Made by a program: the position numbers and the translations under genes. DNA of 64,000 nt, taken from NCBI GenBank assembly GCA_030390025.1, contig CM059431.1:124560001-124624000 (forward strand), written 5' to 3'. The number at the start of each line of letters is the position of its first letter. Position 1 is the first letter of the stretch. This stretch comes from Squalus acanthias. Lineage: Eukaryota. Shown in pieces: positions 1 to 64,000 of the stretch. Under the pieces are notes generated by a model, which was not told where the DNA came from, searched no databases, and saw only the letters and a program-made list of their open reading frames with translations.

Positions 1-99
1 TACATTTTCTCCAGGAGTTTCCACTGATCTTCCATTGAATTTGTGGCAGGATGAAAATCATTCTAAGAACTTCAGTACAGCTTTACAGGTTTAAAATGA

Positions 100-530
100 A
101 AACAATATATATTTATACAGCGCCTTTCACGATCTCAGGAGGTCTCAAGGCACTTTGCAACCAATGAAGTACATTTTCAAGTGTAGTCACTGTTGTAATG
201 TAGGAAATGTGCCACAAACAGCAATGTGATAATTACCAGATAACCTGTTTGTGGTTGGTTGAGGAATAACTATTGGCCAGGACACCAGGGAGAAATCCCT
301 GCTCTTCTTCAAAACGTGCAATAGGATCTTTTACGTCCACCTGAGAAGGAAGACAGGGCCTCAGTCTAACATCTCATCCAAAATACGGAACCTCTAACAG
401 TGCAACACCCACTAAGTATTGCACTGTAGTGTCAGCCTAAATTATGTGCTTATATCTCAGGATTGTGGCTAGAACCCACGACCTTCTGACTCAGAGATGA
501 GAGTGCTACCACTCAGCCATGGCTGATATC
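100..530 (-). mobile_element. tRNA-derived SINE with L2-like tail (resembles the shark Deu-type SINE SacSINE1)
   Basis: Minus-strand tRNA-like head (tcagccatggctgagtggtagcactctc...gtcgtgggttctagcc); tail resembles the L2 3' end (atttatacagcgcctt). Second copy at 16710-17065. Confidence 0.7.
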
Positions 531-639
531 TCATCTGTTAAGTTAAGATAAGCAGGTTAATACACTCTACAACAGCGAAGGAATGCCAACAAAAACACGT
601 TCAGTGTTCGACTGTTATTGTTGCCAACAGTCATTCTTA

Positions 640-1810
640 GCTTGAGGCCTAACCAGAGATTTGGAAATGTTGAGCATGACTTCCGTATTCAATGTCCCTA
701 TTTACAAAGCCAAGTATCCCATACACTTTCTTAACCGCTGTATCAACATGCCCTGCCACATTCAAAGATTTGTGAATATGCAGCCCCAGGTCCCTCTGTT
801 CTTTCATCCCCTCAGAGTAGTACCATTTAGATTACACCACCTCTCCATGTTGTTTATCCCAAAGTGCATCACTTTACCACGTTAAATTGCTTCTGCCATG
901 TGTCTGCCCATTTCATCAGTCTGTCTATGTCCTCCTGAGGTCTGCTGCTATCCTGCTCACTATTTACTACGTTGCCAAGTTTTGTATCATCCACAAACTT
1001 CAAAGTTGTACTCCCTATGCCCAAGACCAGGTCATTTATACATGACAAGAAAAGCAACAGTCGTACTACCAACCTCTGGGGACCCCACTGCATAATTCTC
1101 TCCAGTCAGAAAAACATCTGTTCACCACTACTCTCTGTCTCCTATCGCTGAGCCAATTACATAACAAAGTTACCACTGTCCATTTAATACAATCTGCTTC
1201 TATTTTCAGAATAAGTCTGTTATGTGGCACTTTATCAAATGTCTTTTGAAAGTCCCTCTATACATCTACTACACTACCTTCATCAACCCTCTGTGTTACT
1301 TCATCAAAGAACTCAATCAGGTTAGTCAGACGCAGTTTGCCTTTAACAAATCCATGCTGGCTGTCCGTTATTAATCCATGCTTCACTGATTGAGAATTAA
1401 TTTTGTCCTTGACAATGGTCTCTAGTAGTTTTCCCACCATTGACGTTAGACTGATTGGCCTGTAGTTACTAGGTTTATCCCTCTCCCCGTTTTTGAACAG
1501 GGGTGTAACATTTGCAATTCTTCAGTCCTCTGGCACCACTCCCATATCCAAGGAGAATTGAAAGATTGTGGTCAGAGCTTCTGCTATCTCCATCCTAGCT
1601 GCCCTCACCAACGTAGGATGCATCCCATCTGGACCAGCTGACTTGTTAACTTTGAGTGATGCCAACCTTTCTATCTTTTTTATCTGATCCAATATCTCTG
1701 CTGCTCCCTCCTCTACTGTGACATTTAATTTCATCCTCTTCTTTTGTGAAGACAGATGCAAAGCACTCATTCAGTAACTCAGTGATGCCCTCTGCCTCCA
1801 CAAGAAGATA
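640..1810 (-). mobile_element. CR1 LINE ORF2 (RT) fragment, decayed
   Basis: Minus-strand frames give KSAGPDGMHP, SQHGFVKGK..LTNLIEFFDEVT, KFVDDTKLG, WADTWQKQFNVVK, with frameshifts. Confidence 0.9.
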
Positions 1811-3849
1811 TCCTTTTTTTCTGAAAAACTCTGCCTGTTTTTGTAATGCAGTTAAAAAAGTTGAATTTTTGTGTTCTCAAGGACAACTGAACTAATGACT
1901 CCAGTCTGAAATTATAATCTATTTCACTCTTATTGATTATTAATGTCAATCTTCACATTACCCCATGGATGAAAGCTCTAATGCACATAGTGTAGCTCTC
2001 TTTCATTACGGCACAATAACTAAAGGACCTCAAATAAACAATTTTCTAAAACATAATCAGGTTCTATAACACACATATAAACAAGCCAATGGTTAACATC
2101 ATAGTCGTACAGTGTAGTGAAATCTTAAATATAGGAAGCTCAGTGTAATTTGTAAAAATTAAGTAAGAGTAATCACCACTCCAACTGCACTCCCTGTTCT
2201 ATTTTCAAATCTTGGTAATTTCACAAGTGCAGTGACAAGGATGCTAAAATGAAGCCAGTTAATGCATTTACTTTAGGGAACATCATCTTTATCTCTAGAA
2301 GTAGCTTCAACTAGTCTTGAATAAAATAAACCTTTACATAAAACAACAGCTGGGCATGTCCTCGAAAGTTCCTTTGACTAAAATGAAAAATGTTTTAGCT
2401 TTTTATTTGTCATATGTAATTTCTTTGGGAACAAATATTAAATAATCACTCCTGTAACTATGACTCTCAGAAACCATCAGCTCATCTTAAAACCTTTCCA
2501 TCTCAAGTTTGTGTGCTATTGGAGGAAAAGGTGCTTCTAACAGTCTTTAATTCTGCCTTCCAGCTGATCTGATTGATTCATATTAGCAACCTTCATTCCC
2601 ATTGCTGACACATTGTTGAAATCCTGATGTCATCTTAAAAAGCTAATGGTTGGCATGTATGCTCAAAGCAAATAGTTATGTCCCTTGCTGCTGATAGCTT
2701 CAAATAGAGTTAGCTATTATAATATATTAATTTGATATTTTTGTATGGAGTCCTGATACAGGCGCATTGCAACTTTGCAATTTCCATTTTTTTGGGTTTT
2801 TTTTACTTTTGGTCCTACTTTGTTTACTTTTAGTCCTGTTGACCTAAGGTTTACTACATAACATGTTTAAATTCAATTGCCCTCCCAGATAGTGATATGC
2901 AAAGGGAACTATGGCAGCTGGGGTAAGGCTATAACTATTTGCATCTGGACCTATTTTCCTAAAAAAAGATTTTAAAATAGGCTATGAGGGTGAGAAAAGG
3001 CTATTGAAAAACGTAAAGCTTTGAGTGCTGCAGAAGCTCTAACGTCAGATAAACAGGGACATTTAAACCTCAGAAAGGCTTAGGTTGAGTGTGCTGCAGC
3101 CACAGGGTAGAGAAAAGACTAGAATGGTCTGTTAAGATTCCTGCAGGCACCCTGGTTTAAAGGCTGAAGCTGTCTACTAGGCCTAGATCTCAAAACAGAG
3201 ATCAGAGACTGAGGTACAGCAGAACCAAGGGGCTAGATGTCAGAGGCTGGAGGTAGGCCAAAGGTCTCAATGTAAGACTATCCATGTAACAAGCTAAAAC
3301 AACAGAGATATTTAAAATAATGCATCTTAAGGAGAAACTCTGCTTATACAGTGACTGTTATAAACACAAACTGTTCTTTTTCTGAATGTCAGATCACTGC
3401 TGGCTGTTCTCTACCATTCGAAGCTAGAATTTCCAGGTGAAACTGGACCAAACCCAACAGAATTCCATGTCATGTCCTCCTTGCTTGTTATAGATGTAAC
3501 AAGCCAGGAGTCCTCATCGCCGGTATGTGCCTTGCACAACAGTATTCAAATCGAATCAGCAAAGTCCCCCCTCTATATTCATTATTCAATTTTTTTATTG
3601 TTCCAAGTCTGAAATATATAATAATGCTGACAGGGAATGACATGCACATCTCAACAGCGAAGAACAGATTTGGTGCAATTTAAAACAATAACACAATCCC
3701 AGTGCCTCAGTGCTGTGAACCCACGACGTATGTCCTGTTCTACCATTGCAAATGTGTTTTTAAACATAAAATTATTATTGGGCTGTGGTGATAAAAAAAA
3801 TAATCTGGGGGGTTGTTTGGTCGTTGTCACTGCATCAATTTTAAACTCT

Positions 3850-5148
3850 GATTTCTGACGCCCCGTCGCCAATTACGGCGGCTTGCGCATTGTGAGCCTG
3901 TGTTGACAAGCAGTGGGAAATAGGACCCCGGGCGGAGACCAGGTAAATCCATCCCTAAATCAGGTGCTTCCACACAATTGCTTTCTTAGCTTCCTCTTGC
4001 CAGGACGTCAGCAAAGTCAAATATATGGAGCTTTCTGTATCAGTCCTTATTTCTGTCACCCTGCACTGCCATCTATTGGCCATTGCCAGGCTCAGTTCGG
4101 CTGAGCAGTTTTTTTGCTGGTTATTTGCCTGCTGTTTGGGAAATGGCTGGAATGACAAACAACCACGCTGAGTACACTAAATACTGACGCTCCTACAAAT
4201 GGTTTGTTAGCGCTGATTTATTACCCTCTTAAAAATATGGACTGGATCAGCCTTGGTGGAACGAAAAAAAAATTACAACGTCGAACAAAACCGAAGGAAG
4301 AACACTGCTTGAAACTAGTAGAAGACTCGGGCACTACGGTTTATTTTCCAGATATTATATGTGCTATATGTTTTAACCTTCAATTTCCATTTCAAATTTA
4401 AGAATCCTTTTTTTCTCCAAATCACAGCAAGGATTATCGTTACTATTGACAGCAGCGTTTACCGTTCAATGGCAATGGATACTGGCAAGGCAAAGCTACA
4501 TTAAACGGACTTCCAGCGACACCCTTCCGCATTCCCCGAGGGTTGGTTGAAGTCCACATCCACACGACAGTGGATTTCTCCAGACAAGCACACTCCCCAG
4601 CTCCAGAACCCGGGTTTCCACTTTAAGGCACACCAAGAGACGAGTTCGCTCCAGCCATATTTTACAGTTCGCGATTAAAAGAAATGCTGTAATACCCGTC
4701 CGGGGGAGGATGGGATTATATTTATTTTAGCGCCGACATGAAGGGCAAGCAAGCAGCCTGCTGGACTGGTGTTGATCGGCGAGCCTTGTTAATCGCCTGG
4801 TAAAGTTGGTGGAAGTGGAGTAAGGAAAGTCTTCCATCCAGCTGACCGGCACGTTGCTAGCGTGAAGCAGGCTGCCAAACCCGCGCCTTTATTTTCTCAC
4901 AGCCCCACACACAACAAAAATATATCGAGATAAATAAGCAGAAGAACCACTTTAAGGATTGCTAATCACACATCTAAACCAACAGCTTAACTCAGACCGT
5001 GGCCGGAAGAGCAGCACCTCCTGCAATATTATGACCTCTCAGGAGCCGAGCTGGGTAAGTAAATTCTAATTTCATTAACATGAATGTACGAGGAAGGGTC
5101 GAAATCAAACACCGCTGCCTCTTGGTGCTGGAAGCAGGCAGGTTTGTT

Positions 5149-5183
<35 letters not shown>

Positions 5184-6856
5184 ATGTACTTGATGCCAGA
5201 CTTAGCGGTCAAAAGTGTTGAACGCTGGGCAAATAATGCAAAAATAAAACCCTCTGACATTAAAACATGAAACACACATAGCGGGGATCCGGAGAGCGGC
5301 GTTCTCTCGGGCTTCGCTTGATTACGCTGCGATTGTTCAAATAGTGCTAAACATGGAAGTTTAACCTCTCTTATTGATGTCTTCTATCCTGATATATTTG
5401 ATGGAATTGTGCAACTTTCTGGGGGGGGAGGGGAAATAACAGTACCCCATGGACACAGCGTCAGGGGCAACAATGGGAGACGGTACTGATAAAGGGGAAA
5501 GAACACAGCCCTCATCCATCCACAATGAGAAGGGGATTCCTACAGGGAATGAGAATGTTGAAGTATTCTGTTCTAACGTTGCGCTGCAACCTTGTGCATT
5601 CGATATCCTTGAGGTTGCGAAGCGGGGAACGCAAAAGGCGATCGCGCTCGACACGAAGTGATTTTCAGCATCAGTGGGTAGAAATTTGCATTTCTTTTTT
5701 GCGGACTCTAATGCAGTGGTTGAATGGAGAGAGAAAAAAAGTGCAGGAGATCGGATTTGTTTCTAGCTAGATGAAATTTGGGTATTAAATCACTGACGTA
5801 GATCATCGGTTTGCCTTTAATCAACTTGGGTATCTTTTACCCTGAAGGATGAAGGGCTGCGACAGTTCTCGCCGATTAGAAGCAGCATTTCCTGCGCTGT
5901 AACACTGGCGATGAGCTTTATCCATGACAGAGGTTCCAATCTAACTACTTTCACCAGGCGGCTCTTGCGAAATTCCGGGTGGAAGCAGAAGCTGTCAGAT
6001 ATGGCTGGGTATGTCGCGCTGCTCTTCAACCCCGCCAGTGTTTGGGGAGACGGGGTAAGTCAGTGGAAAAATCCAGCATTCCGTTCGAATGAGAGAAAAA
6101 ATAGAAAAGCCGTGCGTATTTTTTTTTTCCAGCATTACTTTGTCATCTTTTAAGTGGAGCATATGAACCGCAAGAGTCTCTCAGAGCGCTCAGTTGCTGT
6201 AACCGAAAAGCGTGGGCTTTGTTGTGTAGCGTGGCTTATGTGAAAACAAATGGAACAGTTTATGTGGAATTATTTGCAAAATATCCATACGTTTGATTAG
6301 AGCTATTACTACTTTCAAAATTTATTTTTTAAATGGTCGAGGTTTCCTTTTAATTCGGAACTAATAAGAGTGTCTTTGTCAGCCTAACGCTGCAAAAAGA
6401 TTTAATGAAGAAATATATTTCTGAAATCCAGTCAAATGCATGTTGATGTTCGAGTGACGTGAACGCAGTGTGTGCTAAGTGACGCTAACACTAAATGCAA
6501 CTTCCTATCTCAACTAACAGAGCCTCCAATCATTGCTTATCCGCCGAGTGCGTCTCCTCGACCAATGCATTGAATGAGTACATTGAACTTCCACTCGAGG
6601 ATCTGGTTTCGAAGCGAGCAAACGCTCAGATCCCTGGAATTATATCGGAAATGTCATTTTAACTTTTGATGACCTCGACGTCATTGCAGCGATCAGTTGG
6701 GAATCTAACGGCAATTTCAGCAGCCGAGTGTGCCGCCAGGAATCACCCCCTCCCGTGAAAGTGGTGGCGAGGGGAGGGGGGGCGGGGGGGTTATTTGGTG
6801 ACGTTAGTTGATCGTTTGCAATGGAAAGTATTTACACTCTTTCTTCTCTTCTAAAG
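3850..6856 (+). promoter_or_regulatory. CpG-rich promoter / 5' non-coding exon and intron region of SLITRK5
   Basis: Visible CpG enrichment against AT-rich flanks. Candidate donors GTAAGT at 5055 and 6055; polypyrimidine tract plus AG acceptor at 6855-6856, 51 nt before the ATG. Confidence 0.6.
5149..5186. repeat. (TA)n microsatellite
   Basis: tatatatata...tgtatatatgtatatg. Confidence 0.95.
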
Positions 6857-6907
6857 GTGATAAGCTGCAATCGAGCACTAGAGTGAACACGGATCCGCAC
6901 TCGGGCC

Positions 6908-9517
6908 ATGAAAATGTATGTCTGGATAACGCAAACCATCGCTTTTGCATCCTTCGTCCTGTCTTGGGCTGAAACCATCGAAAGCTACGGAGACATTTGC
7001 GAGAATCTCTGCTCCTGTGAGGAGAAAGACGAGATACTGGTCGTGGGTTGTGAAAACAGCGAGATCATCAGCCTCCTCCAGATCAGCCCGCCGCGGTTCC
7101 CTGTCTACCATTTATTTCTAAGCGGGAATCTGCTGAACCGATTGTACCCGAACGAGTTCATTAATTTCACTGGCGTTTCTATTCTGCATCTGGGTGGCAA
7201 CGAGATCCAGGACATCGAAGCGGGCGCTTTCAACGGGCTGCGAGCGACCAGGAGGCTGCACCTCAACAACAACAAATTGGAAGGGATACGAGATGACACT
7301 TTTTCAGGACTGGAGAATTTGGAATACCTCCAGATAGATTATAACTACATCAGCTCGATCGAAGCCGGCTCGCTCAGCAAACTGCACATGCTGCAAGTCC
7401 TGATCCTGAACGACAATCTCCTCAGCAGCTTAGCCGGCAACATTTTCAAATACGTCCCCCTCACCCACCTCGACCTGCGGGGCAACAGGCTCAAGATGTT
7501 GCCCTACGCGGGGGTTTTGGAGCACATGGACAGGGTGGTGGAGCTGCAGTTGGAGGAGAACCCCTGGAACTGCACTTGCGAGCTGATCGCCCTGAAGGCT
7601 TGGCTGGACAGCATTTCTTACACGGCCTTGGTCGGGGAGGTGGTTTGCGAGACCCCCTTCCGGCTGCACGGCAGGGACGTGGATGAGGTCGCCAAGCAGG
7701 AGCTCTGCCCCAGGAGAATGAACATCGACTCCGACTGGAAACCCATGCCACCTTTGACCACCCACGGGTATTTTTATACCACCCCAGCCCCGGCAACTTC
7801 CATCGCCACTTCCTCGTCGGTGTCGAAGTTTCCGTCCAAAGCCCCGAAAGGCACTCGCCTCCCCAAAGTACCACGTGTGCGCCCCACCTCCAAGGGCCCG
7901 TCCTTAAAAGAAGGCTACAACTATGGCCCCATTTTCGCCTATCAGACCAAGCCTCCCGTGCCTTTAGTGTGCCCTCGCCAGTGCACGTGTAACATGCAGA
8001 TCTCCGACCTGGGTCTGAACGTCAATTGCCAGGAAAAAAAGATCGAAAGAATATCCGAGCTGGAGCCAAAGCCCTACAATCCCAAAAAGATGTACCTCAC
8101 TGGAAATTACATACTGACCGTCCGGCGCTCGGATTTCTTTGACTCGCCGGGATTAGATTTATTGCATCTGGGTAACAACAAAATAAAGGTCGTGCAGGAT
8201 CGCGCTTTTATGAATCTGACAAATTTGCGCCGACTTTACCTCAATGGTAATTGCATCGAAAGGCTCACTTCGGAAATATTTTACGGGCTCCGAAGCCTGC
8301 AGTACCTGTACTTAGAGTACAATGCCATTAAAGAAATCGTGCACGGCTCCTTTAAGCCCGTGCCCAACTTGCAGTTGCTCTTTTTAAATAACAACCTGCT
8401 GAAGGTTTTCCCCGCTGACATCTTTCTGGGTTTGAATCTGACCAGGCTCAGTTTGCGGAGTAACCGTTTCACATCCCTGCCTATGGTTGGAGTCCTAGAG
8501 CAACTGAAGTCCTTGATACAGATCGAGTTGTACGAAAATCCGTGGGATTGTACTTGTGATATAGTGGGCATGAAGCATTGGCTGGAAAGGTTTAATACCG
8601 GCACTCTTATCAATGACGTGATCTGTGAGTCGCCCAAAAATTTCGCAGGGAAAGACCTGCGAACGGTTAAATCCGATTTAATCTGCCCCGATTACTCTGA
8701 TATAGTGGTGTCGACTCCGGCCCCTTCCGTTGCCCAGTCCACAGAGGCCGCCACCACCGCAGCGACCCCCTTTCAGTACATCGCTGACACAGGTTCGGTG
8801 CCCCTCTCCGTCCTCATCCTGAGCTTGCTTTTGGTTTTCATCACGTCCGTGTTCGTCGCCGCTGGGCTCTTCGTGGTGGTGATGAAACGGCGCAAAAAGG
8901 CCCAGAGTGACCGAGCCAGCACCAACAACTCCGACGTGAGCTCTTTCAACCTGCAGTACAGTGTTTACAGCCACAGGTCGGCCCCCAAAGCCAAGAGTCC
9001 AGCCAGTCATGTGTACGAATACATCCCTCACCCTTTGGGACACATGTGCAAGAACCCCATCTACAGATCGAGGGAGGGCAATTCAGTGGACGACTACAGG
9101 GATCTACACGAGCTGAAAGTCACCTACAGAAGCCACGGAGACGAGGAGAGAGAAAACCAGCTGAGAAGCCCCACTTACAGCATCAGCACCATAGAGCCCC
9201 ATGAGGAGCTCTCCCCAGTGCAAGATGTAGATCATTTCTACCGTGGCATTTTAGAGCCCGAAAAGGAATCGCCCAGTGGGAACAGTGTTGACTATAAATA
9301 TGGTAGCCCACCAAACTATAATTATTCACCAAACTATGAAGTTAGGCGTCAGTATTTACATCCGGAAAGGATGAGGGAGACGGTGCTGTACGGGGCACCC
9401 AGTAATGTATACGCTGAGCAAATTAGAAATGACTATCTGGAACTGAAAGCAAAGCTTCATGTTGAGCCGGACTACCTCGAAGTTCTCGAAAAACAGACAA
9501 CGTGCAGTCAGTTCTGA
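6908..9517 (+). CDS. SLITRK5: SLIT and NTRK-like protein 5 (LRR transmembrane synaptic adhesion protein), 869 aa, single coding exon
   Basis: Signal peptide, two LRR blocks with cysteine caps (NPWNCTC, NPWDCTC), TM segment VPLSVLILSLLLVFITSVFVAAGLFVVVMKRRKK, and SLITRK5-type motifs SPPRFPVYHL, HVYEYIPHPLGHMCKNPIYRSREGNSV and YLELKAKLHVEPDYLEVLEKQTT. Kozak context gccATG, with an in-frame stop upstream at 6884-6886. Confidence 0.96.
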   Translation: MKMYVWITQTIAFASFVLSWAETIESYGDICENLCSCEEKDEILVVGCENSEIISLLQISPPRFPVYHLFLSGNLLNRLYPNEFINFTGVSILHLGGNEIQDIEAGAFNGLRATRRLHLNNNKLEGIRDDTFSGLENLEYLQIDYNYISSIEAGSLSKLHMLQVLILNDNLLSSLAGNIFKYVPLTHLDLRGNRLKMLPYAGVLEHMDRVVELQLEENPWNCTCELIALKAWLDSISYTALVGEVVCETPFRLHGRDVDEVAKQELCPRRMNIDSDWKPMPPLTTHGYFYTTPAPATSIATSSSVSKFPSKAPKGTRLPKVPRVRPTSKGPSLKEGYNYGPIFAYQTKPPVPLVCPRQCTCNMQISDLGLNVNCQEKKIERISELEPKPYNPKKMYLTGNYILTVRRSDFFDSPGLDLLHLGNNKIKVVQDRAFMNLTNLRRLYLNGNCIERLTSEIFYGLRSLQYLYLEYNAIKEIVHGSFKPVPNLQLLFLNNNLLKVFPADIFLGLNLTRLSLRSNRFTSLPMVGVLEQLKSLIQIELYENPWDCTCDIVGMKHWLERFNTGTLINDVICESPKNFAGKDLRTVKSDLICPDYSDIVVSTPAPSVAQSTEAATTAATPFQYIADTGSVPLSVLILSLLLVFITSVFVAAGLFVVVMKRRKKAQSDRASTNNSDVSSFNLQYSVYSHRSAPKAKSPASHVYEYIPHPLGHMCKNPIYRSREGNSVDDYRDLHELKVTYRSHGDEERENQLRSPTYSISTIEPHEELSPVQDVDHFYRGILEPEKESPSGNSVDYKYGSPPNYNYSPNYEVRRQYLHPERMRETVLYGAPSNVYAEQIRNDYLELKAKLHVEPDYLEVLEKQTTCSQF

Positions 9518-10620
9518 GCCACAGAGTTTATATACAGTATTTATTTCTAATAATCTGAGGTTTGGTTATTTTTTTTTCTGTTCGACATAAATGTTTGAGG
9601 TGAAAGTGCCTTGGCACAAGATTATCACCTTGAACGGATATTTGAACTAGGGGTGTGCACCACAACCAATGGGTCCACTGAAAACATTTGAATTTGCTAG
9701 GATCAAAGGAGCCCAACTGAAGATTGGCCTGGTGATATGATGACAGTAGGCATAAGTAAACGTTTTGGGTTTTACCGCCCTTGAAGGGACATTACAATCT
9801 TTCTTGCTTTCTTAGCTTTCCCATATCTGGAAACAATACTGTTTTTACTAAAATAGCATTACATCACAGTGTGTTAGTGAGATTGTTGTTTCTCCACGTG
9901 TACTTCAAACCGAGTATTTTAGTTACAAAATAGACGCAGAGAACTACTTCTAGTCACACAAAAATCACCTGGGAGTTACCTCGCCAACCAAAACATTTTG
10001 CTTATTCCTAGATGACATCAGAAATATCGCATGTTGTACAAAAATGCATCAATACATTGCAGTTTTGCCGCAGGACTCAACATACCTGTTGCAGTGGATC
10101 ACTGTGTGTCAGAGGTGATGTACAATGCACAGTTCGGGTTTGGTTCTAGCTTCAGCAATCTTTATAATTAGAGTCAAAATGGCCTTCCATCGAACTCCAA
10201 GAGGCTAGCACACCCCTAATTTTAGTATGAAGCTCTTATTCTTCAAGTGGATGTCTTTGTATGCATTCTGCACTTTTAAATTAGAAAGAGACCTCAGGGT
10301 CTTTAATATTCATCTCAGAATTGCACAAATCAGTGTGTGCACTGGGGCCATGCAGGGCTATATGATGGATTGTACAAATCTGTATGTAATGTCTGTACCC
10401 TTGTAAAGAAAAATAACTGAAAGGGGTAGTTATATTACACCACCAGGTGTTCAAACTGGCTATTTGTGTGGCATATTTTTTTTATATACAGTATATAGTT
10501 TAACAAAAATAGAAATTGTAAGAGGCAGTTGAACTTAAAAACAATGGCAAATTGTTTTGCATTGGCTACAAATTAAATAAAGCCAAATAGAAAACAAAGT
10601 ACAGCAAAAAGGCATTTGTA
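9518..10620 (+). other. Probable SLITRK5 3' UTR with candidate polyA signal
   Basis: AT-rich, transposon-free sequence after the stop; AATAAA at 10576-10581. The true end is uncertain. Confidence 0.45.
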
Positions 10621-12350
10621 AACTGGGTTTACTGTCGCTTATTTTAACCATATGTTGACATGGAGTTGCTTTTTTTGCCAAACCGGATTTCCGACAAGAG
10701 CCAGCAGCAACTAGAATATGTGAGTTAAGGGTTAACGTGATGATGTGTTGATGAAGCAGTTTTAGCAAAAGAAGCAGTCAGAGCAAGATCTGGAATACCG
10801 ATTGTACAGATTGCATTAACGTCCCCAGTAGAGGTCTCCACAATGGTCAGCAGCAGTATTTTTGATCTGCGCAATTAAATCATCAAATTTGGTGTTTGTA
10901 CACCACTCTCTAATGCTATAATTAACAAATACATACCATCGGCTGGTCAGTATTCAGTCATTTTCCATATCAATTGGTCTCTAAGTAAGGTCATCATCAT
11001 GTCTTCATAAGACAGGGATTTAAAAGCAAAATGTGTTCAAGTAGCTAGGCTTTCCTTACTATTCTACACCGTATTCTTTTGAACAGATTGAAAACCCCGA
11101 TTAAGATGCATTTTAATAATACTGCTGTAGTATGTAAAGATTGTTTCACCACTTGTCATAATTTTCTCTCAACTATAGAGTGTGAGAATTAATATTGAGT
11201 CCACTTAGTTCATTAGTTGGTGTAAAGCAAACTGTCAAGTCACAAATGCTTTTACATTGTAGGTTTTTATTACGGTACGTTTTAGATTTATTTAACAGTA
11301 CAGTACTTTTCTTCGACATTTGGCTAACAGCAGACTTACCTCAAATATATCAGCCACAAAACACAAGCTGATGCAATGCTCACTGAAATCTGTCAAATAA
11401 AGATAATTAGATCTCATGGCATTTTCATGTAAAAAGCAAGATTTGAATCTACTAGAAATTATAGCTATACTGATTTCTCAAAAGGTTTTTGAGTTGTGGA
11501 CTTATTTTCATTAAAATCTTAACTAATTAAAAGAAATGCCATATCTACTGTTTTCCCCTGATTAAATTATACTAAAGACTCAGTAAAGCCTTCTCACACT
11601 TGCTTCTTATAAATATGTAACCATCATGGCCAAACTTAAGATGGGGCTGGGCCTAGCTTTGTTGAAATTACCAGTGCGTTGTGAGTACAGTGGGGAACTA
11701 CTGTTATTTATCATAAAAGTACTGTTTTTCATTTTGGTTTTTACCGTGTACATGTTAAGGTAGGCAGGCATTTCTAGCAAAAGGTATTTGCAGTGCATAT
11801 TAGCAGATGCATTCTTTCCCCTTTGCTTGGCCCAGGTGCAATGCAGAAACATATTAATAAAGGGAATCCAGACTTTCTCCTTTGCTGAAAAAAAGCTACC
11901 ACAATATCCCAGAAGCACTAAATTTATCTCACTTATAACACCACAGTATTTATTATATTTTCTCCTCTGTTGGTTTTAACTACCTTGGTGTAATAAAACA
12001 CAACATATTTATAGCATCCTCACCAGAGGTATTGTTAAGATTAGTAAATCATAACATATATTTGTTAAAGGGGAAGAGTTTTTGACATTCTTTATTGTTT
12101 AATTGAACGTGACTTGAGGTATTTACGTCACTGTCATTCATTAAAATTATTACTTGTAATTGAAATAGCTAAATTATTCAGATTGGTGTAGCATTTGAAT
12201 CAATGAATCACTATTCCAAAAATAAGAAACAATGCTTAACTATTTGAATGCCAGGTCACATCCAATATCATTTCTGTTTAGTGTGCATAAAACATGCAAT
12301 TATTTGTGCTTGTTGTGAATATATTCAAAAATAATTAATCAAAAAATAAT

Positions 12351-13104
12351 GGGCCAAATCTTGCTGGAGCGGGGCATGCACCATTAGTTAGACTTTTTTC
12401 TGCACCCTTAAGTCAAAACCTTTTGCATCGTAACTTGCTGGAAGTGCGAGCTGATAACGGCACAGCGAGGGTAATGGTACATCTGGGACCTTAGTGAACG
12501 AGGGGACCAACAGTGTATCTCCCTAACCAATGAGATTTAAGGATTGAGAAAGAAACAGAGGAATGATGGAGAATGAGGGTGAATCAGAGTCAAATCAGGT
12601 ACCGAAAGAGAAATAAAGAGGGGGAAAGAAAGATTGGATTAAGAGAGGGAGAGAGAGAAAAGAGACAGAAAGGAAAATGAAGAAAAAAAATTAAAATGTG
12701 AAATGTTTAAAATCTCTAATAACAATTTACTACATGCAGGAATGAGTCTCAACAGTTTAAATTGTTCCCTTTCTGGGCTGGGGAGATTGATTTACATTGC
12801 ATTAACAATTATCGAGTCATTAAAAGAGAATTTACGCTATTAATTATGAGCCCCAACCTTCTGTGGGAAGTTTAATGGGCAATTAGTGTGCAAATCCAGC
12901 AAGTTCTTAAAAATAATGGGAAGGCTAAAGGCGAGATGCCGTTTGTGCAAAGTAAACAGCAGATCGGTGTAAATCGCCCAGCAAATTCTGGAGATTCGCA
13001 ACTCACGGCGAATCTCTTCATCCCCTGACTTTGCTACCTAATTTGTGCATTAATAATGGTTTGTGTTGTTAACACACCATTGCTTTTCCAGCAAGATCTG
13101 GCCC
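12351..13104. mobile_element. Non-autonomous MITE, 754 bp (Harbinger-like)
   Basis: 18-bp TIRs GGGCCAAATCTTGCTGGA / TCCAGCAAGATCTGGCCC (one mismatch); 3-bp TSD AAT on both sides. Related inverted fragment at about 23365-23580. Confidence 0.85.
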
Positions 13105-16100
13105 AATATTAGTAACCATCACATTGGTAAAATGGGCAAAATCTGGATACAAGAAACTGTAAAAAATCATAATTTCAATTTATTAAGAGATGCTCTGAAT
13201 ATATTTATTGCTTGATCTCACATTCGTTTTCTGAAAAATATAATATTTGCAGTGAAGCATTTTTGAACTGTGATTGGTCAAATGAGTGTACAGAATTGGG
13301 TTTCATATTACAACTTGCCAAATGACTTCAATGACATCATCAAAGAAATCCCTTAAACCCACACAGTTTATTCTGGTAAAGTAGCATGATCTACTATCTA
13401 CATAGCTTACTAACTCCAAGACATTTGATTGACCATCTTCTAGGACCCATTTTACAAATATTTATTCACATAATCACGGAGACATAGGGTTCCCTGTTTC
13501 AGCTTCCAACCTCTCTTCCCCACAAAATTTTTGAAATTGATATTTATTTTGAAAACACTGAAAATAATGGAAGAACAACTTAGCTGAATATGTGTCTGGT
13601 ATATCAATGTTTTTGCATATTAAATTTGATATAAGAATGCTTCCTCTAAAATAAAAAAATGGTATTTTACTTAGCTCAACAGTGGTACAGAGTCTAGCAA
13701 ATAACACTGAAACTTTCCCATTAGTGTGAAACAGCAATATTTACATTGATTTGTTTTGTACCCAATACTACTTTGATTTTACCTTTTCAACAAAAAAAAT
13801 AAAGCACAGATGAAACCCATATTTCGTGCAACCAAAATGTGACTAGAACAAGTTGAAAATTAAAAAAAAACACTAAAACGCAGGAATTGGGCTGACACTC
13901 TGTAACAACAACTGATCATGTACTAATACATTACAGTGAGTTTGATGTTGTCAAGCATTAAGTAACTCAGTAGTGCCTCACATTAATCCAGATAAGCTTT
14001 GTTGTCCAGTTATGTTAGTTGTAAGCCACTTAATGGTAGGCACCTTGTAACGATACAGAGAAAATAGAATCAGCCATCAAGTTAATAATTGATGGTGCAA
14101 TTTAAACTTGTTATGCAAAGATGGAATCAACATTGCTGATCTTGATCGAAACTTGATATAAGTATATTACTTTTTTGAATTATATGTGCCTACAATAGTA
14201 TTTCACTAAATATGAACAGTTTATGAAATATTTTAGATTGTTTTAAACCCCAAAGGTTCACAATGCACTCTAATTATTGTTAATTCTCATGAGGTCCTGC
14301 TTTGTCATGTCATCTGAATTTCTGATGGACCTTGCAGAAATTGGCTTGCTGAGTCAGTGTTCAAGTATCATGATTTGTAACACAAATATACACTCATAAG
14401 GTAGTAACAACCATTTCATAGCCAGATCCCTACTACAGTTATTACTCGGAAAGTTACTGATAGATAATTCACAAAGCAAAAATTGAAAGTAGACCACTAA
14501 GATTTATTTTAATTAAATAATTTATTTTGTGCTCAGTAAAAAAATGTGATTACAATCCTTTATTGCTTTATTATATTGTGTTGAATATAATATCTACAGT
14601 TTTAGTTTCTAAAACACGAAAGATATTGAGTGAGCAGTGTCAGTGAAGCAACCCAAGTGAACATACGCTTAGGATTGGTTTGTGGAACGGTCAACTGTCT
14701 CTGTGACATGCTTATGATTTGTTGTGTCATATTTATAAAAAAGTTACATGATACATTATATTAATCTGCTACACTTTTATGATTAAAGAGCAAACCTGAC
14801 ATTAATTTACAGCAAATTAAATCTTCATATGATTTATTATTTTGTTAACTACCTGGTTTACTGGTTTACCTGGTTAACTTTCCTGGTTTTGGTGATTTTT
14901 TTATGAATACAATTTGATTTATTTTTTACATTATTTCACAAACTGCAAAAAAAACCTGCTCTACAGAGCCTGGTAATTAGCCCGACATTTACATCAGAAA
15001 CATCACACAATGTGATGCAAAGATTCCTATGAATCCCAACTACTCCCATCATCCCTCTTCTGCCTAACCTGAACTGAAAAAAATTTAAAAAACCAGACAT
15101 GACAGGTAAATAGGGCAATAAAATGCACATTGTACCCCCAGCATAGCCTTTTAGTGTTTATTTTAGGTATTTTTCCATTGTAGTATTTCTGGGTTTTATC
15201 AGTATTTTTTCTTTTGTTACAAAAAGGTAAAATTGGGAGCTAAAATACCCAGTGTAGAGCATTGCTATGTTCACCTTGAACCAAGTATTATTTGACAGTC
15301 ACAAGAAATGCTTCCTATGTATCATGTTGAGTAAAACAAAATGACATTTTTACTTTAAAGAAATAATTCTTATTGAATATTCAACCTGCAAATTATAGCT
15401 ATAACAAGGTAAAGACATAGCTGAGTTTTTGCTGTCATTATCTTGGTGTTTTATCGATGCTACTGAAATAACCACTGAAAATGTTTCTCTTTGGGAGGGA
15501 GGTATTATCGGGTTTATTGGTTTAATCCTAAAACCAAGAACCCTATTAACAAGCAAGTTGCAGATACATCAATGTATATAATCAAGCTAGTCAGTTTCCT
15601 CATAGCACTTTGATATTATAATCACGGCTTATTTGGATGTCATCATTGTTTTTAGCACATTGGTTCAGATCAAATTCTTGTGTGCACTATTTTAACAGAG
15701 TCCTGAACTCATTTATTTCAAACCAGTTAATGATTTTGTTAAAGTAGCACACTGACATTTGTTGCAAATGTATTAGTCAATGCCTATAAACAGCACACAG
15801 AGGCATTTCAGCTGCTATATTTAGTTAAGGTATTGAGCAAATCCTTTCATATGATGTGCACCCAGTAAAATATATGGTCTGCCATGTTGGTCTGTTAGTG
15901 AAGATTACAAGTGCAGCCGAGCATAGTATCTTTTATTGGACCAATTGAATGGATGTAACTAAAGATATCCAGAGTATCTATAATCCCTCCAGATACATCA
16001 AAACTGTCTGTGTGAGAAAGCAATGAAGTTACAGAAATCTAATTTGAAAATTGGAAATCAAGAAGATGCTTTTGCTTAATAGTGAAAAGATGGAGGAGGG

Positions 16101-16709
16101 CATGGTGCAGAAAGATTTTAAAATTCCCCTTGACTGACGCTAACAAAAGAAACATGTAGGTGAAGGTGAAACTTACTGGGATTTTCACCCACCTGAACAA
16201 TTATAAATAAATGTCCTACTGCTCTTTCAAAGAGCCAGCACAGGCACGATGGGCCGAATGGCTTCCTTCTGTGCTGTAAGTTTCTATGATTGCTATGATT
16301 TAGAAGGAAATTAAGAGGAAACATGAACATTACAATGGATTGAAAAAAGACTGTTTTGAAGAACCAAATTAATTTGAATCTTACAGAATAACAAACATAG
16401 TTGTAGTATATCATATAGGATAGACAAAATATGAATATAACTGCATCTAAAATGCAAAGTGCACAAGTACCAATCCATGCTGAGGCCTGACAGTGCAGGT
16501 TCCATTATTCTCTCACGTAATCTCATCTTTAACAAAACAAATCTCTAATAAAATTTAATATTGAAAAAACACTTTTATTTCTCATTTATCTCCTTCCTAC
16601 TGCAAGTTTATTTTCTCTTTACTTTGCAAACCCAATTACATCTGAGAAATTTTAATATTGGGATTCATAATCTAAAAGAATAATGCAGATCATAAACCTG
16701 TTAAAGTAA

Positions 16710-17065
16710 AAAAAAGAAAGACTTGCATTTATACAGCGCATTTCATGACCTCAGGACATCCCAAAGCACTTTACAGCCAACAAACTACCATTTTGAAGTG
16801 TAGTCACTGTTGTAATGTAGGAAACGCGGCAGCCAATTTACGCATAGCAAGGCCTCACAAACAGCAATGTGATAATGAGAAGATAATCCGATTTTAGTGA
16901 TGGTTCAGGGATAAATTTCAGCCAGGACACCAGGGATAACTCCCTTGCTCTTTTTCAAAATAGTGCCAGCCTGGATTATGTGCTCAAGTCACTTGAGTGG
17001 AACTTAAATCCACAACCTTCTGACTCAGAGGTGAGATTGCTACCCAGTTAGCCACAGCTGACACC
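16710..17065 (-). mobile_element. Second copy of the tRNA-derived SINE, with an internal deletion
   Basis: Colinear with 100-530 (gaagtgtagtcactgttgtaatgtaggaaa, ccaggacaccaggg, accttctgactcagag). Confidence 0.75.
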
Positions 17066-18402
17066 TGAAATTGAAGTAATTGAAACTGTTTAATTTGAAG
17101 AGCAAGTTACACCAAAATGGGTCAGTTTTAAATCACAATGAATAATGCTTATTCACATTGAATTAAACCTGATTGGTCCAGATTTAATTTATCAATCTTG
17201 TAGAGTCTCTTTTGATTGGATCATTTTGTTTATGTTTTTCATTGGTTTTACTGACACTTTTTTGTCCATTTCTAAGACTGTAAATCTCATTTTTATTTTT
17301 GTCTCTTACATTTCCTGCTCAATTCTCATGAATCTGTATTTTCCCCCCTATTTATCTGATTTACTGTCATCTTCAACATTGAATGTTCTCCAACTGTCCT
17401 TTTCCCAGACCCTGTGCTCCACTATTATAACTCTATTTCCCTACCCACAAACCTATCAAACAGACAAAGTCATTCATCAACAGTATGCCTCTATTGAAGC
17501 AGTCCAACTCTACCTTGGTCTATTTCCCAGAATTTTCCCTGCAACCTCTATGTTGCAACTCAACTTGTGACACATGCATTCACACTGCCGTTGGAAGTGT
17601 TATTTCCAGAGATTATGAACTTTAATTTTTATTTTACACATATCAGAAGTTTATAGAAACTATGAGAATCTGTACCAAATTGTTACTGTGCATAAACTAA
17701 AATTGAGTTTTTCAGCCAATTTATTACTTAATATTGAAGTTATTTAAACATGTTATAGGCATACTGACATACACTTGGACACACGAGTAGTAAGTCTTTT
17801 CAGGCCTCAGTAAAAATGTTTCAAAGGACAGAAGGTAGTGCTAATTTTTGTAATATGGTAAGAAACAAATGTCCTTGTGTCATTTTTTTTTTAAACTGAG
17901 ATGTCCTGTCATACTGGATTTCTTTGTTCCTTGATAAGAAGCTGCCTCTTCATGTTAACACTGATAAGTCTGAGATTTGCATGCTTCAAGAAATATCTTT
18001 TCCAAATGTTGTGTTGAGAGCTTTATGATTGTTTATACAGAATTTTAATTGCATTTTAGCAATTTGGCAATATTTGCTCTGGTGACATACACTGCATTGC
18101 AGGATGTATAGGAGGGGGTACACCAAAGGTATATTTGATTAGGAATTTGATAGAGTATATCAGTTTCAGTTAGTCAGTTTTCACAACCAAGCTGGCCATT
18201 GACATCTCAACATCTCCCAACTTGCTACAGCTTCCGTAGCTGTCTGTTTATTGTCACACTTTCATTCAGGTATTTTTGTACACAGTAAATACTAGCTCAA
18301 ATATAGTTTTCATATTTTTACTTTATTTTATGAATGAGGCAGTGTTTTCATTAAAACTAACTCAAAGTAAAATACTGTACTATGCAAGGATGTTGTTGGG
18401 AT

Positions 18403-19010
18403 TACATAGGATATACGGCACAGAAACAGGCCATTTGGCCCAACCAGTCCATGCCGGCATTTATGCTCCACTTGAGCCTCCTCCCATCTTTCCTCATCTA
18501 GCTCTGTCAGCATAACCCTCTATTCCCTTCTCCCTCATATGCTTATCGAGCCTCCCCTTAAGTGCATCTGTATTATTTGCCTCAACTACTCCCTGTGGTT
18601 GCGAGTTCCACATTCTCACCACTCTCTGGGTAAAGAAGTTTCTTCTGAATTCCCTATTTGATTTCTATTCCCTATTCCCTATTTGATGGGCATCAACAGA
18701 GATGACAGAGTGACCAGCAATGAAGTAATGGCAGAGTCAGCTGGAACCCATTCCGTCATCTTCTGTGGCTACTGATCGTCAGCCACACCACGTACTCAAT
18801 TTGCTCATCATAGGAGCAGAAGTAGGCCATTCAGCACCTTGAGCCTTTTCGACCATTCAATTAGATCAGGGCTGATCTGTTCCTCAACTCTGTTTACCCG
18901 CCTTTGCCCCATAATCTCTTGATACCCTTACCTAACAAAAATATATTTATGTCAGTCTTGAAAATTTCAGCTGACCCAGCCTTATGGGGGAGAAAGTACT
19001 AGATTTCCAC
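18403..19010 (-). mobile_element. Two short CR1 3'-end fragments
   Basis: 18403-18665 matches the CR1 3' end at 39325-39600; 18810-19010 matches the CR1 3' UTR type at 57340-57540. Confidence 0.75.
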
Positions 19011-19735
19011 ACATCGAGGGGAATTTTAACGCAGGTGAGTGGGTGGGAGTGGGTGTCGGTGGAGGATTAAATGGGGAAATATTGGAAGCGTGCCAGGAAG
19101 CCGGCTCCAACCCATCGACTTCCGGCCTTTACTCAGGTGGGACAAGGGGTGGGCAGTCAACCTTCTCACATGAGGCGGGTTGGCACTTTAAATATGATAA
19201 TGAGGCTCAAAGCCTCGGATTTAACCTGCTTTGCAGGTTTTACAGTGGCCAGCCAGGTTTCCCTTGCCTGGTTCTATTCCTATCTATCCAGTCATAGGCA
19301 GAGAATCACCTGCAATGTCTTCTCTTCCCGCTCCCACATTGTTAGCTCTGAAGTCCCACAAGGATCCCTCCTTGGCCCCCCTCCTATTTCTCATCTATAT
19401 GCTGATCCTCAGTGACATCATCCAAAACAGAGTGATTATTTACATGGCATTTTTGACTCACTTTGCGCATGCGCACCTGTTTGGTCTACCTCACCACAAC
19501 ATCTCTCGACCCCTGACACGCTGCTTGTCCGACGTTCAGTATTGGATGAGCAGACACTTCCTCCAATTAAATATTGGGAAGGCCAAAGCTATTTTCTTTG
19601 GTCCCCGCCACAAACTCTGTTCCCTAGCCACCAACTTCATCGCTCTCCCTGGCCACTGTCTGAGGCTGAACCAGACCATTTGCAACCAAGGCATCCTATT
19701 TGACCCTGAGCTGAGCTTCTGACCCTACATCCTGT

Positions 19736-22700
19736 TGGAAGCAGAATAGCTCTAGTCCCAAAGGCAGCAAATTTCTTGAGTGTTTTCGGGACAGTTGTTT
19801 GAACCAACAAGAGAACAGGCCATGTTTGATTTAGTGATGTGTAATGAGCCTGAATTTGTCAATTCGGTAAGGGAACACCTAGCTAACAGTGACCATAATA
19901 TCATAGATTTTGATATTAGATTTGAAAAGGCGAAGGGTGAGTCACGAATCAAGATTTTAATTTAAGTAAGGGTAATTTTGGAGGGTTGATGCAGGAATTA
20001 ACCACAATAGACTTGGCAGAACTATTAACAGATAAAACTATGGATGAACAGTGTTCAAAAAAGCATTTGGTAAAATATGAGACCTGTACATACCCCTAAA
20101 GGGCAAGCGTGTGTAATTAAACAACCATGGTCAACAATAGAAGCGAGAGACAGTATAAAACTAAAAGAAAGGGCTTATACGAAAACAAAGAACAGTAAAG
20201 ATCCCATGGACTGGGAGAGATATAGAGAACAGCAAAGGGATACAAAGGAAGTGGTAAGAGCTGCAAAAAGCAACGATGAGAAAAAACTTGAGAGGGATAT
20301 CAATGACAACACTAAAGGTTTTTACAAATATATTAATAGAAAGAGGCTGACTAAGTGTAATGTGGGTGCCTTAATGACAGATGCAGGTGTTAATGGAAAT
20401 GGAAATGGCAAACATACTAATAGCTACCTTGTATTGGTCTTCACAATAGAGGATGAGGATAAACCACCAGAGATACAAGGAAAACTAAAAATAAATTAAG
20501 AGAGGAACTAACTAGATTCAGTATAATTAAAAATGCTAATGGAGAAATTAATGAGATTAAAGATGGACAAATCTCCAAGACCTGATTCTTTCCACCCCAG
20601 GGTATTAAAAAAAGTAGGTGAGGAAATTGTTCATGCGTTAGTCATGATTTTCCAAAACACTCTCAATTCAGGAATTGTATCCTTGGATTGGAAATGCCAA
20701 TGTCACTCCATTAGTTAAGAAGGGCAGGAGAGATACACTAGGAAAGTGTAGGCCTCTTAGTCTAACGTCTGTTGTGGGGAATTTACTTGAATCTGTTATT
20801 AGGGACAGAGTGACTGAGCATTTGGATCAATATGATCTGATCAGAGAGCCTGCATGGATTTGTAAAGGGTAAGTCATGTCTAATGAACCCAGTTGAATTT
20901 TTTGGGAGGTAAGGGAGTGGTAGATAAGGGAGTGTCTATGGATGTTATTTATATGGACTTCCAGAAGGCATTCAGTGAGGTTCCACATGAGACACTGTTA
21001 ACAAAAATGAGAGCACATGGAATTGGAGGCAACCTATTGGCTTGGATATAGAATTGGTCAGGAGGTCGGAGACAGAGAGTAGGGATAATGGGTATGTACT
21101 CAAATTGGCAGGATGTGACTAGTGGTGTCCCCCAGAGATCTGTACTGGGGCCTTAGCTTTTCATTATATTGTCAAATGACTTGGATGTTGGAATAGAGAG
21201 CTGTATATCTAAGTTTGCTGACAACACTGGCCCAGAAATTGATCTCGCTCTGTTCCCGCGGGGGTAAGGCTTCCCCGTGATCTCTCACTCCGCGTTGGCT
21301 TTTTCAGATCCAGCTCGCATGAACTTGATGTTCCAGACATCAGCTGGGCAGTGCTTGCGTATCCCACCGGCGTAGTGAATTCGTGCGAGCTGTGGGATCA
21401 CGTGACTCAGTTAGAGCCAATGGCAGCACACCATCTTCCATTCATAAGTTTCACATACGTGCAGTGAAATCTATGAATCTTACACCCCCCCAAAATAACA
21501 GCTAAACCTCAATTAAATTAAACAAAAAAACCATCACATTAATAAAATAAGTATAGTTAAATAAATTAACCATTTTAAATAAAAAATTAAAATTTTGAAA
21601 AAATTTAAAATCTTTTAAAAAGTTATAAAAATAAACTTACCTGTCTTTAAAGCTCTAAAAAAGATATACCTGTTAAAAAAAATTCAAAAAAATACTTAAT
21701 TCACTACTTACCTTGTTAAAAGTGGGTCTTACTCCTCCTTTTTTCATTTCTAAAATCTTCCGTCCTTACCTGCACGTCCAAAGCACGAAGTGCACAGCGT
21801 GCGCGCAGCCTGTAGCGCGCATGCGATGCACCGAGGAACCGCCCCCTTTTCAAAAGACCAAGTGCCGGTTTTCAGCGCATGCGCAGGGCATGCAGAAAAC
21901 CGGCAATTGGAGAGAGAATACGCGAGAGTACACAGTGCGTACTCTCGCGCAGCGGGATGAATTTTTGGCCCATTAAGTTAGGTAGCACAGTAAATAGTGT
22001 AGATGGGAGCAGAAAGTTGCAAAGGGACATTGACAGATTAAGTGAGTGGGCAAAACTGTGGCAGATGGAGTTCAATGTGGGAAAGTGTGAGGTCATCCAC
22101 TTTGGACCTAAGAAAATAGATCAGAATATTTTCTAAATGACGAGAAACTAGGAATTGTGGCTGAACAGAGAGATTTAGGGTTCAAGTACAGAAATCAATA
22201 AAAGCTAGTGGACAGGTAAAAAAAATAGTTAAAAAGGCTAATGGAATGTTGGCATTTATCTCAAGAGGGCTGTAATAGAAAGGGGTGTGAGTTATGTTAC
22301 AGCTGTACAGAGCTTTGGTTAGACCCCGTCTGGAATATTGCATTCAGTTCTGGGCACCACACCTCAGGAAGGATATATTGGTCTTGGAGGGTTGCAGCAG
22401 AGATTGACCAGAATGATATCGGGCTAAAAGGGTTAAATTATGAAGACAGGTTATATAGACTAGGCTTATATTCCTTTAAATATAGAAGAAGATTAAGGGG
22501 TGATACAATTGAGGTGTTTAAGATGATCAAAGGAGTTGACAGGGTAGATAGAGAGAAACAATTTCCTCTGGTGGGGAGTTCTGAACAAGGGGGCATAAAC
22601 TTAAAATTAAAGCTAGGGTGTTCAGGGGTGATGCCAGAAAGCACTTCTTCACACAAAGGGTAGTGGAAATCTGGAACTCTCTCTCCCAAAAAGCTGTTGA

Positions 22701-22877
22701 AGCTAGGTCATTTGAAAATGATAAAACTATGTTTGATAGATTTTTGTTAGGCAAGGGTATTAAGGGTTATTGAACCAAGGCGGGTAGATGAAGTTACGAT
22801 ACAGATCAGCCATTATCTAATTGAATGGCGTAACAGGCTTGAGGGGCTGAATGGCCTATTCCTGATCCTATGTTCCT
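19736..22877 (+). mobile_element. CR1 LINE (5'-truncated ORF2 plus 3' UTR) nested in L2
   Basis: EPTREQAMFDLVMCNEP, HLANSDHNII, DKSPRPDSFHPRVLK, LSEWAKLWQMEFNVGKCEVIHFG; 3' UTR ends gaatggcctattcctgatcctatgttcct. Confidence 0.9.
21229..21971. mobile_element. MITE, 743 bp, inserted in the CR1 RT region
   Basis: Ends GGCCCAGAAATT / AATTTTTGGCCC; near-TSD ACT/ATT; interrupts the CR1 FAD-x-TKLG motif. Sister copy at 42312-43053. Confidence 0.9.
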
Positions 22878-24407
22878 ATCCTCTCCATTACCAAGACCAC
22901 CTACTTCCACCTCCATAACATCGCCCATCTCCGCTCCTGCCTCAGCTCATCTGCTGCTGAAACCCTCACCCATGCTTTTGTTACATCTAGATTTGACTAT
23001 TTCAATGCTCAATTAGCCGACCTCCCACCTTACACCCTCTGTAAGCTTCAGCTCATCCAAAACTTTGCTGCCCATATCCTAACTCACACCAAGTCCCGCT
23101 CCATCATTGGCGGATGTGCCTCAGCTGCTGAGGCCCTAAGCTCTGGAATTCCCTCCCTAAACCTCTCCGCCAATCTACCACTCTCTCCTCCTTTAAGATG
23201 CTCCTTAAAACCTCCCTCTTTGACCAAGCTTCTGGCCACCGGTCCTAATATCTCCTTCTTTGGCTCGGTGTCAAATTTTGTTTGATTACACTCCTGTGAA
23301 GCGTCTTGGGACATTTTACTATGTTAAAAGTGCTATATAAATGAAAGTTGTTGTTGTTGTTGTGTTTCTGTACCTGATTTGACTCTAATTCACCCTTCGT
23401 CTCCGTTTTTCCTCCATTTCATTCTCAATTCTTAAATCTCATTGGTTAAGGAGATACACTATTGGTCTCGCCGTTCACTAAGGCCCCAGATACCCCTTTC
23501 TATCGCTGCGCCGTTATCGGCTCGTACTTCCAGCAAGATACGGCGCAAAAAAATTTCAAGCTGAAGGTTGTAGGAAAAATGTAATCACCAGTCTGTTGGA
23601 GGAGGGCGGGGGGGGTGGGTGAGAAGGAAAAGAGATAGTGAGCAGAAATAAAGTGATTCCTCAAATGGAGAGAGAAAGCAATAATAGGGCAATTTAATGC
23701 TGGGTGCTCTTGAACATTTGGTAACCGTCAGTTAGGAAGAGAAATTGGAAGAAGCTTGTGAGTAGATCACCTACCTGTCCTCTCAATCAAGAATATTGCT
23801 TGGCCGACAGGAGCCAAAATAAGAACATATCCTTTTGTAAAATGTGTTAAAGAGAGAAGGTATTGCATATAAAAATTATGTTGAGGAAATGTAAACAGTG
23901 AAAGGTTTATTATGTTTAGCCATATTGATCGTTTGTCTTTTTTTTCATTAGCTTTTAATCAACTGCATGCAGCCAGCTTGGATTTTTGTTGGACTTAGTT
24001 TCAATACCTACTGTACAATACCATGCTGTAAGGCAGCAGGACCCAGCTAGCATGAAATCCCAAATCAAATCACAAAGTTCTATATGGAAAATGTTTCTTT
24101 GAACAGTCATTTTAAAGTGTTTCCTGACATGGTTATATGAAGCTTGATCACAAACATAACAGCCGGAATTTTCTGTACCTGGGCGGGTCGGCGTGGTGGG
24201 TCGCGACCCCATTGTTGGTTGCATCCCGCTGCAGAAATCGACTTTGCGCTAATGGGGCCTATTATGCCCGCCCTGCGCGTCACCCGGCCCTGTTAAATGA
24301 TGACGTCATCGATGACGTGTTTTCAGCTGGGATATTTAAAGGGGCCATGGCCGCATGGCATTTGAAGGTTCATCTAGAAGTGTGCAGGAAGCACACTGGA
24401 GGTTTTG

Positions 24408-26312
24408 ATGGCTGCACAGAGGCAGAGGGCTGCACCCAGGTGCTCCGATGACTCCCTCCAAACACTTGTGGAGGGAGTCAGAGCACGCAGGGAGGTCCTC
24501 TTCCCTTCCAATGGGCGGAAGTGAGCTCCAAAGGAGTAAAAAGAGCCTGGCTCCAAATTTCCGAGGAGGTCAACAGCAGGGATGTGTTTAGCAGGACCTG
24601 GGTGCAGTGCCGCAAATGTTTCACTGATCTCATTCGATCAGGAAAGGTGTGTGCAAAGCCCCAGTCAACTTCATCCTGCTGTGCCTCTCATCACATCCCC
24701 ATCACTCTGCCTTCCGAACCCTACTCCTGCACATCTTTACTCACACCAACATTCCTTGCACGTCCACCCATCCCTCTCTCTCTATCTATGTTTTTACATC
24801 CCCATCTTACTAGCCACCCCTCACACTCACCCTCATCCTAATGCAATCATAAGAACTAACAACAAGCAAGGAGGCCATTTGGCATTGTCACCCCACTCCA
24901 TCATAATCTCCCTCTAAAGATGTAACCCATCCATTCCTTACAGGCATTCCATCACTCTCACTTAACCTTCTCTTCTTTCCCTCCTTGCAGGAGAAGAGAG
25001 CATACAATAAGAAAGAGAGGGAGAGAACTGGAGGTGGGCCTCCATCATTTGCCACCCTCACAACAGCAGAGGAGGCTGAGTTGGAAGTATTGGGAGTGGC
25101 CGAGCAGCTGGAGGTGGGAGACGGATAGAGGGGGACATCTCAGCAACCTGGTGGCAGAATTACATATCATACAGCTACATGGCATACAGCAGTCACTCAT
25201 ATGGAGACTGATGTTCTCAGCTATTGGATGGTCATCATGTGCATAATGCTATGTGAACCTATTCTTCATATTGCACATCTTACTCTCCCACAGGTCCATC
25301 AAGAGCCCCCCCCCCCCCCCCCCCCCACTGTGCAGGAGGAAGAGGAAGATGACTCCTCAGAGGAGCCTTCAGCCTCTGACGGTGCACCGTCACCAGACAT
25401 AAGCGCACCCAGCACCAGCGCAGATATGCACGCCTCGGTGGGTCCCACGCGAGATAGAGTAGTGTTGTCTTCGGGTTCGTCACAAGTCACAAGTGAGCAA
25501 GAGCAGATGGTGGAGACAGGGACAGTAGTGGAGACTACTCACTGGCGGGCACAGGATGCTCCCAGCTCTGCTCAGCTGCATGCAGAAGCTGAGCCTCAGG
25601 GGCCATCAAGAAAGAGGGTGATCCTGGAGGTGCAGGAAGAAGTGCAGGAGGCTTTGACAGGTTTTACGACTGCAGTGTCTGTAAATGTTCACAGAATGGA
25701 GGAGTCCATCTCCAACATGAGCACCACCGTGTCGCAGGCGATGGTGACTGTAGGCTCTTCCATGGATAGAATGGCCACCTGCATGGAGCAGCTAATGTGC
25801 CACTCACAGGAGCACATGGTCTCTATGGAGAATAGATGGCTATCTATGGAGAATAGATGGCTATCTATGGAGCAAATATGGCAGACCGCCTCTCTAGGAG
25901 GGGGGATGTCAGCATAGAGGTGGGTCCTCATGGCCCCACTGATATGCAGCAATGTGCTGTCCAGCTCATTGCTAGCAGGGGCGTGCGGGTGGCCCATGAG
26001 AGGGATGACGTTGAGAGGGGAGATGGAAGTGTGGGCTCTTCTCAAAGCGCTCACACTTCTCCCCCGTTGCCACCCCCTCAGTTAGAGCCCCAGATGGCTC
26101 CTCGGAGCGCAATGGCCGAGGTTGCCCCTGCAGAGTCACAGGAGGAGCAGCCTTTGGTGCGGCCATTACAAGCTCCAAAACCCAGAGGACGTCCTCCAAG
26201 AGTGACTAAGCAGTCGCAGAAAGGAAGTGAGCAGGCTGTCTGTAACTCTCCAGGAGCCACAGGGGTAGCACCTCGTAGAAGCATGCGGAAGAGAAAGATG
26301 ACACACAAGTAG
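24408..26312 (+). pseudogene. Harbinger Myb/SANT-like DNA-binding protein gene, 3 exons (24408-24646, 24991-25150, 25294-26312), disrupted
   Basis: AAPRCSDDSLQTLVEGVRARREVLFP..AWLQISEEVNS..RTWVQCRKCFTDL, then EKRAYNKKERERTGGGPP; GT..AG introns; stops and frameshifts; basic C-terminus RRSMRKRK. Confidence 0.85.
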
Positions 26313-26609
26313 ATTCACAAGGGTAGCCATTTGGGTGCTTTAGTCATTGTTAATGTCAAGTTTCCGTTAATGTATTGTCAACCATAAAAATCTTTATTTT
26401 CACCACTTTCCCGTCTTGGAAATATTCATGCGCACCTTTGGAAGTGGCTTAGTGAGTTGCAGTGAAAGGTGAAACATAATGGTACCTCCAGCAATGGTGG
26501 TCAGTGTGAAAGGAATCACTTGGGCATTGTAGGGATCCTTTATGGTGTTGCTTTGGGGTGGTGTCAACCTGGCACAGCATGTGGCAGCCATATGTGTGTA
26601 CTGCATAAA

Positions 26610-27050
26610 GGAAAGCAAATCTGGCCATGATGAAGCCATCCCTGGTCTCCCGGGCAGCAATGTGAAGAAGTTGAGTGCGCTGGTGATTTTGACAGCCACT
26701 GGCAAGGCATGTCAACCCGCTCTTCTGGGCTGCAGGTCTTGCTCGAGCAATGTGCAAAATGTCTGTGACGACCTGACGTGTTAGCCTGAGCCTCCTTTGG
26801 TACTTTGGCACTGCTGCTCAGTCATGTTGAGGAAGCTCATCCTCTGCCTGTATACCCTGTGTTGGGGGTATTGCCTCCAGCTCGGTGCAGCCCGGCGCTG
26901 ATGCCCTCTGTCCTGTGCAGCATCAGTTGGTTGAGGAGAAGGTTGGTGGTGTTGTTGTTGGTGCTGCTGGTGTGCCTGGTTCTGCTGGTGTTGGGGCTCA
27001 TCGTGGTCCGATTCTGAGGACCAAGGTGACACAGTATAAATGGCACTGAT
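26610..27050 (-). pseudogene. Harbinger transposase remnant with the DDE core deleted
   Basis: Q/H-rich N-terminus, YPQHRVYRQRMSFLNMTEQQC, MPVAVKITSALNFF, joined directly to the C-terminal AARETRDGFIMARF. Confidence 0.85.
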
Positions 27051-27597
27051 GCTGATGGAATAGATGGCAGGTCAAGTAGAAATCAGAGGAGCAATCTGTC
27101 AACGGTGTGATAGGTTGCAACAATGATGTGAGATTGGATGGCGACTTTGCTAGAAGCAGTTGCAGCCTGTAGAAAGCTAATTGTGTGCTGGGAATGCAGT
27201 CAGCAACAGCTTCTCCCTGAGGAAAGTGACCAGCTGTGAGGTGGGAGGTTTTATAATACATTTCATGCTGTCATCTAATCAGCTGGAGCAATGACCACTG
27301 AACTCCTGCCTCAGGCTGACAGACGTGGTTCCCGAGCTGCTGGATCCCGTGGGCAGCCAGGGAAATGTGAAAGGTAGTCTAAAAAATGCTCTTAAGGGTT
27401 TGACAACTACCTGTTAATGATTTGAATTAGCTCGCCCGCCTCTGCCGTTCGGGTCGCTGCCACGCCAGCAAACGTACCCGAGGGAAAGGGCCATGGGGGC
27501 GGGATGATGGCGGGTTCCAAACCACTGTAACTTATTTCAAATTTCCCACCTGACCTGCCTCCAATTGCGCCCGCATGGACCCCAGAAAATTCCGGCC

Positions 27598-27915
27598 AAC
27601 ATAATTGCAATTCTCCCTTGATTCAGCATTTCAAGTCTCTAATTGTTTTTGGACATTAATGATAAATTGGCAATCCTGAGCCTATGGAATGCATGTTTTA
27701 CAGATCTATAATTACCAAGCATTATGTCATTCAAATCATAAATATATTTATTGCAAGTATATTTATGAGTTTGGTTCACATGGACTACATAGAAAACCTC
27801 CCCCTCTCCAAATGTATAAGAAGCACTATATATGGCAGGAGAATGGGCAGCGCACATGGAATGGTGCATTCTTGCAATTACGCACAAGAAATGTTTCTGA
27901 TCTCAGCTTTGTCAT
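27598..27915 (+). repeat. Left arm of an old inverted repeat (continues at about 24129-24160, across the Harbinger insertion)
   Basis: Reverse complement of about 30231-30600, e.g. tggcaggagaatgggca vs tgcccattctcctgcca. Confidence 0.9.
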
Positions 27916-28222
27916 TGGGGGATGAAGTGCACTTCCACATGGAAGATGAGGAAGCAAGTGGACAGACCACCTTGGAAAGAGTCCTGCACATCCCAGGAGC
28001 CAAATCAACAGTAACATTGACAAAAGCCTGGGAGCAATATGTCTGCCTGCTCTCTGAATTGGTAAATGGTGCATAGTGCCAGTACATGTAAAAGGCATCT
28101 TGTTTGTGAATAATGTTTTGTCAGTAGCTGCACATAAAACAACTTTACTTCTGCCTTGTTCCATGAATCAACATTCCGGGGTAGTTATCTGATGTCATTC
28201 AACAAATATTTGTGGTGAACGG

Positions 28223-28565
28223 TTCTCTCTCTCTCTCTCTCTTAGGCAGTCCCTCGGAACCGAGGATGACTTGCTTCCACGCTAAAAATGAGTTCTCAGG
28301 TGACTGATGAGTCCAATGCGGGACCTACAGTCTCTGTCACAGGTGGGGCAGACGGTGCTTGGGTTGACATGCGCTCCTTCCGTTCTTTGCGCTTGGCTTC
28401 CGCTTGCTCCCGGCGAAGAGACTCGAGGTGTTCGGCGCCTTCCCGGATGCTTCTCCTCCACTTTGTGCGGTCTTGGGCCAGGGATTTCCAGGTGTTGGAG
28501 GGGATGTTGCACTTTTTCATGGAGGCTTTGAAAGTGTCCTTGAAGCGTTTCCTCTGCTCACCTGG
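28223..28565 (-). mobile_element. RTE-clade LINE 3' end
   Basis: RKRFKDTFKASMKKCNIP..WKSLAQDRTKWRRSI and the C-terminal zinc-finger-like VCPTCDRDCRSRIGLISHLRTH; (AG)n tail. Confidence 0.88.
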
Positions 28566-28825
28566 GTTAGTGCAGTAATTGCAGGTAAGAATATAACTAG
28601 TTACTACAAAGCATTTTGCTTTTCCAATTTTCCTTTTTTTCCCCCCAACCCCTCCTGTTGCATTAGTGGTACCTCACAACGTTGTTCTCCATGTAAATGA
28701 TTGGAGGGTGAGTGTCCACTATTTTTTTGGGCATGAGGTGCATCACAGCTTAACGGAATTCTTTCTTTACTTGCCATCCACATGTGCAGAATGTGCATAA
28801 GAGATCTTTGAATAGTAATTAGCAG

Positions 28826-29490
28826 TGGGGGGGGGGAATTTTAACTTAAAAAAACCAGGTGGGTTAGGAACATGGGGGTAGTTAAATTGTTAAAAATCAG
28901 AATCCCGAACTGAACCCGCCTCCAACCCACCCACTTCCAGTTTTAATGGAGGCGGGACAGGAGGCGGGATGGGGCAGGCAGCCAACCCGCTGCCAGGAGG
29001 CGGGATGTCAATTTAAATATTTTAATGAGGCTGGAACGCTTTTCGTTAAACTCCATTTTGTTTTTAACTGTAGCTGGTCGGGTTTTATACACTTCATAAA
29101 ACCCGTCAGTTACAGCAAGGTGAGGACTGCTGCATCCAGGAGCTAAGTACCTTTACACCTACCTCCTGGATCCAGGGTCCCTGCCTAAACCCACCACCCC
29201 CCCCCCCCCACCCCCGCCATGTTTGGAGAACCCCTCATTAGGACTCCGACCACCCCCTAGGCTTCCCCGCCGCTACCACACACCCTCAGGCCTCCGATCA
29301 CCCCCCCTCAGGCCTCTGATCCATCCACGAGGCCACTCCCCCCGCTTCTCCTGCCTTTCCCGTGCTCCTCCTGGCCCCGATCTTCTGCAGAACCCCTCCT
29401 TGCTCCTACAGCCACCTTGCGGACAACCTTCGGCAGACCCCCACCCCACCTCCCCCGCTGCACCCAGCCCCTGATGTTCCTTGCATCAGC
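28826..29490. mobile_element. Probable DNA-transposon (Harbinger-like) end fragment leading into the minisatellite
   Basis: Starts ggggggaattttaac and shares sequence with 19017-19265 (aacccNNccacttcc, tttaaatat..aatgaggct). Confidence 0.5.
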
Positions 29491-30195
29491 CCCCGATGAT
29501 CCTCACACCCTCCCCTGATGATCCTCACACCCTCCCCCGATGATCCTCACCCCCGGCCCCGGATGATCCTCCCCCAGCCCCCGATGATCCTCACACCCTC
29601 CCCCGATGATCCTCACCCCCGGCCCCGGATGATCCTCCCCCAGCCCCCGATGATCCTCACACCCTCCCCCGATGATCCTCACCCCCGACCCCCGATGATC
29701 CTCCCCCGGCCCCTGATGATCCTCTCCCCCGGCCCCTGATGATCCTCACCCCCGGCCCCGGATGATCCTCCCCCAGCCCCCGATGATCCTCACACCCTCC
29801 CCCGATGATCTTCACCCCCGGCCCCGGATGATCCTCCCCCAGCCCCCGATGATCCTCACACCCTCCCCCGATGATCCTCACCCCCGGCCCCGGATGATCC
29901 TCCCCCAGCCCCCGATGATCCTCACACCCTCCCCCGATGATCCTCACCCCCCGGCCCCGGATGATCCTCCCCCAGCCCCCAATGATCCTCACACCCTCCC
30001 CTGATGATCCTCACCCCCGGCCCCGGATAATCCTCACCCCCGGCCCCGGAGGATCCTCACCACAGAAGGATCCTCGCCCCCAGCCTCCAATGATCCTCGC
30101 CCCCGGCGATCCTCACCCCCGGCCCCTGATGATCCTCACCCCCAGCCCCCGATGATCCTCGCCCTGGCCCCCGATGATCCTCACCCCCGGCCCCT
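29490..30195. repeat. C-rich minisatellite: 21-23 bp units with a 66-bp higher-order period
   Basis: Units GATGATCCTCACACCCTCCCCC / GATGATCCTCACCCCCGGCCCCG / GATGATCCTCCCCCAGCCCCC; the ORF track shows a 22-aa period. Confidence 0.95.
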
Positions 30196-30230
30196 GAGGG
30201 AGGCTTTTTGCATTTGCTCTCCCCAGCCCA

Positions 30231-30600
30231 GGGACAAAGCAGAGATGAGAAACATTTCCTGTGCGGAATTGCAAGAATGCACAATTCCATGTGCGTTGCC
30301 CATTCTCCTGCCATACGTTGTACTTCTTAAACATTTAGAGAGGGGGAGATTTTGTATATGGTCCACATGTACCAAAATCATAAATATACTTATAAGAAAC
30401 ATATTTATGATTTGAATGACATAGTGCTTCGTAATTGTAGATCTGTAAAATATGCATTCCATAGGCTCAGATGTGCTAATTTAACATTATTGTCCAAAAA
30501 CATTCAGAAGAGACTTGAAATTGCTGAATCAAGGGAGAATTAAGAAGAAAAAGTATTGATTGCAATCATGTTATGTTTGTGATCAAGCTTCATACTACCA
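30231..30600 (-). repeat. Right arm of the old inverted repeat
   Basis: Matches 27598-27915 plus 24129-24160 in reverse complement. Confidence 0.9.
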
Positions 30601-31647
30601 CCTTACAGGAATGTAATTTTAGCACCACATCATTTATTGACTGAACTATCAGATAAATCTCTGTAAAGAACTTCTGTCTAGGTGTGTGTTCCACATCCCT
30701 CTTGGCCTTATGAAGACATCTCAATTTTGGCCAAGAGGATTTGGCACTGCCTTGGCATGTCCAGTATCTACAATGCTAGAACTATAGACTCACAGCTGGG
30801 AAAAGAGATTTTAAATCCTAGTTACTGGCCAATTTTCCCCCTGTCAGTGAGTTCACCAGTTTTGCCCAGGGTACCTGGGGGGAGAAAATGGAAAATTGAC
30901 CAACTTAGGGAATCTTTCTTGAACCATTCAAAATTATCTGGCATTAACAATATTCATGCAAAATTGATAGAGTGCCATTCTAAACAAGGAAAATAGTATC
31001 ATGTAGAATATTAAATTGGCTTAGAGGGTTAAATTATGATAAAAGGTTGCATAAACTTGACTTGTATTCTCTTGAGTGTAGAACATTGAAGGGTGATCTG
31101 ATTGAGGTGCTTAAAATGTTAAAAGAATTTGATGGGGTAGATACGGAGAAATTATTTCCTCTGGTGGGGGAATCAAGAACAAGGAGACATGGGGGAGAAA
31201 TTGGAAGCGTTAGCTCTATTCACTACCGCCATGAAATGTCAAAAAGACGGTGGCCGGTGCTCTTCCGCCAGCTGGTGATGGATCCATCGGCACGGGCCAT
31301 TTTAGAGCTGCCAGTAATGCTGCCTGGAAACACTAGCGCCAAGGACATTTAAATAACAGAAATCGTGATTTAGCCATTTACCTTAACAGCAGCACAGAAC
31401 AGCGACAGGGAGAGCTGGCGTCTGCCAGTAGGAAGCAGGCTGCAGCAGTGATATTTGAAGGCACCATCCCCAATCAGTTGCACCTGACATGGTTCAGCAG
31501 TTTCAGCGGCTGTTTGCTACTTCCTGCAACTGAAACAGCTTTCTTTAGTTATTTCAAGTTTTTATTGGTCGCAAGGAGTGTTGATTCAAGTGCAGAAGTC
31601 CCTCGATATTTTTTAAAGGCTTCCGCTCGCAACACTTGCTCACAGTC

Positions 31648-32820
31648 ATGGGGGCTGTACTGGCAGTTGACCTCGCCCTCCAGGAACTATGGCAGAGGGA
31701 GCGGAGGCAGCGAGAAAGACGGGAACCTGCAAACAGAGGCAGGAGGAGGAGGGCCATGAGGGCTCTCAACAGGAGGCCTTACCCACCTAGGGTCGTTCGA
31801 CAGCACTTCTCTTACCTCCACTTAAGCAAGGAGTAGAGTCTTAGGAGGCTATGCTTCAGCAAGGAGGTGGTCACAGAACTCTGCCACCTCCCACAACCAG
31901 ACCTGCAGTCTGAGAGCAGAGTGACCACAGCTCTCCCAGTATCAGTCAAGGTCACTGTGGCACTCAATTTCTTCGCCAGCAAATCCTTCCAATCTGCAGC
32001 AGGAGTCATAGCTAACATCTCACAGTTTGCCATCTATCGCTGCATACGGGAGGTCATTGAGGCTCTCTACACCAGGAGAAGGGATTATGTTTGCTTCTCT
32101 CTGAGCAGACAGAAGCAGGACAAACATGCATGTGGCTTTGCCAAGATAGAGGGCTTTTCCATGCATGTAGTTTTGCAGGCACCGTAAAACAATCCTGAGA
32201 TCATTTGGAACCACAAAGGCTACCACTCACTTAATATGCAGTTGGTATGCGACCACACACAGCGAACCCTCAATGTCAATGCCCACTATCCTGGCAGCAG
32301 CCATGATGCCTTCATCCTGCGTCAGTCCGGTGTGCCAGCAATCTTCCTGCCACCACAGCAAACTTGAGGGTGGCTGCTCAGAAACAGGGGCTATTCACTC
32401 TCCACCTGGCTCATGACTCCCCTCCACAACCCCAACACTTGTGCCCAGCACTCATATAATGAGAGCCATGCCTGCACCAGGAACATTATCGAGCAGACCA
32501 TTGGGCTACTGAAGCAATGGTTCCGCTGCCTTGACTGCTTGGGAGGAGCCCTCCAGTGTGTCCCATTTCGTGGTGGTCTGCTGCATGCTTCACAACTTCG
32601 CCATCATGAGGCCCAGCCCTTGCCAGCAGGGATTGCGCCAGCACCTCAGGAGGAGGATGAGGGAGAGGAGGATGAGGAGGAAGAGGAGGAAGATGAAGAG
32701 GAAGAGGACAAGAATGAGGACGAGGAGCAAGAAGATGAGGAGGGAGGGAGGAAGGAGGCACCCATTCGTCCATCTGGACTGGCTGTCCATGAGCAGCTCA
32801 TAAGACTCCGATTCGCATGA
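31648..32820 (+). pseudogene. HARBI1-like (DDE_Tnp_4-type) transposase, disrupted
   Basis: MGAVLAVDL..RRPYPPRV, VSVKVTVALNFFASKSFQ, KGYHSLNMQLVCDH, YPGSSHDAFILRQS, YNESHACTRNIIEQTIGLLK; acidic tail; stops and deletions. Confidence 0.9.
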
Positions 32821-33020
32821 AGGAAATGCAGGTCCCCATTGCACACCACATCCCCATCATACCATCCCTGTGTCATGGAATATCACATCGCTCTCTTGGG
32901 CACAAAGGTGAAATGAGACACCCCATAAAATATCCCAAACACAATTAATAAATTTACCAATAATCACAATGCACATATTTGCAATTATACTATTAACTAA
33001 TCATCCTTGTGGAATCCCTA

Positions 33021-34826
33021 AGAGAAGATTTTTTCAGGGTGTCAGCAGGTGCGTTTGGTGATGGGTTGGGTGGAGAAAAAAATGTTTTGACAGTGGGTCG
33101 GGACCTCACTGTCAACCCACCGCCATGCGACTTTCGCAGATGTCAGGCCTGTCAGTGCTGCACAGACCCAACATGCAGCAGCGTGGGAGGCAATTCAGAT
33201 CATTATGACCTTGTTAATAGCCCTTGAAAAAGTATTTTCAGCTCACCATACCATTTTACAAGGTTGCTCATGGGGTCCACACTGCTCGGGGATCACGTAA
33301 GGTAAGCAGGTCGGGAGTTGTATGACCAGGGGGTCATCTCATTACTTGACAGCTGCAAATGTGCTATAAAAGCTCCCATCCCACAGCTGTTCACTTTCCA
33401 AGCTCAGAAGCTGTTGCTTACTGCATTTGAAAGACAGATTGAGCTTTCTGCAGGTTGCAAGTGTTTGGAATAAACTCTCTATCCAGTGTCACCTCATTGT
33501 AACAACCTCTCTCACCATTGACAGATCGCTTCTGTCATCTCAACTTCACCTGCCATCTATTACATCAGCATCGGTGCCCTTGAAACTATCTCACCTTGGT
33601 CCTCAGAATCTCACCATGATCAGCCCCAACACCAGCAGCAACATGCACACCAGCAGCATCAACAACAACACCAACCTTTTCCGCAATCAACTGATGCTGC
33701 ACAGGACACAGGGCATCAGCACCCGACCACATTGCTGCCCGGGAGGCCAGGGATGGCCTCACCATGGCCAGATTTACTTCACTTGACGCTGTAAACCCTC
33801 GCTGCCACAAGTTGCGCCAGGTTGGCATTACCCCACACCAACACCATAAAGCATCCAAATATTGCACAAGCCATTCCTTTCACACTCATCACCATTGCGG
33901 GGGCGGGGGGGGGGGGGGGCGGATACCGTTATGTCTCACCATTCACTGCAACTCACTAAGCCACTTCCAAAGGTGCCCACAAATCTGTCCAAGAACGCAA
34001 AGTGTTGAAAATAAAGGTTTCAATGTTTGACACCACATTAACAGAAACTTTACTTAAACATTGGCTAAAACACCCAAGTGCCTACCCTTGTGTGTTGTGA
34101 GTTGGTATGATTGCACTTGGATGAGGGTGAGTGTGAGGGGTGGCTTGTGAGATGGGGATGTGATAATGTAGATAGAGAGGAATGGGTGGAGTTGCAAGGT
34201 AAGTTGGTGTGAGTAAGGATGTGCAGGAGTAGGGTACAGAAGGCGGAGTGATGTGGATGTGATGAGTGGCACAGCAGGATGAGGGTGAGTGTGGCTTTGC
34301 AGTACCGTTTCGTGATCTACTGAGATCATTGAAAGGTTTGCGCCACTGCAACCAGGTCCTCCTGACGACATCCCTGCTTGTGTCCTCCTGTGCAATGTGC
34401 AACCAGGCTGCGTTGGTCTCCTGGGGAGGTCTCTTCCACCCATTTGAAGGGAAGAGAACCTCCCTGCGTATTGTGACTCCCTCCATAAGCATACGGAGAG
34501 TGTCATGGGAGAGCCTGGGTGCATCCGTGCGCCTATGTGCTGTGCTTGTCAGTGTTTGCAGCACCTCAATGCTGTAGAACACTGACAGCACAATTGTCAA
34601 AATAAATTTGCACATGGTCCTTTTTAGGAAACCGGCTGATGACGTGTCATCAAATGACGTCACCAGACCTGCTTCCTTCAATTGGCCAGCAAACGCGCTG
34701 GGCGGGCTTAACAAGCCCAATCAACGCAAAATCATTCTACACAGCTGGCTGGAGCCAGCAGTGGGGTTGCAACCCATCACCGACGTTGCCCGCCACGGAC
34801 CCAACGAGGTAGGGGAAATTGCGGCC
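33021..34826. mobile_element. Harbinger family C deletion derivative nested in the family B element
   Basis: Ends in aaattgcggcc; minus-strand Myb exon (EGVTIRREVLFPSNGWKRPPQETNAAWLHIA..RRTWLQWRKPFNDL); transposase N- and C-terminal remnants on +. The left boundary is approximate. Confidence 0.8.
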
Positions 34827-37313
34827 TTCGTGTCTGTCTTTCGTGTGGCTATTCCTATTCTAGTGCTCCTATGGAGTGCTCCCCCAGTGGCTGCAGTGTG
34901 GCTGGTGGAAGGCTGCTGACTTTCAGCGAGGGAGACTGCAGATGTCCTTGCAGGACGACCTCGATAAGCTCCAGACCTCGAAGGCCCGGCTGTAGATTGC
35001 ACCACCTCGGCATAAGCGGAAGCATTCTGGGCTGACTGGCTAACAGGCAGCACCAAGGCAATGGCGCAGTGGCAGTGGTGGGAAGAGGAAAGCTGTCATC
35101 CTGAGAGAGGACAGCAGGACCCTGCCCAATGACCCACCGTCACTCCCCCGGGGCAGAGCCTCAGCACTCCCAGCAATCTGTTGGAGCACAGATTGTTGGC
35201 CTGCTGTGACACCCTGCAAGCCCCGGTCGACGGTGGTAGAGCCAGCCACGATGGCAGCAGTCAGAGCTTGGGTGGCTCTGCAATCTCACGCCACATAGAC
35301 CTGGATGTGTGTGGCGAGGGCCTCCTGCCAGTTTGCGGGTATAACACCGTCCAGCTCCTCTCCACCGCGGAGACCAATGCCTGGAGAGCTTCATCGGAGA
35401 ACCTACAGGATCTCTCCCTCCGTCTATGTTCTGCCATCACTACTTGTAAGTGTTGCTTCACCGTCCGCCTCTTCACTGTACTGTTGGGGCAGCTGAACAG
35501 CTGAGCAGCCTGACAATGAAGCGCTGCAGCATGAATGTACCTTCACTTTAAGTTGTGGAAAAAGCCTGTGGCTGTCATGGCTGTGAATTAAACCATCCCC
35601 GAGATTGGTCCACCTCTTCAGTGAAATGCCAATGAGCAGCAGTTTTAGCGCTAAAATCATGACTAAAATCGTGTTAATGAAGAGTGAGGATGAATTTTGC
35701 ATCTTAACTAGACCATTTTCAGGGGCCGCAGTTTAACCTTTTTAGTCTTAGCACGGCCACTATCTCCAATTTTTAGCCCATGATCTTAAAATTAGAACTC
35801 GGCCATTCAGGAGCACTTTTTCACACAAAGGCTAGTAGAAATCTAGTACCCTCTCCCACAAAAGCCTGTGGATGCTAGGACAATTGGAGCTTTCAGGATT
35901 GAGAGAGGTAGATTTTTTTTAAGGTAAAGTTATGAAGGAGTATGGAGCAAAGGCGTAAAAAATGGAGTTGAGGTGCAGGTCAGCCATGAACTAATTAAAT
36001 GGCCTGGCAGCCTCAAGGGGCTGAATGGCCAACTCCTGTTCCTAATGTTCCTATGTTACAGAGAGGGAAACATAGAGGCAAAATATAAAATGAAGTAATT
36101 TCCTATTTTTTATTGCTGATATTAGGAAGTCAGTACTATTAAACACTACCTCCAAATTTAAGCAGCATGTATTTTGTAGAAGACAAATTGTTCTCAAACA
36201 AATCTAAATATATTTTTGAAAAGAACTAAATGACAAGTATGAGTTCCTTAATAAATTATATATTTTTTTACAGATCCTAAATATGGATTTATGGATTTCA
36301 CAACTAAAAAATGCTTGACAGTGAAACAGAAACATTATCCTTCTACTCTGCCTTAATGTCTTCAGTATGAATGGCAACTTTATCCAACTCAGTTCTAATC
36401 TACATATTTCAAGTATAAGCATACCCAATTTATAGTATGTTAAAATTGCACCTCTCTGTGCATTTTTTATTATTATTATTTATTTCTCCATTTTGCTGAG
36501 TGAGTTCCTCCACCTCCCTCAACTAAAAAGGTAGAAGGGATAACTTATTCTCAGGCTTCTATCAATAATTCTGTGAATGGGCTATTGGAAGTGCATAAGT
36601 ACGGCAGGTTGGTTCACCCTCAACATTTTTCCTTTTCATTTCCTCTGGAGAAGTTATAAATTCACTTTTTAATCTCTCCAGGCAGCCCCCAGAGACTGAA
36701 AGTTACCATGTGTCCTGAATCATGCTGCAGAGCCAACATCTCACGAGTCTATAATAGAATGCACCACCAGGCTTCTGAAATATGTTCTTATTCCTGCATC
36801 CGCATTCACTGACAAAAACAGCAGTGTATTGCTTCATGATTCAGTATCTCACTTGACATTTGGTGATTTACAGCTGCAAGAATGCCAACTCATGTTTCCT
36901 CTGTAGTTGCCAATTACTGAGAAGATTTAATTTTACTTAAGTTAAAAGTCAACATTTCTTCTGTGTTCACAAAAGTCTAGTATCTGACTCTTCCAACACA
37001 ATAATTGAAAGTAATAATTGCTCAGATATGAGTTCAATGACTCACTTGACATCAAGAGTTGCACTCGAAGGATTTTGTAGCACTTCCAGTTCCACTTGGG
37101 AAAAATCAACTGTATCAGCTGTGCTGTGTACTAAAACATATTTTTAAAGCACATAAGTGCTTAAATTAAGCTGGTATTGTGATATGAATCTGAAATCTCC
37201 TTTCAGCTGACTAACGCTATTTGCACCTCAAGTTCAATTTTCAGTTTTCAGTATATTTATGCTTTCCTAATACTATATTTTTACATCATGTTAAAATCAT
37301 AGCAATACATTCT

Positions 37314-39320
37314 GGCCTTAAGTTTCCGCTCGTTTGCATTGTATTTCTCGACACAATTCCCCCGATATTGGCGTAACTGGCGCAAAAGATTGCGGGATTT
37401 TAAGCGCAAATCAAGCTAACCTGGGTATGACAAAATAAACAATTCATTATTTCACCTCACACTTTCTGGGGGCTCCATGAACATTTCCTAATTAACCAAA
37501 TTCTCTTGTTTAAATTAATTCTGTTACATCTATTTAATGACTACGACGCCATATTTTTCTCTCTCGATTAATTTTGATGAAAAACTAGACATGCGCAAAT
37601 GGGCTGCCAAACCACAGAAAGTGGTTTTGTTCCGTCCTTAATTGTGTTCACAGAAACAAAAGAAAAACGTTTTGTTTCTGCTTGTTAAGGTTTAAAGGCT
37701 AATTCTGAGAAACGTATGCAGCATTACAAGATGGTGGGCGGAGAGGGATTGAAATAAAAAACGAAAACTGAAAATTGAACTTGAGGTGTGAATAGCGTTA
37801 GTCAGCTGAAAGGAGATTTCAGATTCATATCACAGGAGCAGCTGTGCATTGCTGGGTATCTTCCAGTACAGCAGGACCAGGACAGGAGAGGGTGGCCTGG
37901 AAGCACAGATGGTATAGAAGCTGCACTTCTTGCAGGACAAGCCACCCCAGGCAGATGTACTGCAACACAATTAAGTATCTGGGGATGATTGAGAAGCAGT
38001 GCATGGAAGGCACTTAGGCTCAGCAAGGAGACTGTAAAATATATCTGACACGTGGCCCATGAAGTTGAGCAGAGACAGCCAACCACCCACCACATAACGA
38101 GTGGCCGTGAAGGTCACAATATTTATGATCCTTCCAGGGTTCCGCAGGGGATATCACAGAAGATTTCCAATACTGGATGTCAGACAAGCAGTGTGACAAA
38201 TGATAGGAAGCGGAGGGGTCGATCAAGATGGTGGTGAGGTGGAGCTGGGTGTTGTCAGCGTACATGTGGAATCTGACATTGCATCATCACCACAAGGCCT
38301 GCAGCGGTTAAACCAGGCGCCCCACCATCACCTTTTCAAGGCAACAAGGAATAAGCAATTAATGTGGCCTTACCAGTGTCACTGAACAATATGAGAACAA
38401 TTTAAAAAAAGAACTGGTAAGTTGCTTGTGATACAGAAGGCCTACTACCTCTATTTGCGACTAGCACTGATGCACATGCAGCTGCACCAGGAGTTTTCTT
38501 TGTTCAAGTCACTGTGGCTGCATTGCTTTCAGAGATGGTGCCTGCAGGCGGTTGTGCAGTGCTGTGCAGTGGTGCAAAAATGCAAGTGACATGAATGGCA
38601 ATCAGCTATTCCTGTGCTGTTCCATGTGTGGCACTGGGAGAGGGCACATTCTCACCAGCCCTGCTGATCCGTGAGCGTAGATTGCTCGGCATCTTTGAGG
38701 TCTTTCGACCTCTTTATCATAGTTGTCTGTAATCATTCTGTCAGAAAACTGAAGCCAGTCTAGTCTACTTCTTGGAATTTAAACCCCAAGGTATCCATTT
38801 CAACAACGGGAACAACGTGAAAGATGCTCTTCCTGTCTATGATCTAACCTATTCATGTGGAGCATTGCTTCATACACACAGCAGTGGAAAATAGTATGGC
38901 AACCTAACCATACTACCTTACACTGCTGTGTGCAAGAAGGAATGCTCAACATCCTCTCTTGGCAAGCAAGCCCACTACCGTGTGTAGCCCGTGACAACAC
39001 AGGAGAGGCAGTCAGCATGCCAGACATCTGTTCTGCAACTGTAAGACCTTCAACATCCCCCCTTCTGCTAATCCTTGCTCGGCAGTACCATGCACTCACC
39101 ATTGCTCTCTACATAATGGCAGATTGCTGTGGAAACTTAGCCAACTTAGCCATGCCACTGCATGCTTCATTATTCACATCATTAAATAAATGTCTGACAT
39201 CTCAGTCCTCAGCCTCTTACACTGTTCCAACCAAGCTCAATGTAAGGTCGATTAGGCACGTTACATCGAGTTCAAAAATTTCAGACCATAACCTCTGCCC
39301 CTATTTTTTCAGGTGGCAAC
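37314..39320. mobile_element. Highly decayed Harbinger-like remnant with an L2 fragment (about 38196-38280)
   Basis: aggctcagcaaggagactg (RLSKET) and gtggccgtgaaggtcaca (VAVKVT) on +; L2 motif MYADNTQL on -. Confidence 0.5.
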
Positions 39321-40266
39321 TATTACATAGGATTACATATGATGTACGGCACAGAAACAGACCATTCGGCCCAACCAGTCCATGCCGGCGTTTATGCTCC
39401 ACTCGAGCCTCCTCCCGTCTTTCCTCATGTATTTCTGTTAGCATAACCCTATATTCCCTTCTCCCTCATATGCTTGTCTAACCTCCCCTTAAATGCATCT
39501 ATACTATTTGCCTCAACTACTCCCTGTGGTAGCCAGTTCCACACTCTCACCACTCTCTGGTTAAAGAAGTTTCTTCTGAATTCCCTATTTGATTTCTTGG
39601 TGACTATCTTCCGTTGATGGCCTCCAGTTATGCTCTTCCCCACAAGTGGAAACACTCTCTCTGTATCTACTCTATCAAAGCCTTTCATAATTTTAAAGAC
39701 CTCTATTAGGTCACCCCTTTGCCTTCTTTCTTCAAGCGAAAAGAGACCCAGCCTGTTCATCCTTTCCTGATAAGTATACCCTCGCATTTCTGGTATCATC
39801 CTTGTAAATCTTCTCTGCACCCTCTCCAGTGCCTCTATATCCTATTTATAATGTGGCAACCAAAATTGTACGCAATACTCCAAATGTGTTCTAACCAAGG
39901 TTCGATATAAGTTTCGCATAACTTCACTACTTTTCAATTCTACCCCTCTAGAAATAAACCCTAGTGCCTGGTTTGCATTTTTCTGGCCTTGTTAACCTGT
40001 CTCGCTACTTTTAGTGATTTGTGTATTTGTACTCCGAGATCCCTTTGCTCCTCTACCCCACCCAGACTCGCACCCTCCAAATAATAAGTGACCTCCCTAT
40101 TCTTCCTACCAAAATGTAATACATCACATTTATCTGTGTTGATTTTCATTTGCCAATTATATGCCCATTCTGCAAGTTTATAAATGTCTTCCTGTAATTC
40201 GTTGCAGTCCTCCTCAGTATTAACTTCCCCCCCCAATTTGGTGTCATCCTCAAATTTAGAAATTAT

Positions 40267-41220
40267 GGGGGAGAAATTCAATATAGCCCAGGAATGGGTG
40301 GTAACTTTTGAAAAGTTTGAGAATTAGCGCCAGGCGCTAATGCTTCAGACTGCATGCAAAATTCAGTCTCATTGCACAAAGAAAGGATTGGAGCGCTAAA
40401 TCAAGCTCTGTGGCTTTAACTCGAAGCACTGACCATTATCAGGTGCAGTCTAATCACAAGTCATCATTGCCATAGGCTTTTTTCTGTTCTTAAAGGAGAG
40501 GTTCATTGATGCTGCAGAACCTCATTCTCATCATTGCTGGCTATGCAGCCGTCTCAGCCAGCAGCAGCAGGTTAAGGAGAAGGAGCCGGACGACTCAAGC
40601 AGCCCTAATGGCCCTTCTCCTCCCTCTGGCCACATGTTTCAATCTTTCTCGCTGCCTCCACTCCCTCCACTGTAGAGCCTGGAGGGTGAGGTCGACTGCC
40701 AGTACAGCCCCCATTAATGTAACCAAGTGTAGCACTTTGATATGTTGTGAGAATAAATCTAACTAATTGTTAGTAGCCACAACACTCCTGATACTAAACA
40801 ACCTTTAAATGACTGAATTAAACTGTTGCACAATGTCAAACTGACAAGGAAGCAGTGAAACAGTACTAACCTGACAGCTGTGACTCATTACTGAAGATGT
40901 CTTGAAATACCACCCCTGGAGCCGGCATCCGCCTGCTTAACACCAGCTCTTCTTGTCACTGTCGGGGTGAGGCGCTAAGGCAGGGGGCGACAATGAATTT
41001 TTCAGATCGGGCACCCAGTGAGCATTGCACGCTCACTGACATCACCAATTTGCCTGGTGCTGAAGTCCCCAGCGGTAACTGTTAGTAGCAGCGCTATGGG
41101 GAGAAGGGCAGATTTGTCATGCGGCACTGGATTTGCCTTGCCCCGGTGCTACTGCATCAGCGTCCCATTAGCGCCCTGTCAGGCGCTAATGAGAGGCGCT
41201 AACCAACTGAATTTCCCCCC
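40267..41220. mobile_element. Harbinger family B non-autonomous derivative (about 954 bp)
   Basis: Ends GGGGGAGAAATTCA / TGAATTTCCCCCC; flanks at(g) on both sides; keeps only the 5' ends of both genes (homologous to 44786-45375 and 47030-47350). Confidence 0.88.
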
Positions 41221-42311
41221 ATGTGTTTTTGATTCCAATGTCTAAATCGTTAATATAAATTGTGAACAACAGTGGTCCCAGCACTGATCCTAGTGGAATC
41301 CTTGTGGCTTTTTCCTCTTTGAGTTTGATTAGTTTATTTAATATATCTCCTCTTTTTATTTTAATTGCAGCTATTTCATTACTAATCCAATAATCCAATG
41401 TCATGTCCACCTGTTCTAACTCCCTGGTAAATACTGAGCAAAGTAATTATAAAATATTTCTGCCATCTCTCTATCACTGCCTGTGGCCCTATTCCCATCC
41501 CGACCTTTCTTTTTTTATTGATGTGCCTGTAAAATATTTTACTATTTTGATTTATGTTCTTTGATAATTTAATTTCATAGTTACTCTTTGCCTTCCTAAT
41601 TGTTTTTTGACTTCTTTCCTAATGTCTTCATATTTTCCCTTATCATGCTCTCCCCTGCTGTTCATGTACTTAAGGTTTGCCTTTTTCCTTATCCCCAATT
41701 TTTCCTTTATGGCTTTATTCATCCATGGTGTCTCATTAGTGTTTAGCGTGTTCTTGTTTTTTAGTGGAATATATTTTTCATGGACTCTGTTGAACACTGT
41801 TTTAAATGTTTCCCTTTGCTGATCTACATCATTGTGTGCAAATATTGTTGTCCAATTTATTTTCCCAAATTCTATTCTCAGCCCCTCAAAATAAGCTTTT
41901 CTCTAATCTATTACTCTGGACTTCATCATGCTTATGTCATTCTCAATTATTATTATTTTAAAGCGTATTTTATTATGGTCACTATTGCCTAGATGTTCCC
42001 CTACTTTTACTTCTCTTAACTGCTCTGGTTCATTCCCTATTACTAGATCCAATAGCGAATCGTCCGTTGTTGGGATTTTTATATATTGGGTTAGAAAGGA
42101 GTCTTGTACACATTGTAGGATTTCCAGTCCCTTATCCCTTTTATCTACCTCTTCTGTTCAATTAATATTGGGGTAGTTGAAATCCCCCCTTGATTATTAT
42201 TCTATGTTTTTTACTTATTTCCCTAATTTGTTTGCATATTTCTTCCTCCACCTCCCTTCCACTATTAGGTGGCCTGTCGACTACCGCTATTAGTGTGATT
42301 GATCCTTTATT

Positions 42312-43053
42312 GGCCCAAAAATTAGTGAGGGAGCCTTCGTGCGAGGGTAAGGCTTCCCCGCGATCTCTCACTGCGCGCTGGCTTTTTCATTCCCAGCTCG
42401 CACGAACTTGATGTTCTGGACAGCAGCTGTGCAGGGCTTCCGTATCCCACAGGCGCAGTTAATTCGTGCGAGCTGTGGGATCACGTGACTCAGTTAGAGC
42501 CAATGGCAGCACACCATCTTTCATTCATAGCTTTCACAACAAGTGCTGTGAAAGCTATGAATCTATACCCCCCCCAAAAGAACAGCTAAACCTCAATTAA
42601 ATTAAAAAAAAACATCACATTAATAAAATAAGTATAGTTAAATAAATTAACCATTATAAACAAAAAATTAAATTTTTGAAAACATTTAAAATCTTTTAAA
42701 AAGTTATAAAAATAAACTTACCTTTCTTTAAAGTCTCTAAAAAAGATATACCTGTTGAAAAAAATTCAAAATAATACTTAATTAACTACTTACCTTGTTA
42801 AAAGAGGGTCTTACGCCTCCTTTCTTTATGTGCAAAATCTTCCATACTTACCTGCACGTTCAAAGCACTAAGTGCACTGCGTGCGCGCAGCCTGTAGCGC
42901 GCACGCGGTTCACCTAGGAACCGCCCCCTTTTGAAATGACCAAGTGCCGGTTTTCAGCGCATGCGCAGTGCATGCAGAAAACCGGCAATTGGAGACAGAA
43001 TACGCGAGAGTACACAGTGCGTACTCTCGCGTAGCAACACTAATTTTTGGGCC
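42312..43053. mobile_element. MITE, 742 bp (same family as 21229-21971)
   Basis: Perfect 16-bp TIR GGCCCAAAAATTAGTG / CACTAATTTTTGGGCC; flanks ATT/GTT. Confidence 0.92.
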
Positions 43054-43164
43054 GTTATCTTTTATCTCTATTCACATGGATTCTATTTCTGTCTTGCTGA
43101 TATCTGTGGCACTTTTTTCTACTGCCATTATGTTATCCTTAAAAAGTACAGCTGCTCCACCTCC

Positions 43165-43516
43165 CCTTTTGATGAATCTGCCATTCCCATTTACACCTCT
43201 TCTAGACTCATCTTTTGTTTCTTTACTTGTCCCATTACTATCTCCTTTTGCTTTGTACAATCATACCTTTTGTCATTTATTCACTCCTACCTTCCAACCT
43301 ATCACAGACCTTCCCTTTCCTCCCCTCCCACCTTTCCCTGCCCCTGCACTTGCTTAAACCTGTTACATCTCACTTTTTCCAGTTCTGACGGAAGGTCATC
43401 GACCTAAAACGTTAACTCTATTTCTCTCTGCACAGATGCTGCCTGACCTGCTGAGTATTTCCAACATTTTCTGTTTTTATTTCAGATTTCCAGCATCTGC
43501 AGTATTTTGCTTTTGT
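43165..43516 (+). mobile_element. Penelope-like element terminal repeat fragment with a degenerate hammerhead ribozyme (43381-43417)
   Basis: agtt CTGACG(g)A aggtc atc gacct aAAACGTTA act, followed by cacagatgctgcctgacctgctgag...ccagcatctgcag. Confidence 0.7.
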
Positions 43517-43982
43517 ATGTGGTGATGATGTGTGCTCTGTTGACTGTTCTTCTATGACTGTGCACAGATAACACTTAATGCTCCTTGATTCGCGAATATA
43601 GGAAATTATGGCCTGAATTTTCTGGCATCTGCACGGGCATAATTGGAGGTGGGTCGGGAGGGAAATTTGAAATACTTTGGAGTGGGTTGAGAACCTGCCA
43701 TCATCTCGCCCCCACGCACCTTTCCCTCGGGCATGTTTGCCAGCGTGGCAGTGACCCGAATGGCAAAGGCGGCCGAGCTAATTTAGAAGATTATTAGCTA
43801 CTTGTCAGATCCTTATACCTCTTTTTAACATGACCTTTCAAGTTTTCCTGGATGACCATGGAATCACGCAGCTCGGGAGCCACGTCTGTGAACCTGTGGC
43901 AGAAGTTCTGTGGCCATTAATCCAGCTCATTTGTACACAGCACGAAAAGTACAATAAAAACTCCTACCTGACACCAAGTGGG

Positions 43983-44785
43983 TATAAGTCTTTCTCTTAC
44001 TACTCTTCGGTCCTCGAGAATTACGAATTAGCTTAACAATGACAGACAAGGATGTGATCAATAAAATTGGTCTTTATTCACACTATAGTTCAAAATTCGA
44101 GTGTGCATAGAAGCACCTTTGGCAATAAATTCAAAAACTCTCGGCAATGAATATGCCTGCAACTTATTAATTCAAATGTACATAAAAGTACCCCCATAAC
44201 AATTCATACGTACATAAAAGTACCCCTGTAACAACATCTAAGCTTATGTCTGACTTTCATACATACTCCTTTATCTCTGGGTGATCGGTCCAGGGAAATT
44301 GTAAGTCGAAACATAGACTGGCCAGCTTTCTCAGCTCATTCATCCTCCTGCTCTGTCTTCTGGGCTTCTTCTGAATCCCTCTTGGTTCCTTCTGTATTCC
44401 TTCTGAATCTTGCATCTCCTGCCCCTGGGTTACTTCTGTTATCTTACTCTCTGCCTCCTTCTGATAGGTCAGTTCACTCCAAACCTTCCCTGATTGGAGT
44501 TCCTTCCGCATAACACATTTCTGTTCCTGTGAGATGTATGGGGGAGGGACTTCCTTGTCAATCATGTTCTTTCTTCTTGTCCATGTGGCCTCTCAAACAA
44601 AGAACACATACTGACCACCAGGCAAAGGATCCCCTGCTGACTGTCACCATTTTGTGTCTTCACAAACAAAGAACACATTTTGATTTCCTACATTTTGAAT
44701 CCGTCCGTTATCATCTCACAATTCGTTTGCAATTTCGATCTCCACATGGTAGCTGTGGTTTCATCACAATTTTCAGAATCTTACA
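43983..44785 (-). mobile_element. Solo-LTR-like insertion (about 803 bp) in the TIR of a family B Harbinger
   Basis: Ends TATAAG (decayed TGTAAG)...CTTACA; minus-strand AATAAA near 44073; internal tandem repeats. The TSD is not clean. Confidence 0.55.
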
Positions 44786-45264
44786 GGGAATAATTCGATA
44801 CCTTAGCGCCTCCCATTAGTGCCAGCAGATGATGCTAATGGGGCGCTAGAGCATTATTGCTGGGGCGAGGTGAATTCAATGCCGCACGTCAAATCCTGCC
44901 CACCACAGCGCCGCTGCTAACAGTTATCAGCAGGAGCCTCAACGGCAGGTGGATTGTGATGTCAGTGAGTGTGCAACGCAATCTGTGAAATTGATCATCA
45001 CCACCTACCTTAGCGCCTGGAGTATACAGCAACAGGGAGAGCTGGCGTGAAGCAGCAGAAAGCCAGCTCCTGGAATGTTATTTAAAGGGATCGTCAGTAA
45101 TGACTCACAGATGTCAGGTTAGTGGAGTTTCAATGGTTTCTTGTCAGTTTCACATAGTGCAACAGTTTAATTCAGTAATTTCAAGGTTATTTTGTATGAG
45201 GAGCATTGTGGCAACTAAAAAGTAGCTACTTTTATTCTTAAAAAATTCAAACTTGGTTATATTA

Positions 45265-46420
45265 ATGGGGGCTGTACTGGCAGTCGACCTCACCCTCCAG
45301 GATCTATGGCAGAGGGAGCAGAGGCAGCGAGAACGACTGGAACATGTGGCCAGAGGGAGGAGGAGGGACATGAGGGTTCTCAACAGGAGGCCTTACCCAC
45401 CAAGGGTATTTTGTGAGCACTTGTCCTACCTCCAATTAAGCAAGGAGCAGTGTATTAGAAGGCTCCACTTCACCAAGGAGGTGGTCACAGAACTCTGCCA
45501 CCTCCTGCAATCAGACCTCCAGCCTCAGATCAGGGTAACCACGGCTCTCTCAGTGGCAGTCAAAGTCACCATCGCCCTCAATTTCTTCACCGGTGGATCC
45601 TTCCAGTCTGCAACAGAAGACATAGCTAACATTTCACAGTTCACCATCCATTGCTGCATCCGGGAGGTCACAGAGGCTCTCCACAGTAGGAGAAGGGACT
45701 ACATCTCATTCACCATCACCAGAGAGAAGCAGGACGAGCGTGCATGTGGCTTTGCCAGGATAGTGGCTTTCCCCTTGGTGCACGCCGCCATTGACTGCAC
45801 CCACGTTGCTTTGCGGGAACCTCATAACAATCCTGAGATCTTCCGTAACTGCAAAAGATACCACTCACTTAATGTGCAGATAGTGTGCGACCACAGATAA
45901 TTAATCTTTAATGTCAATGCCCGCTATCCTGGCAGCAGCCACGATGCCTTCATCCTGTGCCAGACCGGTGTGCCTTCACGCCTCCAGCTACCACGTCAAG
46001 CTCGCGGCTGGTTGGTCGGGGACAAGGGCTATCCTCTCTCCAACAGGCTCATGACTCCCCTCCACAACCCCAACACTCATATAATGCGAGCCATGCTGCC
46101 ACCAGGAACATCATCGAGCAGACCATCAGGGTGCTCAAGCAATGATTACGTTGTTTTGACCACTCGGGAGGAGCCATCAGTACTCAGCTGAGCGGGTGTC
46201 CCATTTCGTGATGGTCTGCTGCATGCTCCACAACTTGGCCATCATAAGGGCCCAGCCCCTGCCACCGGGAATTGTGGGATCCCCTCAGGAGGAGGAAGAG
46301 GGAAAGGAGGAGGAAGAGGAGGATGAGGAAGAGGAACAGGAGCGAGGGAGGAGGCAGCCACTCAATCGGCCTTCTGGAAAGGCGGTCTGTGACCGCCTCA
46401 TCAGACTGCGGTTCCAATGA
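45265..46420 (+). pseudogene. HARBI1-like transposase, near full length, few disruptions
   Basis: Open for about 210 codons, including AIDCTHVALR and RYHSLNVQIVCDH; then a stop, GWLVGDKGYP, YNASHAATRNIIEQTI, VCCMLHNLA and a poly-E tail. Confidence 0.92.
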
Positions 46421-47681
46421 ATTAAACCCCAGATCTCCATTGCTCACAACATCCCCATCATTCCATCCCTGTCGCAGGTCATATCACAGCGCAAAGCTGA
46501 AATGAGAGACACCACAAAAAAAATCCAAACTGAATTAATAAATTTATCAATAATCAGTGAACACATAATTACAACAAAAATATTAACTATTCACCCTTGT
46601 GCAATCCCCTAGTGCCTCTCATTACTGTGTGAGATGTGAGTGTGAGTGTTGTTAGGTATAGATTGTTGGTGGATGAGTGCTGGGGGTGTGGTGCTTTGGG
46701 CAATGTGGTTCAGATGGTGGTATGTAACATTTGTTGAAGCATTCACTCACACTGACCACCCGAGTGAGGTCGTTAAATTTCTTCCTGCACTGTGTGTGGG
46801 TCCTGGGGACCACAGTGCTGCCTGAGAGGTGACGCGCTACCTCCCTCCACATGGTGTGGAAGACTTGTGGCGAGGGTCTCCTGCCACTTGCTGGATAGAG
46901 CACCACCCTCTGTCTCTCCACAGCGAACACCAATGCTTCCAATGTTTGATCGCTGAATCTGTGGGCTCTCTCACTGGGGCATGGATCTGCCATGAGTACA
47001 GCTGCTTCAGTTCTCCGGCTCCTTCTCCTTGACCTACTGCTGATTGCTGAGGCAGCTGCACAGCCAGCAATGCTGAGAATGAGGTTCTGCAGCATCAAGA
47101 ACCTCCCCTTTAAGAATTGGAAAAAGTAGTGTCAATCATGACTTGCGATTAGACTGCACCTGATATTAGTCCACCTTTTGAGTGTAACGCCAATGAGCTT
47201 GGGCTTAAAGATTTGAATTAGTGCTCCAGTCATTTCTTTTATCAGTGAGAATGAATTTTGCATGCAGTTTAAAGCATTAGCGCCTGGTGCTATTTCTCCA
47301 ACTTTTCTACTGATACCGCCCATTCCTTGGCTATAATGAATTTCTAGCCCCAGGTCACTTTCCTAAGGCAGATGCTGTTGCTGATTTCATTGTTAGCTCG
47401 AGAACCACGTCTGTGAACCTGAGGTGGAAGTTGAGTGGCCATTGATCTACCTGATTAATGCATAGCATGAAAGTACAATAAAAATTCCCACCTGACAGCT
47501 AGGCACTTTCCTAAGGCAGAGGCTGTTGCTGAGTACATTGTCAGCACAGATTTAGCTTTCCAGTGTTTGGAAGTATTTTCAGCAAAGTCGGGATCCACTG
47601 TTACCTCATTGGTAGCACCTATCACACCATTGACAGATTGCTTCTCTCATCTCTACTTGGCCTGCCATCTATTACATAAGC

Positions 47682-48950
47682 ATGGGTGCCATTTATACTG
47701 TCTCACCATGGACCTCAGAATCGGACTAAGATGAGCCCCAGCAACAGCAGCACCAGCCACACCAGCAGCAGCAGCCACAACACCAGCAGCAGCCTTCTAT
47801 TCAATGACCTGATGCTGCACAGGACAGAGGGCATCAGAGCAGGACTACACTGAGCCAGAGGCAATACCTCCAACACAGGGTATACAGGCAGAGGATGAGC
47901 TTCCTCAAGCTGATGGAGCAGCAGTGCCAAAGGAGGCTCAGGCTATCGTGACAGGTCGTCTTAGACATTTACAGATTGCTGGAGCAAGACCTGCTGCCCA
48001 GAGGAACGGGTGGACACACCTTACCAATGGCTGTCAAAGTCACCAGCGCCCTCAACTTCTTCGCCTCAGGCTCCTTCCAAGGATCTGCTGCAGACATTTG
48101 TGGCATCTCACAGTCGGCCGCCCACAGCTGCATCACACAGGTCACCGATGCCCTGTTTGACAAGTCAGCCAATTATATCAACTTTACCACTGATGAGCCA
48201 GTGTTACTAAACTGGCGCTGGCCTTTGCCGCTCTGGCTGGCTTCCCACGGGTGCAGGGCATCATCGACTGCACACATGTGGCCATCAGGACACCCCATCA
48301 TCATCCAGGAGTTATTAGCAACCACAAGGACTTCACTCCCTCAATGTGCAGCTGGTCTGTAACCATAGGAAGATCATCATGCATGTGTGTGCCAAATTCC
48401 CTGGCAGCTGCCATGATTCTTTCGCCCTGCGCCAGTCCACCCTCCCTCAGCTCTTTGCTGCTGCAAACAGACTTTCGGATGGCTACTTGGAGATAAGGGC
48501 AATCCACTGAATACGTGGCTCATGACACCCTTGAGGAGGCCAAGTACTGAGGCCGAAGAGAGATATAATGAAAACCACACGTCCACCAGATGTGTCATAG
48601 AGCAGACAATAGGCATGCTGAAAATGCATTTCAGATTCCTTGACAGATCTGGAGGAGCCCTTCAGTACGCACCAGCAAGGGTCTCCAGAATCATTATGGT
48701 CTGTTGTGCCCTGCACAACATAGCGTAGCAGCGAGGATTAGCGCTGCATGAGGAGCAAGGCACTGAGTGCACAGCCTCTTCAGAGAAGGAGGAGGAAGAG
48801 GAGGAGGAGGAGCAGGAGCAGGAGTAGCATCAGCTGGAAGATGAGGAGGAGGAGGAGCAGGAGGAAACTGCGATCCATATCCCACCAGCACCCCAGCATA
48901 TTGCTGCCCGGGAGGCCAGGGATGGCATCTTCATGGCCAGATTTACTTAA
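47682..48950 (+). pseudogene. Family A HARBI1-like transposase, near full length, frameshifted
   Basis: [91 protein letters not shown]. Confidence 0.92.
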
Positions 48951-50029
48951 CTTCAGACATTACACCCATATGGCTGCCGCATGCTGCGCCTTGTTTGCAC
49001 TGCTCCACAGCAACACCATAAAGCATTGTCCATAGATAGCCATCTATTCCCCATAGATAGCCATCTATTCCCCATAGATAGCCATCTATTCTCTGTAGAG
49101 ACCATGTGCTCCTGTGAGTGACACATTAGCTGCTCCATACAGGTGGCCATCCTATCCATGAAAGAGCCTACAGTCGCCATCGCCTGCGACATGGTGGTGC
49201 TCATGTTGCAGATGGACTCCTCCATTCTCTGCACATTTGCAGACATTGCGGTCTCAAAACCTGTCAGAGCGTCCTGCACTTCTTGCTCCACCTCCAGGAT
49301 TGCCCTCTTTCTGGATGGCCCCCGAGGATTAGCGTCTGCATGCAGCTGAGCAGAGCTGGGAGCGTCCTGCGCCCTGCAGCGAGGAGTCTCCACTGATGTC
49401 CTTGTCTCCACCATCTGCTTTTGCTCACTTGTGACTTATGAGACACCAGGTGACAACGCTACTCTATCTCCTGTGGCACCCACCGAGGTGTGTGTATCTG
49501 CGCTGGTGTTGGGTGCACTTATGTCTGGTAATGGTGCGCCCTCAGAGGCTAGAGGCTCCTCTGAGGAGTTGTCTTCCTCTTCCTCTTGGACAGTGAGGGG
49601 GGGTGGGGTGGGGGGTGCTCTTGATGGACCTGTGGGACAGTAAAGGGATGAGTTCGATATGTCATATCAAGAATGGGTACAAATATCATTATGCACATGA
49701 CCATTCAGTGGCTGCTGACATCAGTCCCCATATGAGTGACTGCTGTATGCCATATGGCTGTATGAGATGTAATTCTGTCACCAGGTTGCTGAGATGTCCC
49801 CCTCTCTCTGTCTCCTACCTCCAGCTGCTCTGCAACTCCTAATACTTCCAGGACGACCTCCTCTGCTGCTGTTAAGGTGACCAATGATGGAGGGCCAGGT
49901 CCGGTTCTTTTCCTCTCCTTCTTATTGTGGGCTCTCTTGTCCTGCAAGGAGGGAAAGAAGAGAAGGTTCAGTGAGTGTGATGGAATGACTGTAAGGAATG
50001 GATGGGTTACATCTTTAGAGGGTGACTAT

Positions 50030-53000
50030 GATAGAATCATAGAATCATAGAATGGTTACAGCACAGAAGGAGGCCATTCAGCTCATCGAGCCCATGCTGG
50101 CTCTCCGCAAGAGCACTTCAGCCAGTCCCACTCCCCCGCCCTTTCCCCGTAGCCCGGCAAATTTGTTTCCTTCAGGTACTTATCCAATTCCCTTTTGAAA
50201 GCCACGATTGAGTCTGCCTCCACCACCTTCTCGGGCAGTGCATTCCAGATCCTAACCACTCGCTGCGTAAAAAAGTTTTTCCTCATGTCGCAATTGGTTC
50301 TTTTGCCAATCACCTTAAATCTGTGTCCTCTGGTTCTCGACCCTTCCGCCAATGGGAACAGTTTGTCTCTATCTAGTCTGTCCAGACCCCTCATGATTTT
50401 GACCACCTCTATCAAATCTCCTCTCAACCTTCTCTGCTCTAAGGAAAACAACCCCAGCTTCTCTAGTCTATCCACGTAACTGAAGTCCCTCATCCCTGGA
50501 ACCATTCTTGTAAATCTTTTCTGCACCCTCTCTAAGGCCTTCACATCCTTCCTAAAGTGCGGTGCCCAGAATTGGACACAATACTCCAGTTGAGGCTGAA
50601 CCAGTGTTTTATACAGGTTCATCATAACTTCCTTGCATTTGTACTGTATGGGGGAAAAATTGGGTATCGCCCATTTTGGGGCACTAATATCCGCCGGTCG
50701 CAAATTTTAGTGCCCGGCGCAAATTATCGTCACTCACGACAAAATTCATTTCCAGCGCCCCTAGAGGTGATTGGAGCGCTAAATCAATCACTACACATTT
50801 CTCTTAGGGCTCTAACGTCGGGGAACAGGGCGCTACCTCAGAGCACTCCTCAAGCTCAGGCGATGTCAATTACCCTTGTACTCAGGCAGACTGGCGCCTT
50901 CCAATTCTTAAAGGGGAGGGTCCATCATGTTGCACAGCCTCTCCCTGATCATTGCTGCTTTTGACCTCGGCCTGCAAGCAGGTAAAAATCTTCAGCAAAG
51001 ATTCATGATGGCTACTCAGAGGCCCAGGGAGAGAGCTCTGCCGGTTTAGCGACCAGGCATTTGTGGCTCTGGTTGGCGCTGTGGAACGCCGACGGGCAGT
51101 GCTGTTTCCAGACACTGGCAGGAGGCCATTGCCCGGGAGTTTACAAGGATCTGGAGGGAGGTGGCCCAGCACGTTTCATCCAGGAGCCTGGTCCAAAGGA
51201 CTCATACCCAGTGCCGCAAGAAGTTCAACAACCTCATTCGAGTGGTCAGAATGAGTACATGCTTGAAAAACCTTTACATCCCACCATCTCAATCTCACTC
51301 TGTGCACAGACGGTGTAAATTCCCAAATCCCCAACACTTACCCAACAACTATGCCCATCTAATAAAAGTCACATCCACATCCCACATTTTGCAGACATTA
51401 ACAGCTATTCAATTATGGTAGGCACATCTGCCAAACACATGGCTGCACACTCAGTCAGACGCTCTCCTTTTTCTTGCAGGCCAAGCTTTCACATAACTGG
51501 AGGGAGCAACAATGCACAGGAGGAGGACAGGCGGAGCTGTACCCCCTCACACAACTGGAGGAGCGAGTCCACAGACTCATCGCCAGTCATGTTGTCGGCG
51601 CTGTGGCTGTTGGAGAGATCGACCCCCTTTGGGACAGCAGCGGTATGTTCATCAGCTTTATCTCCTCTCTCATACCACTTTCCCCTCACAACTCCAGCCT
51701 TTTACACTTTCCCTCTAACTATACTGTCTCCAGTCCTTGCTCCCTTCCTGCCCCACTGCCCTCATGTTAAAGCCACTCTTGTACCTTCCTGCATTCAGAT
51801 AGTGACTCACCAGCTGAATAGCCTGTCCCTCAGCCTGCCAGTGGCAGCGATGGGGGAGAGGAGGAGGAACACGAAGCCCTCACCTCACCGCCTGCATCTC
51901 CCGAGGGTGAGATATCCAATACTGGGGCCACGCGTTCACTGGAGGGGAGCAGGGGGTTTGGATCTGATCTGGGTGAAGCTCTGTGACCCAGCGGGCTGCA
52001 GCAATGCCATGGGGGAAGGGAAGCTCGGGGGCTCTCTCCCCAGAGGGTGAGTGCGCGCATGAGTTCTGCTGCACAGGACTCAGATGAGGACCTTGATATA
52101 GCAGCCATGAATACTCAGGCAGTCAGCATGCATACGGAGCTCATGGGTTCAATGGCAAAGGTGCCTGAGAGTATGGATGCACTGGCTAGGAGCGTGGAGG
52201 AGTCCGCCGCCAGCACAGCTGTCATCTGTGCGCAAACCCTTGAACCCATCCTTACCTCGTTGCAGAGGATGGTTGAATTCAAGAGATACCGTGGGAACCC
52301 AGACCCCATGCCATGTCTAATGGGTGAGAGCCACCGTCACCTTCACTGCCACCGACAGAGACGTCCTGGTCCTGAGCTGAGGCTGGAGCTCTGGTTACAG
52401 GAGGTAGCAGAGCTCTGTGACCACCTCCTTGCTGAAGCGCAGCCTTCCAAAACACTGCTCCTCGGACGAATGAATGTCGGAGAATTGCTCCTGGAATATC
52501 CTGGGAGGGTGAGGACTTCTGTGCAGAGCCCTGTTGGCCCTCCTCCCTCTGGCTACGTTTGCCACTCTCTCTCTGCACCTCTGCTGCCTCCGAAGGTTAA
52601 GCTGGAGGACAACGCCCCGTGTTAGTACAGGCCCCATTTAATCTTCTAAATATGATAGTAATAAAACTGACAGAAATGGGAACCTGAAAAGTGTTGGTGA
52701 GGAACAAAACTCCTTGTAGGACAGCGTTAAATCTCTCCAGACGTCGCTCTCCCTCTCTCAACCTGCGTATGCAGAATATTTTGCCGACAGGAAAATGCAG
52801 AAGCGCACGCCTTTAAATAGCGCTCCCCCAGCTCCCAGCCGACTGCAAAACGTCCCCCTCTACCTGTCGTTCCTAGCAGCAGGCGCTAAGGCAGGGGGCG
52901 AGAATCAATTTCCGGCTCGGGGTGCTACCGGGGCGTTGCACGCTTTGATGACGTCATGATCTCCAGACACAGAAGATCGTGGCGGAAGTGTTTAGCGCCA

Positions 53001-53243
53001 CCGCAAAGTGCCAGGTCAATTTCGTGGGCGGCAGTAAAGTCACCGCGCTCGGGTGGTAAGTCGTTAGGCACTAACGGGAGGCGCTAACCAACTGAATTTT
53101 TCCCCCATGGTTCTATTTATGAAGCCCAGTATCCCGTATGCTTTTTTAACTGCTTTGCCAACCTGCCCTGCCACCTTCAACGATTTGTGCACATATACCC
53201 CCAGCTCTCTCTGTTCATGCACCCCCTTTAGCATTGTACCCTT
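50030..53243 (-). mobile_element. CR1 3' end inserted in intron 1 of the family A Myb gene, itself split (50030-50649 and 53107-53243)
   Basis: [38 protein letters not shown]; tail (atagaatc)n; resumes KKAYGILGFINR. Confidence 0.92.
50650..53106. mobile_element. Harbinger family B-related element: Myb/SANT gene (+, from 51008) and truncated transposase (-, from 52637)
   Basis: Perfect 12-bp TIR GGGGGAAAAATT; flanks at(g); RFSDQAFVALVGAVERRRAVLFP, RTHTQCRKKFNNLIRVV, AKLSHNWREQQCTGGG; GRLRFSKEVVTELC. Confidence 0.88.
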
Positions 53244-54764
53244 TGGAGTGGGGTGGAAATGCCAAGTGGCCTCCTTGTGTGTTGTTAGTTGGTATGATTG
53301 CATTAGGATGAGGGTGAGTGTGAGGGGTGGTTAGTCAGATGGGGATGTGAAAATATAGATAGAGAGAGAGGGATGGGTGGATATGCAAGGTATGTTGGTG
53401 TGAGTAAGGATGTGCAGGAGTTGGCTTGGGAAGGCAGATTGATGGGGATGTGATGAGAGGCACAGCAGGATGAAGTTGAGTGTGGCTTTGCACTCACCTT
53501 TCCTGATCTAATGAGATCATTGAAACGTTTCTAGCACTTCACCCAGGTCCTCCTCACAACATCCCTGCTGTTGACCTCCTCTGCTATTTGGAGCCAGGCT
53601 CCTTTGGTCTACTGGGAAGTTCTCTTCCACCCATCGGAAGGGAAGAGGACCTCCCTGCGTGCTCTCACTCCCTCCACAAGCATATGGGGGGAGTCATCTG
53701 AGAACTTGGGTGTAGCCTTCTGTCTCTGTGCAGTCATGTTTTCTAGTCTTTCCAACACTCCAATGGTCCAGTGCAGTACCTGCACAATCCGAGATGAACC
53801 TTCAAATGCAATGTTGCCATGGCTGCTTTAAATATCCCAGCTGAAAACACGTCATCTATGATGTCATCAGACCCGTACCATTTAATAGGGCCGGGTAACG
53901 CGCAGGGCTGCCTTAATAGGTGCATTAAGGGAAAGTCAATCTCAGGAGTTGGATGAAATGAAGAACGGGGTCGCGACCCGCCACGGAGACCACCCACACC
54001 TGACCCACCCAGGTACAGAAAATTCCGGCCTATGAGACCAATAATGTAGTGTCGGCACAATTCTTCTAGGTCTGCAGTGATTTTGCATGACAATACAAGG
54101 TCACTTTATTTAAATATTTTAGTCACATTGTCTGCATATAGTCCATGATGTGCTTGGAGGACCAGAAGATCGAATGTTAGACACCAGTGCGATGAAGCGG
54201 CTGCTGATTGCCTGTACTGTGCTACAATTATGTGGTAGGGCTCAAAGTACCTACTGAAGAATTGCCCATGAAAGCATGGAGAAAATTTGGCCATAAGTAA
54301 AGGTGACCAAGGAAAGGGCCGCCCTGGAGCTAAATGTTATCTTTTTTACGTGGACCTCCACTTCAGTGCCCATTGGAAACCGTCTCCAATGCTACTCAAG
54401 TGCTCCAGTCCTATTATGGAGAGGCAACCTAATTTGAATAATTTCTGGGGACTTAATGAATCATGTGCATTATTGTTGCAAAGGCTCCTATCATGCTAGA
54501 CATTACCTGGTCATATCGAGGTACGCTGAGCTCATCAGACGTGGAATAGACTTTAGGCCCCTATTACTGATAATAAAGAACCCCAGTGCCCAAAGTGTTG
54601 TAGAACTTCAGGTATCTACCATTGCATTATTGTACCTAATGAAACAGAAGCACCCTGATCCTTTTGGATCTTATATTATCAAATAGCAAACACTTGTGCA
54701 CAATTTGTGTATGGACATGTTGCTGTAACATATTGCACATATCACAGCACAAATGATTTTTAAA

Positions 54765-55170
54765 ATTTCTTCGAGATGTGGGCCTTATTGGCAAGGACAG
54801 CATTTATTGCCCATCCCTAGCTGCCCTGAGAATGTGATGTTGGGCCTTTTCTTTGAACCGCAGCAACTTGATACGATTGAGTGGCTTGCTCGGCCAATTC
54901 AGAGGGCAGTTAAGAGTCAACTGCATTGGTATGGGTACTGGAGTCACATATAGGCCAGACCGGGTAAGGACAGTTTTTCCATAAAGAACATAAGTTAACC
55001 AGTTAAGTTGTTATGGCAATTTGCCAACTTCATGGTCAATTTACTGATACCAGCTTTTTATTTCCATATTTTTTAATTTTTTTTAAACTGAATTTAAATT
55101 CTCAAACTGCCATTGTGGGATTTGAACTCACGCTCTCTGGATTATTAGTCCAGGCCTCTGGATTACTAAA
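54765..55170 (-). mobile_element. tRNA-headed SINE sharing its tail with the LINE at 56010-56300
   Basis: Minus-strand B-box-like gagttcaaatccc near 55120; tail gctgcggttcaaag..agggatgggcaataaatgc. Confidence 0.65.
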
Positions 55171-55685
55171 CCATTAATTTGGTAAAATATTTAGAAATAG
55201 AAATTCCACTGCAGAATTTCATAAAGGTTTTTGATAATAGAAGACTGTCTAAAATGTTAAGTCAGGCAAGTCATTATTATTTTCAACTTGTTAGAATTGT
55301 TAGCATGCTGAAATAAAAGAAGACACAGTTGTAGTAACTTTGAATGTAAAGTCAGTCATGCCTTTATTATTTTCAATATGTTCAGCATCGTCAAGTCCAA
55401 TCCTTTTCAGTGCTTATTGCTTGTGCAATTCTCATTTCATGTTTAAAGGTTTCTCCCGAGAAACAGCATCACTTTTCCCACTTCTTGCTCTCCTATTATT
55501 AATCTTTAAACACAAAGAATGTTTTTTTCTGCAGCACAGTTTATTTTCAATCATGCGTAGTCTAATTAACATTAGCCTGCTGTTATTATTTGTACTACCT
55601 ATATTTCTACATCCTTCTTAACTTTTTCTGTGAAAGTCCGACCATTTTACATATATTTACAACTACCACTAAACTGTTTATATCT

Positions 55686-56540
55686 CAACAACAAGAACTT
55701 GCATTTATATAGTGCCTTTAACGCAGCAAAATGCCCCAAGGCGCATCACAGGAGCGCTTTCAAACAAAATTTGACACAGAGCCACATAAGGGGATATTAG
55801 GATGGGTGACAGAAAGCTTGTTTAAAGAAGGAGGTTTTCAGAGCCGTCTTAAAGGAGGAGAGAGAAGTAGAGAGGTGGAGGGAATGCCAGAGCTCAGGGT
55901 CAAGGCAGCTCAAGGCACGGCCATCAAGGGTGGAGCGACGAAAATCGGGGATGCACGCGAGGCAAGAATTGGAGGAGCACAGAGCTCTCAAAGGACTGGA
56001 GGAGGTCCCAAACCCACGACCTCTACCATCTAGAAGGACAAGGGCAGCAGGCGCATGGGAACACCATCACCTCCAAATTCCCCTCCAAATCACACACCAT
56101 CCTGACTTGGAAATTTATCGCAGTTCCTTTATCGCCGCTGGGTCAAAATCCTGGAACTCACTCTCTAACCGCACTATGGGGGTACCTTAACCACAAGGAC
56201 TGCTGCGGTTCAAGACGGCAGCTCAGTACCTTCCCAAGGGCAATTAGGGATGAGCAATAAATGCCCAGCGACGCCCACAACCTAGGAACTAATAAAAAAA
56301 ATATGAAGGGGCGAGGCCAGTAAGGGTTTTGAAAACAAGGTTGAAAATGTTTAATTTGAGGCGTTGCCAGACTAGGAGCCAATGTAGGTCAGCATGCACA
56401 GGGAAGATGGGTGAATGGGATTTGGCATGAGTTAAGATTTGAGCAGAAGAGTTTTGGATGAGCTCAAGTTTACGGAGGTTGCAGGCCAGCCAGGAAAGCA
56501 TTGGAATAGACATGTCTAGAGGTAACAAAGGCATGGATCA
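55686..56540 (-). mobile_element. L2 3' fragment interrupted by a + strand LINE 3' end (56010-56300; clade uncertain)
   Basis: RKLELIQNSSAQILT, ADLHWLLVWQRLK, LSSFKTALKTSFF and a (caa)n tail; the insert encodes SFIAAGSKSWNSL and ends in poly-A. Confidence 0.75.
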
Positions 56541-56960
56541 TAGAATGCTATAGCACAGAAGGAGGCCATTCGGCCCATCTTGCCTCATTGAAAGAGTTAT
56601 CCAATTAGTCCCACTCCCCTGCTCTTTCCCTATAGCCCGGAAAACTTTTCCTTTTCAGGTATTTATCCAATTCCCTTTTGAAAGTTATTATTGAATCTGC
56701 TTCCACCGCCCTTTCAGGCAGTACATTCCAGTTCACTGCGTAAATTTATTTTTCCTCATGTCGCCTCTGGTACTTTTGCCAATTACCTTAAAATGGTGTC
56801 CTCTGGTTACTGACCTTTCTGTCACTGGAAAAGGTTTCTCTTTATTTACTCTATCAAAACCCTTCAAGATTTTGAACACCTCAATCAAATCCTCGCTAAA
56901 CCTTCTCTGCTTTAAGGAGAACAACTCCAGTTTCTCTTGTCTTTCCATATAACCAAAGCC
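56540..56960 (-). mobile_element. CR1 3' end fragment
   Basis: LFSLKQRRFSEDLIEVFKILKGFDRV..TRGHHFKVIGK. Confidence 0.85.
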
Positions 56961-57315
56961 TTCGGGGTGAATTTTTTGGTGGGTCAGCAGGCAGGTCGGG
57001 TGGGAAAATGTTTTTTTTTGACAGCGGATCAAGACTCCACTGTCAACCCGCCGCCACGCGCCTGTCCCAGATGTCAGGTCTGTCAGCTCTGAACAGAACC
57101 AACATGCAGTGGTGGGGGAAGCAATTCAGGTCATTTTGACCTTGTTAACAGCCCATTAAGAGGTATTTTGAGCTCACCTTTACATTCTACGAGGTGGCCC
57201 ACGGGGTCCACATGGCTCAGGGATCACGGTAGGTAAGCAGCTCGGGAGTTGTATGACCATGGGATCTTCTCTTTACTTGACAGCTGCAAATGTGCTATAA
57301 AAGCTCCCATCTCAC

Positions 57316-59120
57316 GTAAGAACATAAGAACATAAGAAATAGTAGCAGGAGTAGGCCATTCAGCCCTTTGAGCCTGCTCCGCCATTCAATGAGATCATGG
57401 CTGATCTTCTGCCTCAACTCCATTCACCGGCCCTATCGCCATATCCCTTGATGCCCTTACTAGTCAGAAATCTATCGACTTCTGTTTTGAATATACCCAA
57501 TGACTGAGCCTCCACAGCCCTCTGGGGTAGAGAATTCCAAAGATTCACCACCCTCTGTGTGAAGAAATTTCTTCTCATCTCAGTCCTGAATAGCCTACCC
57601 TTTATCCTAAGGCTGTGGCCCCTGGTTCTAGACTCCCCAGCCAAGGGAAACATTCTCCCAGCATCCACCCTATCAAGCCCTGCAATAATTTTGTATGCTT
57701 CAATGAGATCCCCTCTCATTCTTCTGAATTCAAGAGAATACAGGCCTAGTTTTCTCAATCACTTCTCATACTATGAAGGAATAAGCCATATTCAGAAAAA
57801 TACACCATTCTATGAAATAATTCTGTCCTTATTGTAACATGACAAACTGGGCTTGAAAATCTAAAAACCTAACAATGGAGAAGCTGTAGCAGCATTCAGG
57901 CTATTGAGATAAGATAAGTTGTTGACACTGAATCAATAACCTTATTGAAACAGGAGGTTGGAGGTTCCTGATAGTCTGAAGCCTTGGAAAGAACACAATG
58001 GTACACCCTGTTAAGGTGTCTTAAATTACACTTAGGAAAGAAACACAGAAAATTAAGAAACATATGCCTTCGTAAAAATGACATCAAATGAAACACAGGA
58101 GACACGATTCTGTGTTGCAACCAGCTGAGGTAACTAAGAAGACAATGGTGCACCCGGTTGAGGTGTTTTAATGTACACGTCGTAAAAAGATACAAACAGA
58201 AGACCTTGGTAAGAATGACATCAAATAGATGCATCTGCTGTCACACCGTTTTTATGATAAGATTCGAACACCTAGGGTAGAGACATAATTCTTAATGCTA
58301 CCAGCTGAACTGACTGTAAGAATAGCAGGGGTCAGCAGAAAAATGACTAGAGATAATTAACTTACATCAGCAGAAAACTTCAAAGGAAATACCACTGAGA
58401 AAGGATATAAATATTGAACTTTCAAATGGGATGATAGTCTCGCTGTAAAGGGGCAAAGCGATTCTCGGCTTCAGAGGCAAGCTCTGTAAGTCTACAACGT
58501 TTTGTACCTCGGGGATCAAAGGTATCAAAGGTATTTGATTTTGGTGGATATACTGAAATAAAACTAAGAACTGGAAAAATGTAACGAAGTTAAGATTTGA
58601 GAATAAGGATCTCTGATAATAAGATTGTAAAAGCTTACTGTTTTTGGAACTGTTAATGTTGCGATTGAATCACCAACTGTAATTACATGTCGGTTCTTTA
58701 ATACATCAATATATTATTAGAAATTGTCTCACATAATACTTCTGTATCAAACTTGCGAACTCAATCTCTGTACGCTCTTTGGTGAGGGGTTGCAGAATTC
58801 TGGGGGATTTTTCCGTAACCTCATAATATCCGGAATGTTACAATCTAGCTAAACTTATTAAAAGTGCTATCTGGAGTACGGTAACATCTTCAGGTTGTTC
58901 CTTTCCTTTAGGGAGAGATAGTCTGGACGTTTAGACCCAATTAAGCGTCTTTAGGATTCGGCTAACTCAAACTGTAGTTGAAAGTGAACGTCTGGGGAAT
59001 ACGCCTGATCCGGGGTAGCCCAAAAGGGGCTAGGACTCATAATTATCCCTTCAATACAACAGTCCCGCCTTCCCAGGAGTCAATCTCGTGAACCTTCATT
59101 GCACTCCCTCTATGGCAAGT
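57316..59120 (-). mobile_element. CR1 3' end split by an LTR-like insertion
   Basis: LGLYSLEFRRMRGDLIEAYKI..RRNFFTQRVVNLWNSLP; tail (aagaacat)n; resumes at 59054. Confidence 0.9.
57774..59053 (+). mobile_element. Solo-LTR-like element, 1280 bp
   Basis: TGAAGGAATAA...TTATCCCTTCA; 6-bp TSD ATACTA/ATACAA; TATAAATA at 58406; AATAAA at 58557; direct repeats in the putative U3. Confidence 0.75.
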
Positions 59121-62100
59121 AATAGTAGATGCATTGCTGGTCATCTTCCAAAATTCTATAGACTCTGGAACAGTTCCCATGGATTGGAGGGTAGCTAATG
59201 TAACCCCACTATTTAAACTATGGCAGGGAACATAAAAACTGACTGTAAAAGCTTCTATAGATATGTGAGAGAAAAAGATTGGTGAAGTCAAGCGTAGGTA
59301 CCTTACAGTCAGAATCAGGGGAATTTATAATTGGGAACAAAGAAATGGCAGACCAATTGAATACATACTTTGGTTCTGTCTTCACAAAGGAGGACACAAA
59401 TAACCTCCCAGAGATGTCGGGGAACATAGGGTCTAATGAGAGGGAAGAACTGAATGAAATCAGTATTTGTAGGGAAATGGTGTTAGGGAAATTGACGGGA
59501 TTGAAGGCCGATAAATCCCCAGGGCCTGATAATCTACATCCTAGGGTACTTAAGGAAATGGCCCTAGAAATAGTAGATGCATTGCTGGTCATCTTCCAAA
59601 ATTCTATAGACTCTGGAACAGTTCCCATGAATTGGAGGGTAGCTAATGAAACCCCACTATTTAAAAAAGGTGGGAGAGAGAAAACAGGGAATTATAGACC
59701 GGTAAGCCTGACATCGGTAGTGGGGGAAATGCTAGAGTCCATTTAAAAGATGTAATAGCAGAGCACTTGGAAAACAGTGACAGGATCGGACAAAGTCAAC
59801 ATGGATTTACAAAAGGTAAATCATGCTTGACTAATCTACTGGAATTTTTTGAGGATGTAACTGGTAGATGTAAGGGGGCATGTCTCAGACGGTGCTGGTG
59901 TGAGGTTAGGCCTTCGTTGCCTATACTATTGCTTGCTCTGGTCTCCGGCCAACCTTTTTGCAATAAGCACCTGTGAGTGGTTCGACCCACTCGCCCTTAC
60001 GGTTCTAACACCTGGATTTAGATGCAAGGAGCAGTAATGCAGAGAAAACTCAAATAGACCCGGCTGAATAGTACAAAATGGAAATCTTTATTGCATGGCG
60101 TCTAAAATCATGAAATACATGTCATAGGTGCAAATCAAAGATAGTACAAGTAAACATACATTCATAAAGCTTGGTCTATGGAAATGGAGAACACAAGGCA
60201 CATCGTAAAAAGGGGAACACATTATATCTTAACCTTATTAAAACCACCCTCCCTTAACAATACCTACACTACGTCTGGATTTGTAGGATCGGAAATAATG
60301 CTCACCACTCGTGTTACTTCGGAGATTTTTAAAGTGAGGCACTCAGCTCGTTTCGCTGCAGTGCCTGACTGTCACGTGTTTGGAAAGGTCTCTGCACCCC
60401 ACTTGTTTACTTTCGCTGCTGCGAAAAGCAGGCCAGACTCCCTGTTGTCATGAAGAACTCGACGGAACTCAGATAAAATTCAAAGAAGAGTCTTCCTGTG
60501 TCCGATACAGGTTGTAGTCGGTAGAACTCAAAGAAGAGTCCTGTATCTATATTTTCGGGCGCGGTCGGGGTTTACTGACCGTGGCGGCATGTGGAATTTC
60601 TTCTCGTCTTCTTCTCGTCTCGTCTCCTCGGGCCTCCGGGTCCAGACACCGTTTACCGACACTCGGGATGGTGTACCCTGTTACTTGCCCTTGTCGGGGC
60701 GGCTCGTACCGATTGAGCTCCACCCAACACTCGAATAACCAACCAGTACGACTAAGAGTCAAGAGTCAACAAAGTCCAGAGAAACACAAGAGCCCACAAG
60801 TCAAGCGAGTTCAGCAAGAGACAAGCGAATAAGAGACCGATGGACATTTGTTCTCTATAGTTATAGTGATGTGTCCGCTTTATCTCCCGCTCAAATCTTA
60901 ATGTTTATCCTTTGTGTAATATTGGCGCTCAAAACTCCCAGCATGGGGCGATTATCTTCCTTAACGAGTTTCGGTAGCACCTGAAACTGGCCAACTATCC
61001 GTTAATGTCTTCCCCATTGTTGAACCAGCCAGGATGTGTATGAATCGTCTCCTCGACTGGTTTTGGGGCCCCCCGAATACTGGCTTAATCACCCGTCAAT
61101 GTCTCTCTCATTGTAGAGCCAGGGGGGTATTTGTGTATTGATGTGTCTGGATGGGCCTTCGATTGCCCAGTACAATGATCCTTACTGTGCATAGGAAAAC
61201 GATTCCAGCACTTATATCATTGCTATTGTTTAAAATGCAAATGGGTTGCATCCTGTCTTTATCAGTGTTTACCGAGTATGATCCAATCTTATACTGAATG
61301 TTTATTCAACGCCATCTTGTCTGCCCACTGTGTTTCTGGTAGCTTCTGCCACGATGCGCGGCGGCCATTTTACAGGCTTCTGTGTCCTTTATTATCAGGA
61401 CAGCATTTCGTTTAATAAAACTGATCGAATGAATCTGCTTCTCTTATGTTGTTTTGAATCGCGATAATTGCGAAACTCTACATAGAATAGATAAGGGAGA
61501 ACCAGTGGATGTGGTGTATTTGGACTTTCAGAAGGCTTTCAATAAGGTCCCGCATAAGAGATTAGCGTGAGAAGTTAAAGCACATGGGATTGGGGGTAAG
61601 GTACTGACTTGGATAGAGAACTGGTTGGCAGACAGGAAGCAAAGAGTTGGAATAAACTAGTCTTTTTCCGCGTGGCAGGCAGTGACTAGTGGGGTACCAC
61701 AGGGATCGTTGCTAGGACCCCAGTTATTCACAATATATATAAATGATCTAGACGAGGGAACTAGATGTAATATCTCCGAGTTTGCAGATGACACAAAGCT
61801 GGGTGGGCATGTGTGTTGTGAGGAGGATACAGAGAAACCCAAGTATGATTTGGACAAGTTGGGTGATGCAGTATAATGTGGATAAATGCGAGGTTATCCA
61901 CTTTGGTGGCAAAAACAGGAAGGCAGATTATTATCTGAACGGCAATAGATTGGGAAAAGGGGAAGTGCAATGAGACCTGGGAGTCCTTGTGCACCAGTCA
62001 TTGAAGGTAAGCATGCAGGTGCAGGAGGCGGTTAAGAAGGCAAATGGTATGTTGGCCTTCATAGCGAGAGGATTCGAGTACAGGAGCAAGGATGTCTTGC

Positions 62101-62680
62101 TGCAGTTGTACAGGGCCTTGGTGAGACCACACCTTGAGTATTGTGTGCCGTTTTGGTCGCCTTATCTGAGGAAGGATGTTCTTGCCATGGAGGGAGTGCA
62201 GCGAAGATTCACCAGGCTGATACCTGGGATGGCAGGAATGACGTATGAAGAGAGATTGGGACGATTGGGCTTGTATTGGCTAGAGTTTAGAAGAATGAGA
62301 GGGGATCTCATTGAAACTTATAAAATTCTAACAGGACTAGACAAACTAGATGCAGGAAGGATGTTCCCGATGGCGGGGGAGTCCAGAACCAGGGGTAAGC
62401 CATTTAGGACTGAGATGAGGAGGAATTTCTTCACCCAGAGAGTGGTGAACCTGTGGAATTCTCTACCACAGAAGGCAGTTGAGGCCAATTCATTAAATAT
62501 ATTCCAGAAGGAGTTAGATATATTTCTTCAGGCTAAAGGGATCAAGGGATATGGGGAGAAAGTAGGGACAGGGTACTGAATTTGGATGATCAGCCATGAT
62601 GTCATTAAACGGCGGAGCAGGCTCGAGGGGCCGAATGGCCTACTCCTGCTCTTATTTTCTATGTTTCTATGTTTCTATAT
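59121..62680 (+). mobile_element. CR1 LINE ORF2 RT plus 3' UTR, split by a solo LTR
   Basis: KADKSPGPDNLHPRVLKE, QHGFTKGKSCLTNLLEFFEDVT, GVPQGSLLGPQLFTIYINDLD, EFADDTKLGG; tail (tttctatg)n. Confidence 0.93.
59869..61482 (-). mobile_element. Solo LTR, 1614 bp
   Basis: TGTA...TACA ends; exact 4-bp TSD TAGA at 59865-59868 and 61483-61486; the CR1 sequence joins across it. Orientation is inferred from a minus-strand AATAAA at 60087-60092. Confidence 0.85.
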
Positions 62681-63260
62681 CCTTCCTTAGGTAAGGAGTC
62701 CAAAATTGTAAACAGTACTCCAGGTGTGGTCTCACCAAGGTCCTATATAATTGAAGTAAGACTTCTTTACTCCTGTACTCAAATCTCTTGTAATGAAGGC
62801 CAGCATACCATTTGCCTTCCTAATGGCTTGCTGCACCTGCACATTCACTTTCAGTGACTCATGTACAAGGACACCCAATACCCTTTGAGCATCTGCATTC
62901 CCCAATCTTTCACCATTTAGGAAATACTCTGCCTTTCTGTTTTTTCTACCAAAGTGGATAACTTCACATTTAGCCACATTATATTCCATCTGCCATGTTC
63001 TCGCCCACTCACTGAGCCTGTCAAGATCCCCTTGAATCTTCTTCACATCCTCTTCACAACTGACACTGCCACCTAGCTTTGTATCATCAGCAAATTTGGA
63101 AATGTTTCATTTAGTCCCCTCATCCAAATCATTGATATAGATTGCAAATAGCTGGGGCTTAAGCACCGATCATTGCGGTACCCCACTAGTCACAGCCTGC
63201 CATCCTGAAAAAGACCCGTTTATACCTACTCTTTGTTTTCTGTTCCCTACTCTTTGTTTT
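62680..63260 (-). mobile_element. CR1 RT fragment
   Basis: QGDLDRLSEWARTWQMEYNVAKCEVIHFGRKN. Confidence 0.88.
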
Positions 63261-63773
63261 CTGTTCACTTTCCAAGCTCAGAAGCTGTTGCTTACGGCAT
63301 TTGGAAGAAGCTTTGAGCTTTATGCAGGTTGCAAGTGTTTGGAGTAAAATCTGTATCCAATCTCATTGGAACAACCTCTCTCACCATTGAGAGATCGCTT
63401 CTGTCATCTCAATTTCACCTGCCATCTATTACATCAGCATCGGTGCCCTTGAAACTATCCCACCTTGGTCCTCGGAATCGCACCATGATCAGCCCCAACA
63501 CCAGTAGCACCTGGCACACCAGCAGCACCACCAACAACACCAACCTTCTCCACAATCAACTGATGTTGCACAGGACACAGGGCATCAGCACCTGACCACA
63601 TTGCTGCCCGGTACTCCAAAGATGGCCTCCCCATGGCCAGATTTACTTCACTTGATGCTGTAAACCCTGGCTGCCACAAGATGCGCCAGGTTGGCACCAA
63701 CCCGCACCAACACCATAAAGCATCCCTACAATGACCAAGCCATTCCTTTCACACTCATCACCATTGTGGGGGG

Positions 63774-64000
63774 TGTAAGGGTTTTGTCTCTCAGCCTGTG
63801 AGATTCGCGTGGCTCTGTGCAGCCCGGGTGCTAGTGCGGGTTTAGGCCTTGTTGCCTGTTCTGGTCTCCAGCCAGTCTGGGAGCACTAGACACACCTGTG
63901 AGTGGTTCGACCCACTCGCCCTTACGGTTCTAGACACTGGACTTAGATGCGAGAGCAGTAATGGAGATGAAACTCAGGTAGACTCGGTTGAATGGTACGA
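63774..64000 (-). mobile_element. Start of a related LTR, truncated by the window end
   Basis: Begins TGTAAGGG; homologous to 59869-60080, including an identical 40-bp block. Confidence 0.8.

What the first reader, a model, noticed from the sequence alone, without database searches (positions are those of the whole stretch)
24161..54030. Multi-family two-gene Harbinger system, reconstructable from this window
Seen: at least three related families (A: GGCCGGAATTTTCTG TIR; B: GGGGGAGAAATT/GGGCTAGAAATT; C) share one layout. A single-exon HARBI1-like transposase and a spliced Myb/SANT gene are transcribed inward from opposite ends. The two family A copies are complementary: 24161-27597 keeps the Myb gene and 47682-48950 keeps the transposase. 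Known: Harbinger transposition needs both proteins, and HARBI1 and NAIF1 are their domesticated vertebrate relatives. Inference: a large and possibly poorly described chondrichthyan Harbinger radiation from which an active consensus could be rebuilt.
Basis: partly seen in the sequence, partly recalled or inferred. Interest (0 to 1): 0.7.

Follow-up and report, generated by a model that had tools for sequence, protein, structure and literature searches.

The report
Decayed shark Harbinger transposon cluster
This stretch of shark DNA is a nest of dead two-gene 'Harbinger' jumping genes from two old lineages; the type is well known, every gene copy here is broken, and this window alone is too little to rebuild a working version.

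Summary
Real but largely ordinary. The window (a shark, beside a SLITRK gene) holds about 21 kb of PIF/Harbinger DNA. It comes from two transposase lineages, A and B, 46% identical. Both have a single-exon DDE_Tnp_4 transposase facing a three-exon Myb/SANT gene; the exon junctions match an annotated Heptranchias protein. A paralogous empty site shows family A's 3-bp duplication.

Three corrections. (1) 47682-48950 is part of one nested element, 43610-54030, carrying both genes. (2) Neither 'kept' gene is intact: Myb has 3 frameshifts and 1 stop, the transposase 3 frameshifts and 5 stops. (3) It is not reconstructable here: 70% of a family A element, including the whole catalytic core, is covered by only one or two copies 14-19% apart. 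The complementarity is chance decay.

Harbingers are already reported in whale and grey reef shark repeat tables, and this scan found them repeatedly elsewhere in this genome. Repbase/Dfam could not be checked.

Best lead, outside the window: both lineages sit in a shark-and-ray clade holding five groups of conserved proteins, most lacking catalytic residues, that look like undescribed domesticated transposase genes.

The parts
24161..27597 (+). Element A-1 (family A). 15-bp TIRs (24161-24175, 27583-27597), 3-bp TSD AAC; 834 bp of the transposase core deleted at 26664
24408..26312 (+). A-1 Myb/SANT pseudogene. Exons 24408-24646, 24991-25150, 25294-26312; frameshifts near 24523, in the C-run at the start of exon 3 and near 25860-25915; stop in exon 2
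26610..27053 (-). A-1 transposase remnant (5' third plus last codons; start codon lost; end approximate)
30541..30600 (-). Empty-site paralogue of the A-1 insertion site, inside an inverted duplicate (27598-27919 ~ 30227-30600); carries a single AAC
31191..35779 (+). Element B-1. 12-nt TIRs, inserted in a CR1 LINE (net 2-nt duplication); transposase 31648-32820 (+; at least 3 stops, first Asp deleted, second Asp to Asn); Myb remnants on - (exon 1 from 35437; probable exon-3 piece about 34850-35140)
33022..34826 (-). A-3: internally deleted family A derivative nested in B-1; Myb exon 1 present but donor lost; left border approximate
40267..41221 (+). B-2: 955-bp non-autonomous B element in a CR1 LINE
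43610..54030 (-). Element A-2 (family A), TSD TAT/TAT. Own sequence 43610-43973, 47351-50035, 53244-54030; interrupted by two nested blocks; about 150-bp tandem duplication near 43870-47545
44784..47350 (+). B-3, nested in A-2. Transposase 45265-46420 (+; DDE kept, 2 stops, 2 frameshifts); Myb exon 1 46993-46751 (-) open with GT donor; exons 2-3 deleted; left end degenerate
47682..48950 (+). A-2 single-exon transposase pseudogene: D, D and E present; 5 in-frame stops, 3 frameshifts
49039..53737 (-). A-2 Myb pseudogene. Exons 53737-53498 (2 stops), 49942-49783 (open), 49630-49039 (1 stop, 3' part deleted)
50031..53243 (-). 5'-truncated CR1 LINE in A-2 Myb intron 1 (50031-50649 and 53107-53243), later split by B-4
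50650..53106 (+). B-4. 12-nt TIRs, net 2-nt duplication; Myb exons 51008-51250, 51480-51642, 51799-about 52325 (+; first donor GT changed to AT); transposase 5' third 52637-52325 (-)
21229..21971 (+). Harbinger-type MITE with 12-nt TIR of the same pattern; 3-nt duplication (ACT/ATT) by CR1 reading frame
42312..43053 (+). Second copy of the same MITE (90% identical); 15-16-bp TIR, TSD ATT/GTT
56966..57315 (-). A-5: transposase-side end fragment of the A-3 subfamily
63261..63774 (-). A-4: fragment 90% identical to A-3, with the same internal deletion junction

Best explanation
The region is a graveyard of independent cut-and-paste insertions by PIF/Harbinger transposons of two old shark-and-ray lineages, piled up and nested in non-coding DNA beyond a SLITRK gene. 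When active, each element made a single-exon DDE transposase and, from the opposite end, a three-exon Myb/SANT helper. By analogy with zebrafish Harbinger3_DR, the helper binds the ends and brings the transposase into the nucleus, and the transposase cuts and inserts at a loose palindromic target, usually duplicating 3 bp. Deleted derivatives and MITEs were moved in trans. After insertion each copy decayed neutrally and took further insertions. The 'complementary' deletions in A-1 and A-2 are independent accidents, and neither copy can supply a protein. SHOWN: anatomy, TSDs, nesting, lesions, domains, splice layout, tree position. INFERRED: the biochemical roles, the order of some insertions, and that tolerance of insertions explains the local density.
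For: TIRs far above chance. 3-nt duplication shown by an empty site for A-1 and by restored CR1 frames for both MITEs. DDE_Tnp_4 and Myb_DNA-bind_5 hits; D-D-E present in A-2 and B-3. A 465-aa Heptranchias protein with a Myb domain (P0083, XP_067827223.1) aligns exon by exon across both predicted junctions. Public contigs at 80% likeness skip the block in A-2 intron 1 (50031 to 53244) in 4 of 4 runs. They also share the A-3/A-4 deletion (47834 to 48886) in 4 of 4 runs, so that derivative is itself an amplified family. dN/dS between A copies is 0.63, 1.79, 0.77, 0.77 and 0.86 for five stretches. 9 of 14 half-sites fit the A-N-N-Y/R-N-N-T target pattern against 0.13 per half-site in background; the pattern matches the Harbinger3_DR consensus quoted in PMC3016246.
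Against: Two of three complete B elements show a net 2-nt, not 3-nt, duplication relative to 12-nt TIRs. None of the 7 TSDs read is TWA or CWG, the types given for PIF/Harbinger proper and NuwaI in PMC4482050. No contig joint across 43974-47350 was among the 15 of 4926 joints shown, so the unity of A-2 rests on the matching TSD, orientation and collinearity only. No splice joint was listed in the two RNA-guessed runs. The target-pattern count used a register chosen after the fact for the 3 B elements; for the other 4 elements it is 4 of 8 half-sites.
Confidence: 0.9

Rival explanations
1. A-1 and A-2 are a complementary pair (helper from one, transposase from the other), or together suffice to define an active consensus.
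For: Their deletions barely overlap: A-1 lacks 834 bp of transposase, and A-2 lacks the 3' part of Myb exon 3 and the gene gap. Together they cover a notional 4271-bp element.
Against: Both retained genes are dead (Myb 3 frameshifts and 1 stop; transposase 3 frameshifts and 5 stops). 1268 of 4271 positions (30%) have one copy and 1724 (40%) have two; the third and fourth copies belong to another subfamily, 78-81% identical to A-1. With copies 81-86% identical and near-neutral dN/dS, the ancestral state cannot be voted.
Confidence: 0.03
2. The B lineage is a variant Harbinger that duplicates only 2 bp (AT), like ISL2EU, while carrying a Myb helper.
For: B-1 and B-4 restore the host CR1 frame only when 2 nt are removed; contig joints at B-4 agree. 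All three complete B elements have AT next to their ends.
Against: In both cases an exact 3-bp TSD (CAT or ATG) appears if one end is read 1 nt shorter. B-2 needs a net 3 nt with a 12-nt end, or 4 with an 11-nt end, not 2. MITEs with the same 12-nt TIR pattern duplicate 3 nt. n = 3.
Confidence: 0.15
3. 43610-43973 and 47351-54030 are two different family A copies, not one element.
For: 43870-43973 and 47395-47497 overlap in element coordinates and are only 82% identical; no bridging contig was listed.
Against: Same TSD (TAT) at both outer ends, same orientation and collinear order; the overlap is explained by one 150-bp tandem duplication.
Confidence: 0.15
4. The cluster is a true insertion hot spot (local hopping or targeting), not just tolerated accumulation.
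For: Harbinger-like DNA is 46% of 18001-64000 and 0% of 1-18000; several elements are nested or sit in CR1 copies.
Against: Neighbouring copies are as diverged as unrelated copies and come from several subfamilies. The empty zone coincides with the intact SLITRK gene, as purifying selection predicts. No genome was held for a background density.
Confidence: 0.12

Closest known systems
Harbinger3_DR of zebrafish (reconstructed, Sinzelle et al. 2008; seen only as cited in passages of PMC3016246, PMC9392472 and PMC9179366; the paper itself is not held)
   Same: Two genes (DDE transposase plus Myb-like), short TIRs, 3-bp TSD, palindromic target whose flanks read A-N-N-Y / R-N-N-T.
   Different: Central triplet here is AAC, TAT, ACT/ATT or similar, never CWG. 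The Harbinger3_DR sequence was not in my tree, so the distance is unknown. All copies here are dead.
PHIS groups of Han et al. 2015 (PMC4482050, parts 1-2 of 4 read)
   Same: Two ORFs with Myb/SANT as in PIF/Harbinger, NuwaI and NuwaII; TIRs start with G; about 4.3 kb; the teleost Harbinger clade is sister to the shark clade in my tree.
   Different: TSDs match none of TWA, CWG or C|TNA|G. Pangu has no Myb. ISL2EU has YqaJ instead of Myb.
'Putative nuclease HARBI1' and 'myb-related transcription factor, partner of profilin-like' gene models of Pristiophorus, Heptranchias and Heterodontus
   Same: Same clade; A-2 is 76% identical to P0133, and B-1/B-3 are 70-74% identical to P0098; same Myb exon layout.
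   Different: These are automatic protein names on what are probably transposon copies, not described transposon families.
Harbinger-Snek of sea kraits (PMC8437027, parts 1-2 of 4 read)
   Same: Massive Harbinger expansion in a marine vertebrate, with solo-ORF and short non-autonomous variants.
   Different: Snek is one young, horizontally acquired family. Here there are two deep lineages within a shark-and-ray clade, and the copies are old. No sequence comparison was possible.
HARBI1 and NAIF1 (passages of PMC9392472)
   Same: Derived from Harbinger transposase and Myb genes.
   Different: Those are single host genes of jawed vertebrates. The window's sequences are repeated, TIR-flanked pseudogenes. 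By my recollection of the human sequence, no true HARBI1 orthologue was among the proteins in the tree.

Membership tests
PIF/Harbinger superfamily (broad sense) | DDE transposase of the DDE_Tnp_4/HARBI1 type | tested here: met
   Pfam PF13359 on 4 pieces; D-D-E in A-2 and B-3
PIF/Harbinger superfamily (broad sense) | Second gene with a Myb/SANT domain | tested here: met
   PF13873 above the curated cut-off in 4 pieces; collinear with P0083
PIF/Harbinger superfamily (broad sense) | Short TIRs starting with A or G | tested here: met
   15-bp (A) and 12-bp (B, MITE) TIRs
PIF/Harbinger superfamily (broad sense) | 3-bp target-site duplication (family A and MITEs) | tested here: met
   Empty site for A-1, matching TSD for A-2, CR1 frame for both MITEs
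PIF/Harbinger superfamily (broad sense) | 3-bp target-site duplication (B lineage) | tested here: inconclusive
   Net 2 nt in 2 of 3 elements, 3 or 4 nt in the third
PIF/Harbinger superfamily (broad sense) | Both proteins needed for transposition | not testable with these tools
   From PMC9179366 introduction
PIF/Harbinger group of Han et al. 2015 (narrow) | TWA TSD | tested here: not met
   0 of 7 elements
NuwaI | CWG TSD | tested here: not met
   0 of 7 elements with both ends read; B-3 has CAG on one side only and a degenerate other end
NuwaI | Transposase in the NuwaI/II clade | not tested
   No reference NuwaI sequence was available to the tree
Pangu | ANT TSD and a second ORF without known motif | tested here: not met
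   Myb domain present; only one MITE has an ANT-like TSD
ISL2EU | YqaJ exonuclease second ORF | tested here: not met
   Myb found instead; no YqaJ or THAP hit in the 20 ORFs scanned
ISL2EU | 2-bp AT TSD | tested here: inconclusive
   Fits B-1 and B-4, not B-2, family A or the MITEs
Catalogued Repbase/Dfam family | At least 80% identity to a named consensus | not testable with these tools
HARBI1/NAIF1 host genes | Single-copy intact gene without transposon ends | tested here: not met
   Multi-copy, TIR-flanked, broken

The most novel reading that the evidence does not exclude
The two lineages in this window belong to one Harbinger clade that has lived in sharks and rays since their common ancestor and has repeatedly given its transposase to the host. 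Five groups of conserved proteins nested in the clade would then be undescribed host genes. G1: 13 proteins from sharks and rays, 89% or more identical, first Asp replaced by Gly in all. G2: 3 proteins, DDE intact. G3: 6 proteins. G4: 4 ray proteins. G5: 7 galeomorph shark proteins. G3-G5 have lost the Glu. G3 and G4 branch in lineage B, G5 in lineage A. That would make elasmobranchs a hot spot of Harbinger transposase domestication, where HARBI1 was the only transposase-derived case named in the papers I read. Basis: protein identity and tree only; synteny, copy number and dN/dS untested.
Probability: 0.6. Interest if true: 0.55.

Novelty: new member of a known kind. Interest (0 to 1): 0.33.

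Why it matters
A 2022 survey found no Harbingers in elephant shark and called for other cartilaginous fish to be examined (PMC9179366). This window shows structured two-gene families of two deep lineages at high local density. That fills a taxonomic gap but adds no new mechanism, and genome papers already list shark Harbingers. A tool-grade element would have to come from young copies elsewhere, not from here. If the conserved shark-and-ray proteins are host genes, they would multiply the known vertebrate domestications of Harbinger transposases and offer transposase/Myb co-domestication pairs to test.

Tried and rejected
No genome is held for the window, so no copy number, age profile or intact-copy search was possible. 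No RNA holder was listed for 24100-27700. Two runs guessed to be RNA were laid as contigs; none of the 15 of 4926 joints shown is a splice junction, which says nothing either way. Contig depth was not used as copy number. Shares of 0.22-0.38 in organisms A-E were not taken as evidence of an orthologous locus. A word-index search with the B-3 Myb exon found nothing among 58 candidates. There is no solved structure for the transposase profile, no Rfam match in the window, and no look-alike by sequence among earlier findings. (SLITRK ORF against P0083) was uninformative. My notebook entry that A-1 Myb has no ATG was wrong: ATG is at 24408. I first read 31191-33020 and 34846-35779 as two families; the joined CR1 flanks show one element. 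A 2-bp TSD for B-2 was rejected. Ultrafast bootstrap did not run; the tree supports are SH-aLRT from a fast IQ-TREE search. The paper search on sawshark, sevengill and Greenland shark names listed no paper containing 'Harbinger' among the 20 of 134 shown.
Full report
Setting. No genome is held for this window. The only long ORF, 6887-9517, is a single-exon LRR protein whose best solved relatives are SLITRK2 and SLITRK1. The transposon proteins' best named relatives are from sharks, so the host is a shark (inference; species not sought). Beyond about 18 kb the window is CR1 fragments and Harbinger-like DNA. By my delimitation of 16 intervals, Harbinger-like sequence is 21,027 of 64,000 bp: none in 1-18000, 46% of the rest, and 64% of 24161-54030.

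Family A. The 15-bp TIR occurs at 4 sites, against 0.05 in shuffles. They pair into A-1 (24161-27597, TSD AAC) and A-2 (43610-54030, TSD TAT). An inverted duplicate of the A-1 flank at 30541-30600 lacks the element and has one AAC, so the 3-bp duplication is shown directly. A-2 is collinear with A-1 at 77-86% identity in five blocks. It is interrupted by an unidentified 810-bp piece plus B-3 (43974-47350), and by a truncated CR1 that itself holds B-4 (50031-53243). Public contigs laid at 80% likeness skip the second block in 4 of 4 runs; no joint over the first block was among the 15 of 4926 joints shown. A-3 (33022-34826), A-4 and A-5 are a deleted subfamily. The A-3/A-4 deletion junction recurs in contigs of 4 of 4 runs, so it was amplified as a non-autonomous family.

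Genes. The transposase is a single collinear exon with Pfam DDE_Tnp_4 and the D-D-E triad. The Myb gene has three exons with phase-0 and phase-1 introns, and all four splice dinucleotides are kept in A-1 and A-2. At about 85% identity that alone is weak: 8 of 8 bases would be kept by chance roughly a quarter of the time (my arithmetic). Stronger support comes from two places. First, a search with exon 3 returned 14 proteins; 10 were looked up and all are from Pristiophorus, Heptranchias or Heterodontus, and 3 of the 14 carry a Myb domain. P0083 runs across both junctions, with 41 of 80, 22 of 45 and 132 of 331 identities to the three A-1 exons. Second, the distant B lineage has introns of the same phase at the same places, although B-4's first donor and A-3's donor are mutated. 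Splicing itself was not observed.

Nothing is intact. A-1 Myb has three frameshifts and a stop, and its transposase lost 834 bp. The A-2 transposase has five stops and three frameshifts; its Myb has three stops and lost its 3' part. The B-3 transposase has two stops and two frameshifts. B-1 has at least three stops and lost two catalytic residues. On a notional 4271-bp family A element, 1268 positions are covered by one window copy, 1724 by two, 759 by three and 520 by four; the catalytic core is single-copy. dN/dS between A copies is 0.63-1.79 over five short stretches, close to neutral; between B-1 and B-3 it is 0.45, as for separate subfamilies. The complementarity is real as geometry but carries no function, and the window cannot vote a consensus.

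Lineage B and 'family C'. B-1 (31191-35779), B-2 (40267-41221), B-3 (44784-47350) and B-4 (50650-53106) share subterminal sequence and a 12-nt TIR pattern also used by two MITEs. The flanks of B-1 are two halves of one CR1, so the Myb piece at 34846-35779 is B-1's other end, with A-3 nested inside. A and B transposases are 46% identical; B-1 and B-3 are 68%. 'At least three families' holds at subfamily level, but there are two deep lineages.

Target sites. CR1 reading frames give net duplications of 3 nt for both MITEs, 2 nt for B-1 and B-4, and 3 or 4 nt for B-2 depending on where its end is set (contig joints agree for B-2 and B-4). B-1 and B-4 also read as exact 3-bp TSDs if one end is a base shorter, so a 2-bp variant is open but not shown. 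None of 7 TSDs is TWA or CWG. An earlier scan note proposed the flank pattern A-N-N-Y/R-N-N-T. 9 of 14 half-sites fit it against 0.13 expected per half-site, or 4 of 8 without the B elements, whose register I chose. The Harbinger3_DR consensus quoted in PMC3016246 has the same flanks.

Phylogeny. A profile of 9 transposases found 997 proteins at E up to 1e-20, of which the best 120 were listed. A FastTree of 131 sequences (reduced from 199, after 4 of 203 were dropped for short coverage) and an IQ-TREE of 51 hand-picked sequences, 321 columns agree. All shark and ray sequences and the three window read-throughs form one clade (SH-aLRT 99.9, but FastTree support 90), sister to sturgeon and teleost Harbingers (96). 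A-2 groups with Pristiophorus P0133 (99.9), B-1 and B-3 with P0098 (97.9). The sample came from a shark-weighted profile, lacks named reference elements, and monophyly was not formally tested. Inside the clade lie five groups of cross-species proteins with minimum pairwise identities of 89, 82, 71, 83 and 82%. Four of the five have lost at least one catalytic residue in all members. In G1, rays and sharks separate as the species do. These look like host genes; synteny and copy number are untested.

Literature. PMC9179366 (part 1 of 6 and passages): Harbingers not detected in elephant shark, other cartilaginous fish still to be analysed. PMC8455134 (2 passages): PIF-Harbinger present in whale shark. 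PMC12498223 (1 passage): Tourist/Harbinger the commonest DNA transposons of grey reef shark. PMC4482050 (parts 1-2 of 4): PHIS groups. PMC9392472 (12 of 21 passages): HARBI1, NAIF1, MSANTD1-4. PMC8437027 (parts 1-2 of 4). PMC3016246 (3 passages). PMC11893794 (8 passages): nothing on shark Harbingers. Nine searches (listings only for other papers) showed no description of these families or of shark-specific domesticated transposases. I read no supplements; the repeat tables of the shark genome papers, the additional files of PMC4482050, subscription journals and Repbase/Dfam may hold them. This scan has noted Harbingers many times elsewhere in the same genome, including a near-intact young copy and another 'complementary' pair judged to be independent decay (unchecked notes).

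Verdict. A genuine, well-resolved nest of dead PIF/Harbinger elements: probably unnamed families of a known superfamily, working as known Harbingers do. The reconstruction claim fails for this window. The lead worth following is the set of candidate domesticated transposases in the same clade.

Noticed in passing
proteins P0131 cluster (P0261-P0271, P0128); P0111/P0142/P0158; P0102/P0114/P0118/P0120/P0121/P0123; P0101/P0103/P0303/P0304; P0104/P0110/P0306-P0311: Five cross-species groups of shark and ray proteins nested among the transposon transposases, 71-89% minimum identity, most lacking catalytic residues: candidate domesticated genes.
   Followed up: partly
proteins P0179 cluster (turtles) and P0156/P0260 (caecilians): A conserved 349-350-aa Harbinger-transposase-like protein of turtles and caecilians lacking the first Asp and the Glu; by my recollection not HARBI1 itself, so possibly another domesticated gene.
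   Followed up: no
window 6887-9517 (+): Intact single-exon SLITRK-family gene; the 18 kb around it holds none of the Harbinger pieces I delimited.
   Followed up: partly
window 27598-27919 and 30227-30600: Inverted duplication, about 87% identical, flanking 2.3 kb that holds a Harbinger-like end at 28829 and a GATCCTC-rich minisatellite (29463-30197).
   Followed up: partly
window 43974-44783: Unidentified 810-bp insertion between the A-2 end and B-3; repeated in public contigs; no TSD found.
   Followed up: no
window 37169-37249 and 37763-37843: 81-bp inverted repeat at 94% identity around a piece that starts with a Harbinger-like GGCC end at 37314.
   Followed up: no
   Followed up: no
proteins P0088 and P0089: Heterodontus gene models named LEAP2 isoform and ANKAR contain a stretch like Myb-gene exon 3: exonised transposon DNA or annotation artefacts.
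   Followed up: no
window 25828-25875 and 49030-49090: A 21-nt unit (encoding ENRWLSM) is tandemly repeated in Myb exon 3 of both A copies, at the point where A-2 is deleted.
   Followed up: no
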